Shown here one piece after another: positions 1 to 64,000 of a stretch of DNA of 64,000 nt (within the stretch, counting starts at the first letter, position 1; each line of letters starts with the position of its first letter). The notes beneath the pieces are model-generated. The model saw only the letters and a list, made by a program, of their open reading frames with translations. It was not told the DNA's origin and searched no databases. This DNA is from Macrostomum lignano (Eukaryota). Both the position numbers and the translations under genes were made by a program. The stretch covers positions 1-64,000 of the forward strand of contig NIVC01003680.1 of assembly GCA_002269645.1 (NCBI GenBank). The letters are read 5' to 3'.

Positions 1-3000
1 TTGGACGCTTAGGGGCAGCCCCCAACATGTCCCACCGGCTACCAGTGTTTAACCGCTGGTACCCGGAGGGAAACCTGCACCAAGATCCTGCATCATGGTG
101 TCCAGTTCTATTAACGCATGGCTCAGATCAGACCTGTCCACCAGGGACATCTGTGTCATCCAGTCTGAAGACATACTCCCTGGGAGGACTACCCTCATCG
201 CCTCGGTTTACCTACGGGCGACGGCGAGATGATCCCAGTAGAGCTTGTCACACTGGTCGAGCTCTGCTCCACCAGAAACTATGAGCTGCTCGTGGCAGGT
301 GACATCAATGCCCACCCACCCACTGGGGCAGTTCTGATATAAACCAGAGAGGTGAAGACTTCCTGGCTTATATTGCTACTACAACCCTTGAGTTCTGTAA
401 CTCGGGTAGTACCCCTACCTTCAATAACGGACGCCGATCGGAGGTGCTGGATGCCACCCTCGCCACGCCAGGCTCTTCCGGGCACTAGGGAGTGGCGGGT
501 GCTTCCTGAGGCGTCCCTCTCCGATCACAAGTTCATCTCTTTCACGCTGGCCAGCGCCCGTAACGCAGGCCAGCTTTACTGGAAACGGAATGCTAGGAAT
601 ACCGACTGGACCGCCTTCAGGCTTGCCCTGGAGGAGACCTATCGTTGCACTAGCACTCCAGTCTCCATCAACACCTGCGAAGAAGCAGATGAATTTGCGG
701 CCGCACTTACGGACTCGCTCACTGCTGCCTTCGAAGCCTCATGCCCACTAAAGGCATATAAAGGCAAACAGTCGGCCCCATGGTGGAACCGCAGCTTGGC
801 GACCTCCGTCGCAGAGCCAAAAGGCTTCACCGCAGGGCCCAAAAACTAAAAACCGGCCGACCAAACCGCCTACCTGAACTCTATCACGAGTTCAAGAGGC
901 AGGTTAGGAACGCCAAAACCAACAAGTGGCGCGAATACTGTGAGGAACTTGAGGGCTCCCGCCCCACCTCCAGAATCGTTAAAGCCCTCACCCTGGACAA
1001 AATGTCCAAACTCTCCTCAGTCAAGAGAGCCGACGGCTCGCTTTACTGAGAACCCAGGAGAAACACTGGAAGCGATGCTAACAGCGTTTTTCCCGAACGA
1101 GCCAGCCAGGCCCGACCCCCTGACCACTCAGTGGCGGGACACGTACTGGCTGACTCAATCATCACGGAGGACCGCGTTACTAAAGCTGTCTCCTCCTTCA
1201 AACCCTTCAAATCCCCAGGACCGGACGGCGTGTGCCAGCCTTCCTGCGGGAGGCGGTGAAATGCACCGGTTTCCTGCGGAACCTTTGCCGGCTTCTGAAA
1301 GCCTGCATTGTGCTCGGCTTTGCTCCGAAATCCTGGACCGAGGCCAAGGTGGTATTTATCCCCAAGCCTGGCCGACCGGACTACCGGTCCATTAAATCCT
1401 TCAGACCAATTAGCCTCACCTCCTCATTGGTGAAGCTGTTAGAGAGACTGGTGCTCTGGCGCCTCCTCTCTGTGGAACTGAAGAACAAGCCGCTCAGTGA
1501 GAACCAGCATGCCTTTCGGGCAGGCAGGTCCACGGAGAGCGCGCTTCACGTTGGTTGACATGCTGGAGAAAGCCGTTCTTGGTAATGGCTACGCTCTCGC
1601 TGTCTTCCTCGACATTGTTGGAGCCTTTGATAATGTCCTCTTTGAGGCTTTTGACAGAGCTCTACGTGCTAGAAAAACCCACTCGCACCTCACCCGGTGG
1701 ATCATGTATATGATCAGCCACCGTACTGCCACCGCACACCTGTTGGGCCACCAACGGACGGTAACCGTCTGCAAAGGCAGCCCCCAGGGCGGTGTCCTCT
1801 CTCCAGTTCTCTGGAACATGGTCATCGATGAGCTCCTCCAGGACAGCCATCTTGACCCCATCCTCAAGGTCGGTTACGCCGATGATGTCACAGCCGTGGC
1901 ATCCGGACCGTCACCTGAAACCCTTAGAGATCTTCTGCAAAACTTCATTCGCTCTGCTGAACGTTGGGCGGACAGGTGCGGCCTCAGGCTCTCCGAGACC
2001 AAAACTGTCGCGATCATGTTCACCAGCAGGGTTAACTGGCGTATTCGCCCACTAAAGCTTTACGGGGTGGAAATTCCATCCTGCAAGCAAACCAAGTGTC
2101 TCGGCGTTACGCTGGACCACCGGCTGAGCTGGTCCACCCACGTCCAGGCCAAAACCAAAAAAGCCCTCGCGATTCTTGCGCAGCTGCGCAGAGCCGTCGG
2201 CACCACCTGGGCCTCACCCCGAAACGGCTCTGGTGGACCTATACCGCAATGGTCCGACCGGCCGTTACTTACGCCGGTCTGGTCTGGACCAGCGCCTTGC
2301 AGATTAAAACCTGCCACGAAGCCCTCAAAAAGGTGCAGGGACGTGCGTGCCGCATGATCCTGAATGCCCGCTCTCTGCTCCCTTTGACGGCCTCAACGCC
2401 TTTCTCTGCCTCCCGCCTCTGGACATCTTTGTCCGTCGCGAGGCTGCTAAAACCACCCGCCGGCTCATCGAGGCTGGTGTTAGCTTCAAGCCACAAAGAG
2501 CGATGGCGAAGCGCAAGCTCCTGCCGCACTCTGACCTGTGCCTTAAAGTTCTGGAGGAGAGTGGGAGTGCGGCTGTCCTTTCGGACGCTGAACCGCGCTC
2601 CCTCAATCTCTACCAACGCTTCAAGGTCACGATCCCCTCCAGGGAGAACGCCAACGACAGCTGGGCCCCTCAGGAGGTTCACTGCTTCACTGACGGATCC
2701 TCCAAAGACGGTTTATCCGGCTTTGGAGTCTGTATCCTTATCAACGGCCGCGTGATTGCTACTCACGCCCAACACACTGGCAGACTCTCCAGCGTCTTCC
2801 AGAATGAAGTCCTTGCCATCAGCTCCTGTGCAGCTGAGCTCCACCGCAAGGACTTCAAGGACAGAAGAATCTTCTTCCACTCTGACAGCCAGGCCGCTTT
2901 ACAGGCCCTGTGTCACACCACTACGAACTCCCGAACAGTCCGCGACTGTATCGGGCAGCTCAACAAGCTGGCTCGGAGGAACACCGTCCGGCTCACGTGG

Positions 3001-3675
3001 ATCCCAGGACACGCCGGCTTCAAAGGTAACGAGCTCGCCGACTCCCTCGCTAAGGCGGGCTGTTCCGGCTCGCCCCTTGGCCCCGTGCCCCTGGCCCCAT
3101 CCCCGCCACAGTCATTAATCGTCAGATTAACGACTGGGCGGACATCCTGCACTTGCGCAGATGGGATGGTATCTCCAACTGCCGCCAATCTCGTGCGGCA
3201 GTGCCCAATCCGTCCCTCAAGCTGCGGAGAATCCTTTTGAATCAAAATCGAAAAGATATCCGCGCTCTCACTATGACCTTCACAGGTCACGGTTGCTTTG
3301 CCAGGCACTGCTTCCTCCGATGTGTTCGCCGGAGTGAACTCTGCCCCTTCTGCAGCCTCGAGAATGAAGATGCCATGCACTTCGTCTGCTACTGCCCGGC
3401 CTTCAACCGAGACCGGCTCAACCACCTCGGGCCCAACCCGTCCCTGGACGACGTTTGCCGGCCCGAGAACATCCCACGGCTCATCCGGTTCCTCCGGGCC
3501 ACCAAGCGAGCCTCCGTCTTCCCCACCGAAGACAACGCTGCAGACAGGACCGGCAGACCTCCCTGACCGGCCCCGCGCCCTAGCCTATGCGGGTCTTTCA
3601 GGGATTAGCGGAATGGCGACGCTCGCCTCCCCGCTGCGTCTTCGGACCGCCCTGCAGCTAAGATAAGAAGAAGAC
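1..3675 (+). mobile_element. Non-LTR retrotransposon (LINE), LOA/Lian-like: APE endonuclease, reverse transcriptase, RNase H, C-terminal Cys/His motif; several frameshifts; 5' end outside window
   Basis: Motifs across shifting frames: APE (GDINAH, PTF, SDH); RT (SFRPISLTS, QHAFRAGRSTE, FLDIVGAFDNV, GSPQGGVLSPVLWN, YADD); RNase H (FTDGSS, SVFQNEVLAI, SDSQAAL, WIPGHAGFKGNELADSLA); TGHGCFARH..CPFC..EDAMHFVCYCP. Stop at 3566, short 3' UTR ending taagataagaagaaga. Clade call is from recalled motif similarity. Confidence 0.93.
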
Positions 3676-3740
3676 GGATGCTATGAAGGACTCAACACAG
3701 TACTAAAATAAGAAACACATAACTCATAAACAACAATGGA

Positions 3741-4150
3741 AAAACACACATCTCATGGAGGAAAACACATCTCATGAAGAACCACATCTCATAGGAAGAA
3801 CCACAATCTCATAGGAAGAACCACAATCTCATAGAAGAACCACATCTCATAGGAAGACCACAATCTCATAGAAGAACCACAATCTCATAGGAAGAACCAC
3901 AATCTCATAGGAAGAACCACAATCTCATAGGAAGAACCAAATCTCATAGGAAGAACCACAATCTCATAGGAAGAACCACAATCTCATAGGAAGAACCACA
4001 ATCTCATAGGAAGAACCACAATCTCATAGGAAGAACCACAATCTCATAGGAAGAACCACAATCTCATAGGAAGAACCACAATCTCATAGGAAGAACCACA
4101 ATCTCATAGGAAGAACCACAATCTCATAGGAAGAACCACAATCACATAGG
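3741..4150. repeat. 20-bp minisatellite (aggaagaaccacaatctcat)n
   Basis: Direct tandem units visible. Confidence 0.95.
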
Positions 4151-4235
4151 GAGAAACACACATCATGCGAAGAAACACATAATAGACAGTAAACACAAAT
4201 TAGAGCAATTAAACACACAAAACCGGCCAGCTCAC

Positions 4236-4700
4236 ATCGGCAACGCCAGTTCTGGCGCTCCGCCGGACAGACTCGTCCCCGGCCAGGCCCACCGGAGTCC
4301 AACCCGGCCCGGGCGGATGCCGAAACGGCCGCTGTCCGAAATTCACGTCCACAGTCTGGTCGCGGAGGCACACCACGGGATAATAAGTGGTGGAGTCGCC
4401 GCGGGCGGCAGGCGGCAGGGCATAGGCCTGGCCAAACGATTTGCCGTTCTTGGCGAACGCGATCGCCCCGGCGCCGAAGTCCAGGTAGCAGCCGATCACG
4501 TCGCCTCCGCTGTACGGCTCACCGTACACGTCAATCTGATCGCTGTGCATCTTCTTGCCCTGGCTGCCGGCCAGACCGAAGCCGTCCGGATCCGCGCCGT
4601 ACGCCCAGCCCTGGCTGTCCCGGCCGGCGTCCAAGCTGCCCGACTCGGTGGCCCAGCCGACTCGGGCGAGGGCGGCCGGCTGCGACTCCAGCGGCTCCGC
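4236..4700 (-). CDS. FERM-SPRY locus exon: C-terminal part of SPRY domain 2 (DDX1-type)
   Basis: ctccag|GCG acceptor, GAT|gtgag donor, 155 codons: ARVGWATESGSLDAG..GKKMHSDQIDVYGEPYSGGDVIGCYLDF..FAKNGKSFGQAY..YPVVCL..VNFG. The donor implies the gene continues beyond the LINE, out of the window. Confidence 0.9.
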
Positions 4701-4729
4701 CTGGAGTTGGAGCGGTCAAAATCAATTAA

Positions 4730-5810
4730 TCTACTCTACTCGGAGCCTATCTACCCTACTCGGAGCCTATCTACCCTACTCGGAGCCTATCTACTCTACT
4801 CGGAGCCTATCTACCCTACTCGGAGCCTATCTACCCTACTCGGAGCCTATCTACTCTACTCGGAGCCTATCTACTCTACTCGGAGCCTATCTACCCTACT
4901 CGGAGCCTATCTACCCTACTCGGAGCCTATCTACCCTACTCGGAGCCTATCTACTCTACTCGGAGCCTATCTACCCTACTCGGAGCCTATCTACTCTACT
5001 TGGAGCCTATCTACTCTACTCGGAGCCTATCTACCCTACTCGGAGCCTATCTACCCTACTCGGAGCCTATCTACTCTACTCGGAGCCTATCTACTCTACT
5101 CGGAGCCTAGCTACTCTACTCGGAGCCTATCTACTCTACTCGGAGCCTATCTACTCTACTCGGAGCCTATCTACTCTACTCGGAGCCATCTACTCTACTC
5201 GGAGCCTATCTACTCTACTCGGAGCCTAGCTACTTACTCGGAGCCTAGCTACTCTACTCGGAGCCTAGCTACTCTACTCGGAGCCTATCTACCCTACTCT
5301 GAGCCTATCTACTCTACTCGGAGCCTATCTACCCTACTCGGAGCCTATCTACTCTACTCGGAGCCTATCTACTCTACTCGGAGCCATCTACCCTATTCGG
5401 AGCCTAGCTACCCTACTCCGAGCCTATCTACTCTACTCGGAGCCATCTACCCTACTCGGAGTCTAGCTACTCTACTCGGAACAATCTACCCTACTCGGAG
5501 CCTATCTACTCTACTCGGAGCCTATCTACTCTACTCGGAGCCTATCTACTCTACTCGGAGCCATCTACCCTACTCGGAGCCTAGTACTCTACTCGGAGCC
5601 TAGCTACCCTACTCGGAGCCTATCTACTCTACTCGGAGCCTATCTACTCTACTCTGAGCCTATCTACCTTACTGGGAGCCTATCTAACCTACTGTGAGCC
5701 TATCTAACCTACTGTGAGCCTATCTAACCTACTGTGAGCCTATCTAACCTACTGTGAGCCTATCTACCCTACTGTGGGCCTATCTAACCTACTGTGAGGC
5801 TATCTACCCT
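4730..5810. repeat. 20-bp intronic minisatellite (ctcggagcctatctactcta)n
   Basis: Tandem units visible. Confidence 0.95.
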
Positions 5811-5890
5811 ACTCAGATTTATTTATCCTACTCTAGGCCTCTCTAACGGCACAGTTTTGAGACAGAAAATGCACACAAACATGTACGAAC

Positions 5891-6215
5891 CTCGTAATAG
5901 AAGCGGCCAGGCCCGCCGGCCACCGCTCGGACGCCTTTGGCGGCGCGGACGCCCTGCCAGCCGAAGCCGAGACGGCCCTGCGCCGAAGCTCCGTCAGGGC
6001 CAAGCGCCAGGCCCGGGCCAGTTACGTCGTGATGATTTAGGCGCCAGGCGCGCGGATTATCGGTGCGTTGGTTAACGGGCGCCAGGCCGGCCGGGCGCCA
6101 CGGGCCGCCGGGCAGGTGGCGCAGCGGCTGCGCCGGATCGTCGCCGAAGTTCCAGCGAAGATTGGCGCCGTTTCTAGCGCAGCCGGCCGGGAAGAAGGTC
6201 TCGGCGCGGAGATCC
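5891..6215 (-). CDS. FERM-SPRY locus exon: end of SPRY1 and start of SPRY2
   Basis: ctgcag|G GAT, GAG|gttcgt; phase 2 in, phase 0 out, matching both neighbours. DLRAETFFPAGCARNGANLRWNFGD..WRLNHHDV..WQGVRAAKGV..GRFYYE. Missed by the ORF track. Confidence 0.88.
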
Positions 6216-6359
6216 CTGCAGGTGGGCGGGGGTTGCAGGTGTACACGTGTAGCTTGCTTAGTCCGTCAATTCTGATCTCCTCATAATACTATCCATCCGC
6301 TCTTACTCAAAATCTATCCAATTATTATCGTGTCTCCATAAAATTTCATCAAGTTTTAA

Positions 6360-6770
6360 AACTCCATCTCACCCTAATCTTATGCTATCTCACTCAATCT
6401 CATCTTCATTTCTCGCACCAATCTTATCTTATCTCACATCAATCTCATCCTATCTCACATTAATCTCATCCTATCTCACACTAATCTCATCCTATCTCAC
6501 ACCAATCTCATCCTATCTCACACCAATCTCATCCTATCTCACACCAATCTCATCCTATTTCACACCAATCTCATCTTATGTCACCCCAGACTTATCTTAT
6601 CTCACATCAGTCTCATACTATCTCACCCCATTTCACGTATCTCATCTCAATATCATCCAATCTCACCCAATCTTACCCTATCTCACAAATGTCGCTCTTA
6701 TCTCACCCTATCTCGTATAAAATCACTCAATCTCACCGCATCTCACCTCAATCTAATAAAAATCTCCCCT
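6360..6770. repeat. Degenerate ~21-bp minisatellite (atctcatcctatctcacacca)n
   Basis: Tandem units visible. Confidence 0.85.
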
Positions 6771-7284
6771 AGCCATCTATTCAACACAAACACCGCTGAA
6801 ACTGTACAGCAGGGCTGACAGAGCACTTTATCAACAATTGTTAAACAAACAGTTTATTAGCTACTTGGCAAATTTCAGTCCCGTTATATCAATACTCGAT
6901 CGACTATATTAGGCCAGACAAAGAATAATTATAAGCATCCTATAAATAGTTAAAGCCAGACAGAAAAGCCGTTATTTTATTGAAAAAAACTGCAAAAACT
7001 ATAGAAACTGCATATGCATAAATCATACTGCACTGCCGGGCATGCACTTCCTGTCGCTTTGATCTGAAAGGCATATCATTATTATTGTTTCTGTTGTCTT
7101 TTTGGGCTCCAATTTATACAAACTCTGGCAATAAATTTTATTAGGTCAGAGCAGCGATTCAAAATGCAAACACCAATTCATAATAGGATTATTAAAATTT
7201 ATTGCCCCGCTTATTATAATATTGTTGGTGCGCTGGGGTCATAGAAAGTGTCATTAGCTAGACTAGCAGGTAAATAAATAAGGA

Positions 7285-8440
7285 CACGTAAGCAGGCGGC
7301 AGATAAGCAGGCAGGTAGATGAGCAGGCGAGTAGATAAGCAGGCGGGTAGATAAGCAGGCGTAGTAAGCAGGCAGGTAGATAAGCAGGCAGGTAGATAAG
7401 CAGGCGAGTAGATAAACAGGCGGGTAGATAAGCAGGCAGGTAGATAAGCAGGCAGGTAGATAAGCAGGCGAGTAGATAAGCAGGCGGGTAGATAGGCAGG
7501 CAGGTAGATAAGCAGGCAAGTAGAAAACAGGGTAGATAAGCAGGTAGATAAGCAGGCGGGTAGATAAGCAGGTAGATAAGCAGGCGGGTAGATAAGCAGA
7601 AAGGTAGATAAGCAGGCGGGTAGATAAGCAGGCAGGTAGATAAGCAGGCAAGTAGATAAGCAGGCGAGTAGATAAGCAGGCGGGTAGATAAGCAGGCAGG
7701 TAGATAAGCAGGCGAGTAGATAGGCAGGCAGGTAGATAAGCAGGCAAGTAGAAAACAGGGTAGATAAGCAGGTAGATAAGCAGGCAAGTAGATAAGCAGG
7801 CGAGTAGATAAGCAGGCGGGTAGATAAGCAGGCAGGTAGATAAGCAGGCAGGTAGATAAGGCGAGGTAGATAAGCAGGCGGTAGATAAGCAGGCAGGTAG
7901 ATAAGCAGGCAAGGTAGAAAAGCAGGGTAGATAAGCAGGTAGATAAGCAGGCGGGTAGATAAGCAGAAGGTAGATAAGCAGGCGGGTAGATAAGCAGACA
8001 GGTAGATAAGCAGCAGGTAGATAAGCAGCAGGTAGATAAGCAGGCGGGTAGATAAGCAGGTAGATAAGCAGGCGGATAGATAAGCAGGCAGGTAGATAAG
8101 CAGGCAGGTAGATAAGCAGATAGGTAGATAAGCAGGTAGATAAGCAGGCGGGTAGATAAGCAGGTAGATAAGCAGGCGGGTAGATAAGCAGGTAGATAAG
8201 AAGGCGGGTAGATAAGCAGGCGGGTAGATAAGCAGGTAGATAAGCAGGCGGGTAGATAAGCAGGTAGATAAGCAGGCGGGTAGATAAGCAGGCAGGTAGA
8301 TAAGCAGGCGGGTAGATACGCAGGTAGATAAGCAGGCAGGTAGATGAGCAGGCGGGTAGATAAGCAGGAAGGTAGATAAGCAGGCGGGTAGATAAGCAGG
8401 AAGGTAGATAAGCAGGCGGGTAGATAAGCAGGCATATAGA
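7285..8440. repeat. 12/16-bp minisatellite (gtagataagcaggc(g/a)g)n
   Basis: Tandem units visible. Confidence 0.95.
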
Positions 8441-8459
8441 TGAGCAGTGCGGAACTCAC

Positions 8460-9172
8460 CTATTCAGGCTGTAAGCCTGGCCCTGCTCGGCGCCATTCAC
8501 AGAGAACAGCGCCAGGCCGCTGTCCAGGTCCAGAGCGGCTCCGACAACGTCGCCCGGCCGCAGGCGGCAGCCGTAGTCTTCAACCTGGCCGGCCAAGCAC
8601 TTGGTGGCCTGTCGGCCGTCCGGCCCGCCGGCCCCAAACCCGAATCCGTGTCCGTCGGCGGCTCCGAGCCGAAGTCCAGCCGACGCCGTCGCCCAGCCGA
8701 TGCGAGCATCGACGTCGGCGTCCCGGTTGGCACCGTCGGGCACGTCGACAACGACCTCGAAGTACCACTGGCCGCCGTTTCTGACGCCGGAGTCGGCCCG
8801 AACGCCGAGCCAGTCGCCGCCCGGACAGGCGGCGGTCAGCAGCGGCGGTCGGCGAGTCTCGTCGCCATCGACTGTTTGGTCGGCGATCGCCACCGAGGCG
8901 CCGGCGCCGTCAACGTCGGCGTCCAGCGGCGTTAGGCACCACCGGCGCGGCCTGACGACTCCAGTTCGATGCGGCGATCGAACTGTTCTCGAGCTGGCAG
9001 AGTGGAGTGCTGGTGCTGCTGGTGCTGATAGTCCTGAGGTGTGCTCTGCGCCGGGTAGTAGCGGGAGGCCGTGGCCGCCGCGCTGCCGGTGCCGTTGAGA
9101 CCGGGGCCGCCCAGCTGCGGCTCGTAAGTGCTGAATGCGTCTTCTGAGCGGTGCGGGAATGGGGTGCCGGAC
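8460..9172 (-). CDS. FERM-SPRY locus exon: low-complexity linker plus SPRY domain 1 (frame ambiguity near 8945)
   Basis: gtcag|G acceptor, AAT AG|gtgag donor. WCLTPLD..DWLGVRADSGV..WYFEV..ARIGWAT..GFGFG..EDYG..GDVVGAALDLDSG..FSVNG..GQAY. Confidence 0.85.
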
Positions 9173-9733
9173 CTGACACAGACTCTGACTAGCTCAGTAC
9201 AGACTCTGACTAGCTCAGTACAAACTCTGACCAACTCAGTACAGACTCTGACTAGCTCAGTACAGACTCTGACTAGCTCAGTACAGACTCTGACCAACTC
9301 AGTACAGACTCTGACCACCTCAGTACAGATTCTGACCAGCTCAGTACAGACTCTGACTAGCTCAGTACAGACTCTGACTAGCTCAGTACAGACTCTGACC
9401 AACTCAGTACAGACTCTGACCAACTCAGTACAGACTCTGACCAACTCAGTACAGACTCTGACCAACTCAGTACAGACTCTGACTAGCTCAGTACAGACTC
9501 TGACTAGCTCAGTACAGACTCTGACCAGCTCAGTACAGACTCTGACCAGCTCAGTACAGACTCTGACTAGCTCATTACAGACTCTGACTAGCTCAGTACA
9601 GACTCTGAACAACTCATTACAGACTCTGACTAGCTCAGTACAGACTCTGACCAACTCAGTACAGACTCTGACTAGCTCAGTACAGACTCTGACCAACTCA
9701 GTACAGACTCTGACCAGCTCAGTACAGACTCAC
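9173..9733 (-). repeat. Intron composed entirely of a 21-bp repeat (gagctagtcagagtctgtact)n
   Basis: Runs from the donor gtgagtctgtact to the acceptor gagtctgtgtcag. Confidence 0.9.
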
Positions 9734-9896
9734 CCTTCTTTCGAAAGCTCTTGCGCATCCCGGGAGTGATGAGTGCCTCGGGCAGCGGCCCCAGAGTCTG
9801 GTCATTCATCTGGCCCTAGTGGGCCCGGTGTAGTTCCAATTGCGTTTGAATGTTCCCGGAATTAGCGGCTTAGCTGGCTTCTCTGGCGACTTGAGC
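9734..9896 (-). CDS. FERM-SPRY locus exon: FERM-adjacent (FA) region, with an in-frame TGA or frameshift at ~9808-9818
   Basis: ggcag|G CTC AAG, AAG G|gtgag. RLKSPEKP..KRNWNYTGPT resembles the band 4.1 FA motif (RYSGRTQ). Confidence 0.75.
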
Positions 9897-10259
9897 CTGC
9901 CAAAAATAGTACGGAGTGGTAGATGCCTGCGTTTATACATTCAGCTATACATACGAAATTTGATACTGGCTAAATCTATGCTAAATCAAGATGCTATTAA
10001 TAAAAGTGCACGCTCCTGATGCTTAAATTCCATGTTAAAAATCCTTATTTAAAGTCAATGCTCAATCAGGAAGCTACTACTTAAACTCTACTTAGTAAAA
10101 TATAGCATTATCAAAAGTCTATGTTTTATTCAAATGCTATTATTAGAAACTAGCAATCAGCGTCCCCGTTTAGGAGGAATAAACTAAATTTAGCTTCTGA
10201 CTTCAGCCTTAACATTTCAGCGATTCCCCAATAAATCTTTAATTTTTGCAATGACGCCT

Positions 10260-11000
10260 TTGTTTGACATGAGGCTTCTTCTATGTTTGACATGAGGCTT
10301 CTTCTATGTTTGACATGAGGCTTTTATGTTTGACATGAGGCTTCTTCTATGTTTGACATGAGGCTTCTTTTATGTTTGACATGAGGCTTCTTCTATGTTT
10401 GACATGAGGCTTCTTTTATGTTTGACATGAGGCTTCTTTTATGTTTGACATGAGGCTTCTTCTATGTTTGACATGAGGCTTCTTCTATGTTTGACATGAG
10501 GCTTCTTCTATGTTTGACATGAGGCTTTTATGTTTGACATGAGGCTTCTTTTATGTTTGACATGAGGCTTCTTCTATGTTTGACATGAGGCTTCTTCTAT
10601 GTTTGACACGAGGCTTTTATGTTTGACATGAGGCTTCTTTTATGTTTGACATGAGGCTTCTTCTATGTTTGACATGAGGCTTTTATGTTTGACATGAGGC
10701 TTCTTCTATGTTTGACATGAGGCTTCTTTTATGTTTGACATGAGGCTTCTTCTATGTTTGACATGAGGCTTCTTTTATGTTTGACATGAGGCTTCTTCTA
10801 TGTTTGACATGAGGCTTCTTCTATGTTTGACATGAGGCTTTTATGTTTGACATGAGGCTTCTTTTATGTTTGACATGAGGCTTCTTCTATGTTTGACATG
10901 AGGCTTTTATGTTTGACATGAGGCTTCTTCTATGTTTGACATGAGGCTTCTTTTATGTTTGATATGAGGCTTCTTTTGTGTTTGATATGACACTTTTATG
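10260..11000. repeat. 23-bp satellite (atgtttgacatgaggcttcttct)n
   Basis: Tandem units; related to the 47.6-50.6 kb array. Confidence 0.95.
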
Positions 11001-11009
11001 TTTTACGTG

Positions 11010-11475
11010 ACCTAACCCTTACCTAAACCCAAACCTGAACCTAAAACCTAAACCCAAACTAAACCCAAACCTGAACCTAAAACCTAAACCCAAACTAAAC
11101 CCAAACCTGAACCTAAAACCTAAACCCAAACTAAACCCAAACCTGAACCTAAAACCTAAACCCAAACTAAACCCAAACCTGAACCTAAAACCTAAACCCA
11201 AACTTAAACCCAAACCTAAACCCAAACTTAAACACAAGCCTAAACCTAAAACTTAAACCCAACCTAAACCTAAAATCTAAACCAAAACCTAAACCCAAAC
11301 CTAAACCCAAACCTAAACCCAAACCTAAACCCAAATCTAAACCCAAACCTAAACCCAAATCTAAACCCAAACCTAAACCCAAACCTAAACCAAACCTAAA
11401 CCCAAACCTAAACCCAACCATAAACCCAAATCTTAACCCAAACCTAAACCCAAACCCAGACCCAAACCCTAACCT
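11010..11475. repeat. Telomere-like variant repeat (cctaaa/cccaaa/ccctaa)n, interstitial
   Basis: Hexamer variants of CCCTAA. Confidence 0.85.
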
Positions 11476-11520
11476 AGCCGGCAGTCAATTGCCGAGCTGT
11501 CACTAATAAACCAGGCGCAC

Positions 11521-11942
11521 CTGAAGAATCCGTGATGCTCCACCACGGCCCGCCACAGCCGCTTCGCCAGTTTAGACGAAGCGCATCGAAATTCCACCAC
11601 CCGTTCACCGCGCCAGTCGGAATCGGCCGGTCGCAGGGCGATCCTCAGCGAGCTGCGCTTGTAGGACACCCGCATGATCTTCGGCCAGGAGAACCGGTTG
11701 ATCCGCAAGCTGTTGCGGTACACCAGCACGCCGCCGTGGTACACGCCGACGTAGATCTCATCTCCGCGACTGTCGCGAGCTTCGTGCATGTCAACGCCGT
11801 ACATTGCCAGCTTCTTGGCGTTCTGCAGAAAATGCTGATCAGCCTCTTCGGGCGTCATGCCGCTGTGCGATCGGTGCAAATCAATCACCCGCTCTTGGAG
11901 GTCGCGGTGTGCGCGGAACTCCTCCGGGCAGAATGGACAGTC
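11521..11942 (-). CDS. FERM-SPRY locus exon: FERM B/C lobes (protein 4.1/coracle type)
   Basis: gtcag|GAC, TTC AG|gtgcg. LQERVIDLHRSHSGMTPEEADQHFLQNAKKLAMYGVDMH..INRFSWPKIMRVSYKRS..AKRLWRAVVEHHGFFR. Confidence 0.95.
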
Positions 11943-12039
11943 CTGACGGTGGGGCGGGCAGGATTTAAGGTTGCTCATTGATCCCGCCCGACTTAAACAG
12001 TTGGACTTTTGCTGTTGATATTGCTGCTGTTTGAGTATT

Positions 12040-14270
12040 GGGATGCTTCAGTGCCGGAGTGTTCAGATGCTTCAGTGCGGAGTGTTCAGATACCTCAGTG
12101 CCTGAGTGTTCAGATACTTCAGTGCCTACTTCAGTGCCTGAGTTTCAGATACTTCAGTGCCTGAGTGTTCAGATACTTCAGTGCCTGAGTGTTCAGATAC
12201 TTCAGTGCCTGAGTGCTCAGATACTTCAGTGCCTGAGGTTCACATACTTCAGTGCCTGAGTGTTCAGATACTTCAGTGCCTGAGTGTTCAGATACTTCAG
12301 TGCCTGAGTGTTCAGATACTTCAGTGCCTGAGTGTTCAGATACTTCAGTGCCTGAGTGTTCAGAAACTTCAGTGCCTGAGTGTTCAGATAATTCAGTGCT
12401 TGAGGGTTCAGATACTTCAGTGCCTGAGTGTTCAGATACTTCAGTGCCTGAGTGTTCAGATACTTCAGTGCCTGAGTGTTCAGATACTTCAGTGCCTGAG
12501 TGTTCAGATACTTCAGTGCCTGAGTGTTCAGATACTTCAGTGCCTGAGTGTTCAGAAACTTCAGTGCCTGAGTGTTCAGATAATTCAGTGCTTGAGGGTT
12601 CAGATACTTCAGTGCCTGAGTGTTCAGATACTTCAGTGCCTGAGTGTTCAGATACTTCAGTGCCTGAGTGTTCAGATACTTCAGTGCCTGAGTGTTCAGA
12701 TACCTCAGTGCCTGAGTGTTCAGATACCTCAGTGCCTGAGTGTTCAGATACTTCAGTGCCTGAGTGTTCAGATACTTCAGTGCCTGAGTGTTCAGATACT
12801 TCAGTGCCTGAGTGTTCAGATACTTCAGTGCCTGAGTGTTCAGATACTTCAGTGCCTGAGTGTTCAGAAACTTCAGTGCCTGAGTGTTCAGATAATTCAG
12901 TGCTTGAGGGTTCAGATACTTCAGTGCCTGAGTGTTCAGATACTTCAGTGCCTGAGTGTTCAGATACTTCAGTGCCTGAGTGTTCAGATACTTCAGTGCC
13001 TGAGTGTTCAGATACCTCAGTGCCTGAGTGTTCAGATACCTCAGTGCCTGAGTGTTCAGATACTTCAGTGCCTGAGTGTTCAGACACTTCAGTGCCTGAG
13101 TGCTCAGATACTTCAGTGCCTAAGGGTTCAGATACCTCAGTGCCTGAGGGTTCAGATACTTCAGTGCTGAGGGTTCAGATACTTCAGTGCCTGAGTGTTC
13201 AGATACTTCAGTGCCTGAGGGTTCAGAAACTTCAGTGCCTGAGTGTTCAGAAACTTCAGTGCCTGAGTGTTCAGATACTTCAGTGCCTGAGTGTTCAGAT
13301 ACCTCAGTGCCTGAGTGTTCAGATACTTCAGTGCCTGAGTGTTCAGATACTTCAGCGCCTGAGTGTTCAGATACCTCAGTGCCTGAGTGTTCAGATACTT
13401 CAGTGCCTGAGTGTTCAGATACTTCAGTGCCTGAGTGTTCAGATACCTCAGTGCCTGAGTGTTCAGATACTTCAGTGCCTGAGTGTTCAGATACCTCAGT
13501 GCCTGAGTGTTCAGATACCTCAGTGCCTGAGTGTTCAGATACCTCAGTGCCTGAGTGTTCAGATACTTCAGTGCCTGAGTGTTCAGATACTTCAGTGCCT
13601 GAGTGTTCAGATACTTCAGTGCCTGAGTGTTCAGATACTTCAGTGCCTGAGTGTTCAGATACTTCAGTGCCTGAGTGTTCAGATACTTCAGTGCCTGAGG
13701 GTTCAGATACTTCAGTGCCTGAGTGTTCAGATACTTCAGTGCCTGAGTGTTCAGATACTTCAGTGCCTGAGTGTTCAGATACTTCAGTGCCTGAGTTTTC
13801 AGATACTTCAGTGCCTGATGGTTCAGATACTTCAGTGCCTGAGTGTTCAGATACTTCAGTGCCTGATGGTTCAGATACTTCAGTGCCTGAGTGTTCAGAT
13901 ACTTCAGTGCCTGAGGGTTCAGATACCTCAGTGCCTGAGTGTTCAGATACTTCAGTGCCTGAATGCTCAGATACTTCAGTGCCTGAGGGTTCAGATACTT
14001 CAGTGCCTGAGTGTTCAGATACTTCAGTGCCTGAGAGTTCAGATACTTCAGTGCCTGAGTGTTCAGAAACTTCAGTGCCTGAGTGTTCAGATGCTTCAGT
14101 GCCTGAGTGTTCAGATACTTCAGTGCCTGAGTGTTCAGATACCTCAGTGCCTGAGGTTCAGATACCTCAGTGCCTGAGTGTTCAGATACCTCAGTGCCTG
14201 AGGGTTCAGATACCTCAGTGCCTGAGTGTTCAGATACCTCAGTGCCTGAGGGTTCAGATACCTCAGTGCC
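12040..14270. repeat. 24-bp minisatellite (cagtgcctgagtgttcagatactt)n
   Basis: Roughly 90 tandem units, intronic. Confidence 0.97.
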
Positions 14271-15089
14271 TTGTCCATTCCCAAGTGTCAGGCGGCGTGT
14301 CCAGTGCCCAGCATTCATTCAGTTCCGAAATGTTCGCACAATCCAGCTTAGACATTTAAAAAAAGTTCCTCAAATATTAAGCTGACAAATTCCTAGCTAA
14401 AGTAATAGGAATAAGAAGGCCAGAGTTGTAGGGGGGATTTTCTTCCCTTGCATGCCAGGCCAGACAAGGCAGCAGTGGATGGCGGGCGGCAGCTGGTTTA
14501 CATGGCCCAGACAGAGACGGGCATGGGTGATTTGAATCCACCGCTGCTCTGCTCCCCTCATCAACCAGCCCTGATCTGGAGAGGATTATCTAAGCTTGAA
14601 AAATCCAAGCCTACAGTTTATAGGCAATTAAAATGACAACAGAGCTGCTCATTCGTCACTTTCTTATCTGCAATTCATCCCTCAACAGTCCATAAAAAAG
14701 GTCCTCATAAATTTTCTATAAAAGTACAGATCGTACTCTGAAATAAAGTCACGTGACTTGCTGGCTCTCCTACTCGGGCGGGCACAGGCAACCAATCATA
14801 ACTAATCAAGATTAATGAAGTCAATTAAATTTTCTCTTGTCTGTTTCGAGTCTCAGCTCAAGTATTCTTTTATAAGAAAAAGCATAGAAAGCATCACCAT
14901 ATGCCCGTGAGCTGAGTTCAGTACTCAATATCAACTTGATTTGTATAACTGCTTGCTTTAAAAAGGTATAGTATTTCTAGCTCGTAGAGCAATTGCAGAA
15001 TCGTTATTATCTTCATTATCGTTTGCAAAAGAATCAAAATTTGTTTCCTCTTAAGATCATCTTTAATTTTCATTTCCTTCCCTGTTCCT

Positions 15090-16460
15090 CTCACTACCCG
15101 CTCCTCTTCCTCACTGTTCCTCTTCCTCACTGTTCCTCTTCCTCACTGTTCCTCTTCCTCACTGTTCCTCTTCCTCACTGTTCCTCTTCCTCACTGTTCC
15201 TCTTCCTCACTGTTCCTCTTCCTCACTGTTCCTCTCCCTATCCGCCCCCCCTTTCTCACTGTTCCTCTCCCTACCCGCCCCCCTTCCTCACTTTTCCTCT
15301 CCCTACCCGCTCCTCTTCCTCACTGTTCCTCTCCCTACCCGCTCCTCTTCCTCACTGTTCCTCTTCCTCACTGTTCCTCTTCCTCACTGTTCCTCTCCCT
15401 ATCCGCCCCCCCTTTCTCACTGTTCCTCTCCCTACCCGCCCCCCCCTTCCTCACTTTTCCTCTCCCTACCCGCTCCTCTTCCTCACTGTTCCTCTCCCTA
15501 CCCGCTCCTCTTCCTCACTGTTCCTCTCCCTACCCGCTCCTCTTCCTCACTGTTCCACTCACTACCCGCTCCCCTTCCTACCTTTTCCTCTCCCTACCCG
15601 CTCCCCTTCCTACCTTTTCCTCTCCCTACCCGCTCCCTTCCTACCTGTTACTCTCCCTACCCGCTCCCCTTCCTACCTGTTCCTCTTCCTACCCGCTTCT
15701 CTTCCTCACTGTTCCTCTCCCTACCCGCCCCTTCCTCACTGTTCCTCTCCCTACCCGCTCCTCTTCCTCACTGTTCCTCTCCCTACCCGCTCCTCTTCCT
15801 CACTGTTCCTCTCCCTACCCGCTCCTCTTCCTCACTGTTCCTCTCCCTACCCGCTCCTCTTCCTCACTGTTCCTCTCCCTACCCGCTCCTCTTCCTCACT
15901 GTTCCTCTCCCTACCCGCCCCCTTCCTCCCTGTTCCTCTCCCTACCCGCTCCCCTTCCTACCTTTTCCTCTCCCTACCCGCTCCCCTTCCTCACTGTTCC
16001 TCTCCCTACCCGCCCCTTCCTCACTGTTCCTCTCCCTACCCGCTCCCCTTCCTACCTTTTCCTCTTCCTACCCGCTCCTCTTCCTCACTGTTCCTCTTCC
16101 TCACTGTTCCTCTTCCTCACTGTTCCTCTCCCTACCCGCCCCTTCCTCACTGTTCCTCTCCCTACCCGCTTCCTTCATACCTGTTCCTCTCCCTACCCGC
16201 TCCCCTTCATACCTTTTCCTCTCCCTACCCGCTTCCTTCATACCTGTTCCTCTCACTACCCGCTCCTCTTCCTCACTGTTCCTCTCCCTACCCGCTCCCC
16301 TTCCTCACTGTTCCTCTCCCTACCCGCTTCCTTCATACCTGTTCCTCTCCCTACCCGCTCCCCTTCATACCTTTTCCTCTCCCTACCCGCTTCCTTCATA
16401 CCTGTTCCTCTCACTACCCGCTCCTCTCCCTCAGTTCCTCTCCCTACCCGCTTCCTTTCC
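15090..16460. repeat. CT-rich compound minisatellite (ttcctctccctacccgctcctcttcctcactg)n
   Basis: Tandem units visible. Confidence 0.93.
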
Positions 16461-16535
16461 AGATTCTATCAACATTTCAGAAAAACTACACAGTAAAAGA
16501 GCAGACCAAAGCAAACAGTCAGCAGCTCAGCCCAC

Positions 16536-16768
16536 CTGCAGATAGGTGACATCGTTAAACCGCGGGTCAGACGGATCGTAGTCGCCAATCTCCGACTGCA
16601 CAACGTAACTGCCGAGCACTATATAGGTAGTAAACGAGCAGGGCAAAATGTCGGCCATAAGATTCTGGCGAATCTGCAGCGCCATGTAGTACCGGGTGAG
16701 ATTGTCGCGCAGATTCTCCGGATCTGGCGGATAGAATTTCACCATGAACTCCAGCTTCCATTCGTTCT
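16536..16768 (-). CDS. FERM-SPRY locus exon: FERM A/B lobe
   Basis: ctcag|AG AAC, CAG|gtggg. EWKLEFMVKFYPPDPENLRDNLTRYYMALQIRQ..LPCSFTTYIVLGSYVVQSEIGDYDP. Confidence 0.95.
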
Positions 16769-16889
16769 CTGAGCGATGGGGCGTTGACAGGCGTTTGAAT
16801 CAGTATGGTTAACGATGAGTAATAGGGCTATATATGGACATATACGACTATAATTATTCTGTAAGGTTTGCAAGTGATTCTCTAGTGAG

Positions 16890-17470
16890 GCTTATAGACG
16901 ATTCTCAGATAGGGCTTATAGGCGATTCCAAGATACTCGTAGGGCTTATAGGCGATTTCCAGATGGGGCTTATAGACGATTCCCAGATAGGGCTTATAGA
17001 CGATTTCCAGATAGGGCTTATAGGCGATTTCCAGATAGGGCTTATAGGCGATTTCCAGATAGGGCTTATAGACGATTCCCAGATAGGGCTTATAGACGAT
17101 TTCCAGATAGGGCTTATAGACGATTCCCAGATAGGGCTTATAGACGATTCCCAGATAGGGCTTATAGACGATTCCCAGATAGGGCTTATAGACGATTCCC
17201 AGATAGGGCTTATAGACGATTCCCAGATAGGGCTTATAGACGATTCCCAGATAGGGCTTATAGACGATTCCCAGATAGGGCTTATAGACGATTCCCAGAT
17301 AGGGCTTATAGACGATTCCCAGATAGGGCTTATAGACGATTCCCAGATAGGGCTTATAGACGATTCCCAGATAGGGCTTATAGACGATTCCCAGATAGGG
17401 CTTATAGACGATTCCCAGATAGGGCTTATAGACGATTCCCAGATAGGGCTTATAGACGATTATCTTATAG
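16890..17470. repeat. 24-bp minisatellite (tcccagatagggcttatagacgat)n
   Basis: Tandem units visible. Confidence 0.95.
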
Positions 17471-18149
17471 GGCTTACAAGCTTATCACGCAATTCTCCAT
17501 CATAGACACACAAACGCAATATTATTAAGTACAACACTATTTCTGACAAGCACCTAACCATTATTCATCACCTGAACTCTAAGGCTTAAGGCAGGTGAAG
17601 ACTAAGCAATTGAGATAAAAAATACATAAAATTTCCCCAAATCCTGGGCATAAATCGCATTAGGATCAGATGATGCGTCATCGCTGAACTTGAAACCCCA
17701 TTGCCAAGGGTATAGTAAATATCAGGTAAGAAGGCATTCGATTCCCCTATACCTACTACTGCTTTCGATCCTACCGCCGCCAGCCTAGTAACCATGGCAA
17801 CAACAATATTGCGGTTTTGAAAAGGCCAAGAATTTGCCCCGCTCCCACTCAAGAGGATTTTTCTAATGAAATAATCGGATAGGGATATCCTTGAGGGAAG
17901 AAAATCAGGGGTTGGGGGCGAAATTCTGCTTCGAATCCTATCCACACCTGCCAAATGTTTTTGCGTAATGCGCTGCGGGCCCAGCTTCCCACAGCTCCAT
18001 CATCTGCTGCAGCAGGTTTCCCGGAATATGGCTTCGCATCCGCACCGAATTCCGACTTTTTGAAGTTTATGGTTTTTATTGGAATTGTGCCTGCTTTTGT
18101 TAGACTCTGAACTTCGATAAGCTTGACACTAAGATATCGAAAATTCACA

Positions 18150-19700
18150 AGCTCCATAATTCACAAGCGCGATAATTCACAAGCTCGATAATTCACAAGC
18201 TTGATAATTCACAAGCTCGATAATTCACAAGCTTGATAATTCATAAGCTTGATAATTCACAAGCTCGATAATTCACAAGCTTGATAATTTACAAGCTCGA
18301 TAATTCACAAGCTTGATAATTCATAAGCTTGATAATTCACAAGCTCGATAATTCACAAGCTCGATAATTCACAAGCTTGATAATTTATCACAAGCTCGAT
18401 AATTCACAAGCTTGATAATTCACAAGCTCGATAATTTATCACAAGCTCGATAATTCACAAGCTCGATAATTCACAAGCGCGATAATTCACAATCTCGAAA
18501 ATTCACAAGCTCCATAATTCACAAGCGCGATAATTCACAAGCTCGATAATTCACAAGCTCGATAATTTACAAGCTCGATAATTCACAAGCTTGATAATTC
18601 ACAAGCTTGATAATTTATCACAAGCTCGATAATTCACAAGCTTGATAATTCACAAGCTCGATAATTTATCACAAGCTCGATAATTCACAAGCTCGATAAT
18701 TCACAAGCGCGATAATTCACAAGCTCGATAACTCACAAGCTCGATAATTCACAAGCGCGATAATTCACAAGCTCGATAATTCACAAGCTTAATAACTCAC
18801 AAGCTCGATAATTCACAAGCTTGATAATTTACAAGCTCGATAATTCACAAGCTTGATAATTCACAAGCTCGATAATTTATCACAAGCTCGATAATTCACA
18901 AGCTCGATAATTCACAAGCGCGATAATTCACAAGCTCGATAATTCACAAGCTCGATAATTCACAAGCTCGATAATTCACGAGCGCGATAATTCTCAAGCG
19001 CGATGATTCACAAGCTCGATAATTCACAAGCTCGATAATTCACAAGCGCGATAATTGACAAGCTCGATAATTCACAAGCGCGATAATTCTCAAGCGCGAT
19101 GATTCACAAGCGCGATAATTCACAAGCTCGATAATTCACGAGCGCGATAATTCTCAAGCGCGATGATTCACAAGCTCGATAATTCACAAGCTCGATAATT
19201 CACAAGCGCGATAATTGACAAGCTCGATAATTCACAAGCGTGATAATTCTCAAGCGCGATGATTCACAAGCTCGATAATTCACAAGCTCGATAATTCACA
19301 AGCGCGATAATTGACAAGCTCGATAATTCACAAGCGCGATAATTCACAAGCTCGATAATTTATCACAAGCTCGATAATTCACAAGCTTGATAATTCACAA
19401 GCTCGATAATTTATTACAAGCTCGATAATTCACAAGCTCGATAATTCACAAGCGCGATAATTCACAAGCTCGATAATTCACAAGCGCGATAATTCACAAG
19501 CTTGATAATTTATCACAAGCTCGATAATTCACAAGCTTGATAATTCACAAGCTCGATAATTTATTACAAGCTCGATAATTCACAAGCTCGATAATTCAGA
19601 AGCGCGATAATTCACAAGCTCGATAATTCACAAGCTCGATAATTCACAAGCGCGATAATTCACAAGCTCGATAATTCATCACAAGCTCGATAATTCATTC
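18150..19700. repeat. 16-bp minisatellite (aagctcgataattcac)n
   Basis: Tandem units visible. Confidence 0.95.
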
Positions 19701-20149
19701 AAAATACGACTAAAATAGACTAGTCGGGCTCAACTCTTTGAGATGGCAGACAACTTGTACAGTGCATCCCATAAATGAAGCATGAAACTGCATAGCAACT
19801 GGCTGGGCCGCTAGGATATGAGAGATATGTTCAAGTTACAGTGGGCCTAGGAGCACACAGTTCGAAATTCAAGTGGCGGAGAGGCTGCGCGAGGGTACAA
19901 ATTGCAGATTGCATACACCAGTGCCGAAAAGCTAACACTTAAAGATCAGCAAAGCAGGCCTCTTCTTTGCTTATACAAGCTATTCTACATGTGCAGTCAC
20001 TCAGATAGCGTGAGAATCTTTGCCACCACCAGTTTTGCTACCGATGTCGCACTGTAAATTTACTATTTGCAGTTGTTGAAGTTATAAAATCCTTGATTCC
20101 ATGCGCGGCTACAATAAATTTTTGAGTCTTGTAGCTCGTAGACTGACTA

Positions 20150-20720
<571 letters not shown>

Positions 20721-21207
20721 ACTAACTAGCTAATATTAAGTTAGCTAATAATAGAACTAATATGGATTAGTCAAAAAGTCAATATCCGCTAATACTATAT
20801 AATCCTAAATGCATATGCTCATAAGCAAAATAAGCCATGTATTACGTGGCCCTGTGTGCGCGTGTCTAACTTGGCATTAGAAAGTGATGGATGCGGAATA
20901 TGCATGCACCGCCATATCCATAAAGGAACTACTAAACTGAAGGGCTGCATCCACTAACTAGGCCAGATATGCGCGCCCCCACTGCATGGACCGCACACTA
21001 TGTATACACAGGTCATGTAGGATTAGGCAGGGACTAATTAAAGGGGAAAATGCTAGCAGCGGAGAGGAAGGATCCTGATGGTGATGCCGTAAATGCGCCA
21101 AACTGAATCCCAGGTGACACACGTGGGTCCCAATGGAATTTTGCAAGCATTCGTAAACAGAAAAATGGGTTTTGAATAATAAAAGAAGGAAATGACGAGC
21201 TGCTTAC

Positions 21208-21250
21208 TGCCAATCTGCTTGTTCAGCCGTCTGTCATTGTAGAGCCAGTG
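21208..21250 (-). CDS. FERM-SPRY locus 43-bp micro-exon (HWLYNDRRLNKQIG)
   Basis: ttttcag|CAC TGG, GGC A|gtaagc. Supplies the conserved FERM WL..K.I.KQI segment; phases fit both neighbours. Confidence 0.9.
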
Positions 21251-21469
21251 CTGAAAATTGGAAAAGCAAAAGAAGTGCTTTTAATAAATTAATATTTTAT
21301 TGGGTGCGACAGCGTCAGTATATCTTTGAATATTTTACCCTGTAGAAGATATGCTTCACGATCGAATCTTAATAGGAATATTCTCGAATCTCAACCAGGA
21401 GATGCTCTAGTGTGTGAGGGAATTTCTTAGAGTTGTAAATCTCAGTGTACAATCTCATTGTAAATCTAC

Positions 21470-22270
21470 AAACCTCAGCGTGGGGGGGTTTCCCAGAGTG
21501 GTAAATCCATGTGTGGGGGATTTCCCAGACTGGTAAATCTCCGTGTGGGGGAATTCCCCAGACTGGTAAATCTCCGTGTGGGGGAATTCCCCAGACTGGT
21601 AAATCTCAGTGTGTGGGGGAATTCCCCAGACTGGTAAATCTCCATGTGTGGGGGAATTTCCCAGACTGGTAAATCTCCGTGTGGGGGAATTCCCCAGACT
21701 GATAAACTTCAGTGTATGGGGGGGATTTCCCAAAGCGGTAAATCTCAGTGTGTGGGGGAATTTCCCAGACTGGTAAATCTCCGTGTGTGGGGGAATTTCC
21801 CAGACTGGTAAATCTCAGTGTGTGGGGGAATTTCGCAGACTGGTAAATCTCCGTGTGGGGGAATTCCCCAGACTGGTAAATCTCAGTGTGTGGGGGAATT
21901 TCCCAGAGCGGTAAATCTCAGTGTGTGGGGGAATTTCCCAGAGCGGTAAATCTCAGTGTGTGGGGGAATTTTCCAGAGTGGTAAATCTCAGTGTGTGGGG
22001 GAATTTCCCAGAGCGGTAAATCTCAGTGTGTATGGGGGGATTTCCCAGAGCGGTAAATCTCAGTGTGTGGGGGAATTTCCCAGAGCGGTAAATCTCAGTG
22101 TGTGGGAGAATTTCCCAGAGCGGTAAATCTCAGTGTGTATGGGGGGATTTCCCAGAGCGGTAAATCTCAGTGTGTGGGGGAATTTCCCAGAGCGGTAAAT
22201 CTCAGTGTGTGGGGGAATTTCCCAGAGCGGTAAATCTCAGTGTGTATGGGGGGATTTCCCAGAGTGGTAA
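21470..22270. repeat. ~33-35-bp minisatellite (gtaaatctcagtgtgtgggggaatttcccagagcg)n
   Basis: Tandem units with an internal palindrome gggaatttccc. Confidence 0.93.
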
Positions 22271-22949
22271 ATCTTAGTGCCCGCTATCTGAAGCCCTGGG
22301 AATCATCCCAGCGAGCCAATGAATAACCCCCGGCAAACAATGGGCGAATCCCACCTACCAATATCCGGTCAGATTAATAATATTCCTCATCAACTCAAAT
22401 TCTTTTTGAGCCCGCCCCCGCGCCACCTGACAGCCAATATAATTATCTCACACCTCTATTAGGCCAGAAAAATCCCACCAGGAAGTCAGCGTTGCTCGCG
22501 CTGGGCTTAAAAAATGCTCGAATAAAAAGGAAGAAAAACTGAGGCCAGGAAATATGTATATATATTTCCGCATATATATATATGCGGTCAGGGGTCACGT
22601 GACCTGCAGCTGGGTTGGCCTCATCAGGGGAGATTGGGCGGCTTGAGGCAGAGTTTTGGGGGAGTTTTCCCGTTAATTGGCAATCACGGTGGAGAAAGAG
22701 AGGAATGGAAAAAAGTTCAAAAGAGGGGGACCAGAGGGCAGTGGCGAGAGGGTTTCTCTGCTTCTTTCCTTCCCCGCCAATGGCGCTCGTCAATCTATTA
22801 TAGAACCAACTCCCAAAAATATCGCATTGAAAGTGCCGCCAGATCTGTCCGTTTCCTTTTTACAGTCCGTTTGCTCAGATAGAGGGAGATTATGTACTTT
22901 TGCATGGACCAGAAATAAAAATTAATTTGGAAACCCGAGGGAGCGCAGG

Positions 22950-23630
22950 AGGGCGCCAGAGTGGGTATGGAAGAGGCGCCAGGAGGAGTATGGAAGGGGG
23001 CGCCAGAGTGGGTATGGAAGAGGCGCCAGGAGGGGTATGGAAGGGGGCGCCAGAGTGGGTATGGAAGAGGCGCCAGGAGGAGTATGGAAGGGGGCGCCAG
23101 AGTGGGTATGGAAGAGGCGCCAGGAGGAGTATGGAAGGGGGCGCCAGGGTGGATATGGAAGAGGCGCCAGGAGGAGTATGGAAGGGGGCGCCAGGGTGGA
23201 TATGGAAGAGGCGCCAGGGTGGGTATCGAAGGGGGCGCCAGGGTGGGTATCGAAGGGGGCGCCACGGTGGGTATCGAAGGGGGCGCCAGGGTGGGTATCG
23301 AAGGGGGCGCCAGGGTGGGTATCGAAGGGGGCACCAAACGGACACCAATGGGGCGCCAGGATGGGTATCAAAGGGAGCGCCAAAGAGACAAGAGGGCGCC
23401 AGGATGGGTATGGAAGGGGGCGCCAGGGTGGGTATAAAAGGGGCGCCAGGGTGGGTATCGAAGGGGGCGCCAAACAGACAAGACGGCGCCAGGATGGGTG
23501 TGGAAGGGGCGTCAAACGGACACTAATAGGGCGCCAGGAAGGGAGCAGAAGGAGGCGCTAAGGCATGGGAAGATGGCGCCAAGAAGGGCTATAAAGGACA
23601 CCAGAAAGGGAGCGGAGGGAGGCGCCAGAA
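22950..23630. repeat. GC-rich compound minisatellite (ggcgccagg..gtatggaag)n
   Basis: Tandem units visible. Confidence 0.9.
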
Positions 23631-23697
23631 AATGTGCGGAAGGAAGGATGCAAAGCAAATGTACTATTATATAGTTAACAAGCAATGCCCAACTCAC

Positions 23698-23802
23698 AAA
23701 AATGTGCGTAGAGTCCCGATAGCACAGGCCGAAGTATTCTTTCTCGCGCAGACAGAGAAACTTGCAGGTCTCGTCGAACAAATCCTGCGCTTTGGAGGCC
23801 GG
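23698..23802 (-). CDS. FERM-SPRY locus exon: FERM N lobe
   Basis: cgcag|CCG, TTT|gtgag. PASKAQDLFDETCKFLCLREKEYFGLCYRDSTHIF (35 codons). Confidence 0.93.
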
Positions 23803-23960
23803 CTGCGATCAAATAGAAAGAAGAAGAGGGCAAGAAAAAATCCATCAATGAAATATTGGGTAAACGGAAATAGATCAATTTCCTGGGAAACTTCTTTTGT
23901 TAAATTAGGCAATCCAAAAAAGTGCATACTGAATAATTAGAAAAGCATTTTATTGCTCAC

Positions 23961-24311
23961 GTCAACTTCAAAGGAATTAACCGATCCGTCCAGCATCACA
24001 ACCAGGCACTCGCGCATCTTCACCGAACCCAGGCGCCGAATGCCGCCGCCGCCTCCCTCTGACTGCCTCTGCAGTGTCGGCTGCATAGTGGCGCCCTGGT
24101 CGCGCAGTGTGTAATAATCTCGCTTGGAGATCGTGTCCGCCTCGCCGACTCGGCTATCGCTGTGAGGCAGCACCTGCTGCTGCTGCTGCTGCGGAGGCGG
24201 CTGCTGAGGCTGAGGATGACGAGGCTGCACTTCTTCAGTGTCATTTTCTGTGGCCTGAGCTGCCTGAACAGCGGGTTCGCTACTGCCGCTGGCCTGAAGC
24301 TGGGGTTCCTC
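23961..24311 (-). CDS. FERM-SPRY locus exon: Gln/Pro-rich N-terminus and start of FERM
   Basis: cccag|GAG GAA, GAC|gtgag; 117 codons ending MRECLVVMLDGSVNSFEVD. Confidence 0.88.
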
Positions 24312-26329
24312 CTGGGATGCAGAACATTGAAATTAAATCAATTATAAAAAGTTATAAAATATGGCTTAATTATCATACCGAAAAAAATCTCTATAAACTT
24401 TTTGCTTTTAGCCACTATTATCTACATGTATGACTATATCTCTACTTAATTTCAAAATCTGTCTATAAAAAATTAAAGGTTGGATAAGATCCAAATTTCT
24501 AGTCCTATTGTTGTATTGGGATCCAAATCTAGACAATTTAGCTCTTATCCAACTTACTCTTAGCTATTATTATTACTATCATGAATTGTATCTCTATAAA
24601 TAATTGATGTTTCTTGAGATAATTCTTGTTAAAAAATTCTTATTAAATCAAGTCCAATTAGTGATTCAGCTAGGATATAAAGATCTAATTGGTCATAGTA
24701 TCAATTTATTATATGAATCTATATAAGACAAAGAAAAAAAGGGTTTCAAACTAAAAGCAACCCATTATATGGTTAGCTTATTTAATAGTCTCAATTTGTT
24801 TATAGCAATTACCTTTATAATATATTCATTATATATTTCTTGTCAATATTATCAGAAGACTATCATAAGATATATCCTTATAAATATAAGATATAAGCTT
24901 AAGTTAATGTTTGTCTTATTAATATTCTTTAGTTTTGCATTACAAATCAAATAAATTTTTATGAACTAAATTGTTATTGGTATATTCCAATAAATATAAG
25001 ATAGAATATTAGTTTGATTTAAATATAGCATAATTCAAATATTTTTTTCATTTGAAAAATATCTCTATTTAATAAAATTATCATTTCCATTGATTGTAAA
25101 AAATCTAAATTCAATGATTGAAATTTGGAATACATTTTTTTCTATCAATATGGTAACTATTTAAGCAATTTGGCTACAATATTTTTTGAATTGAATAGTA
25201 TTTTGTACTAATAAATTCCCAAAGATATTCATAGAGTCACTTGAACAAAAACTTTTTTCAAAAGCAATTTTAACATAAAAATTTTACGATAATAATTATT
25301 TTGATAGAAAATGTTCAATTATAAACTGAATCCTCTAATTAATAGAGCACCTTAAAGATTGCAAAATTCTTATTTAAACTTCACCTTTATAGTTAGTTCA
25401 ATAGTTAGAAAGGAGGTTCAATTCCTATGAACTTAAATTTATTGCAAAAAATATTCATTTAAATTATCAAACAAGCGACAAGTGCTTCTTAGGTAATGAT
25501 CAAGTATAATAACAAGTATCAAGTAAGGTATTGGTTAATTAATAAAAGTTATTTTATTTATTTGTTATTTGAATCAACCAAAGCAAATTTAAAGAACTAA
25601 TTAAAATGAACTAAATTAACTGAAACCTAATTATGATTTAGGCGCCTGATTTTGATTCCTCCCCCCCCACTTCAAACCCTCGGGAAGAAGCATTGTATTG
25701 TGTTTAAATACGACTTTAAATTGTGAATAATTTGCTGACGATAAAAAATTATTTGAATTTTTAAACATTCTGCAATAGTAATATTGCAAAATCTAGAAAC
25801 CTTCTAGAAATAAAAAGCCCCACGCCCTAGACTAGCTCGGTATTGGCGAGAATTAAAATATCTTTCGAGGAAAAAAACAGATTTTCAAATTATCTGATTT
25901 TTGCGAGTTATCACTTTATTGTCGTAAATTACGATGCTAAATAAAGGTTACCAAAATCTTCGTCACACCTGACCTTGTCGCACAAATAGTATTAGCAGCT
26001 CGTAATGGGTACTATTATTACTACTAAGCTACATTTTGTAATACGCTCGTAGTATTAGTTGTTATTATGTTCACCACAACTCCTTAAATAGGCCTTTTTA
26101 AAACACTAACTAGTGTGCAGTGTAAGGATTCATCATTTTCGCCTGTTTTATTTCAATCAGGTAGGAGTCCTAAATACAGAAGGACTGAATAATTTCTTAT
26201 TTTCTTTATTTAATTTACTTTTGCTGATTAAACATTTTTTTATTAGAGGCAGGGGGGTTGTGTGCACCCTGGCGCACTTTAAGCGACATTGGCACACAAC
26301 CGGCGAGAGGCATTACTGCCCATTCCGCC

Positions 26330-26600
26330 GACTCCCCTGAGCAGGCATACAAGCGCGCGGATACGTACGCAGGCACACACTCACACAGGAGTGTACAGCG
26401 GCCCTAACTTTATATTATCGTTAGGCATGTACACTTCACTGCGCCTTGGGGGGGTTGGCCCTCAAGGCCGTTAATTGCACGAGCAGAGCCAAGCCGAGAT
26501 TCCAATTCAGCCCCAAATTAATGTGACTGCACTTGGAATCGAGCCTGGGTCGCTTCGCTGGCACACCAGAGCAGCTGCGCTACCGCTGGGCTACGGCCCC
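26330..26600 (-). mobile_element. tRNA-derived SINE copy
   Basis: Reverse strand has A-box TAGCCCAGCGG and B-box GGCTCGATTCC; body gccgctgtacactcctgtgtgag..ctcagggg is shared with the copy at 60.0-60.2 kb. Confidence 0.65.
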
Positions 26601-28739
26601 AACCTGATTAAACATGCTTATCATAAAAAAGTCACACTGTTTGATTTGAGGCTTACTGTGTACACGTACCTGTCTTGCAACACCTCACAAAACGCGTCGA
26701 TTATTCGCAAAAAATAATAGCGTTTAGTTCTGCCTATTACTATACATCGACATATTAAATAGATTATTTTCTAAACATTCTAATAAGGAATATTTTCACT
26801 TAAATCATTCTTAGTCAAGAGTTCGTCTTCCTCTATTCAGTGCGACGTTCGATCATAGAGCCCCAAAGAGCGTTTGTTTCTCTTTTTTGGCTATCTCTCA
26901 ACTGGAACAGCACCGACGACAGTCGACTCGGCCAATTTCGTCTCAAGGGTTTTCGAAGACTTACTGAAGGCGAATGGTACGATCATTGACAGTTTCAATT
27001 TTACCATTCTTAAGCAACTCTAATATTTCGCTGAAAGGAGTAATCGAAGGTCGAGTTGATGGAGTCCCCATGGATCGCTCTCAGAAACGGTTACGATCAT
27101 TCCTGGGAGCCCCTGTGCAATAAAAATCCTCAGAGCGTACATGATTGACACCGCACGCGCTGACTTTACATCAGCGGAGTTGATGCTTACACCCGCGATC
27201 GGTACTCGATTGTCACCTGCTGTATAGTGCCTTCCTATTTAATGTTTCCAATTAACGGCGTCAGGATGATGACTGCATCATGATCGAATGCTGGAAGAGA
27301 CGAGTTGAGGATTCACAAGTAGCTCCTCAGGTTTTCCCCCAAGTCAATTGACCGGCAGCGATATCGCAAATCGAACATATTCGCAACAGAGTCCATAGTC
27401 TCATGGTTTCATCCAGCTGTTATATGTACCGGTAGGTTCAGATCAATATAGCAGCTCCGCCAAGGTGAATGTCAGAGGCCATGAACAAAGTCAGCAGCGC
27501 TGATGAAGTATGAATTGGGTTGACAAAGGCCACACTGATCGAGGCACATTTACTACATGTACGAGTGCATGTATTCATAAATAACATCTGGTGTGTACTG
27601 ATCAAATTACTGTAGCGCTTATGGAAAAAATCAGACCTTCTGGCAGAATCATGAATGTCTCAATGTCTGGGGGAGTGGAAACGCGCATGCAGATCTTCGT
27701 TTGAAAAGGCGCAGCGCAGAAATTACCGTTGCAAGGTGCATCGAATTTTGTGCATATAAATTTTGAGCCAAAAGACATTGTCAGCTTAATTCAAGTAGTC
27801 TTTGAAGTTTTTGCAACACTTACACAATTTACACAACAACTTAAATACTGCAATCGTAAAAGTACATGTATACATACGCTCGTAAAAGCTACTTATTGGA
27901 TAAACTGTGCAGGTATTCATGGAAAGGTGCAGAAAAAACTTCGGCTATGCCAGAATGGAGCGTGTCAAATTCCAATATTCATATTGATGTTTCAAGTCTG
28001 GACGAAGCAGATTGGGTAAAGAGCATCGCGGAAAAAATTTTAGTTTCGATTGAGATGAAATCGTGAGACCCGAGAAGGCATAGCAGTTGCTTTGTAATAG
28101 TTTGCTCCCCAATCTTGATTGAAACTCGACGGCTACTTTCTATATTTAAAGTCCACGAGGCCCTCAGCCCCCCGCTTTGCCTCCATCCGCCCGCCTGCTC
28201 AGCATCCCCAAATTCCTCCTGGGGGATCGGGATGAGGCTGCAGACTGGTGGAATCGGTCGAGGAGAGAAGAGGGGAGGACGGGAGCAGCCGACGGGAAAT
28301 TGATTGCCAGACCCGTGGTCGTCGTCATCAACATTTTCTTGATTTTATTTTTCCCAGTTCTGCCCAGTCCGCAGTACTAGTCCTCCCAAATTCCCCCTTC
28401 GCGTCATCAATCGAGTCGGTCTATTTTGTTTCTAGCTCGTACATGAATGTTACTTTCAGTTCTTTCTTCCCTGGTGATCAGCGTCTACACTGTACGTTGC
28501 ACTGCATTTTAATTGCTTTCGGCTTGTGAGTGAATACTCACATAAGAATTAACGCTGTAAAATTGACATTGAATTTGTAATGTAGCTCCTAGGCTACATA
28601 AAGATCTTATAGTACGTCGACAAAGCTTCACCCTTTAGCTGACAACCATTTCCTAACTGTATAGACTGACAGACTGACCTACAGTTTTACTTACAATTCC
28701 ACCTGCTATGATAATCTGGCCTACTTTTCTGACTTATAA

Positions 28740-29360
28740 TCTGACCTGCTGATCAATCTGACCTGCTGATCAATCTGACCTGCTGATCAATCTGACCTGC
28801 TGATCAATCTGACCTGCTGATCAATCTGACCTGCTGATCAATCTGACCTGCTGATCAATCTGACCTGCTGATCAATCTGACCTGCTGATCAATCTGACCT
28901 GCTGATCAATCTGACCTGCTGATCAATCTGACCTGCTGATCAATCTGACCTGCTGATCAATCTGACCTGCTGATCAATCTGACCTGCTGATCAATCTGAC
29001 CTGCTGATCAATCTGACCTGCTGATCAATCTGACCTGCTGATCAGTCTGACCTGCTGATCAATCTGACCTGCTGATCAATCTGACCTGCTGATCAATCTG
29101 ACCTGCTGATCAATCTGACCTGCTGATCAGTCTGACCTGCTGATCAATCTGACCTGCTGATCAATCTGACCTGCTGATCAATCTGACCTGCTGATCAGTC
29201 TGACCTGCTGATCAATCTGACCTGCTGATCAATCTGACCTGCTGATCAATCTGACCTGCTGATCAATCTGACCTGCTGATCAATCTGACCTGCTGATCAA
29301 TCTGACCTGCTGATCAATCTGACCTGCTGATCAATCTGACCTGCTAATCAATCTGACGCA
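28740..29360. repeat. 17-bp minisatellite (ctgacctgctgatcaat)n
   Basis: Near-perfect tandem units. Confidence 0.97.
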
Positions 29361-29468
29361 CTGATCAACATTGGCTAACAGTAATCAGACCTCAACGCTA
29401 TAATAGAGCTTCAACAGCTGATAAAAGCCTATTGAACACATGAACCATCTTGCTAATTAAGAACTCAC

Positions 29469-29706
29469 ATTATGCAGCTCGTAGTTCCTGTGCAAGAAGC
29501 CGTGACTGAGCGGCCTGGCTGGTCGGCAGAATTCGCGAAACAGACGGTACTCGGGTATGACCTCGCATACTGAAGCGCACGACGACTGCGACCGCGACTG
29601 CGACCGAGTCGGATTGTCGATGCTACGCGACCAGACCAGTCGAAACGGCTCATGCTGCTGGCCATCAGCGGCATCTGTGGGAGTCGGCTGCTGGCTACAG
29701 CTGACG
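29469..29706 (-). CDS. Probable upstream exon of the FERM-SPRY locus (Ser/Gln-rich)
   Basis: gttcgcag|C GTC, AAT|gtgag; phase 0 end matches the 24311 exon; GC-rich and open; no recognisable domain. Confidence 0.55.
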
Positions 29707-30037
29707 CTGCGAACAAATTCGATTGCGCTCACAAATCGCCGCATTTGAATACACCACGCTGCATTATAAATGATGATGCTTCCAATGCATATGCATGCTG
29801 TGCTCAAAGCCTTCAAGGCGCTTTCGCTGACGTAAAACTTTTCTGTCACTCAGGAAACCTGTTGCTCTGTTAAGTTTGATCATGAAATTTTGTTCCAATT
29901 TGGCTACAACCGTTGACCAATGCGAGCTTTGCAATAAATGCATATAAGACTATACTATATGCGCTTCGACACTCGTCTCAGTAACTCTCTACATGCATAG
30001 AGTAGGTCACTTCGGCCACTCAGATTCTGCGCTTTAC

Positions 30038-30231
30038 CTCTGGCAACGAATGGCCATTGGTTTCTGCAGTTGCTGGATAACGGCGATCGACTGGGCTGCA
30101 TGGACCTCGGGCTTGCTCGCGGCTACTCTGGTAGACGATGCAGCTGAAAGGCCGGGGTGCTTATAGACAGAATTACTGACCCTAAGGCAACGCTGCTCCC
30201 ATTTTACTCTCAATAACAACGCTGTGTGCAT
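30038..30231 (-). CDS. Possible first coding exon of the FERM-SPRY locus
   Basis: CAG AG|gtaaag phase-2 donor matches the 29706 acceptor; start position uncertain. Confidence 0.4.
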
Positions 30232-31923
30232 GTATAGCTTCAGCGATAATGAACTACGAGTAATATCTGTCTTTAATGCTATTTCTCCCTCCGTTTTACT
30301 AGATGGACAACAATAATCAGACGGGATTATGATGAGTTGCTACTTATATTTTAACTTGATTTGATATATATGTATATGTACTTTTTAAATTACACCTGTT
30401 TATATATTCAGCCGATCGCGTACGTCGTTATATCCGTCGATGTAATGTACGAATAACGACGTGTGTACGCTGAAAGATGATATACTTTTACAAGCTCAAG
30501 CAGCTTCTAAAGCACAGACAATTATACATGTTTAGGTGTTAAGGTATGTAATTTTTCTGGTGACGAGGTGTTTTAAATAGAGTACGTTTACGTGTATTAA
30601 CAGCTAAAGATATCAGTGTATAAGCACAAATACTAAACTACGTGCACCAATTTACAGTAATGCGAAGAACCTAGCTAGGATCTAAAGTGCGATTTAAGTC
30701 GAAGGAACTTTTTAGAAATTAGGAACTTAGAAATTAGAAATTAGGAATTAGGAATTATGAAGAACTTAGGAATTAGAACTTAGGAACTTCTTAGAAATTT
30801 TTGGGGCTGGGATTTCCCTAAAAGACACTACGAAGATACGTACATGTACATTTGTACATGTGTAAAGTATTTTACATGTACACATGTACATATACATTTA
30901 AAGTATTTTAGGCACAAAAATTGCCATATGTTTTTTATGGGAAGTAGATCGAAGGGGCTGATGTTTTTAGTATAACATTGCTCATTGATTTGGCAAAACT
31001 TTTTATAAATGATATTCGTATAACTTTACACATTCTTTGCAGGAAAAAAGAAATTAAATTTTTCTCCGTAGTATGATTTTCGCGCAAAACAGTGCGCTAT
31101 AATAGCCCTTTAAAAGTTTTCGAAGAAACAAGCTGAGGTTTCCCTACTCTTTGCTCAAGTCGTCATTAGCTAAACCACCGTATTCCACTGTATTCCAACG
31201 TATTTTACATTTATGGTATGCTTTTCGTTTAAAATCATTTAACATTTAAATAAATTAGCTCGATGCTGTATGTATCTTATCTATAGAAATTAAAAAGCAT
31301 GTAAAATAAAAAAACGAGTATATTATTTGGGTGCATAGTTAACTGCTAAAATATCGTATTATGTGGCATTTATTACTCTGGGTAAAAGTTTCGTTCTTAA
31401 AAAATTCAAACTGTCAAGTAATAAAAAAAGATGAGTTTTAATTTTCCGGATTTTTTTCTAATGATTACACATACATAAACAAAACGTTATTTTAAGAGGG
31501 TAAGGTATTTATTTGAGATATTTATTTGTGTTTTTATTGTTAAAATAAAAAAATAGTACTCTATATTTGCTTTCTTGCTTTCTTACGTCTCTTTCCGCAA
31601 CTTAAATTGAGTTTTCGTGGATATTGAGGTACTAATTTGAGATGAGCACATTGGCTGGCGACTTAAAAGCTTTTTAAAGAGAGTTCCAAATGCGTGATTC
31701 GTGAAGTTTAGCTATCAAATGAAATACCAAGGTTACAGGGTGGAGTAGAAACTCTTGAGTTGAATTCTAATCAAAGAAGCTATACTTGATGTCCCGGAAT
31801 CACTGAAACGATTGAATGATTATGTAGCAGATTCAAATGTATAAAAAAACACTTCCAAATATTCTTGAGGCAAGTATTCTAAAAGAATACAATTGTTTTT
31901 AGTCGTCGAAAAGACGTTTACTT

Positions 31924-32999
31924 ATGAAAATCAAATGGGAATCAGCACCAATAACCATTCTTGAAAATGTTTTTAAATACCTCGGCTTTCGCGACCGATA
32001 CCACGCATCCCAGGTATGTTTCCAGTGGTACGACGCCTTTTACTGTCCGAGCTTGTGGTCATATTTAACTATTGATGGAAAAGTTTTTACAAAAAGCGAA
32101 AAGACATGTTTATGGGACCACAAAAGGATGTTAAGCATATGTTCTTCGAGAGCTACCTTCACTGCTTCGGCTCGAAGATCCGAGGAATTCGTTTCGAACC
32201 TTTTGATAATTATTTCAACCTGTATGAATTTCTATTCATGATTTCTAAATACTTTGATGACTTCGGCACTGAAGCGATGCCACTGCTGCGCAGCTTTGAA
32301 TACGCATTCTTTTGCATCTTTGATGGCAATGTGACTTTTGGATCTGGCGGCAGAATGCTGGAAGTTTTGGTTAAAACTGTCAGAAAGCTTCCAAGTTCGG
32401 TTCGCAGGCTGGAGCTTAGCAACCTGTTCTTGTCATACTATGACTCATCTATGCTCCTTAATAGTTTCTGTCACCTCAAGCACAGCCTAGTCGTGCTTAA
32501 CATTAGCAACGTGACCAAGGATATTCGCACCGCGTCATATACAGCCCTGCTGGAGATGGTAAACCTGGAGCGCGTATCCGTCAGTCTGTTGAACATATCG
32601 GAGCCACTGATACGAGCACTATGCTGCCTTCCAGCACTGCGCGAAGTGTGCGCTATCGAGGACGAATTTACTCAGATTTTCACACTAGAACTGATGGAGA
32701 CGCAGTGTCCAAACGAGCTGTGGGCCGCGCTGACTCTCACCAGATGCCTCACTCTGGAGATTCATCAGGACTTCAGTCAGCCAATGCTGCTGCTGCCCAA
32801 ACAGTGTCCATTCAAAAGGGTGACTTATCGCTCGAAGCTGAGGCGGCTCACCATTGAGGATCTGATGGATTTGCAGAAGATCTTTCATGCCACATTGCGC
32901 GAAGTCTATGTTGAAACCTCGTACAAGAACTTCTGCGAATTATATCTACCATTGCAAGGTTTTGTGTCTGTTCCTCTGCTGCTTCAGCTGGAGAAGTGA
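31924..32999 (+). CDS. F-box/LRR-type protein (FBXO39/FBXL3-like); apparently intronless; one frameshift at ~32095
   Basis: F-box WESAPITILENVFKYLGFRDRYHASQVCFQWYDAFYCPSLW followed by leucine-rich repeats. Adding one A in the run acaaaaagc joins the two ORFs. Confidence 0.8.
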
Positions 33000-34515
33000 A
33001 GCTTTCATACTGTTCTCAGATAGACTTAACTAGGTTAAATTATAGGATTTTTTACTTCACTTTCCACAAAGGCCCTTGTGCTTGTGCTTCTATTAGAGTT
33101 TTTTTCTTAAAAAGCCAATATTTTAAGAACCAAATACAGCTAACCAATTTGCAAGTTTCTTATCAAATATTTTCTTTTTTTCTGCTGCCCATTATTTATA
33201 GAAAAATGATTCTTGGTTTTTAGATGCTATGCCTTCTAATATGTATTTAGAAAAAAATTATATATATAGCTATTAACACAGCACTTTGTATTATTAACTC
33301 ATTGATATTCTCCTATTTCTCTAGTCAAAAAACTGTATGAGGCAGTTCTCAGAAACTATTAGAAAGAAAAAGTGTTCACTAAAGCAAACAATTACAAGCG
33401 TAATCTGGATCTAAAGTCTGTTTTTGTGTGCTTTTTATATTTTAAAAATAAACTTGCTTATTGGATTATGACACTAATATTTAGATTGTTTTGAAAAGTT
33501 ATTAATCAATGATACTAAAATAAATTTTTACAGCTGTTTGTATTTAAAATATTTTTCTTTACTTCAAATAAACTTTTGAAAAATGCATTGAAGCAATTTT
33601 TGTTTAATGAATATAGCCAAAAATAATAGAAAAATATTTTAGACAACTGTCCAATATGCTTCGATTTTCTACAAATTCAAGGTGGTTTTTTCATTTAATA
33701 GCAAACATGATTAAAACATTACAAATTCAGATTCAGTTTAGAAATGAAGATGGTAAATCGATGCTAACTTAGAAATAGTTGATTTTCAGAATTTTATACT
33801 TTGAGAGACAGCAAAAGATATAGGATACCAGTATTTGTTGCATTAAAATGTATTCTAAAATATTTGTTTATTATAAAGGTAATTATATGTTTAGTGTATT
33901 TATTCAATCAAACAATAAATATTTGTTTAATATTAAATCTCAACAAATAATCATTTATAGAATAATATTCAACAAGCAATAGCACTTAGAACAATACTAG
34001 CCAAGACAATCAAAGACAAACGAAAATCATTGTTGAATTTTTTATGGAATCAAAATTTTACATTGCAAAGTTTGTACCATCCTATTTATAGTAAGCCTAG
34101 AGAGTAATGACTTTTATTAAGATTTATTTAAAATTATACTTCACCAAATGCTAAACCGATCTCTGTTGTCAGAAGCGTCGATAAATAAGTGCATTTTATC
34201 AAGTACTCCTCGCCTCTTTTGATTGCATCCCTCGTGACAATCTGAACGTTTAAAGCCTTGGAGACTTCCGGGATTATGCTTGGTACCCCTGCTGCTCGCA
34301 TCGACTCGTTCGCAGCAAATCAACACTGGCCGTGCATGAGCTGGCTTGGGATCCTGCTGAATATTGGATTGGCCGGGGGGGTATTTTTCCTTCCCCTCAT
34401 TCCCATTGCGCCCATATATTTTCATCAACTGCAACCGTGTGACAGCTGAGATCGGCATCCCTGTGTAAGTAGAGAGCTCGCGGATTCCAGTCAGCCTAAT
34501 AGCCGTCAGTACAGC

Positions 34516-34713
34516 ATGCGGCGCGCATGCGGCTGCTCAGACGGCAATCTCTGCCGGACAGTTGTCATTTTTGTAGTTCAGGTGATCTCTTTAGTACTAA
34601 CTCCGCTAGTGCTAGTGTTCGTTAAGGAGGCGATTAACCCTGTAGTGATTGTCATTTCAATTGCATTCCTGCTACTACTTATTGTCTCACTGATGTGCTG
34701 CATGTTGGCCAGG
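34516..34713 (+). CDS. Orphan small membrane protein, exon 1 (two hydrophobic helices)
   Basis: MRRACGC..VVIFVVQVISLVLTPLVLVFV..VVIVISIAFLLLLIVSLMCCMLAR; AGG|gtgagt donor. Confidence 0.6.
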
Positions 34714-35176
34714 GTGAGTTCCGAGATTCAGAAATCATTAATGAATTCATTGCAAAATTCAATAAGCTATGACATCACGTCACAGTCTCTCTCACTGATT
34801 CTGGTCAACAGAATAACTGGATTATTTAAGAATAGGAGCTTGAATTAAGGGCCCCTATTCAAGGGCGTCCTTTTGATAGTAGTCCTTGGCTCCAATCTGA
34901 TAGTACAACTAACTATTGCAGCAGATAAATCTGGCTAAAAATAAAGTCCTACCTAATCTTAGAATTTTGGATTCCTTCGTTACCTTTCGAGTTAATCAGG
35001 GCCAGTTCCATAACTTACATGTGCATGTGCTGATAGGTGTCTCTCTAACCAAAGCGTCACTCTGAGTGAGTCTTGATTACGAGTAAATGAGAAAGTCAAT
35101 CGTGATCACTTGGAAATATGCATGCATGTATGGTGTCTTTGCTATTTCATAGTCGTTTTTTTCACACAGTTCAATC

Positions 35177-35751
35177 CAGGGGTGCCGCCACCGGTCGGGG
35201 GACAGGGGGCATGCCTCTTACAAGACACCTTGAAACCGGATTGTTCAAAAAGTTTTAATGACCAAAAATGAGCTCTTAAGCCTGCATAGCTTAAATGGAA
35301 ATCCTCAAATTAGCTTTAGGGCGCCTAGTTAGTGTCTATGGCGCTAAAATGAGTGCCTGCGGCGCTAAAATGAGTGCCTGCAGCGCTAAAATGAGTGCCT
35401 TTGGCGCTTAAATGAGTGCCTGCGGCTCTAAAATGAGTGTTTCTGGCGCTAAAATGAGTGTCTGTGGTGCCAAAATGAGTGCCTGTGGCGCCAAAATGAG
35501 TGCCTGTGGCGCCAAAATGAGTGCCTGCAGCGCTAAAATGAGTGCCACCAAAAATGAATGTTTGTGGGGCTAAAATGAGTGGCTGCGGTGCTAAAATGAG
35601 TGCCTGCGGCGCTAAAATGAGTGCCTGTGGCGCTAAAATGAGTGCCTGCGGCGCTAAAATGAGTACTAAGTACCAAGAAAGGATTTTTTTGTTTTAAACT
35701 CTTGGTTATTCCCTTCCCCCCTTCACCATTGAATCTATGGCGACACCTCTA
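35177..35751. mobile_element. Non-autonomous hAT-like element (MITE) carrying an internal 21-bp array (ggcgctaaaatgagtgcctgc)n
   Basis: Imperfect TIRs CAGGGGTGCCGCCA / TAGAGGTGTCGCCA; 8-bp flanks gttcaatc / gttgaagc. Confidence 0.55.
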
Positions 35752-36369
35752 GTTGAAGCATTTCATATTCGGTGAATAAATGTGATATAATATCGCATGA
35801 TTATTGTTAGAAGAGGATTAGTGTATCACGGCTCGTCAACGCCATTAATCCAAACCCGGCATTAGGCAATAAAAATCGAGATTTCATCCCATAGTTACGC
35901 CGCATCCCTAATATGGCCGGCCCTGCAGTCTGTCTGCCCCTGAAATTAGCTGTACAGGGTGGGCTACTGTATGTAAAAGCTATGCAGAATTTGGATTCTC
36001 ATCAATCACTCCCTCAGTCTGTCTGTACGTGTGGGTCTCTGACTTTTTTCTGGGAAATTTTCTCCCCACACTTCCCTGCCCTACTTCAAACTTAATCTGA
36101 TTGCTGTTTGTTTTACTCAGTAATGTGCCTCTCTGAGATTCGGAATGAACGAAATTCAATATATTTCTTTAGTTGGGACTTTTGGCAACCGCAGACTTTG
36201 GTGAGAGGCATAGCCTGGGGGAAATCAATTTATTAAATAAGTTTCATCGGCTCGCCATCTTCCTTAGGCGAGATGCAGAACTCAAATTTACGAGGGGCCT
36301 GTATTCCTAAGCGCTATTAAATGCAACAAAAATACTCTTAAAAAAGCCTCCCATTGCCCTCTCGAATTC

Positions 36370-37310
36370 CATTCTCCCATTGCTCTCTCAGATCCCATTC
36401 TATCAGATCCCATTCTATCAGATCCCATTCTATCAGATCCCATTCTCTCAGATCCCATTCTATCAGATCCCATTCTATCAGATCCCATTCTCTCAGATCC
36501 CATTCTATCAGATCCCATTCTATCAGATCCCATCTCTCAGATCCCATTCTATCAGATCCCATTCTCTCAGATCCCATTCTATCAGATCCCATTCTATCAG
36601 ATCCCATTCTATCAGATCCCATTCTCTCAGATCCCATTCTATCAGATCCCATTCTATCAGATCCCATTCTCTCAGATCCCATTCTCTCAGTTTCCATTCT
36701 CTCAGATCCCATTCTCTCAGATCCCATTCTCTCAGATCCCATTCTCTCAGTTTCCATTCTCTCAGTTTCCATTCTCTCAGTTTCCATTCTCTCAGTTTCC
36801 ATTCTCTCAGTTCCCATTCTTTCAGTTCCCATTCTCAGTTTCCATTCTCTCAGTTTCCATTCTCTCAGATCCCATTCTCTCAGATCCCATTCTCTCAGTT
36901 TCTATTCTCTCAGTTTCCATTCTCTCAGTTTCCATTCTCTCAGTTTCCATTCTCTCAGTTCCCATTCTCTCAGTTCCCATTCTCAGTTTCCATTCTCTCA
37001 GATCCCATTCTCTCAGATCCCATTCTCTCAGTTCCCATTCTCTCAGTTTCCATTCTCTCAGTTTCTATTCTCTCAGTTTCCATTCTCTCAGTTCCCATTC
37101 TCTCAGTTCCCATTCTCTCAGTTTCCATTCTCTCAGTTCCCATTCTCTCAGTTTCCATTCTCTCAGTTTCCATTCTCTCAGATCCCATTCTCTCAGATCC
37201 CATTCTCTCAGATCCCATTCTCTCAGATCCCATTCTCTCAGATCCCATTCTCTCAGATCCCATTCTCTCAAATCCCATTCTCTCAAATCCCATTCTCTCA
37301 CATCCCATTC
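36370..37310. repeat. 15-bp minisatellite (cagatcccattctct)n
   Basis: Tandem units visible. Confidence 0.95.
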
Positions 37311-37440
37311 TCCCACTAACCTCTAAAAAATCCCATTCTCCTATTGTCCTCCGATCCCACTCCCCCATTGACCTTTCAAGTGTTTTCTTCGTAGAAAATC
37401 GAGCACTGGGATAAATTGCAATTCCAAACACTCCACCCAG

Positions 37441-37638
37441 TGCCTGTACATCAGAAATCGCGACCTCGGCTGCCTCCTCCGCAACAACGAAGCCGCAGTA
37501 GTCGAAACGGCAGTCAGCTTCGATGAGGCGATCGTTGATGCCGAAGCTGATGATGTTCTGCATCAGCCGCTCAGGGGCACCCGGCTTCTGGCCTCTGGTC
37601 GGCGTCGTGACATGAGCACTGACGACTCTGTGGATGAG
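37441..37638 (+). CDS. Orphan membrane protein, exon 2
   Basis: cacccag|TGC, GAG|gtgagc; 66 codons, phase 0/0 (CLYIRNRDLGCLLRN..STDDSVDE). Confidence 0.55.
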
Positions 37639-37677
37639 GTGAGCATGCACTCTGAAAGGGACATGCGAGAGACAAAA

Positions 37678-37790
37678 CAGCTCAGCGGTAAACGCACCTG
37701 ACTCGCGAGTCGCGATCCCTGGTTCGATCCTGGGAGCGGCCGCATTCCTTTGGTGCCAGAGGTTGTCACGCCATTCACACCCAGCAGGAG
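37678..37790 (+). mobile_element. tRNA-derived SINE head fragment
   Basis: agctcagcggt (A-box) .. ggttcgatcc (B-box). Confidence 0.55.
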
Positions 37791-37813
37791 AGTCATTGAC
37801 TCAACCCCTAAAG

Positions 37814-37865
37814 CAGGGGTCGGCGAACTCCGGCCCGCGAAGCCTCTCTATGCGGCCCTCGGGTC
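37814..37865 (+). mobile_element. hAT-type MITE 5' end fragment
   Basis: caggggtcggcgaactccggcccgcg resembles MER58/MER45-like hAT termini; the core aactccggcccgc recurs near 62635. Confidence 0.45.
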
Positions 37866-38207
37866 CTTTGAAACTTCAAAATAGCAATCCAGCACACCCA
37901 AGGCTTGTGTCCCTTCTCGGCTCTCTCCTCTCCCCTCTCCTCTCATCTCTGCTCTTCTATCCTCTCCTCCTCTTTTCTCTCCTCTCCTCTCCTATTATCT
38001 TCTTCTTTTCTCTCAAATCTGGCCCGAATCAGCGGAATGGACACATATTTACTTCCATATGTAAATGGTGCATCGTCATTTCCGGGCATCAAAACTAATA
38101 TTTATATTTTGGAGGTCGCCAATCGGTATTGTGATTGCTGCTTGAATTTCAAATTTAAATTTGAAAAAACCACAAATTAAAACAAAAATAAATTTTGCCA
38201 CGTTTAG

Positions 38208-38381
38208 ATCCACCTGATGTCGACATCCAGAACCTGCGCCACCATCGTCGGACCCGAGGCCGCCTCCGAGGAGACGGCCATTGTCACCACTGTAGTCGGT
38301 GGCTCCTCGGCCGCGGAACCGTGGCAACCAGAACAGCAGAAGAGACAAACATCTGACCGGCCACTGGCCAATAACGTATGA
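38208..38381 (+). CDS. Orphan membrane protein, last exon
   Basis: gtttag|ATC, 58 codons to TGA. Confidence 0.55.
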   Translation: MHLMSTSRTCATIVGPEAASEETAIVTTVVGGSSAAEPWQPEQQKRQTSDRPLANNV

Positions 38382-38778
38382 AACATTCGCCGACACTTAT
38401 TCAGACACTTCTACAGACACTTAAGTTTCTGTCGTACGAATCGTAGGAACAAGCATTAAATTTGTTTATTCCTCACAAACTACCAGTAAAATGCTTTATT
38501 TTAAGCTTTTTTTGCTTTATTTTATTAAATATGAATTAGGAAGTGTCCTGGACAAATTTAACATTCTTCTTCACGTGAAGAGAATCTATGCAGAATAACA
38601 AATTTCATGATTCATATTTAATAAAATAAAGCAAAAAAAGCTTTAAATAAAACATTTTACTGGTAGTTTGTGAGGAATAAACAAATTTAATGCTTGTTCC
38701 TACGATTCGTACGACAGAAACTTAAGTGTCTGTAGAAGTGTCTGAATAAGTGTCGGCGAATGTTTAATACGTTGGCCA
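38366..38778. repeat. Long near-perfect inverted repeat (~156-bp arms 38381-38536 / 38610-38765, 73-bp spacer)
   Basis: aaacattcgccgacacttattcagacac.. is the reverse complement of ..gtgtctgaataagtgtcggcgaatgttt; only ~2 mismatches seen in the core arms. Confidence 0.93.
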
Positions 38779-40639
38779 AGAGTGTTCCAGTCAACCTTTG
38801 ACTAATGATTGCATCGGCATGCATGTAAGGGCATGCATATCTCCTGGATAACTGTTGGCAACTTCTGCAGGCACTCCTGCAGATGAAAGTTCTCCCTCTC
38901 ATTAAAATTGTTGGTTTTCTACTAAACCTACTTATAGTAAAAATGTGTTAACCCCCTTGAGAAAGTAATAAAGTACATTTATAGTGCTCAAAAGTTTGAA
39001 AGTGTAGCACCCTTAGCGCTATAATTATCCAATTATCTTTTGCTTTAGATATAAAACTCACAAAGATCGTGTAATTTTTTAGGCCTATTTCTTGGAGAAA
39101 AATACACTGCGGAGATAAGAAAAATCACTCTTTGATCATAAAAATCAATTCATTGCATTTAATCTGGGGCAGTGAAGATTATCAATCTTTTAATTTGGCA
39201 TGCAAATCATTTTACTCTGTTAATTGTGTTTTATATAGTTGTGGTAGTGAAAGTTTCATTTTCATATAGTTTTCCTTTAATTTAGCAAAACCAAAAGTTG
39301 AAAATGCTCACAAGTGGCATTAGCCTTACTTTTTGTTGTTTGGTTCTTAAATACAAGCATATTTGTAATAAAAATGTTGTATGCAGGTACTCTTAAGCCA
39401 TTATTGGTGGCATAATTTCATTTCAATGCATATTAGTTCCTACATACAACACAGTCAGTGCATACAGCTTTTGGCTTTTTAAATAAAAAAATAATATGAA
39501 AATTAAACTTTTACTAGACAGCTAGCCATATAAATCATTAAAATAATGGTAATCTTCACTGTCCCAGATCAAACGCAATCATTGATTATGTGACGGAAAA
39601 ATGGTTTTTCCTATCGCTTTTCCAAATAGGACGTAAATGATATTGTTACGGGGAAATTGGCCTTCATTTGCACGATTTTTTACGTCCTATATTTCTTCTA
39701 CTTTGTTTCTTATTGTAATCCTACTAGCAGTAGGGTAGGTAGAAGATTGATTCCAATCTAAAAAAATAAAAATGGGTAAAACAGTTCTGCAGCTTAACAT
39801 GGGACAACTTCGGGCGAAAAAAATACTCAAAAAGAAAAATCGAACTCCCGTAAAATTTGCATGCACGAGTTGAAAGTGCAGTGAGATTCTCCTTGAGTAG
39901 GTCGTCATATAATTATTAACTTTAATTACTAACAATAATAATTTTTAAAACGCAATCGGTCCACACAAAAATATTGTTGCAACCAATTAATGAGATCGCG
40001 AAAAACAGATCTGCACTGCTTGTTAGTAAATACACGTAGATATACAAATCATATTAATTTACTTTTATGTACATGTAAGGTTATCGATTTTGTATGTTTG
40101 GATTGAATAGATCAATGAAAATTTAGATCGGTGCCAAAAATATAAAAATAATTTTACTACAATTAGTCTAAAAAACAGCTTGTTTTTTACTGTAAAAATG
40201 AAAAATTTCTTCGCTAAGTGTAAGACAATTTAAACCCAATTTAAACTTGTGTCATTTTAATGAAATAACGTTAACCGTAACTTCTACTATATTACAGTAT
40301 TCCATTAAAATAATAGTCACTATTAAAATAATAGTGACTTTCGAACTAGAAACAATACACCTACATCACTAACGGTAAAATTTAATTTGGAAAAAAATTC
40401 AAAAAAATCACATTTTATAGAATCAAACAAGCATGGATGAAAACTTCTAACATTTCTTCAGAATGGGACTAGCTAAGATAGCTGCGTCTGTCTGATCATC
40501 GAGCTGATACAGACAGAAAAAGAGCCAGGAACAGAACTTAAAACCTTCAAATTTTGGAATTCTAGCATTCCATAAAAATTCGACTGGCATACTTTATGCG
40601 TTGCAGTTCCATGTAGTGAAAACTAAATGAGTCTTAATG

Positions 40640-41000
40640 GGGTTGGCATGGACAGGGAGGGAGGTGGCTACAGAAGTGGGGGTTGGCATGGACAGGGAGT
40701 GAGGTGGCTGCAGAAGTGGGGGTTGGCATGGACAGGGAGTGAGGTGGCTGCAGAAGTGGGGGTTGGTATGAACAGGGGAGTGAGGTGGCTGTAGAAGTGG
40801 GGGTTGGCATGGACAGGGAGTGAGGTGGCTGCAGAAGTGGGGTTTGGCCTGGACAGGGAGTGGTGGCTGCAGAAGTGGGGTTGGAATGGGCAAAGAGTGA
40901 GGTGTCTGCAGAAGTGGGGTTGGCATGGGCAAAGAGTGAGGTGGCTGCAGAAGTGGGGTGGCATGGACAGGGGAGTGAGGTGGCTGCAGAAGTGGTCGTG
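40640..41000. repeat. ~42-bp minisatellite (ggggttggcatggacagggagtgaggtggctgcagaagtgg)n
   Basis: Tandem units visible. Confidence 0.9.
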
Positions 41001-41224
41001 GAGGTCAGGATTGGGCATGAAGTCAGAGGCTCATAAGAGATGGAATGAAGTTTCCACAGTACACTTCCAGAAGTTCCCCTTTTAGTAAAAACTGACAATA
41101 AAATGAATATCTGTAGCATGAACTTTAAGCCGAATAGTTCGTTAGCTACCCTTTTTCATGTTTGGACTATATTGTATGATCTATCAACTACGAGTACTAA
41201 GAAAAGCAAATAATTTAGGGCGAT

Positions 41225-42169
41225 TCAGCCAAGCAGGCTGACGGTGTCACCAGTGTCCTGTTCCGGAAACAGCTGCGGCCCCTTGCCGGCACTGAAGGTG
41301 GCCAGTGTCTGTCTGTACTTTTTAGCCGTGGCTGAATCCAGGCAGTACCAGCTGTAGAGGCTGGCAGCCAGGAACTGGCGGCCCAGATCCCCGTACTCGC
41401 CCTTAGCCAGCTTGCGTCCGAATGTGTTGTCAAGTTCGCGCGTGTGAAATTCGCACAATTTTTTGAAAACTTGACTGGCCGCTGTTTTAGACAGATCGGG
41501 ACCGCACACGGGGGCGAGGATTTCGGCGATGCTTTGACTGCCGGGCAGGCTGGCGTGCAGCTGGCCCAGCTGGCGGCAAGACTGCACCTCCTCTGGGCCC
41601 CAGCGCGACTGGCTCGGCAAGCTTCGGATCCAGCGGTGCAGCAATCGGATGCGCAGGTGCTCCAGGAAGTCTAACTCCGGCAGGCGTTGCCTCGGCTGCT
41701 CCGGATGCTGCTGCAGTTGATTTGGCTGGCGCATCGGTCGCAGGCGTTCGAGCAGCCGCAGGCACAGCTGGCTGAGCTGCTGCTGGTCCAAGTATTGATC
41801 GGACAGGGACAGAGCGAAGAGCTCCTGCGCCTCCAGCGGCTTATTGTCGTTGAACCAGCGCCAGAGCTCGGTGTTCTGCGGGTTCTGCGGCACCGTCTGC
41901 ACCACCAGGCAGTTCATCAGCGCCAAGAAGTTGATGTTAAGCGAGTACTCCACCAGGCAGCCGCTCATCTGCTGCATTCGCGTCATCTGGCAGGGAAAGA
42001 AGGCGTAGCGAATCAACGGGAAGGAGGCCAGGAACTCCGTGCCGATGGGTCTGTAGTGCTGGCTCACGGTGTGCTGCGGCTCCTCGATTGTCAACTTGGC
42101 CTTGAACTGCCAGGCACAGTCCCAGCCGCTGAGTAGGTACTGCTCCATTGACTCGGCGGTTGAGTTCGC
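41225..42169 (-). CDS. Mab-21/cGAS-like receptor gene, last exon (uncharacterised helical C-terminal extension)
   Basis: cacgcag|GCG acceptor; 315 codons including stop; phase 0. Confidence 0.85.
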   Translation of the reverse strand, partial: ANSTAESMEQYLLSGWDCAWQFKAKLTIEEPQHTVSQHYRPIGTEFLASFPLIRYAFFPCQMTRMQQMSGCLVEYSLNINFLALMNCLVVQTVPQNPQNTELWRWFNDNKPLEAQELFALSLSDQYLDQQQLSQLCLRLLERLRPMRQPNQLQQHPEQPRQRLPELDFLEHLRIRLLHRWIRSLPSQSRWGPEEVQSCRQLGQLHASLPGSQSIAEILAPVCGPDLSKTAASQVFKKLCEFHTRELDNTFGRKLAKGEYGDLGRQFLAASLYSWYCLDSATAKKYRQTLATFSAGKGPQLFPEQDTGDTVSLLG

Positions 42170-42183
42170 CTGCGTGAGTTTGA

Positions 42184-42487
<304 letters not shown>

Positions 42488-42498
42488 GCAGCACTTAC

Positions 42499-43392
42499 CG
42501 GGAACTCCCGCAGCACCCGCTGCATGGCCGCCCGGCTCTCCCGCAGGACAGCCTGCGCACTCTGCCAGTCGTTCATCTTCATGAGCGCCAGGCACTGCAG
42601 GCAGATGGCGGTCACCCCAGCTAGAGATCGCACAGCATCGATGTCCGACAGCAGATCCCGGACATTGTCGGTCAGCTGTGGCTGGAGCAGCCGCTCCATG
42701 ACCCGGTAGACAAAAAAGGCGACATCCCTGCAGCCGGCGAGCCGCCTGGTCGCGCCCAATCCCGCTGTCAGCTGCCGCTTGTGACCCGGAATTGCCAGCG
42801 TCATTGGCTGGAAGACGGCAACGCCGCCAATGCTGTCTTCCGCGACGCTGGACTGAAGCCGACGCAGCCGATTGATGAGCAGCTGCTCAGAGTCGGCGGC
42901 CAGGCTGGCCAAAGCTTTCTGCAGAATGGAGGCTGAGCACGCCGTGGCGAGCGGCATCCAGCTGGTCGGGAAGGCGGCGCAGCGCAGCTGATTGTCGCGC
43001 AGAAACGGACCCTCGGCGTTCTTCACCGTCATCAGCTGCAGAGCGTCGCGAACCTCCACGGCGAGGCTGCCGCTGCGACGTTTCGCCAGAAGGTAGTGCA
43101 GCAGCACCTGCTTGCAGTGCACCTCGGAGAAGCACGCAGCGTTGGGGTATTTCTTGGGTAGCTCTTCTAGGAGAAGCATCTTCAATGCCACGTAGAGTCG
43201 GCCTTGGTGACTTGTGAGCTTGCGGAACAGCGCCCTGTCCAGCAGGCTGAGGTCCAGCCGGCCTGTGGGCTGCCTGCTTGTCCGGCCTCCAACCTGCAGC
43301 TCGAACTCGTCCGGCCGAATGTACACCGGCTGGTCCGGCAGGTCCAGCAGCTCCAGGCGGGGTAGGCGGGGCCGCTGGCAGCAGGGGAAGAC
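42499..43392 (-). CDS. Mab-21/cGAS-like receptor gene: Mab-21 C-terminal lobe
   Basis: cccccag|GTC, CCG|gtaag. [45 protein letters not shown] matches the Mab-21 pattern WRLSFS.E..L..Q..Y..LK..SYHLKT.L. Confidence 0.8.
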
Positions 43393-43444
43393 CTGGGGGC
43401 ATGGGTGGCGGTTGACAGCTGCCGTTATCGGAGTTCCTGTTATC

Positions 43445-43610
43445 AATGTCTGTCAGTGTCTGTTGTCAGTGTCTGTTGTCAGTGTCTGTTGTCAGTGTCT
43501 GTTGTCAGTGTCTGTTGTCAGTGTCTGTTGTCAGTGTCTGTTGTCAGTGTCTGTTGTCAGTGTCTGTTGTCAGTGTCTGTTGTCAGTGTCTGTTGCCAGT
43601 GTCTGTTGTC
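43445..43610. repeat. 13-bp intronic repeat (gtcagtgtctgtt)n
   Basis: Directly visible. Confidence 0.93.
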
Positions 43611-43648
43611 AAAGAATCCGCAATGTACTCTGTACATTTAATACTCAC

Positions 43649-43779
43649 CTGCTCCAGGCTAAGAGCGGGTCCGCAGGCTGTGAGTCCCAAACTCTTAGTG
43701 GCTTGCCTGCGCATCTCGTTAACCATCAGTACGGCGTCCTCCTTGAGCAGATTCATCGCCCGCAGGTGCACGATGCAAT
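43649..43779 (-). CDS. Mab-21/cGAS-like receptor gene exon (contains GPA motif)
   Basis: cccaag|AT TGC, CAG|gtgagt; phases fit; ..LTACGPALSLEQ. Confidence 0.8.
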
Positions 43780-43904
43780 CTTGGGGTAAGATGTGTTTGA
43801 AGTTTTTATAATAATATATGATCTACTGCTTTAGAAAATAACTCTTTATTTCTTTTATATCGTTTAGGGCTTGTGACTGAGATGGAAAGATGGATGGAGA
43901 GACT

Positions 43905-44457
<553 letters not shown>

Positions 44458-44538
44458 AAATTTTCTATTCCGCCAGCATAGAACCTGTGGCTTTCTTAGC
44501 CCAGACTAGACAGCAGACAGCACTAACAACCTGCTCAC

Positions 44539-44836
44539 CATGGTTGAGCGTCACCGAGCCGTCCTCGTTCAGCACAACCTTCTGCACCGGCTGTCGGCAG
44601 GAGCAGGCTCCGGCAATGTGCACCATGTAGTCTGGCACGATGTACTTATAGGTGAGCGCCGAGTCGTAGCCGCACCTGCCGTCAACTCTGAAGGTGTTGT
44701 AGCCCCAGCCCTCGGTGAAATTGCCAGCGAATACAAAACCGGCATCCCGCCACATTTTCTCCAGCACGTCCGCGAAGGCCCAGTGGGCGCTGACTCGGTC
44801 GCGTTCAAAGCCGCATTTTTGCATCATTTCGGCGGC
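44539..44836 (-). CDS. Mab-21/cGAS-like receptor gene exon: nucleotidyltransferase signature region (degenerate)
   Basis: gacag|GCC, CAT G|gtgag. FAGNFTEGWGYNTFRVDGRCGYDSALTY aligns to the Mab-21 GS..EG..(S)D.D motif. Confidence 0.75.
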
Positions 44837-44859
44837 CTGTCAATTGGAAGTGCAGCATG

Positions 44860-45200
44860 TGAGGATCTGGGAGGGTGCAGAGGTGCAGGCAGGTGGCACA
44901 ACTGGGCATCTGGGAGGTGCATGCAGGTGGCACAACTGGGCATCTGGGAGGTGCATGCAGGTGGCACAACTGGGCATCGGGAGAGTGCAGGTAGGTGGCA
45001 CAACTGAGGGTCTGGGAGAGTGCAGGCAGGTGGCACAACTGAGGGTCTGGGAGAGTGCAGGCAGGTGGCACAACTGAGGGTCTGGGAGAGTGCAGGCAGG
45101 TGGTACAACTGAGGGTCTGGGAGAGTGCTGGCAGGTGGCACAACTGAGGGTCTGGGAGAGTGCTGGCAGGTGGCACAACTGGGCATCTGGGAGAGTGGCA
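44860..45200. repeat. ~33-bp intronic minisatellite (gtggcacaactgagggtctgggagagtgcaggc)n
   Basis: Tandem units visible. Confidence 0.9.
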
Positions 45201-45337
45201 ACCCCACCTCCCAATCTTAAAGGCGGTACATTGACCACACAGGCCTTTTGAAGAACGAATTCTGGTCTATGTGTACAAGCTGCACAACTTTAACTGCCAC
45301 AAATCATCATCATACTACTCATCATATTTTGACGCAC

Positions 45338-45718
45338 CCACGACTCTGGCGGATTCGACATCTCCGGCAACGGTGGAGTCGGCGGCATCGGCGGCGGTGT
45401 GGGCGGTGGCAGAGTCGGTGGCGGCGGCGGAGGCTGACCAGGCATGAAGTTCTGGGCGGCCGCTGCCGGATCATATACTTGGAAGCGTTGCTCAACAGGC
45501 TGTGGCGCTCTGGACATTGTCATGCGTCTTTGATCAACCTGGTCGCGCCTGAACTGCGGCTGCACCTGCGGCTCAGGTGGCTGCCGAAGCGTTCCATAGC
45601 CTGGGCTATTATTGGCCTGTTCGGGGACGTCGCTAGCAGGCATAGGGAAGTTCTGTCTACCCGTATCGGCTGTCCTCCTCTTGAACGGATCGTTGAAATT
45701 CTTTCGATGGTTGTGCAT
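45338..45718 (-). CDS. Probable first coding exon of the Mab-21 gene (Pro/Gln-rich N-terminus)
   Basis: ATG-initiated GC-rich ORF with poly-Pro; candidate donor TGG|gtgcgt (phase 0 fits 44836); exact donor uncertain. Confidence 0.55.
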
Positions 45719-46763
45719 GCTGTGGCACAGAGGTGGATTTCTCTCTAACCCCGACGCTCGGAGAAAACCTCGGGGGCAAGTTTTGCCAGTGTGAAAAGAA
45801 AATTATATTTTGCCAAAACGCGCTGCCTTTTTACTTTCTGAGAACAGAGACTCATTATGCGCAAAAAGCAACTGCTGCTGGAGACTCGCTTTTCATCTTT
45901 CTCTCTGTTTCTCTCTCACTGTAGCCGCCACTACAAGCTAAGTATTGTGGCCGCTGAACTACTCAAGCCAGAAACTATTTTTGAACAGAAACTGCGACTG
46001 ACGCCTGTTGAAGCCAGACTTGAAGGGCAGAATCTCTCCATCGCCGCAAAAACGTTTTATTATAAGATAGCATAGACTTATTAGTTTTTTATGCACTATT
46101 TTTCTTTTAAAATTTGTACATTACGTCTCGGCTCATTGAACACCCTCAGTGCCCTGCGTGGCATTGCCTGTGCACAATGCCAACATCTGTATCCAAAGCG
46201 GATTCGAAAAAAATTCTTAACTCGGTAGCCATACTCGTACATTCATTTAGCGAGAGAGACGAGCTTCCAAAGGACAGTTGGAAACAAAAAATATGCATTT
46301 TTTCTACTTCATCGTTATAAGCTTCTCATTCAAATGTTTTTTTCTCTGATTTATAGCTGGGCTGCATCCCTGCATCCAGCCCAAACCACATATACTGAAA
46401 CAAACTAGATGGCCTCTTACGCATATGCGCAGTTAGAACAGCTTTCTACTTCTTAATTAAGTAGCAAAAAAGAATACACAAGCTATTTTTTGAAAATAAA
46501 GCCAGCTGGAATTTGATACACTCGTAAGTTTAGAAGCCCACTAGCAATCTACGCCCCCCGTTGGGGAGCCAAAGAAATGCAATACACGTTTTTTTAATAA
46601 GCTACATGTATCCTTGAAATCTTAAAAAATCTCCTGTCAAACCTTGTAAGCCTTGACATGTCAGTAATTCCCCCCCACAAGCTTTAACATATCAACTTCC
46701 CCCCTTGACATCTCAGCAATGCCCCCAATAAGCCTTGGAAATCTAAAAATATCTGTCAACCTT

Positions 46764-46837
46764 CTAACCCTAACCCTAGCCTAACCCTAACCCTTACCCT
46801 AACCCTAACCCTAACCATAACCCTAACCTAACCCTAA
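46764..46837. repeat. Interstitial (CCCTAA)n telomeric-type repeat
   Basis: About 12 degenerate CCCTAA units; a second, more degenerate patch at ~47225-47270. Confidence 0.85.
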
Positions 46838-47659
46838 GCATTGAAATTTCAGTAATTCTCTCTAAGAGTCATAATAGCACTACTACAGGATTATAGCGAT
46901 TCCCTACAAGCCTCGACATCGTAGGGATTCCCAAATGAATCTCCTAACTTCGACATGAAGCTTCTTTTATTTTTTACATTACGCTTTTTTATTATCAGCG
47001 ATCCCTCCCCTGAGGAGGCATCAAATAATGTAATAAAAAGTTACAATAAGTTTTCAATAGACTACATGTAGCTTCTGACTTTAGCCTTGAAATCTCATTT
47101 ATACCCCCGTGAGCCTTGACATCTCAGCTATTCCCCCCGTAAGCCTTGACATGTCAGCGATGGCCCCCATAAACCTTGAAATCTAAAAAATCCCCTGTTA
47201 ACTTTGAAACCCGATAAAATATAACCCTCAACCCAAACCTGACCTAAACCTAACTTTAACCCAACCTAAAACCTTGAAATCTCAGCAATTCTTCTCCCCT
47301 AAGCCTTGACATTTTAGTGATTCCTTCTTTAAGAATCACAGCACTATAACGATTTCCACCAAGCTTTGACATCGTAGCAATTCCCAAATGAATCTTTTAA
47401 CTTCGACATGACTTTTCTTTTATGTATACATAGTGCTACTTTTATTTTTTACATGACTCTTCTTCTATCAGCGCCCCCCCCCGTGGCGAGCCAACAAAGA
47501 ATGCAATAAAAAAATTGAGTAAAGTACATGAACTTTGAAGTAGCTTCTGACTTTTGCTTTGACATCTCAGAAACCCCCCCCCGTAATCTCAGTTATTCTC
47601 TGAGAGCCTTTACGTCTCAGTTTTTCTCCCCAGCACAGCATTATAGCTGCATTTAACTT

Positions 47660-50570
47660 TTACATGACGCTTCTATGATTGTTTACATGACGCTTCTATG
47701 ATTGTTTACATGACGCTTCTATGATTTTTATATGACGCTTCTATGATTGTTTACATGACGCTTCTATGATTTTTTAAATTACGCTTCTATGATTTTTAAA
47801 TGACGCTTCTATAATTTTTAAATGACGCTTCTATGATTGTTTACATGACGCTTCTATGATTTTTTAAATGACGCTTCTATGATTGTTTACATGACGCTTC
47901 TATGATCTTTTAAATGACGCTTCTATGATTGTTTACATGACGCTTTTATGATTTTTTAAATGACGCTTCTATGATTTTTATATGACGCTTCTATGATTGT
48001 TTACATGACGCTTCTATGATTTTTTAAATTACGCTTCTATGATTTTTAAATGACGCTTCTATGATTTTTAAATGACGCTTTTATGATTGTTTACATGACG
48101 CTTCTATGATTTTTTACATGACGCTTCTATGATTTTTTACATGACGCTTCTACGATTTTTTACATGACGCTTCTATGATTGTTTACATGACGCTTCTATG
48201 ATTGTTTACATGACGCTTCTATGATTTTTTAAATTACGCTTCTATGATTTTTAAATGACGCTTCTATGATTTTTAAATGACGCTTCTATGATTGTTTACA
48301 TGACGCTTCTGTGATTTTTTAAATGACGCTTCTATGATTTTTATATGACGCTTCTACGATTTTTTACATGACGCTTCTATGATTGTTAAAATGACGCTTC
48401 TATGATTTTTTACATGACGCTTCTACGATTTTTTAAATGACGCTTCTATGATTGTTTACATGACGCTTCTATGATTTTTTAAATGACGCTTCTATGATTG
48501 TTTACATGACGCTTCTATGATTGTTTACATGACGCTTCTATGATTTTTTAAATGACGCTTCTATGATTTTTTACATGACGCTTCTACGATTTTTTACATG
48601 ACGCTTCTATGATTGTTTACATGACGCTTCTATGATTGTTTACATGACGCTTCTATGATTGTTTACATGACGCTTCTATGATTGTTTACATGACGCTTCT
48701 ATGATTGTTTACATGACGCTTCTATAATTTTTTACATGACGCTTCTATGAGTTTTTAAATGACGCTTCTATGATTTTTATATGACGCTTCTACGATTTTT
48801 TACATGACGCTTCTATGATTGTTTACATGACGCTTCTATGATTTTTTACATGACGCTTCTATGATTGTTTACATGACGCTTCTATGATTTTTTAAATTAC
48901 GCTTCTATGATTTTTAAATGACGCTTCTATGATTTTTTAACTGACGCTTCTATGATTGTTTACATGACGCTTCTATGATTTTTTAAATGACGCTTCTATG
49001 ATCTTTTAAATGACGCTTCTATGATTGTTTACATGACGCTTTTATGATTGTTTACATGACGCTTCTATGATTGTTTACATGACGCTTTTATGATTGTTCA
49101 CATGACGCTTCTATAATTTTTTACATGACGCTTCTATGATTTTTTAAATGACGCTTCTATGATTTTTATATGACGCTTCTATGATTGTTTACATGACGCT
49201 TCTATGATTTTTTAAATTACGCTTCTATGATTTTTAAATGACGCTTCTATGATTTTTTACATGACGCTTCTATGATTGTTTACATGACGCTTCTGTGATT
49301 TTTTAAATGACGCTTCTATGATTGTTTACATGACGCTTCTATGATTGTTTACATGACGCTTCTATGATTGTTTACATGACGCTTTTATGATTGTTCACAT
49401 GACGCTTCTATAATTTTTTACATGACGCTTCTATGAGTTTTTAAATGACGCTTCTATGATTTTTATATGACGCTTCTACGATTTTTTACATGACGCTTCT
49501 ATGATTGTTTACATGACGCTTCTATGATTTTTTACATGACGCTTCTATGATTGTTTACATGACGCTTCTATGATTGTTTACATGACGCTTCTATGATTGT
49601 TTACATGACGCTTCTATAATTTTTTACATGACGCTTCTATGAGTTTTTAAATGACGCTTCTATGATTTTTTAAATGACGCTTCTATGATTTTTTAAATGA
49701 CGCTTCTATGATTGTTTACATGACGCTTCTATGATTTTTTACATGACGCTTCTATGATTTTTTAAATGACGCTTCTATGATTGTTTACATGACGCTTCTA
49801 TGATTTTTTAAATGACGCTTCTATGATTGTTTACATGACGCTTCTATGATTTTTTAAATGACGCTTCTATGATTTTTTAAATGACGCTTCTATGATTGTT
49901 TACATGACGCTTCTATGATTTTTTAAATGACGCTTCTATGATTGTTTACATGACGCTTCTATGATCTTTTAAATGACGCTTCTATGATTGTTTACATGAC
50001 GCTTTTATGATTGTTTACATGACGCTTCTATGATTTTTTACATGACGCTTCTATGAGTTTTTAAATGACGCTTCTATGATTTTTATATGACGCTTCTACG
50101 ATTTTTTACATGACGCTTCTATGATTGTTTACATGACGCTTCTATGATTGTTTACATGACGCTTCTATGATTGTTTACATGACGCTTCTATGATTTTTTA
50201 AATTACGCTTCTATGATTTTTTAAATGACGCTTCTATGATTGTTTACATGACGCTTCTATGATTTTTTAAATGACGCTTCTATGATTTTTTAAATGACGC
50301 TTCTATGATTGTTTACATGACGCTTTTATGATTGTTTACATGACGCTTCTATGATTTTTTAAATTACGCTTCTATGATTTTTAAATGACGCTTCTATGAT
50401 TTTTTAACTGACGCTTCTATGATTGTTTACATGACGCTTCTATGATTTTTTAAATGACGCTTCTATGATCTTTTAAATGACGCTTCTATGATTGTTTACA
50501 TGACGCTTTTATGATTGTTTACATGATAAACAATAATAAACATGTATGATTTTTTACATGACGCCTTTTG
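47660..50570. repeat. 23-bp AT-rich satellite (atgacgcttctatgattgtttac)n
   Basis: Over 100 tandem units visible. Confidence 0.97.
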
Positions 50571-50619
50571 TCCTTTATTTGTCCTTGAATAAAAGCTTTT
50601 AATAAAAAACTTTTCACTA

Positions 50620-50680
50620 CTAAAATTCGAACCCAGGTCGCTGCATTTGCAGTCCAGTCTGTTCACATCTAGGCAAGCTC
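50620..50680 (-). pseudogene. tRNA-like remnant (Cys-type anticodon loop ctGCAaa plus B-box), probably SINE-derived
   Basis: Reverse strand ..gactgcaaatgcagcgacctgggttcgaat; no acceptor stem seen. Confidence 0.4.
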
Positions 50681-51179
50681 TTATCGAATTTATAAATGAA
50701 ATTGTAGCGCTTATATAATTCAACACTCACTCACGAAGCAGTTATGACATAATCAATTTCCCAGGCAAGTCAGTATCAGTCTCAATTAAAGTTGAGAATA
50801 TGGTTACGCAATCTAAATCAAGTCTGGTGCTACGCTTCCACACTGCATTTTCAATACTGTGACGCAATTCAAGTTGGAGTTACAATTCAGTTATGATGCA
50901 ATCTATTTCAGAATCAGAATTCAACCAGTCAGTTTTTTCTCTAGCATTATTACAATGCATTTCAAGTCGAAAAGTTTGCTTGACCTTTGCAAAAAAGCAT
51001 GTTTTCGAATATTTAATCGCTTTAACATGGAGCAATTTCTTAGCCAAGATGCATGTACCGTCACGGGAAAATTTCTGATCGAACAGTGCAAGTTCGAAGA
51101 AAATCGGTCCAACCATTTTTTCTCTAATCGATTGCGTACAAGCAAACAAGCAAGATTTTCATTTTTAGTATATAGGAAG

Positions 51180-51650
51180 CTTGCAGGCGTAAACAACTTG
51201 CTAATTGGTTTAGCCGTAATGTACGATAGCCAGCGCCCCTGGCTAGGCGCGGCTAAACGTTTTGTTGAAAGGCGTGGCGTGGTTGGAGGATTTAAGCTAG
51301 GGGTGGTTGGTTAAGAGCACAGACTAAAATAACTGGATGGGCCACTCAGGCATATATAGTAAAACAGCTTTCTACTTTCAGTTCAGTAGCAAAGAATGAA
51401 TGTATCAGCTAATCTTTAAAAATAAAGGCAACTGAAATGTCTGATAAGTTTAGAATCCAAGCTTTCAGGCGTAAACAACTTGCTACTCGTAATTGGTTCA
51501 GCAATAATGTACATTAGCCAGTCCACTGGCATGTACATGGCAGCTTTAGGCTGGAATTCCGAGAAAGGCGATAAAAATCGGGGTGGGGCGGGGGTAGGTT
51601 TTGTGTGGAAAGGCGTGGTTGGAGGGTTTAAGCTGAGGGGGTGGGGCCAA
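51180..51650. repeat. Degenerate direct duplication (~140 bp; 51180-51310 and 51460-51650)
   Basis: Shared caggcgtaaacaacttgcta..aatgtac..gaaaggcgtgg..ggttggagg..tttaagct. Confidence 0.7.
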
Positions 51651-52419
51651 TAAATGAGCCTTGGCATTAAAAAATTCGTTAATATGAGTAAGACTTTAAG
51701 AAAGACCAGTGTGTTGTAATATTATTCTGCACTCTATTCAGTCACCAATCACCATAAAAAATGACACGTGTATTTAAATATATTATATAGACCTGAATTA
51801 GTTTGATACATATTGCAGGTCGTAATAGAAATCAAAACAAACATCGAATGATCAAAAAATTAAACAAATGAACTATAAAAAATATCGAATAATGGAATTC
51901 AAAACATTAAAACAACAGCTTTAACTCCAACAAAGAAAATTTTTACACAAGGCAATTCAACACTGATAAAAATATGCCTAATCGAAAATCATGTTTTATA
52001 CTACTGACAGTAGGCCTAGCTAAAAGTTTTACTCTATAAACTCATATAGAAGCGCAGATTTTGAAATCACCCAGCTTTTTTTAGCAAAAAAAAACAAAAA
52101 AATCGCTATGGCCGTTGGTAGTAGTAAGGTGAAATTTTTACTTTTTGTAATAGTGACAATGTTTTAGTAGATTTTTAAACCCTGTATTATTTCTAATCTT
52201 GAACTCAACCCCCTACCCTAGTTTATTGACAACCCGTTTGAGCCATGAGCCCCACTGACTGTTTTGGTATCAAACTCAAATTAGAGAGAGTTTTCTCAAC
52301 ATTCTCTCGCCATCTCTCCGCCGCTGTCAACTTTTGAACCATTCTGCTGGATCACTCTACCTGAATAACCATAGACAGACAGATTAAGAGAGATTGCAGT
52401 TCCCCCCCCCCCAATACAG

Positions 52420-52650
52420 CACGACCAGCATGCCATCATATTTCACAAAAACTCCACGAGCTTCGCGATCAAAGGGAGACATTTTATCTCGCGATGGACC
52501 TCGTGCTGCCAGATCATGGTAACTTTCTATTTGGGAGGACACACTGCACCGCTGGCCATGATCTGGTCCGCGAGATCATCAACAGGTTTTTCAATTGCAC
52601 GTCCAAGATGCTAACAAAGCAGATCAATCAAGCTGAGACAAACTCACAGG
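52420..52650 (+). other. Possible DNA-transposase C-terminal remnant or orphan exon
   Basis: Open frame ..HCTAGHDLVREIINRFFNCTSKMLTKQINQ ends at a CAG|gtggg donor; resemblance to P/THAP-type transposase ends is from memory only. Confidence 0.25.
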
Positions 52651-53132
52651 TGGGAAGCATTGATTTTGATGCGTGGTGCCCACTAACAATTTTTCGCATA
52701 GCCAGACTGGTGTAACTGGCCTGGCAAAAGTGAGATTCATTTAGTTTTATTGCTGGATTCTTTCTTTGCTAGCCAGACATTTCTGAATTGTGCTTACAGT
52801 TTTCGTTTCTTTTTGTTTGCTCTTTGTAAAGTTTCTCAATACAGTTTATAAGCCATTTATTCTTGCTCTGCTTGCTTGACATACTCCTGTGCCTACTTGT
52901 GATACATTTAGAAATTGATATAATTTCAACGTCTTCTTATGTCGCGTTTCATTCCTCTGATTTTTTTATTGTTTCAGAACTTTGAAATACGATCCTTCTT
53001 TTTGAATGCTCTGTGTGTTTAGGTCGCACGCTTGCGATCTCTAATCTTGGCCTCATCTTGTATAGCTGATATTTTAGTTGTCATTCCAGTTGCTAGATTT
53101 AGAATTCCTTGGCCCAGTGTATACAAAAAAGG

Positions 53133-53795
53133 TCACGAGTGCGCATCGAACACAGCTGCAACAGTAAGCGGCTTGGCCAGGGTCAGGTAGACTCGCCCGC
53201 CACTGAGCCAGCTGACGTGGCCGCCGCCCGGGACGCTTGAAGGCGACGCCGAGGACGAAGACTGCAGGATGGCGAGTGCATCGAGCAGATCGAAGCCGGC
53301 CTGAGACGGTCGAACGCCTGGTGCCGTTGCCAAGGTGACGTGGGCTCGCGAGGCGCGTGGCAACGATTTTCCAGATGGCATTTCACTTTTTGTAGGCTCG
53401 TTGTCCCACAGAGCCAGCTGGCTGGGCGAGAGCTCCGCCCTGGCAACCAGGCTGGAGCCGGGGCGCAGCAGCAAGCCAGTCAGGCGGATGTCAAATGACC
53501 GGCCAATAGAAGCCGCCACTTCTGAGCGCTCTGTGTAGCTTTGGGCATCACATTTGCCACAATATTTAGCGGTGATATGAAGCAAAGTGCTAGAGCTTGG
53601 AGTGAGGTTAGCATTTCTATCTAATCCAGTTGTCAGGGCAACACTATTAACAAATGCCTGGGCAAGTTGGACTAGTTGACTGGCTGAACTAGGCTGTAGA
53701 AACCAGGCATAGAATGATACATGCGCTGGTTGCCGATTGCTTTGGCGATGGTGCCTCTTTTTGCCATTGGGAAGTGTTGGCACTGCTGTGGCCAT
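53133..53795 (-). CDS. CNP: 2',3'-cyclic-nucleotide 3'-phosphodiesterase (CNPase) catalytic domain, 2H phosphoesterase, 220 aa
   Basis: FYAWFL, LLHITAKYC, ARAELSPSQLALW, LPRASRAHVTL, QAGFDLL, GRVYLTLAKPLTVAAVF align with vertebrate CNP (YFGWFL, VLHCTTKFC, ARVELSEQQLQLW, LPRGSRAHITL, QTGLDLL, GRWMLTLAKNMEVRAIF). Both HxT motifs intact. Confidence 0.9.
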   Translation of the reverse strand: MATAVPTLPNGKKRHHRQSNRQPAHVSFYAWFLQPSSASQLVQLAQAFVNSVALTTGLDRNANLTPSSSTLLHITAKYCGKCDAQSYTERSEVAASIGRSFDIRLTGLLLRPGSSLVARAELSPSQLALWDNEPTKSEMPSGKSLPRASRAHVTLATAPGVRPSQAGFDLLDALAILQSSSSASPSSVPGGGHVSWLSGGRVYLTLAKPLTVAAVFDAHS

Positions 53796-56700
53796 ATGGC
53801 AACATTACTGCAACAAAAATTAATTGGGTTAGGCTATTTCTCAAAGTGATATTAAATCTTTAACCTTTAGATCATAAAACATGAAGTTTTAAGAATTTAA
53901 ACTTAAAAATTTCAATCATTAATCACTAACAGTGTTTTTAAGTGTCTATTAGTAAGGGGTATTGATGATTATTTAATATATTTAGACTATTAATGAATTA
54001 AAAGTTATAATAATCTAAAAATAAAGGCAGTAGGCCTAGGTCTAAAGTCTGTTCGATCAGATAGAAAGCCAAAACGAATAAAAATCACAAATTTTGAAAT
54101 AGAGCAAACAAAATAAAAAGCTAAGCCAAGGTTCTGATGTAAAGATTAAAGCTACAGAAAAAAACATTACTAGATAGATATACAATAAGAGCCCTAGATT
54201 AAATTTTGATACACACTGCCATCGTAGATTCGTAGGGCTATGAAGTAGCTAAAGCAACATTTGACTGATGTCTCTAATATTATAATAATGACAATCAAGT
54301 CAATATGTCATGTCTGTAATGCAGCACTATGCTTATGTCTGAAGTGTATATAGCTATGCCAGCCATGCGATTGTACAAAATTTACTTTTTTGCGTCATTA
54401 TGACCAAGACTTTGGTGACTAAAAATCTTGGCTGGTGTCATATTGAACTGAACAGTAGGAACCGTTGGTCCATTAAGTAGGTCCATTGCTGATCCCAGTG
54501 AGTAAAATTTTTAATTATCGTTAACAAAAACCAAATCTATGTGTGTACACTTACATTCGAGTTTCAAGGCAATTCTAACTGGTTAAAATCATATTTTTTG
54601 GAGTATATACAGACTAACATGAAAACTTAAAACTGTTAACTTTTTGCATTATAAACTAACTAAAAACGTTTTGTTTAACCTTGTGATTTCTATTCAAACA
54701 TTCAAACAGCAAAGTCTTTTGCAAAACTGCAGCTTTAATTATAAAAAAACGATGTACGTTACGTACGTACACCAATTAATTCATTCATTTATGATCTCAT
54801 AATGCTGCAACACCAGTCTGACTGCATAACAGTGCATAGGCTGGTTCCACTGACTGTGTCAACTAAACACTGACAGAGTGATACTGAAGCTTTGTCAACT
54901 TTAGGAATGGAATATGCTATTGGCATTTGGCATTGTTTTTATTTTGATGGAAATGTTGCATTTAAAAAAGAAGTCAAATCCTCTTTTTAGGATCCTCTAA
55001 CGGCTCTAACTAGCAACTAGGCCTAACTAAAAGAAGCCTAGGCCTACAAACTTCCTTAATCTTAATTATTATAATCTGGCCCATACCTTTATTATTGTAA
55101 TTTTATATTTTCTCCCACAAAAGTTTTGTGCACTAAAATGGAATTTCTTTCCTCAATTGCCAACTTTTAATGACAAATTAGTAATGAAACACAAACTAGT
55201 CACGTAAGTGACTGTTTAAAAACTTTAGACAGACAGCGTATCAGTTCAAAATTTCAAATAGAATAAAGAGGGGAACTTGCGGCAAAGGAAATTGAGATAG
55301 TAGTAGTATAGGCCATTAATGGGAGTACAAATGTTAGTATAGTAAAGACCCAGGCCCCAGGGGGGCAGTTTCTGGAGGGTAAAGAATTAGGAAGCAGATT
55401 CTAGGAGGTAAAGACCCAGGAAGTAGATTCTAGAAGGTAAAGAAAGACCTAGGAGAGAGTAAAGTAGGCTAACTGGGTTGCAACCTGAACCTGTGGCTTA
55501 TAACTTTGAATTGAAAAAACCTTATCTGGCCCTTAAGTGGAAAAATGTTTCTGACCCCTGTCTTAGAACTAGAATTTATAAACTATAATTATTTTTTATT
55601 AAAACCCTAGAATATTCTTAGGATAGGCCCTAGCCTAGGTTATGTTACCATGTAACTTTGGCAAATCAGTTTTTACTAATAGTAAACCAACATTGCCAAA
55701 ATGTATATAATAGGCCCTATAGCAGGAGTAGGATGGCTGTATATTAGATAACAATCTAAACAGTAGGCCTATGGCTGAGCAAGATGTAGGGCAACCCCTA
55801 ATAGCCATAGACTCCCATTGTCCTTATTGTTAAGAAAGTGTCCACTTCTAGTATATGCCAGAGTTTTATATATCAATATATACCAAAATTTCAAAATTAT
55901 ACAACCTTACTTTTGAACTTCAAAAAAGGACATTTTTTCATTGCAACAATCAAAGCCCTTTTGTATTGTTACATTTGTCATTTGATATATATATATACAT
56001 TATAATAAAAAATTTTTTGTCTATTGCTCATTTACAACAACTTTTAATATAATTACATAAAGTTATAATATCTAAATTCTTTTTTTAAAATAGCATTGTC
56101 ATATTCAATTAATATTTTTTGTTCGTATTCTTATCACCTTTTAACCACTATCTTTTTCTTTGAAATATTCTACCTTTTGTTATAGAAACTAGTAGATATA
56201 TACACAAAATTTCAAATAGCTTTGTATACTATTTTTTGTATGCAAAATATAGCTTTTTAAGATTTAAGCATAATAGTATACCAAATATATACGCCAAAGA
56301 AATATAAAAGGCTAATGTATGCTAGAAAATTCTGGCATATAGGGCACCTTGACTATGGCAATAGTCCTATAGTATAATATTTCAACAATTTTCTTATTCA
56401 ACATTTTAAGAATTAAAAATAGATAAAGTAATTTATTTTACAAATAATACAAGTAAACAATAGGCTAACTTAATAGAATATGAAAAGTTAGAAAATTTTC
56501 ATACTAGTATTAGTATTAGACTACTTTAAAAGAAGTATATACAGTAAAATAATCTTAATATAAGAGTATTGGAATTGTTTGTCTACTAGTATTATACAAT
56601 CAAAACTTTTTTGTAAGAGATAATGCAATCTCTAACAAAAAAGATTATTCAATAAACCCATAGTGGCTAATCCTTGGCAATGTCCAAATGGAAGTTTTAT

Positions 56701-57550
56701 GCAAGTCTATTTAAAAAGGCATACAAGTCAATAAAGAGACAATATTTTTTTAGAAATCAAGATAGTTTACTCAAAGTTAGCCCTACCATTAATGTTTTAT
56801 TATAGTTAGTTGCCTTGATTATGCTATTTTGAAATAGATATTGTGCTAAGTAATAATCCAAGTAGAAAATCTAGGTCTAACCCAATGTGTCATCAATGCA
56901 TTCTAGATCTAAAACTTATGGTATTATTGTGACCATAGAATGCACTAGTTGTGTAAGAAACTTAATTCATCCATATTATTTGCTGATGGCTAATTATCAT
57001 AGCTAGGCAAAGTTTTTTATTTGAAACCAAGAGGAGACTAGTATTATAGCTAGTGGACTTTATCAATGCAAGATTTAGGACATAAAATACAAAGCATGCA
57101 TCAAATACTTGGGCTTGAACATATACCAACATGTGCTCCTTGTGAAAAAAGGCATATTGTAAGTTGAATGGAAGCAATAGATTACTTGTAGATGCCATAT
57201 TGAAAGTAAAATTTCATTTTTTGTCAATGACTCTACCCTGCACTGACTGACTGACAGTGTGTAAGTCTGCTGACTCCATGTCTACAGAAGAATAAAAATT
57301 GAAAATTGAAAAACCTCTTGTAAAAGTGTACTCCCCAGAATCCAAGAGTAAAATTATTGATCCTTTATGTAAACTATGAATTACAAAAATATGGACGCTA
57401 GATTTAAAAGTTGTTTCATAATGCGCTATTGACACAGACCTAGATTTCATTATAGGCTAGCAAATTAATTGATATCTAATTGCTTTCATAAATGAATTAA
57501 ATGTTGACTGACTTATTAAGCATTAAGGATGCAATTAAAAATGCTATTGC

Positions 57551-58283
57551 ATGTCGCATGCCTCTTTCATGTCGGGCTCCGGCGACCTACTATTGACTGC
57601 CACTATGCAGCTGGGCGTCGGCAGTCGGGTTGTCCGCGGGCCCCACTGGAAATGGGCCAAACAGGACGGCGGCGAGGGCAGCGTTGGCACTGTGCGCAAT
57701 TTCGAAAGCCCAGAAGAAGTCGTTGTAGTTTGGGACAATGGCACCGCCGCTAATTATCGCTGCTCAGGCGCCTATGACCTGCGCGTCCTTGACAACGGGC
57801 CAGCTGGCGTTGTACACGAGGACTGTTTCAGCTGCGACGAGTGCGGCGCCAGGCCGCTGTATGGCGTCCGATGGGCCTGCGCCGATTGCAACGGCGTATC
57901 CCTGTGCTCAGCCTGCTATCACGGCGACAAGCACTCCACTAGGCACAGATTCTTTCAATTTGTGCACCCGCTAGCCGAGCCAGTCTGGTGCGACTCCCGC
58001 CGGCGAGCTAAGAAATACACCTGCCGAGGCCTGTTCCCCGGCGCTAGGGTTGTACGCGGCGTCGACTGGCAATGGGAGGATCAGGACGGCGGCAGTGGGA
58101 AGCGGGGCAAGGTCACCGAGGTGCAGGACTGGTGCCCGGATGCGCCGAGGTCGGCCGCCTACGTGCTCTGGGATAGCGGAGTTAAAAATCTCTATAGGGT
58201 TGGCTACGAGGGCATGGTTGACCTGCGAGTGGTGTCCGAGGCTAAAGCATTCGCCTATTATAGAGACCATCTGCCGCTGCTAG
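57551..58283 (+). CDS. MIB1: E3 ubiquitin ligase mind bomb, exon 1 (MIB/HERC2 - ZZ zinc finger - MIB/HERC2)
   Basis: [57 protein letters not shown]; ZZ finger; [10 protein letters not shown]; CTA G|gtaag. The start may be at 57605. Confidence 0.96.
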
Positions 58284-58389
58284 GTAAGGCAGATGTAGCT
58301 CCTAATGTGTGCAAATAGGAAACATTGAGAATCGCAATTCAGCTTTTTTAAACAAATATGCTCGTATATGCCACGTCTAGAACCCTTGT

Positions 58390-59190
58390 AGCCACCTCAA
58401 TAATCTCCATCTAGCCATCTCAGTAATCTCCCTCTAGCCACCTTGTAGCCACCTCAATAATCTCCATCTAGCCATCTCAGTAATCTCCCTCTAGCCACCT
58501 CAATAATCTCCCTCTAGCCAGCTCAGTAATCTCCCTCTAGCCACCTCAATAATCTCCCTCTAGCCATCTCAGTAATCTCCCTCTAGCCACCTCAATGATC
58601 TCCCTCTAGCTATCTCAGTAATCTCCCTCTAGCCACCTCAATAATCTCCCTCTAGCCACCTCAGTAATCTCCCTCTAGCCACCTCAATAATCTCCCTCTA
58701 GCCACCTCAGTAATCTCCCTCTAGCCACCTCAATAATCTCCCTCTAGCCATCTCAGTAATCTCCCTCTAGCCACCTCAATAATCTCCCTCTAGCCATCTC
58801 AGTAATCTCCCTCTAGCCACCTCAATAATCTCTCTCTAGCCATCTCAGTAATCTCCCTCTAGCCACCTCAATAATCTCCCTCTAGCCAGCTCAGTAATCT
58901 CCCTCTAGCCATCTCAATAATCTCCCTCTAGCTATCTCAGTAATCTCCCTCTAGCTATCTCAGTAATCTCCCTCTAGCCACCTCAATAATCTCCCTCTAG
59001 CCATCTCAGTAATCTCCCTCTAGCCACCTCAATGATCTCCCTCTAGCTATCTCAGTAATCTCTCTCTAGCCACCTCAATAATCTCCCTCTAGCCATCTCA
59101 GTAATCTCTCTCTAGCCACCTCAATAATCTCCCTCTAGCCAGCTCAATGATCTCCCTCTAGTCATCTCAGTAATCTCCCTCTAGCCATCA
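58390..59190. repeat. 23-bp minisatellite (ataatctccctctagccacctca)n
   Basis: Tandem units visible. Confidence 0.95.
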
Positions 59191-59350
59191 AAAGAATAGT
59201 CTCATTTATTGATTTTTAGAATCCTGTATATCCTCCTCGGTTACCACTTATTTACTTACTGTATTGAAAATTAAGTTTAATGCAACATACCTACTGAAAG
59301 TAGTCTAATGCTTATATAATCCCTCATTTTAAATTCAACTGTTTCCATAG

Positions 59351-59961
59351 GCGAAATAAACCGGCCGCCCAACTCGGACAACTCGGCAGCGTCGTCCACC
59401 TCGGCCAGTCTGGAGCTGGGCGGCGGCTCCGGCGGTTGTCCTGGCGCCTGTCCCCACATGGAGCTGTGCGCGTTCCAGCCGGGCGACCGGGTTCGCGTCG
59501 CCGTGTCCACCGATACGCTTCAACGCCTTCAGAGAACCCACGGCGGCTGGTCCCCGGCCATGTCCGAATGCGTCGACACTGTCGGCTCTATCGTTGGCGT
59601 GGACGAAGACGGCGACGCTGTGGTCTCTTATCCCAGCGGCAACCGGTGGACGCTGAACCCGGCCGCTCTCTGCCTCATCCCGGACCCGTCCGCTTCCGCC
59701 CGAAGGCTTCGCGCCGCAGTTGGTGGCGGCGGCGGCGGAGGAAGCGGCGCGGATGGAGGCGCCAGTTCCGTTTACGCTACGACGCTGCTGCCAGTGACGC
59801 CGAATCTGCCGCAGTCGGTGCCGCTGGCGCTGTCGCCAGGCGATTTGGTCCGAGTGCTGGCGACGACGTCCAGCGGCTCCGACCAGCAGCAGCAGTTGCT
59901 GGGCAACGGTCGGGGTCGGGTTGGTCGCGTTGTCCGAGTGCGCTCCGATGGAGACGTTCAG
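59351..59961 (+). CDS. MIB1: Mind bomb exon 2 (MIB repeats)
   Basis: ccatag|GC, CAG|gttcgg. FQPGDRVRV..LQRTHGGWSPAMSEC..GSIVGVDEDGDAVVSYPSGNRWTLNPA. Confidence 0.93.
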
Positions 59962-60021
59962 GTTCGGGCCTTGTTTAGTTGCGTATATCGTATTATTACT
60001 ACTGATAGTACTATGGGTCAG

Positions 60022-60225
60022 AGTTCCGTAGCTCAGCGGTTAAAAAAGTACCCTGGGTTCGATTCCGTGCGATTCACGAGTCAACACTAATAGACACCGG
60101 GTGTACATGTGCACATGCCTGATGTTGAGAAAATCAACGCCGCTGTACACCCTGTGTGAGCGCATGCCAACGTACTTTTTCGTGTGCGTTCTCAGGGTCA
60201 GCGGAATCGGCATGACCGGCTTCCG
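60022..60225 (+). mobile_element. tRNA-derived SINE copy (internally shortened head)
   Basis: gtagctcagcgg (A-box), gggttcgattcc (B-box); body shared with the 26.3-26.6 kb copy. Confidence 0.65.
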
Positions 60226-60770
60226 GGTTGCTAGGGTTCTATTTCTGGTTGCTAGGGTTCTATTTCTGGTTGCAAGGATTCTACTTCTGGTTGCTAGGGT
60301 TCTATTTCTGGTTGCTAGGATTCTATTTCTGGTTGCTAGGGTTCTATTTCTGCTGGTTGCTAGGGTTCTATTTCTGCTGGTTGCTAGGGTTCTATTTCTG
60401 GTTGCTAGGGTTCTATTTCTGCTGGTTGCTAGGGTTCTATTTCTGCTGGTCGCTAGGGTTCTATTTCTGGTTGCTAGGGTTCTATTTCTGTTGGTCGCTA
60501 GGGTTTTTTTCTGGTTGCTAGGGTTCTATTTCTGGTTGCTAGGGTTCTATTTCTGGTTTCTAGGGTTCTATTTCTGCTGGTTGCTAGGGTTCTATTTCTG
60601 GTGGTTGCTAGGGTTCTATTTCTGCTGGTTGCTAGGGTTCTTTCTCCGGTTGCTACGGTTCAGTTCCGGGTTGCTAGTGTTCAGTTCCTGGGTACTAGTG
60701 TTCAGTTCCGGGTTGCTAGTGTTCAGTTCCGGGGTACTAGTGTTCAGTTCCGGGGTACTAGTGTTCAGTT
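60225..60770. repeat. 21/24-bp minisatellite (ctggttgctagggttctattt)n
   Basis: Tandem units visible. Confidence 0.93.
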
Positions 60771-60801
60771 GTCAGTTGCCCCTTGTTAATCTATAATCCA
60801 G

Positions 60802-61347
60802 GTTGACGTGTGCGGCAGTGTGATGACGCTGAGCCCCGGCTGTCTGGCCCCCTGCCCGCCACAGTCCGGCGGCATTAACTTCAATGGCGGCGGCGCTGCT
60901 TCCAGCGGCTCGTCGTCGGGTGGCGCCGCCGGCGTCTCGTCGGCTTCGGGCAGCGGCGGCGGCGTGCCCGACTCGCCGCAGTCTGGTGAGCGGCTGTCGA
61001 ACCTGTTGAAGAAGCTATTCCAAGAGCATGTCGGCGGCTGCGGCAGCGGCGGAGGCGCCGGCGGCGGCAGCGCGGATGGCAGCGGTGACGGCCAAGTCAT
61101 TGATCCGAGCGAAGAGCTGGTGAAAGCGGCGGCTAACGGTGATCTGTCCCGGCTGCAGGAGCTGCTGGGCGCTGGACGATCGTCGGCTTCGTCCTCGCCG
61201 CAGCGGCAGCAGCAACGTGCAGTCTCGGCGGCTCCTACAGCTGATGCGAACGCCATCTACGCTGGTCACACGGCGCTGCAGGCAGCGTCGCAGAACGGCC
61301 ACATTGCTGCCGCACGGCTGCTTATCGATCGGGGCGCCAATCTTCAG
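60802..61347 (+). CDS. MIB1: Mind bomb exon 3 (end of MIB repeat, Gly/Ser linker, first ankyrin repeats)
   Basis: atccag|GTT, CAG|gtaaaa. LSNLLKKLFQ..EELVKAAANGD..GHTALQAASQNGH. Confidence 0.93.
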
Positions 61348-61544
61348 GTAAAACTTTCTTAATGCTTCCAAATCCAGATTTTCTCACTTAGTAACGGATT
61401 GTGTTTCATCTGACATTGTCTGATCCATCTGACGACACAGTGTGTTCCTTCTGACACAGTATGTTCCAACTTATCTCGTCTGCTATGTTGTGCCCGACAC
61501 CCTGGAAAGACTGTATCTGATAACACCGACAGAAGACTGTCAAA

Positions 61545-62085
61545 TGGAACAGACTGTGTCAGATGGAGCAGACTGTCAGGGTGTCAGACTGGAATAGAAC
61601 AGACTGTGTCAGATGCAGCAGACTGTCAGGGTGTCAGACTGGAACAGAACAGACTGTGTCAGATGCAGCAGACTGTCAGGGTGTCAGACTGGAACAGAAC
61701 AGACTGTGTCAGATGGAGCAGACTGTCAGGGTGTCAGACTGGAACAGAACAGACTGTGTCAGATGGAGCAGACTGTCAGGGTGTCAGACTGGAACAGAAC
61801 AGACTGTGTCAGTTGGAGCAGACTGTCAGGGTGTCAGACGGAACAGAACAGACTGTGTCAGATGGAGCAGACTGTCAGGGTGTCAGACGGAACAGAACAG
61901 ACTGTCAGATGGAGCAGACTGTCAGGGTGTCAGACTGGAACAGAACAGACTGTTTCAGTTGGAGCAGACTGTCAGGGTGTCAGACGGAACAGAACAGACT
62001 GTCAGGGGTCAGACTGGAACAGAACAGACTGTCAGGGGTCAGACTGGAACAGAACAGACTGTTTCAGTTGGAGCAGACTGTCATC
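61545..62085. repeat. ~50-bp minisatellite (cagactgtcagggtgtcagactggaacagaacagactgtgtcagatggag)n
   Basis: Tandem units visible. Confidence 0.92.
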
Positions 62086-62141
62086 TGAGCCCCCATACAC
62101 CATTTCGAATGAATCACGATTTTTTTCATTAATTTTCGAAG

Positions 62142-62497
62142 GCCGAAGATCGCGACGGCGACCAGGCTGTTCACCACGCCGCATTCGGCGACCAGGCCGA
62201 GCTGGTCCGCCTGCTGCACCGACGCGGCGCCGATATCAATGCGCGCAATCGCCGACGCCAGACGCCGCTGCACATAGCCGTTAATAAAGGCCACGCCGGC
62301 GTTGTCCTGGCCCTGCTAGCCTGCGGCGCCCTGCCCAGCCTGCAGGACGCGGACGGGGACACGCCGTTGCACGACGCTGTTTCTAAACGACGCGAAGACG
62401 TTCTGGCTCTGCTGCTTGAGCACGGTGCAGACTTGAGCGTGTGCAACAATGACGGATTCAACGTGCTGCATCATACAGCTCTGCGCGGCAATCCAGC
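62142..62497 (+). CDS. MIB1: Mind bomb exon 4 (ankyrin repeats); gene continues beyond the window
   Basis: ttcgaag|GCC, CCA GC|gtaagt. [49 protein letters not shown]. Confidence 0.95.
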
Positions 62498-64000
62498 GTA
62501 AGTATTGCGTATAATTTGCTTTTTTCCTACTTAAAGTAGTGTAAATTTGATATGAATAGATTCTAGTTAGTAAAATTCCAATTAGTAATCCACCACTTGG
62601 AATGGTGGAGCATTTTTCATATTTAGTCAGCAAACTCCGGCCCGCTTAAGGTTCGTGTCTCTTCTCTCTCTCTCATCTCTCTCATCTACTCTCATTAGCC
62701 TGAGGAAAAATATAAAGTAATTCGAAATATCGATATATCGGCACTTATTTTGCTTAAACATCTACGTTACCGCATCAGTGCATTGGGGTCTGAGGGTTAT
62801 TCTTCCCTCTCTCCACTCTCATCTTTCATCTCTACTACGTCTTCCTGTGCGGATGTATAGAGGAGCTGTGAAATGAATAGCCACAAAATCCCTATTTTGA
62901 AACCGCATGGAAACTAGTCCGCTGTTTCCATGCGGTTTCTAAGGGGGGAGGGGAGTAGGGGGGCAAGTTATGGTTCTCTCTAATGGGAGCGGGTTGGGGA
63001 AAGCGTTGCTTAATGGCTTCCGCGCTGCTGTTGCTGCCCGTCTCGGTTCGAATCGAGCCGGTTTCTGGCGGGTTAGGCTGGCGATCGGGGTTCATAATAT
63101 ATGCGCGCTTGTGTGTGGGCGTCCTTATCGGCACTGGTGCAGCTAGCCCAGCAACTGGCTGCATGCCTTCGTACGCATAAATAAAAATATATATATATAT
63201 AGCTTTTGTATAGATCAGCTATGCGCAAGATTGCTGCTATGCTAACTGACTGATGAAGCTCTGAAGCTGCAGTTGCTATGGCCCGTCATTTTATTCTCCT
63301 ATCTACAAATGATGACTAAGATAGCTGGCTTTCTCTTTCAAGTGTTACTGGGGGGCTTCAACTAGTAATTGATGGCCATGCAGTCACCCTAAAGTTTTTC
63401 GGGTTAAGTAGGAAGGATAGGAAGGATCCTAGTAGGAAGGATAGTAGTAGGCCTTGTAAATGATTACGTAATAATGTTCGATTTTTCTATCAGGGGACGC
63501 CTTGCTGCCGATGATGCAATCGCTTTATTGATAAATCAAGCAGGCATTGCTTCTGGCCTGGGTAGCAAGATAAAATGTTTGTTTCGCTCGCAAAGAGCAA
63601 TCTCTTGTAGCTGTTATCCGGTCTACAAGAGCCTAGTGGGTCAATTCATATCGCATGCAATTTGTTTCCAAATGCCTGTAGAATTTACCCGGGCGGCCCG
63701 AGATCTAGCTGATCAGGGTAGCTAAGGGATGATTTTTCCTCAATAATCCCTTTAGGAACTCTAATCAAAGGAAGGAATCCCATTCTCTCAGCGCCGTGTT
63801 GCGCCAGGGTCAAGCGCAGGCTTCCTACAAATCTTGCTATTATCCACTACCTAACCCAACACATGCGCTTATTCGTTGTCCGGCGTGTGCTAGACTGTCG
63901 GCTTGGCACACGCAGATGTGTATTGGAGATAGGAGCATTGATAGCGGTAACCGAAATGTGCAAATATTCCGGGCCCGAGGCTGTGGCGTATGGAATGACT

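Follow-up and report, generated by a model that had tools for sequence, protein, structure and literature searches.

A flatworm protein 4.1-type gene predicted to carry a pair of DDX1-like SPRY domains after its FERM domain

In animals, the membrane skeleton and the cell junctions are organised by proteins of the 4.1 family, whose middle region is the part that varies most between lineages. DDX1, for its part, possesses a single SPRY domain, inserted within RecA domain 1 of its helicase. Can one gene combine elements of both? The question is raised by a stretch of 64,000 nucleotides of Macrostomum lignano DNA (contig NIVC01003680.1, positions 1 to 64,000; hereafter the window), in which an initial annotation read a minus-strand gene running from a 4.1-type FERM and FA module into two tandem DDX1-type SPRY domains. 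The core of that reading is upheld: one gene joins a FERM domain that scores as 4.1-type to two SPRY domains that score as DDX1-type. The locus is probably one of at least three diverged M. lignano paralogues of a flatworm-wide membrane-skeleton linker of the 4.1/coracle type, with the SPRY pair lodged between the FERM domain and a degenerate C-terminal domain (CTD).

Exon structure of the locus

The locus is a genuine M. lignano gene. Nine exons of the minus strand, from 24311 down to 4236 and all with AG/GT borders, join into an open frame of 931 amino acids after two single-nucleotide repairs. The conceptual protein has the order FERM_N, FERM_M, FERM_C, linker and two SPRY domains. As expected of the joined chain, Pfam recovers FERM_N (6.1e-16), FERM_M (1.4e-21), FERM_C (7.7e-21) and SPRY in two stretches (7.2e-33); the exon translations taken separately also give FERM_N, FERM_M, FERM_C and two SPRY stretches.

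The first recognisable coding exon (23961..24311), placed by tblastn of the M. lignano proteins P0006 and P0002 and by its splice sites, encodes the N-terminal region, with the motif SKRDYYTLRDQG that is conserved in flatworms, and the start of FERM_N. FERM_N continues in the exon 23698..23802 (PASKAQDLFDETCKFLCLREKEYFGLCYRDSTHIF; Pfam FERM_N 4.1e-05 alone, 100% identical to P0006, AG/GT borders) and is closed by a micro-exon of 43 nt (21208..21250; HWLYNDRRLNKQIG plus one nucleotide), identified by the alignment with P0006, whose junction GGC A/AG AAC reads G K N in agreement with that protein. The first half of FERM_M lies in the exon 16536..16768 (Pfam 1.6e-08, 97% identical to P0006), the second half together with the whole of FERM_C in 11521..11942 (FERM_M 3.8e-10, FERM_C 7.7e-21, donor at 11520). 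The post-FERM exon 9734..9896 encodes LKSPEKPAKPLIPGTFKRNWNYTGPTR, a remnant at the position of the FA region. A Gln/His-rich linker and most of SPRY1 are found in 8460..9143 (99-100% identical to P0001; Pfam SPRY 3.8e-09; best PDB match the DDX1 SPRY). The exon 5891..6215 (98% identical to P0001, AG/GT borders) completes SPRY1 and, after the inter-domain linker, begins SPRY2 as far as GRFYYE; the remainder of SPRY2 occupies 4236..4700 (99% identical to P0001; Pfam SPRY 1.2e-15). With the exception of the FERM_M/C and FA exons, the exons of the window are 97-100% identical to P0001 or P0006 of the same species. The model of P0006 is itself garbled by frame errors in the FERM_M/C and FA exons.

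The exon ends at 11521, 9734, 8460, 5891 and 4236, as initially annotated, are followed by exact GT donors, and each exon is preceded by an AG acceptor. The proposed chain of phase-compatible exons is thus sound in its borders; its conserved frame, on the other hand, needs the two repairs, one at 9815, where GGG stands in place of GGGG, and one at about 8955 (8955-8957), immediately before RPRRW.

On its 5' side the exon 23961..24311 has an AG acceptor and no in-frame ATG upstream of SKRDYYTLRDQG, so that at least one more 5' exon is missing from the model. A search for the first coding exon over 24.3-36 kb, by similarity to the N-termini of the paralogues and by scanning for ATG...GT, returned chance-level matches only (for example DDDDHG at 28329-28312, E=5.9). 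The initial annotation had extended the gene to 30231; we abandon this extension, as the span 24312-30231 offers no homology support for exons and the ATG at 30231 is one among many arbitrary candidates.

At the other end, the annotation rightly noted a donor after the last exon, GTGAGC at 4236, and a gene that goes on outside the window. The near-identical protein P0001 runs 228 residues further, and its residues 471-698 are absent from the window; by this comparison the coding sequence continues past position 1, the left edge. In a paralogue, SPRY2 is followed by at least four exons spread over about 5.7 kb. Between the last exon and that edge lies the remnant of a non-LTR retrotransposon (27..3600, plus strand; Pfam RVT_1 1.3e-23, RNase_H 2.2e-13). 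It is antisense to the gene, must lie within the intron that follows the exon ending at 4236, and has open reading frames broken across several frames.

Is the window copy then a pseudogene, left to decay as a surplus paralogue in the duplicated genome of M. lignano? The two disruptions of a conserved frame would fit such decay, as would the start-codon exon that the search over 24.3-36 kb did not find, the introns filled by the retrotransposon and by long minisatellites, and the divergence of this copy, the largest among the three paralogues (over the C-terminal half it is 47.7% identical to P0002). Yet both disruptions are losses of a single base at short G runs, as errors of long-read assembly would give, and they are read through by database proteins with 97-100% identity over the shared exons, by P0006 at the first site and by P0001 at the second. 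The splice sites are all intact, and the copy retains 67 of the 67 columns that are invariant across eight aligned SPRY pairs. The retroelement is split over many frames as well, which fits an indel-rich assembly equally well. We consider a pseudogene quite improbable; the two repairs themselves may reflect either assembly indels or recent damage to this copy. Far less probable still is that gene predictors fused a 4.1-like gene with a neighbouring, separate gene for the SPRY domains. Some older models do divide the gene: XP_018655143.1 of Schistosoma mansoni is a "SPRY domain containing protein" of 624 residues, GAA30691.2 of Clonorchis is annotated "DDX1, partial", and P0001 comprises the SPRY half only. 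Against this stand two independent Logan contigs of 3.5 kb (L001 and L002), each with flanking untranslated sequence and one uninterrupted open reading frame of 1088 amino acids spanning FERM and SPRY domains, and a third of 3975 nt that encodes a Dicrocoelium-cluster member of 1105 amino acids; unlike these uninterrupted, transcript-like contigs of 3.5-4 kb, the genes in genomic DNA extend over 20-23 kb and are broken up by many introns. Moreover, no stop codon, start codon or phase gap separates the FERM_C exon from the SPRY1 exon, the domain order is the same in more than 20 species of four flatworm classes, and the SPRY pair is followed by a 4.1 CTD-like motif. On the strength of the single-frame contigs, the conserved order and the continuous phase, we reject the fusion and treat the locus as one gene.

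A 4.1-type FERM domain and DDX1-type SPRY domains

All three FERM lobes, FERM_N, FERM_M and FERM_C, exceed the Pfam cut-offs. Among solved FERM domains the best matches are 4.1B (315.7 bits) and 4.1R (286.8 bits), against about 190 for FARP, 165 for PTPN3 and about 110 for ERM proteins; outside flatworms, the best matches are all protein 4.1 or band 4.1-like 1-3, with 42-49% identity over the FERM part. By these similarities the FERM domain classifies as 4.1-type.

The FA region attached to it in the initial annotation fared differently. Pfam FA (PF08736) gives no match even at E<=10. A custom FA profile reached 26.7 bits when it included the last residues of FERM_C, a score that came from HHxFFR; without the FERM_C end it drops to 8.8 bits, within the range of shuffled sequences (best shuffle 9.9), and we claim no FA region. 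What can be seen at the FA position is the collinear remnant LKSPEKPAKPLIPGTFKRNWNYTGPTR. After FERM_C, at this position, the flatworm protein shares a proline/lysine stretch with the protein 4.1 family; the FA serines (GSKFRYSGRT), by contrast, are replaced.

Both SPRY domains (PF00622) classify as DDX1-type, by sequence and by predicted fold. The best solved relative of SPRY2, which bears the signature quoted in the initial annotation, is the DDX1 SPRY (4xw3) at E=5.5e-32, compared with 4e-11 for the next, RyR; 4xw3 is likewise the best match of SPRY1 (7.1e-16). It is also the closest structure to an AlphaFold model (mean pLDDT 84), with a TM-score to target of 0.86-0.88, an rmsd of 1.6-1.8 Å and 36% identity, consistent with a DDX1-like β-sandwich. 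The flatworm domains and 4xw3 also have in common an extension strand at the N-terminus, W-x-[LM]-[NS], and an FxFPP tail at the C-terminus. After the flatworm family, true DDX1 helicases come next in an exhaustive search with either half of the SPRY-pair profile.

The gene is not a DDX1, despite the names of some database entries. True DDX1 proteins align with the window solely through their SPRY part (residues 66-272), in keeping with the annotated lack of DEAD-box motifs there, and Pfam finds no DEAD or Helicase_C domain in any member of the family. In contrast to DDX1, the flatworm gene has a tandem pair of SPRY domains, no helicase motif and the setting of a FERM protein. In having several SPRY domains per chain it resembles the ryanodine receptor (SPRY1-3), where they serve as interaction modules.

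A phylum-wide family with a CTD-like end

The FERM-SPRY-SPRY design had been taken for a lineage-specific architecture. This cannot be maintained in a narrow sense: the databases hold it for more than 20 flatworm species, and it is common to the whole phylum. It is present in macrostomorphans (Macrostomum), trematodes, cestodes and monogeneans, with Schistosoma spp., Clonorchis, Fasciola, Paragonimus, Dicrocoelium, Echinostoma, Calicophoron, Trichobilharzia, Mesocestoides, Schistocephalus, Spirometra, Hydatigera, Cichlidogyrus and Protopolystoma among the genera. M. lignano has at least three paralogues with a FERM and two SPRY domains, and cestodes possess a second paralogue group. The window protein is collinear with trematode, cestode and monogenean members through FERM_N, FERM_M, FERM_C, linker, SPRY1, SPRY2 and tail, at 28-46% identity. 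A word-indexed profile search with the SPRY pair returned only six matches and overlooked known members, its candidate list having probably been taken up by low-complexity, GC-rich words; the exhaustive search was used instead. Matches that span the entire SPRY pair at E<1e-99 all come from flatworms, and all but one, a Paragonimus fragment of 663 amino acids, have the FERM domain too. The restriction to flatworms is not airtight, since an orphan cDNA labelled as a copepod (P0132, Lepeophtheirus salmonis) bears a collinear SPRY pair.

Family members are labelled "Band 4.1-like 3", "DDX1" or "SPRY domain containing" in the databases, and several are misnamed as DDX1. A vesicle proteome of S. 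mansoni (PMC5818524) includes a "SPRY domain containing protein" alongside a "Band 4.1-like protein", which may or may not be the two halves of this gene. Such mixed labels, together with split older models, can mislead proteomic and comparative studies. Whole-word and phrase searches of the literature found no paper that describes the FERM-SPRY-SPRY design; the sequences are public already, and the gain lies in recognising and describing the family, not in discovery.

The SPRY pair does not stand in for the C-terminus of protein 4.1 as the end of the protein. The full-length orthologues run on for about 200-300 residues after the pair and end in a 4.1 CTD-like motif, D-x-ALxxAIxxTxLNPxxxV, to be set beside the canonical DHDxALAxAIxEAxxxNPDMTV. 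The comparison draws on these orthologues, the C-terminal part of the M. lignano gene being outside the window. With hhalign, the tail matches the 4.1 CTD over 52 columns (P=2e-4, probability 47%), versus P=0.71 for reversed tails; in eight orthologues the match falls at the correct terminal position with 5-12 bits, versus 5.2 for the best of 1100 shuffles. Pfam 4_1_CTD gives no match at E<=1 in the full-length orthologues. The flatworm tails thus appear to retain a 4.1 CTD-like motif, albeit a weak one, and its place after the SPRY pair suggests that the pair is an insertion into a 4.1 protein.

Pfam SAB (PF04382) is absent from every flatworm member examined. SAB is likewise not known from the 4.1 proteins of other invertebrates, so its absence does not exclude membership of the 4.1 family. 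With that family (EPB41, EPB41L1-3, Drosophila Coracle) the flatworm protein shares a FERM domain of 45-49% identity, a comparable overall size of about 1100-1200 amino acids and, it appears, the weak CTD-like motif at the extreme C-terminus. It differs by the two SPRY domains, about 400 amino acids between FERM and CTD, and by its failure to match the Pfam FA, SAB and 4_1_CTD models. The SPRY pair takes the place that belongs to the spectrin-actin-binding domain in vertebrate 4.1 and to a long, variable linker in the 4.1 proteins of other invertebrates. On these sequence grounds, the best reading of the family is as the flatworm 4.1/coracle orthologue, although it could instead be a paralogue.

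Origin and possible role of the SPRY pair

That a SPRY domain of DDX1 was recruited and duplicated, as first suggested, is plausible. The neighbour-joining tree of the full data places the flatworm SPRY1 group beside the SPRY2 group and both next to the DDX1 group, a topology that fits the tandem duplication of a DDX1-type SPRY. The bootstraps are too low to use: 42% for SPRY2, 8% for SPRY1 and 4% for SPRY1 and SPRY2 grouping alone, the last rising to 16% at most even when cestode paralogues and P0184 are added. With the origin so weakly supported by the tree, the pair might instead descend from an older multi-SPRY protein, neither copied from DDX1 nor confined to flatworms. The exhaustive search does find non-flatworm proteins with 2-6 tandem DDX1-like SPRY domains, and P0132 aligns collinearly with the flatworm pair, inter-domain linker included, at 153 bits compared with 94 bits to DDX1. 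However, the side-by-side placement of the two groups next to DDX1 speaks against such descent. P0132 has no relative, even from sea-louse genomes, in a collection of 5.8 billion proteins, and may be a contaminant. The other multi-SPRY proteins include some from protists and metagenomes, with an EF-hand and three SPRY domains or with ARM/CUB and four. Pfam scans of eight non-flatworm multi-SPRY proteins found no FERM domain (0/8), and such proteins resemble the flatworm pair much less closely, with E about 1e-45 as opposed to <1e-99 inside the family. We regard an older multi-SPRY source as rather unlikely, and a duplicated DDX1 SPRY as plausible.

From what is known of 4.1 proteins, the FERM lobes would anchor the protein at the cell cortex or at junctions, by way of phosphoinositides and the cytoplasmic tails of membrane proteins. 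The SPRY pair, by analogy with known SPRY domains, could conceivably provide protein-binding platforms that recruit a candidate partner to the FERM-docked site, and so one more module for partner binding; no ligand can be carried over to the pair from the surface of the DDX1 SPRY.

It is possible, though we do not hold it probable, that an early flatworm acquired the SPRY pair by a single insertion into its sole 4.1/coracle gene and that the pair has been retained since, as a shared derived character of Platyhelminthes, or at least of Rhabditophora. If this single insertion took place, the membrane skeleton or septate junctions of flatworms would have gained a module for partner binding that is missing from every host animal, which would offer a handle specific to helminths on the tegument or the epithelial cortex. 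That a folded SPRY pair is conserved in free-living and parasitic flatworms alike points to a phylum-specific cortical interaction. Since the hosts of parasitic flatworms are without the FERM-SPRY-SPRY design, that interaction may become of practical interest, should it prove essential.

Exon structure and surroundings of the window gene

On the minus strand, nine exons of the 4.1-SPRY gene are recognised (24311-23961, 23802-23698, 21250-21208, 16768-16536, 11942-11521, 9896-9734, 9143-8460, 6215-5891 and 4700-4236), all with exactly defined borders, an AG acceptor before and a GT donor after. The exon ends of the initial annotation at 11521, 9734, 8460, 5891 and 4236 were all correct, with a GT donor at each. 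Joined, the exons give an open frame of 931 amino acids, in which Pfam recovers FERM_N (6.1e-16), FERM_M (1.4e-21), FERM_C (7.7e-21) and two stretches of SPRY (7.2e-33), as had been read from the DNA. Where exons are shared, their identity to the M. lignano database proteins P0001 and P0006 is 97-100%, which places the window in this free-living flatworm.

The conserved frame is broken at two sites of the minus strand, 9815 and ~8955, with one base missing at each, both times at a short G run. The first reads ...ACT AGG GCC AGA TGA, where GGGG would yield TR-GQMNDQ; the second falls between RRIELE and RPRRW. Because the frame runs uninterrupted in the near-identical proteins (P0006 across 9815, P0001 across ~8955), and because the window copy retains all 67 SPRY-pair columns invariant among eight flatworm SPRY pairs, assembly indels, or damage limited to this copy, are favoured over an old pseudogene.

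Exon 24311-23961 is preceded by an acceptor, and no ATG ahead of its conserved SKRDYYTLRDQG motif is usable, so that a 5′ exon must be missing. An ATG at 30231, previously taken as the gene start, was not retained: no supported exon was found from 24.3 to 30.2 kb. At the other end, P0001, which holds the SPRY half, extends 228 residues past ...TGVAD that are absent from the window, and downstream of 4236 come a minisatellite and the remnant of a non-LTR retrotransposon in antisense orientation. The gene thus runs out of the window, as first suspected. In the paralogue P0002, the donor equivalent to 4236 is followed by at least four further exons.

The retrotransposon remnant (27-3600, plus strand; RVT_1 1.3e-23, RNase H 2.2e-13) lies inside the intron that follows the final SPRY exon, its coding region scattered over many overlapping frames. 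The window is minisatellite-rich eukaryotic DNA: between 3745 and 23562, long arrays with 12-47-bp units occupy almost every intron of the gene (for example 12127-14271, 24 bp x 89; 15118-16460, 32 bp x 42; 18137-19697, 16 bp x 96), and many give long spurious ORFs on both strands. Upstream of the gene and on the opposite strand lies an F-box gene (31924-32999, plus; F-box-like 5.3e-09), followed by a 297-aa ORF without Pfam match. Further along are a 220-aa ORF that matches 2′,3′-cyclic nucleotide 3′-phosphodiesterase (53133-53795, minus; CNPase 3.3e-26) and plus-strand exons of a mind bomb-type E3 ligase (57551-61362), with two MIB_HERC2 domains and ZZ (57551-58318), a Mind bomb SH3 repeat (59458-60090) and ankyrin repeats (60808-61362).

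Identity of the FERM, SPRY and tail regions

By sequence, the FERM domain belongs to the 4.1 subtype, scoring 315.7 bits with Band 4.1-like 3 and 286.8 with 4.1R, against ~190 for FARP1/2, 165 for PTPN3 and ~110 for ERM and merlin; the best non-flatworm matches are all protein 4.1 or band 4.1-like 1-3. The adjoining FA region of the initial annotation did not reach significance: Pfam FA gave no match at E<=10, and a custom FA profile scored within the shuffle range once FERM_C residues were taken out.

Both SPRY domains are of the DDX1 type, as proposed, with the DDX1 SPRY crystal structure as the best match of SPRY2 (5.5e-32; RyR 4e-11) and of SPRY1 (7.1e-16; runner-up 5.6e-09). An AlphaFold model of the pair (mean pLDDT 84.1, pTM 0.73) predicts two beta-sandwiches, and the closest structure to it is 4xw3, the DDX1 SPRY itself (TM to target 0.86-0.88, rmsd 1.6-1.8 Å, 36% identity). 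In an exhaustive profile search of 1.84 billion representatives, the next matches beyond the flatworm family were, for both profile halves, true DDX1 helicases (DEAD + SPRY + Helicase_C). These align to the window via SPRY residues only, and it holds no helicase, in agreement with the earlier reading that DEAD-box motifs are absent.

Full-length orthologues continue for ~200-300 residues past the SPRY pair and end in a motif such as DLALEQAILQTTHLNPHTAVL; the canonical end of the 4.1 CTD is DHDRALAEAIQEATMMNPDMTVEKI. Pfam 4_1_CTD found no match in them. Comparison of the tails with the CTD by hhalign gave P=2e-4 at 47% probability (reversed tails, P=0.71), and a CTD HMM scored 5-12 bits at the correct terminal position in eight orthologues (best of 1100 shuffles, 5.2 bits). 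This CTD-like motif after the SPRY pair, modest in its statistics, suggests that the pair is an insertion into a 4.1 protein rather than a substitute for its C-terminus.

One gene in many flatworms, and the origin of its SPRY pair

The order FERM, linker, SPRY1, SPRY2 and tail is common to three diverged M. lignano paralogues (the window gene, P0002 and P0004), to trematodes (Schistosoma spp., Trichobilharzia, Clonorchis, Fasciola, Paragonimus, Dicrocoelium, Echinostoma, Calicophoron) and to the cestodes Mesocestoides and Schistocephalus. A second, longer and divergent group of cestode paralogues (Mesocestoides, Hydatigera, Spirometra; P0154, P0161 and P0149, 1417-1850 aa) also carries FERM and two SPRY domains; its Sparganum proliferum member is named 'positive regulation of protein localization to cell cortex'. 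Among monogeneans, the family includes Cichlidogyrus and, as a fragment, Protopolystoma. Two independent run-assembled Logan contigs of 3.5 kb (L001, L002) each hold one unbroken 1088-aa FERM+SPRY ORF with untranslated flanks, and a 3975-nt contig likewise holds one ORF, of a Dicrocoelium-type member. Judged by sequence, all three behave as spliced transcripts, because in the genome the genes stretch over 20-23 kb and contain many introns. That the FERM and SPRY halves were joined by a fusion artefact is very unlikely, given these unbroken ORFs and the recurrence of the same order from trematodes, cestodes and monogeneans to the M. lignano paralogues. Intron positions vary between the latter (M. 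lignano contig NIVC01003199.1 versus the window): an intron of the window gene interrupts the stretch that in P0002 is a single exon (residues 183-403), and the SPRY exon breaks of P0002 fall at residues 749 and 920, those of the window gene at ~661, 769 and 920.

A neighbour-joining tree places the SPRY1 and SPRY2 groups of flatworms side by side and next to the DDX1 group, with poor bootstrap (SPRY2 42%, SPRY1 8%; SPRY1 with SPRY2 in any grouping <=16%, the two alone 4%). As each group mixes Macrostomum and neodermatan sequences, a single capture and a single tandem duplication before their split would fit. Several DDX1-like SPRY domains also occur together in proteins from protist and metagenome data, coupled to EF-hand or ARM/CUB domains; of eight non-flatworm multi-SPRY proteins scanned by Pfam, none has a FERM domain. 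One orphan, P0132 (ADD38214.1; 304 aa, cDNA-derived, labelled 'DDX1 [Lepeophtheirus salmonis]'), contains a SPRY pair that aligns collinearly with that of the flatworm family (31-34% identity), and has no relative among a collection of 5.8 billion proteins, sea-louse genomes included. It is either a contaminant, perhaps from a flatworm living on sea lice, or a sign of the SPRY pair outside flatworms.

Proposed function and place in the 4.1 family

If the protein acts like characterised 4.1 proteins, its FERM lobes would bind phosphoinositides and the cytoplasmic tails of membrane proteins, either at the cortex or at septate junctions. SPRY domains are beta-sandwiches that bind proteins, and the tandem pair may recruit a partner to that site. 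In vertebrate 4.1, the region where the flatworm protein has its SPRY pair holds instead the spectrin-actin-binding domain.

The design, initially suggested to be lineage-specific, is real and conserved; it is not unique to this lineage and is already in databases from many flatworm taxa. We found no paper on this family in the literature. The vesicle proteome of S. mansoni lists a 'SPRY domain containing protein' and a 'Band 4.1-like protein' (PMC5818524), which may be the two parts into which an older model divided the gene. Database names for the family are inconsistent and some ('DDX1') are wrong; the FERM-SPRY-SPRY protein is best regarded as a hitherto undescribed protein 4.1 family variant, characteristic of flatworms.
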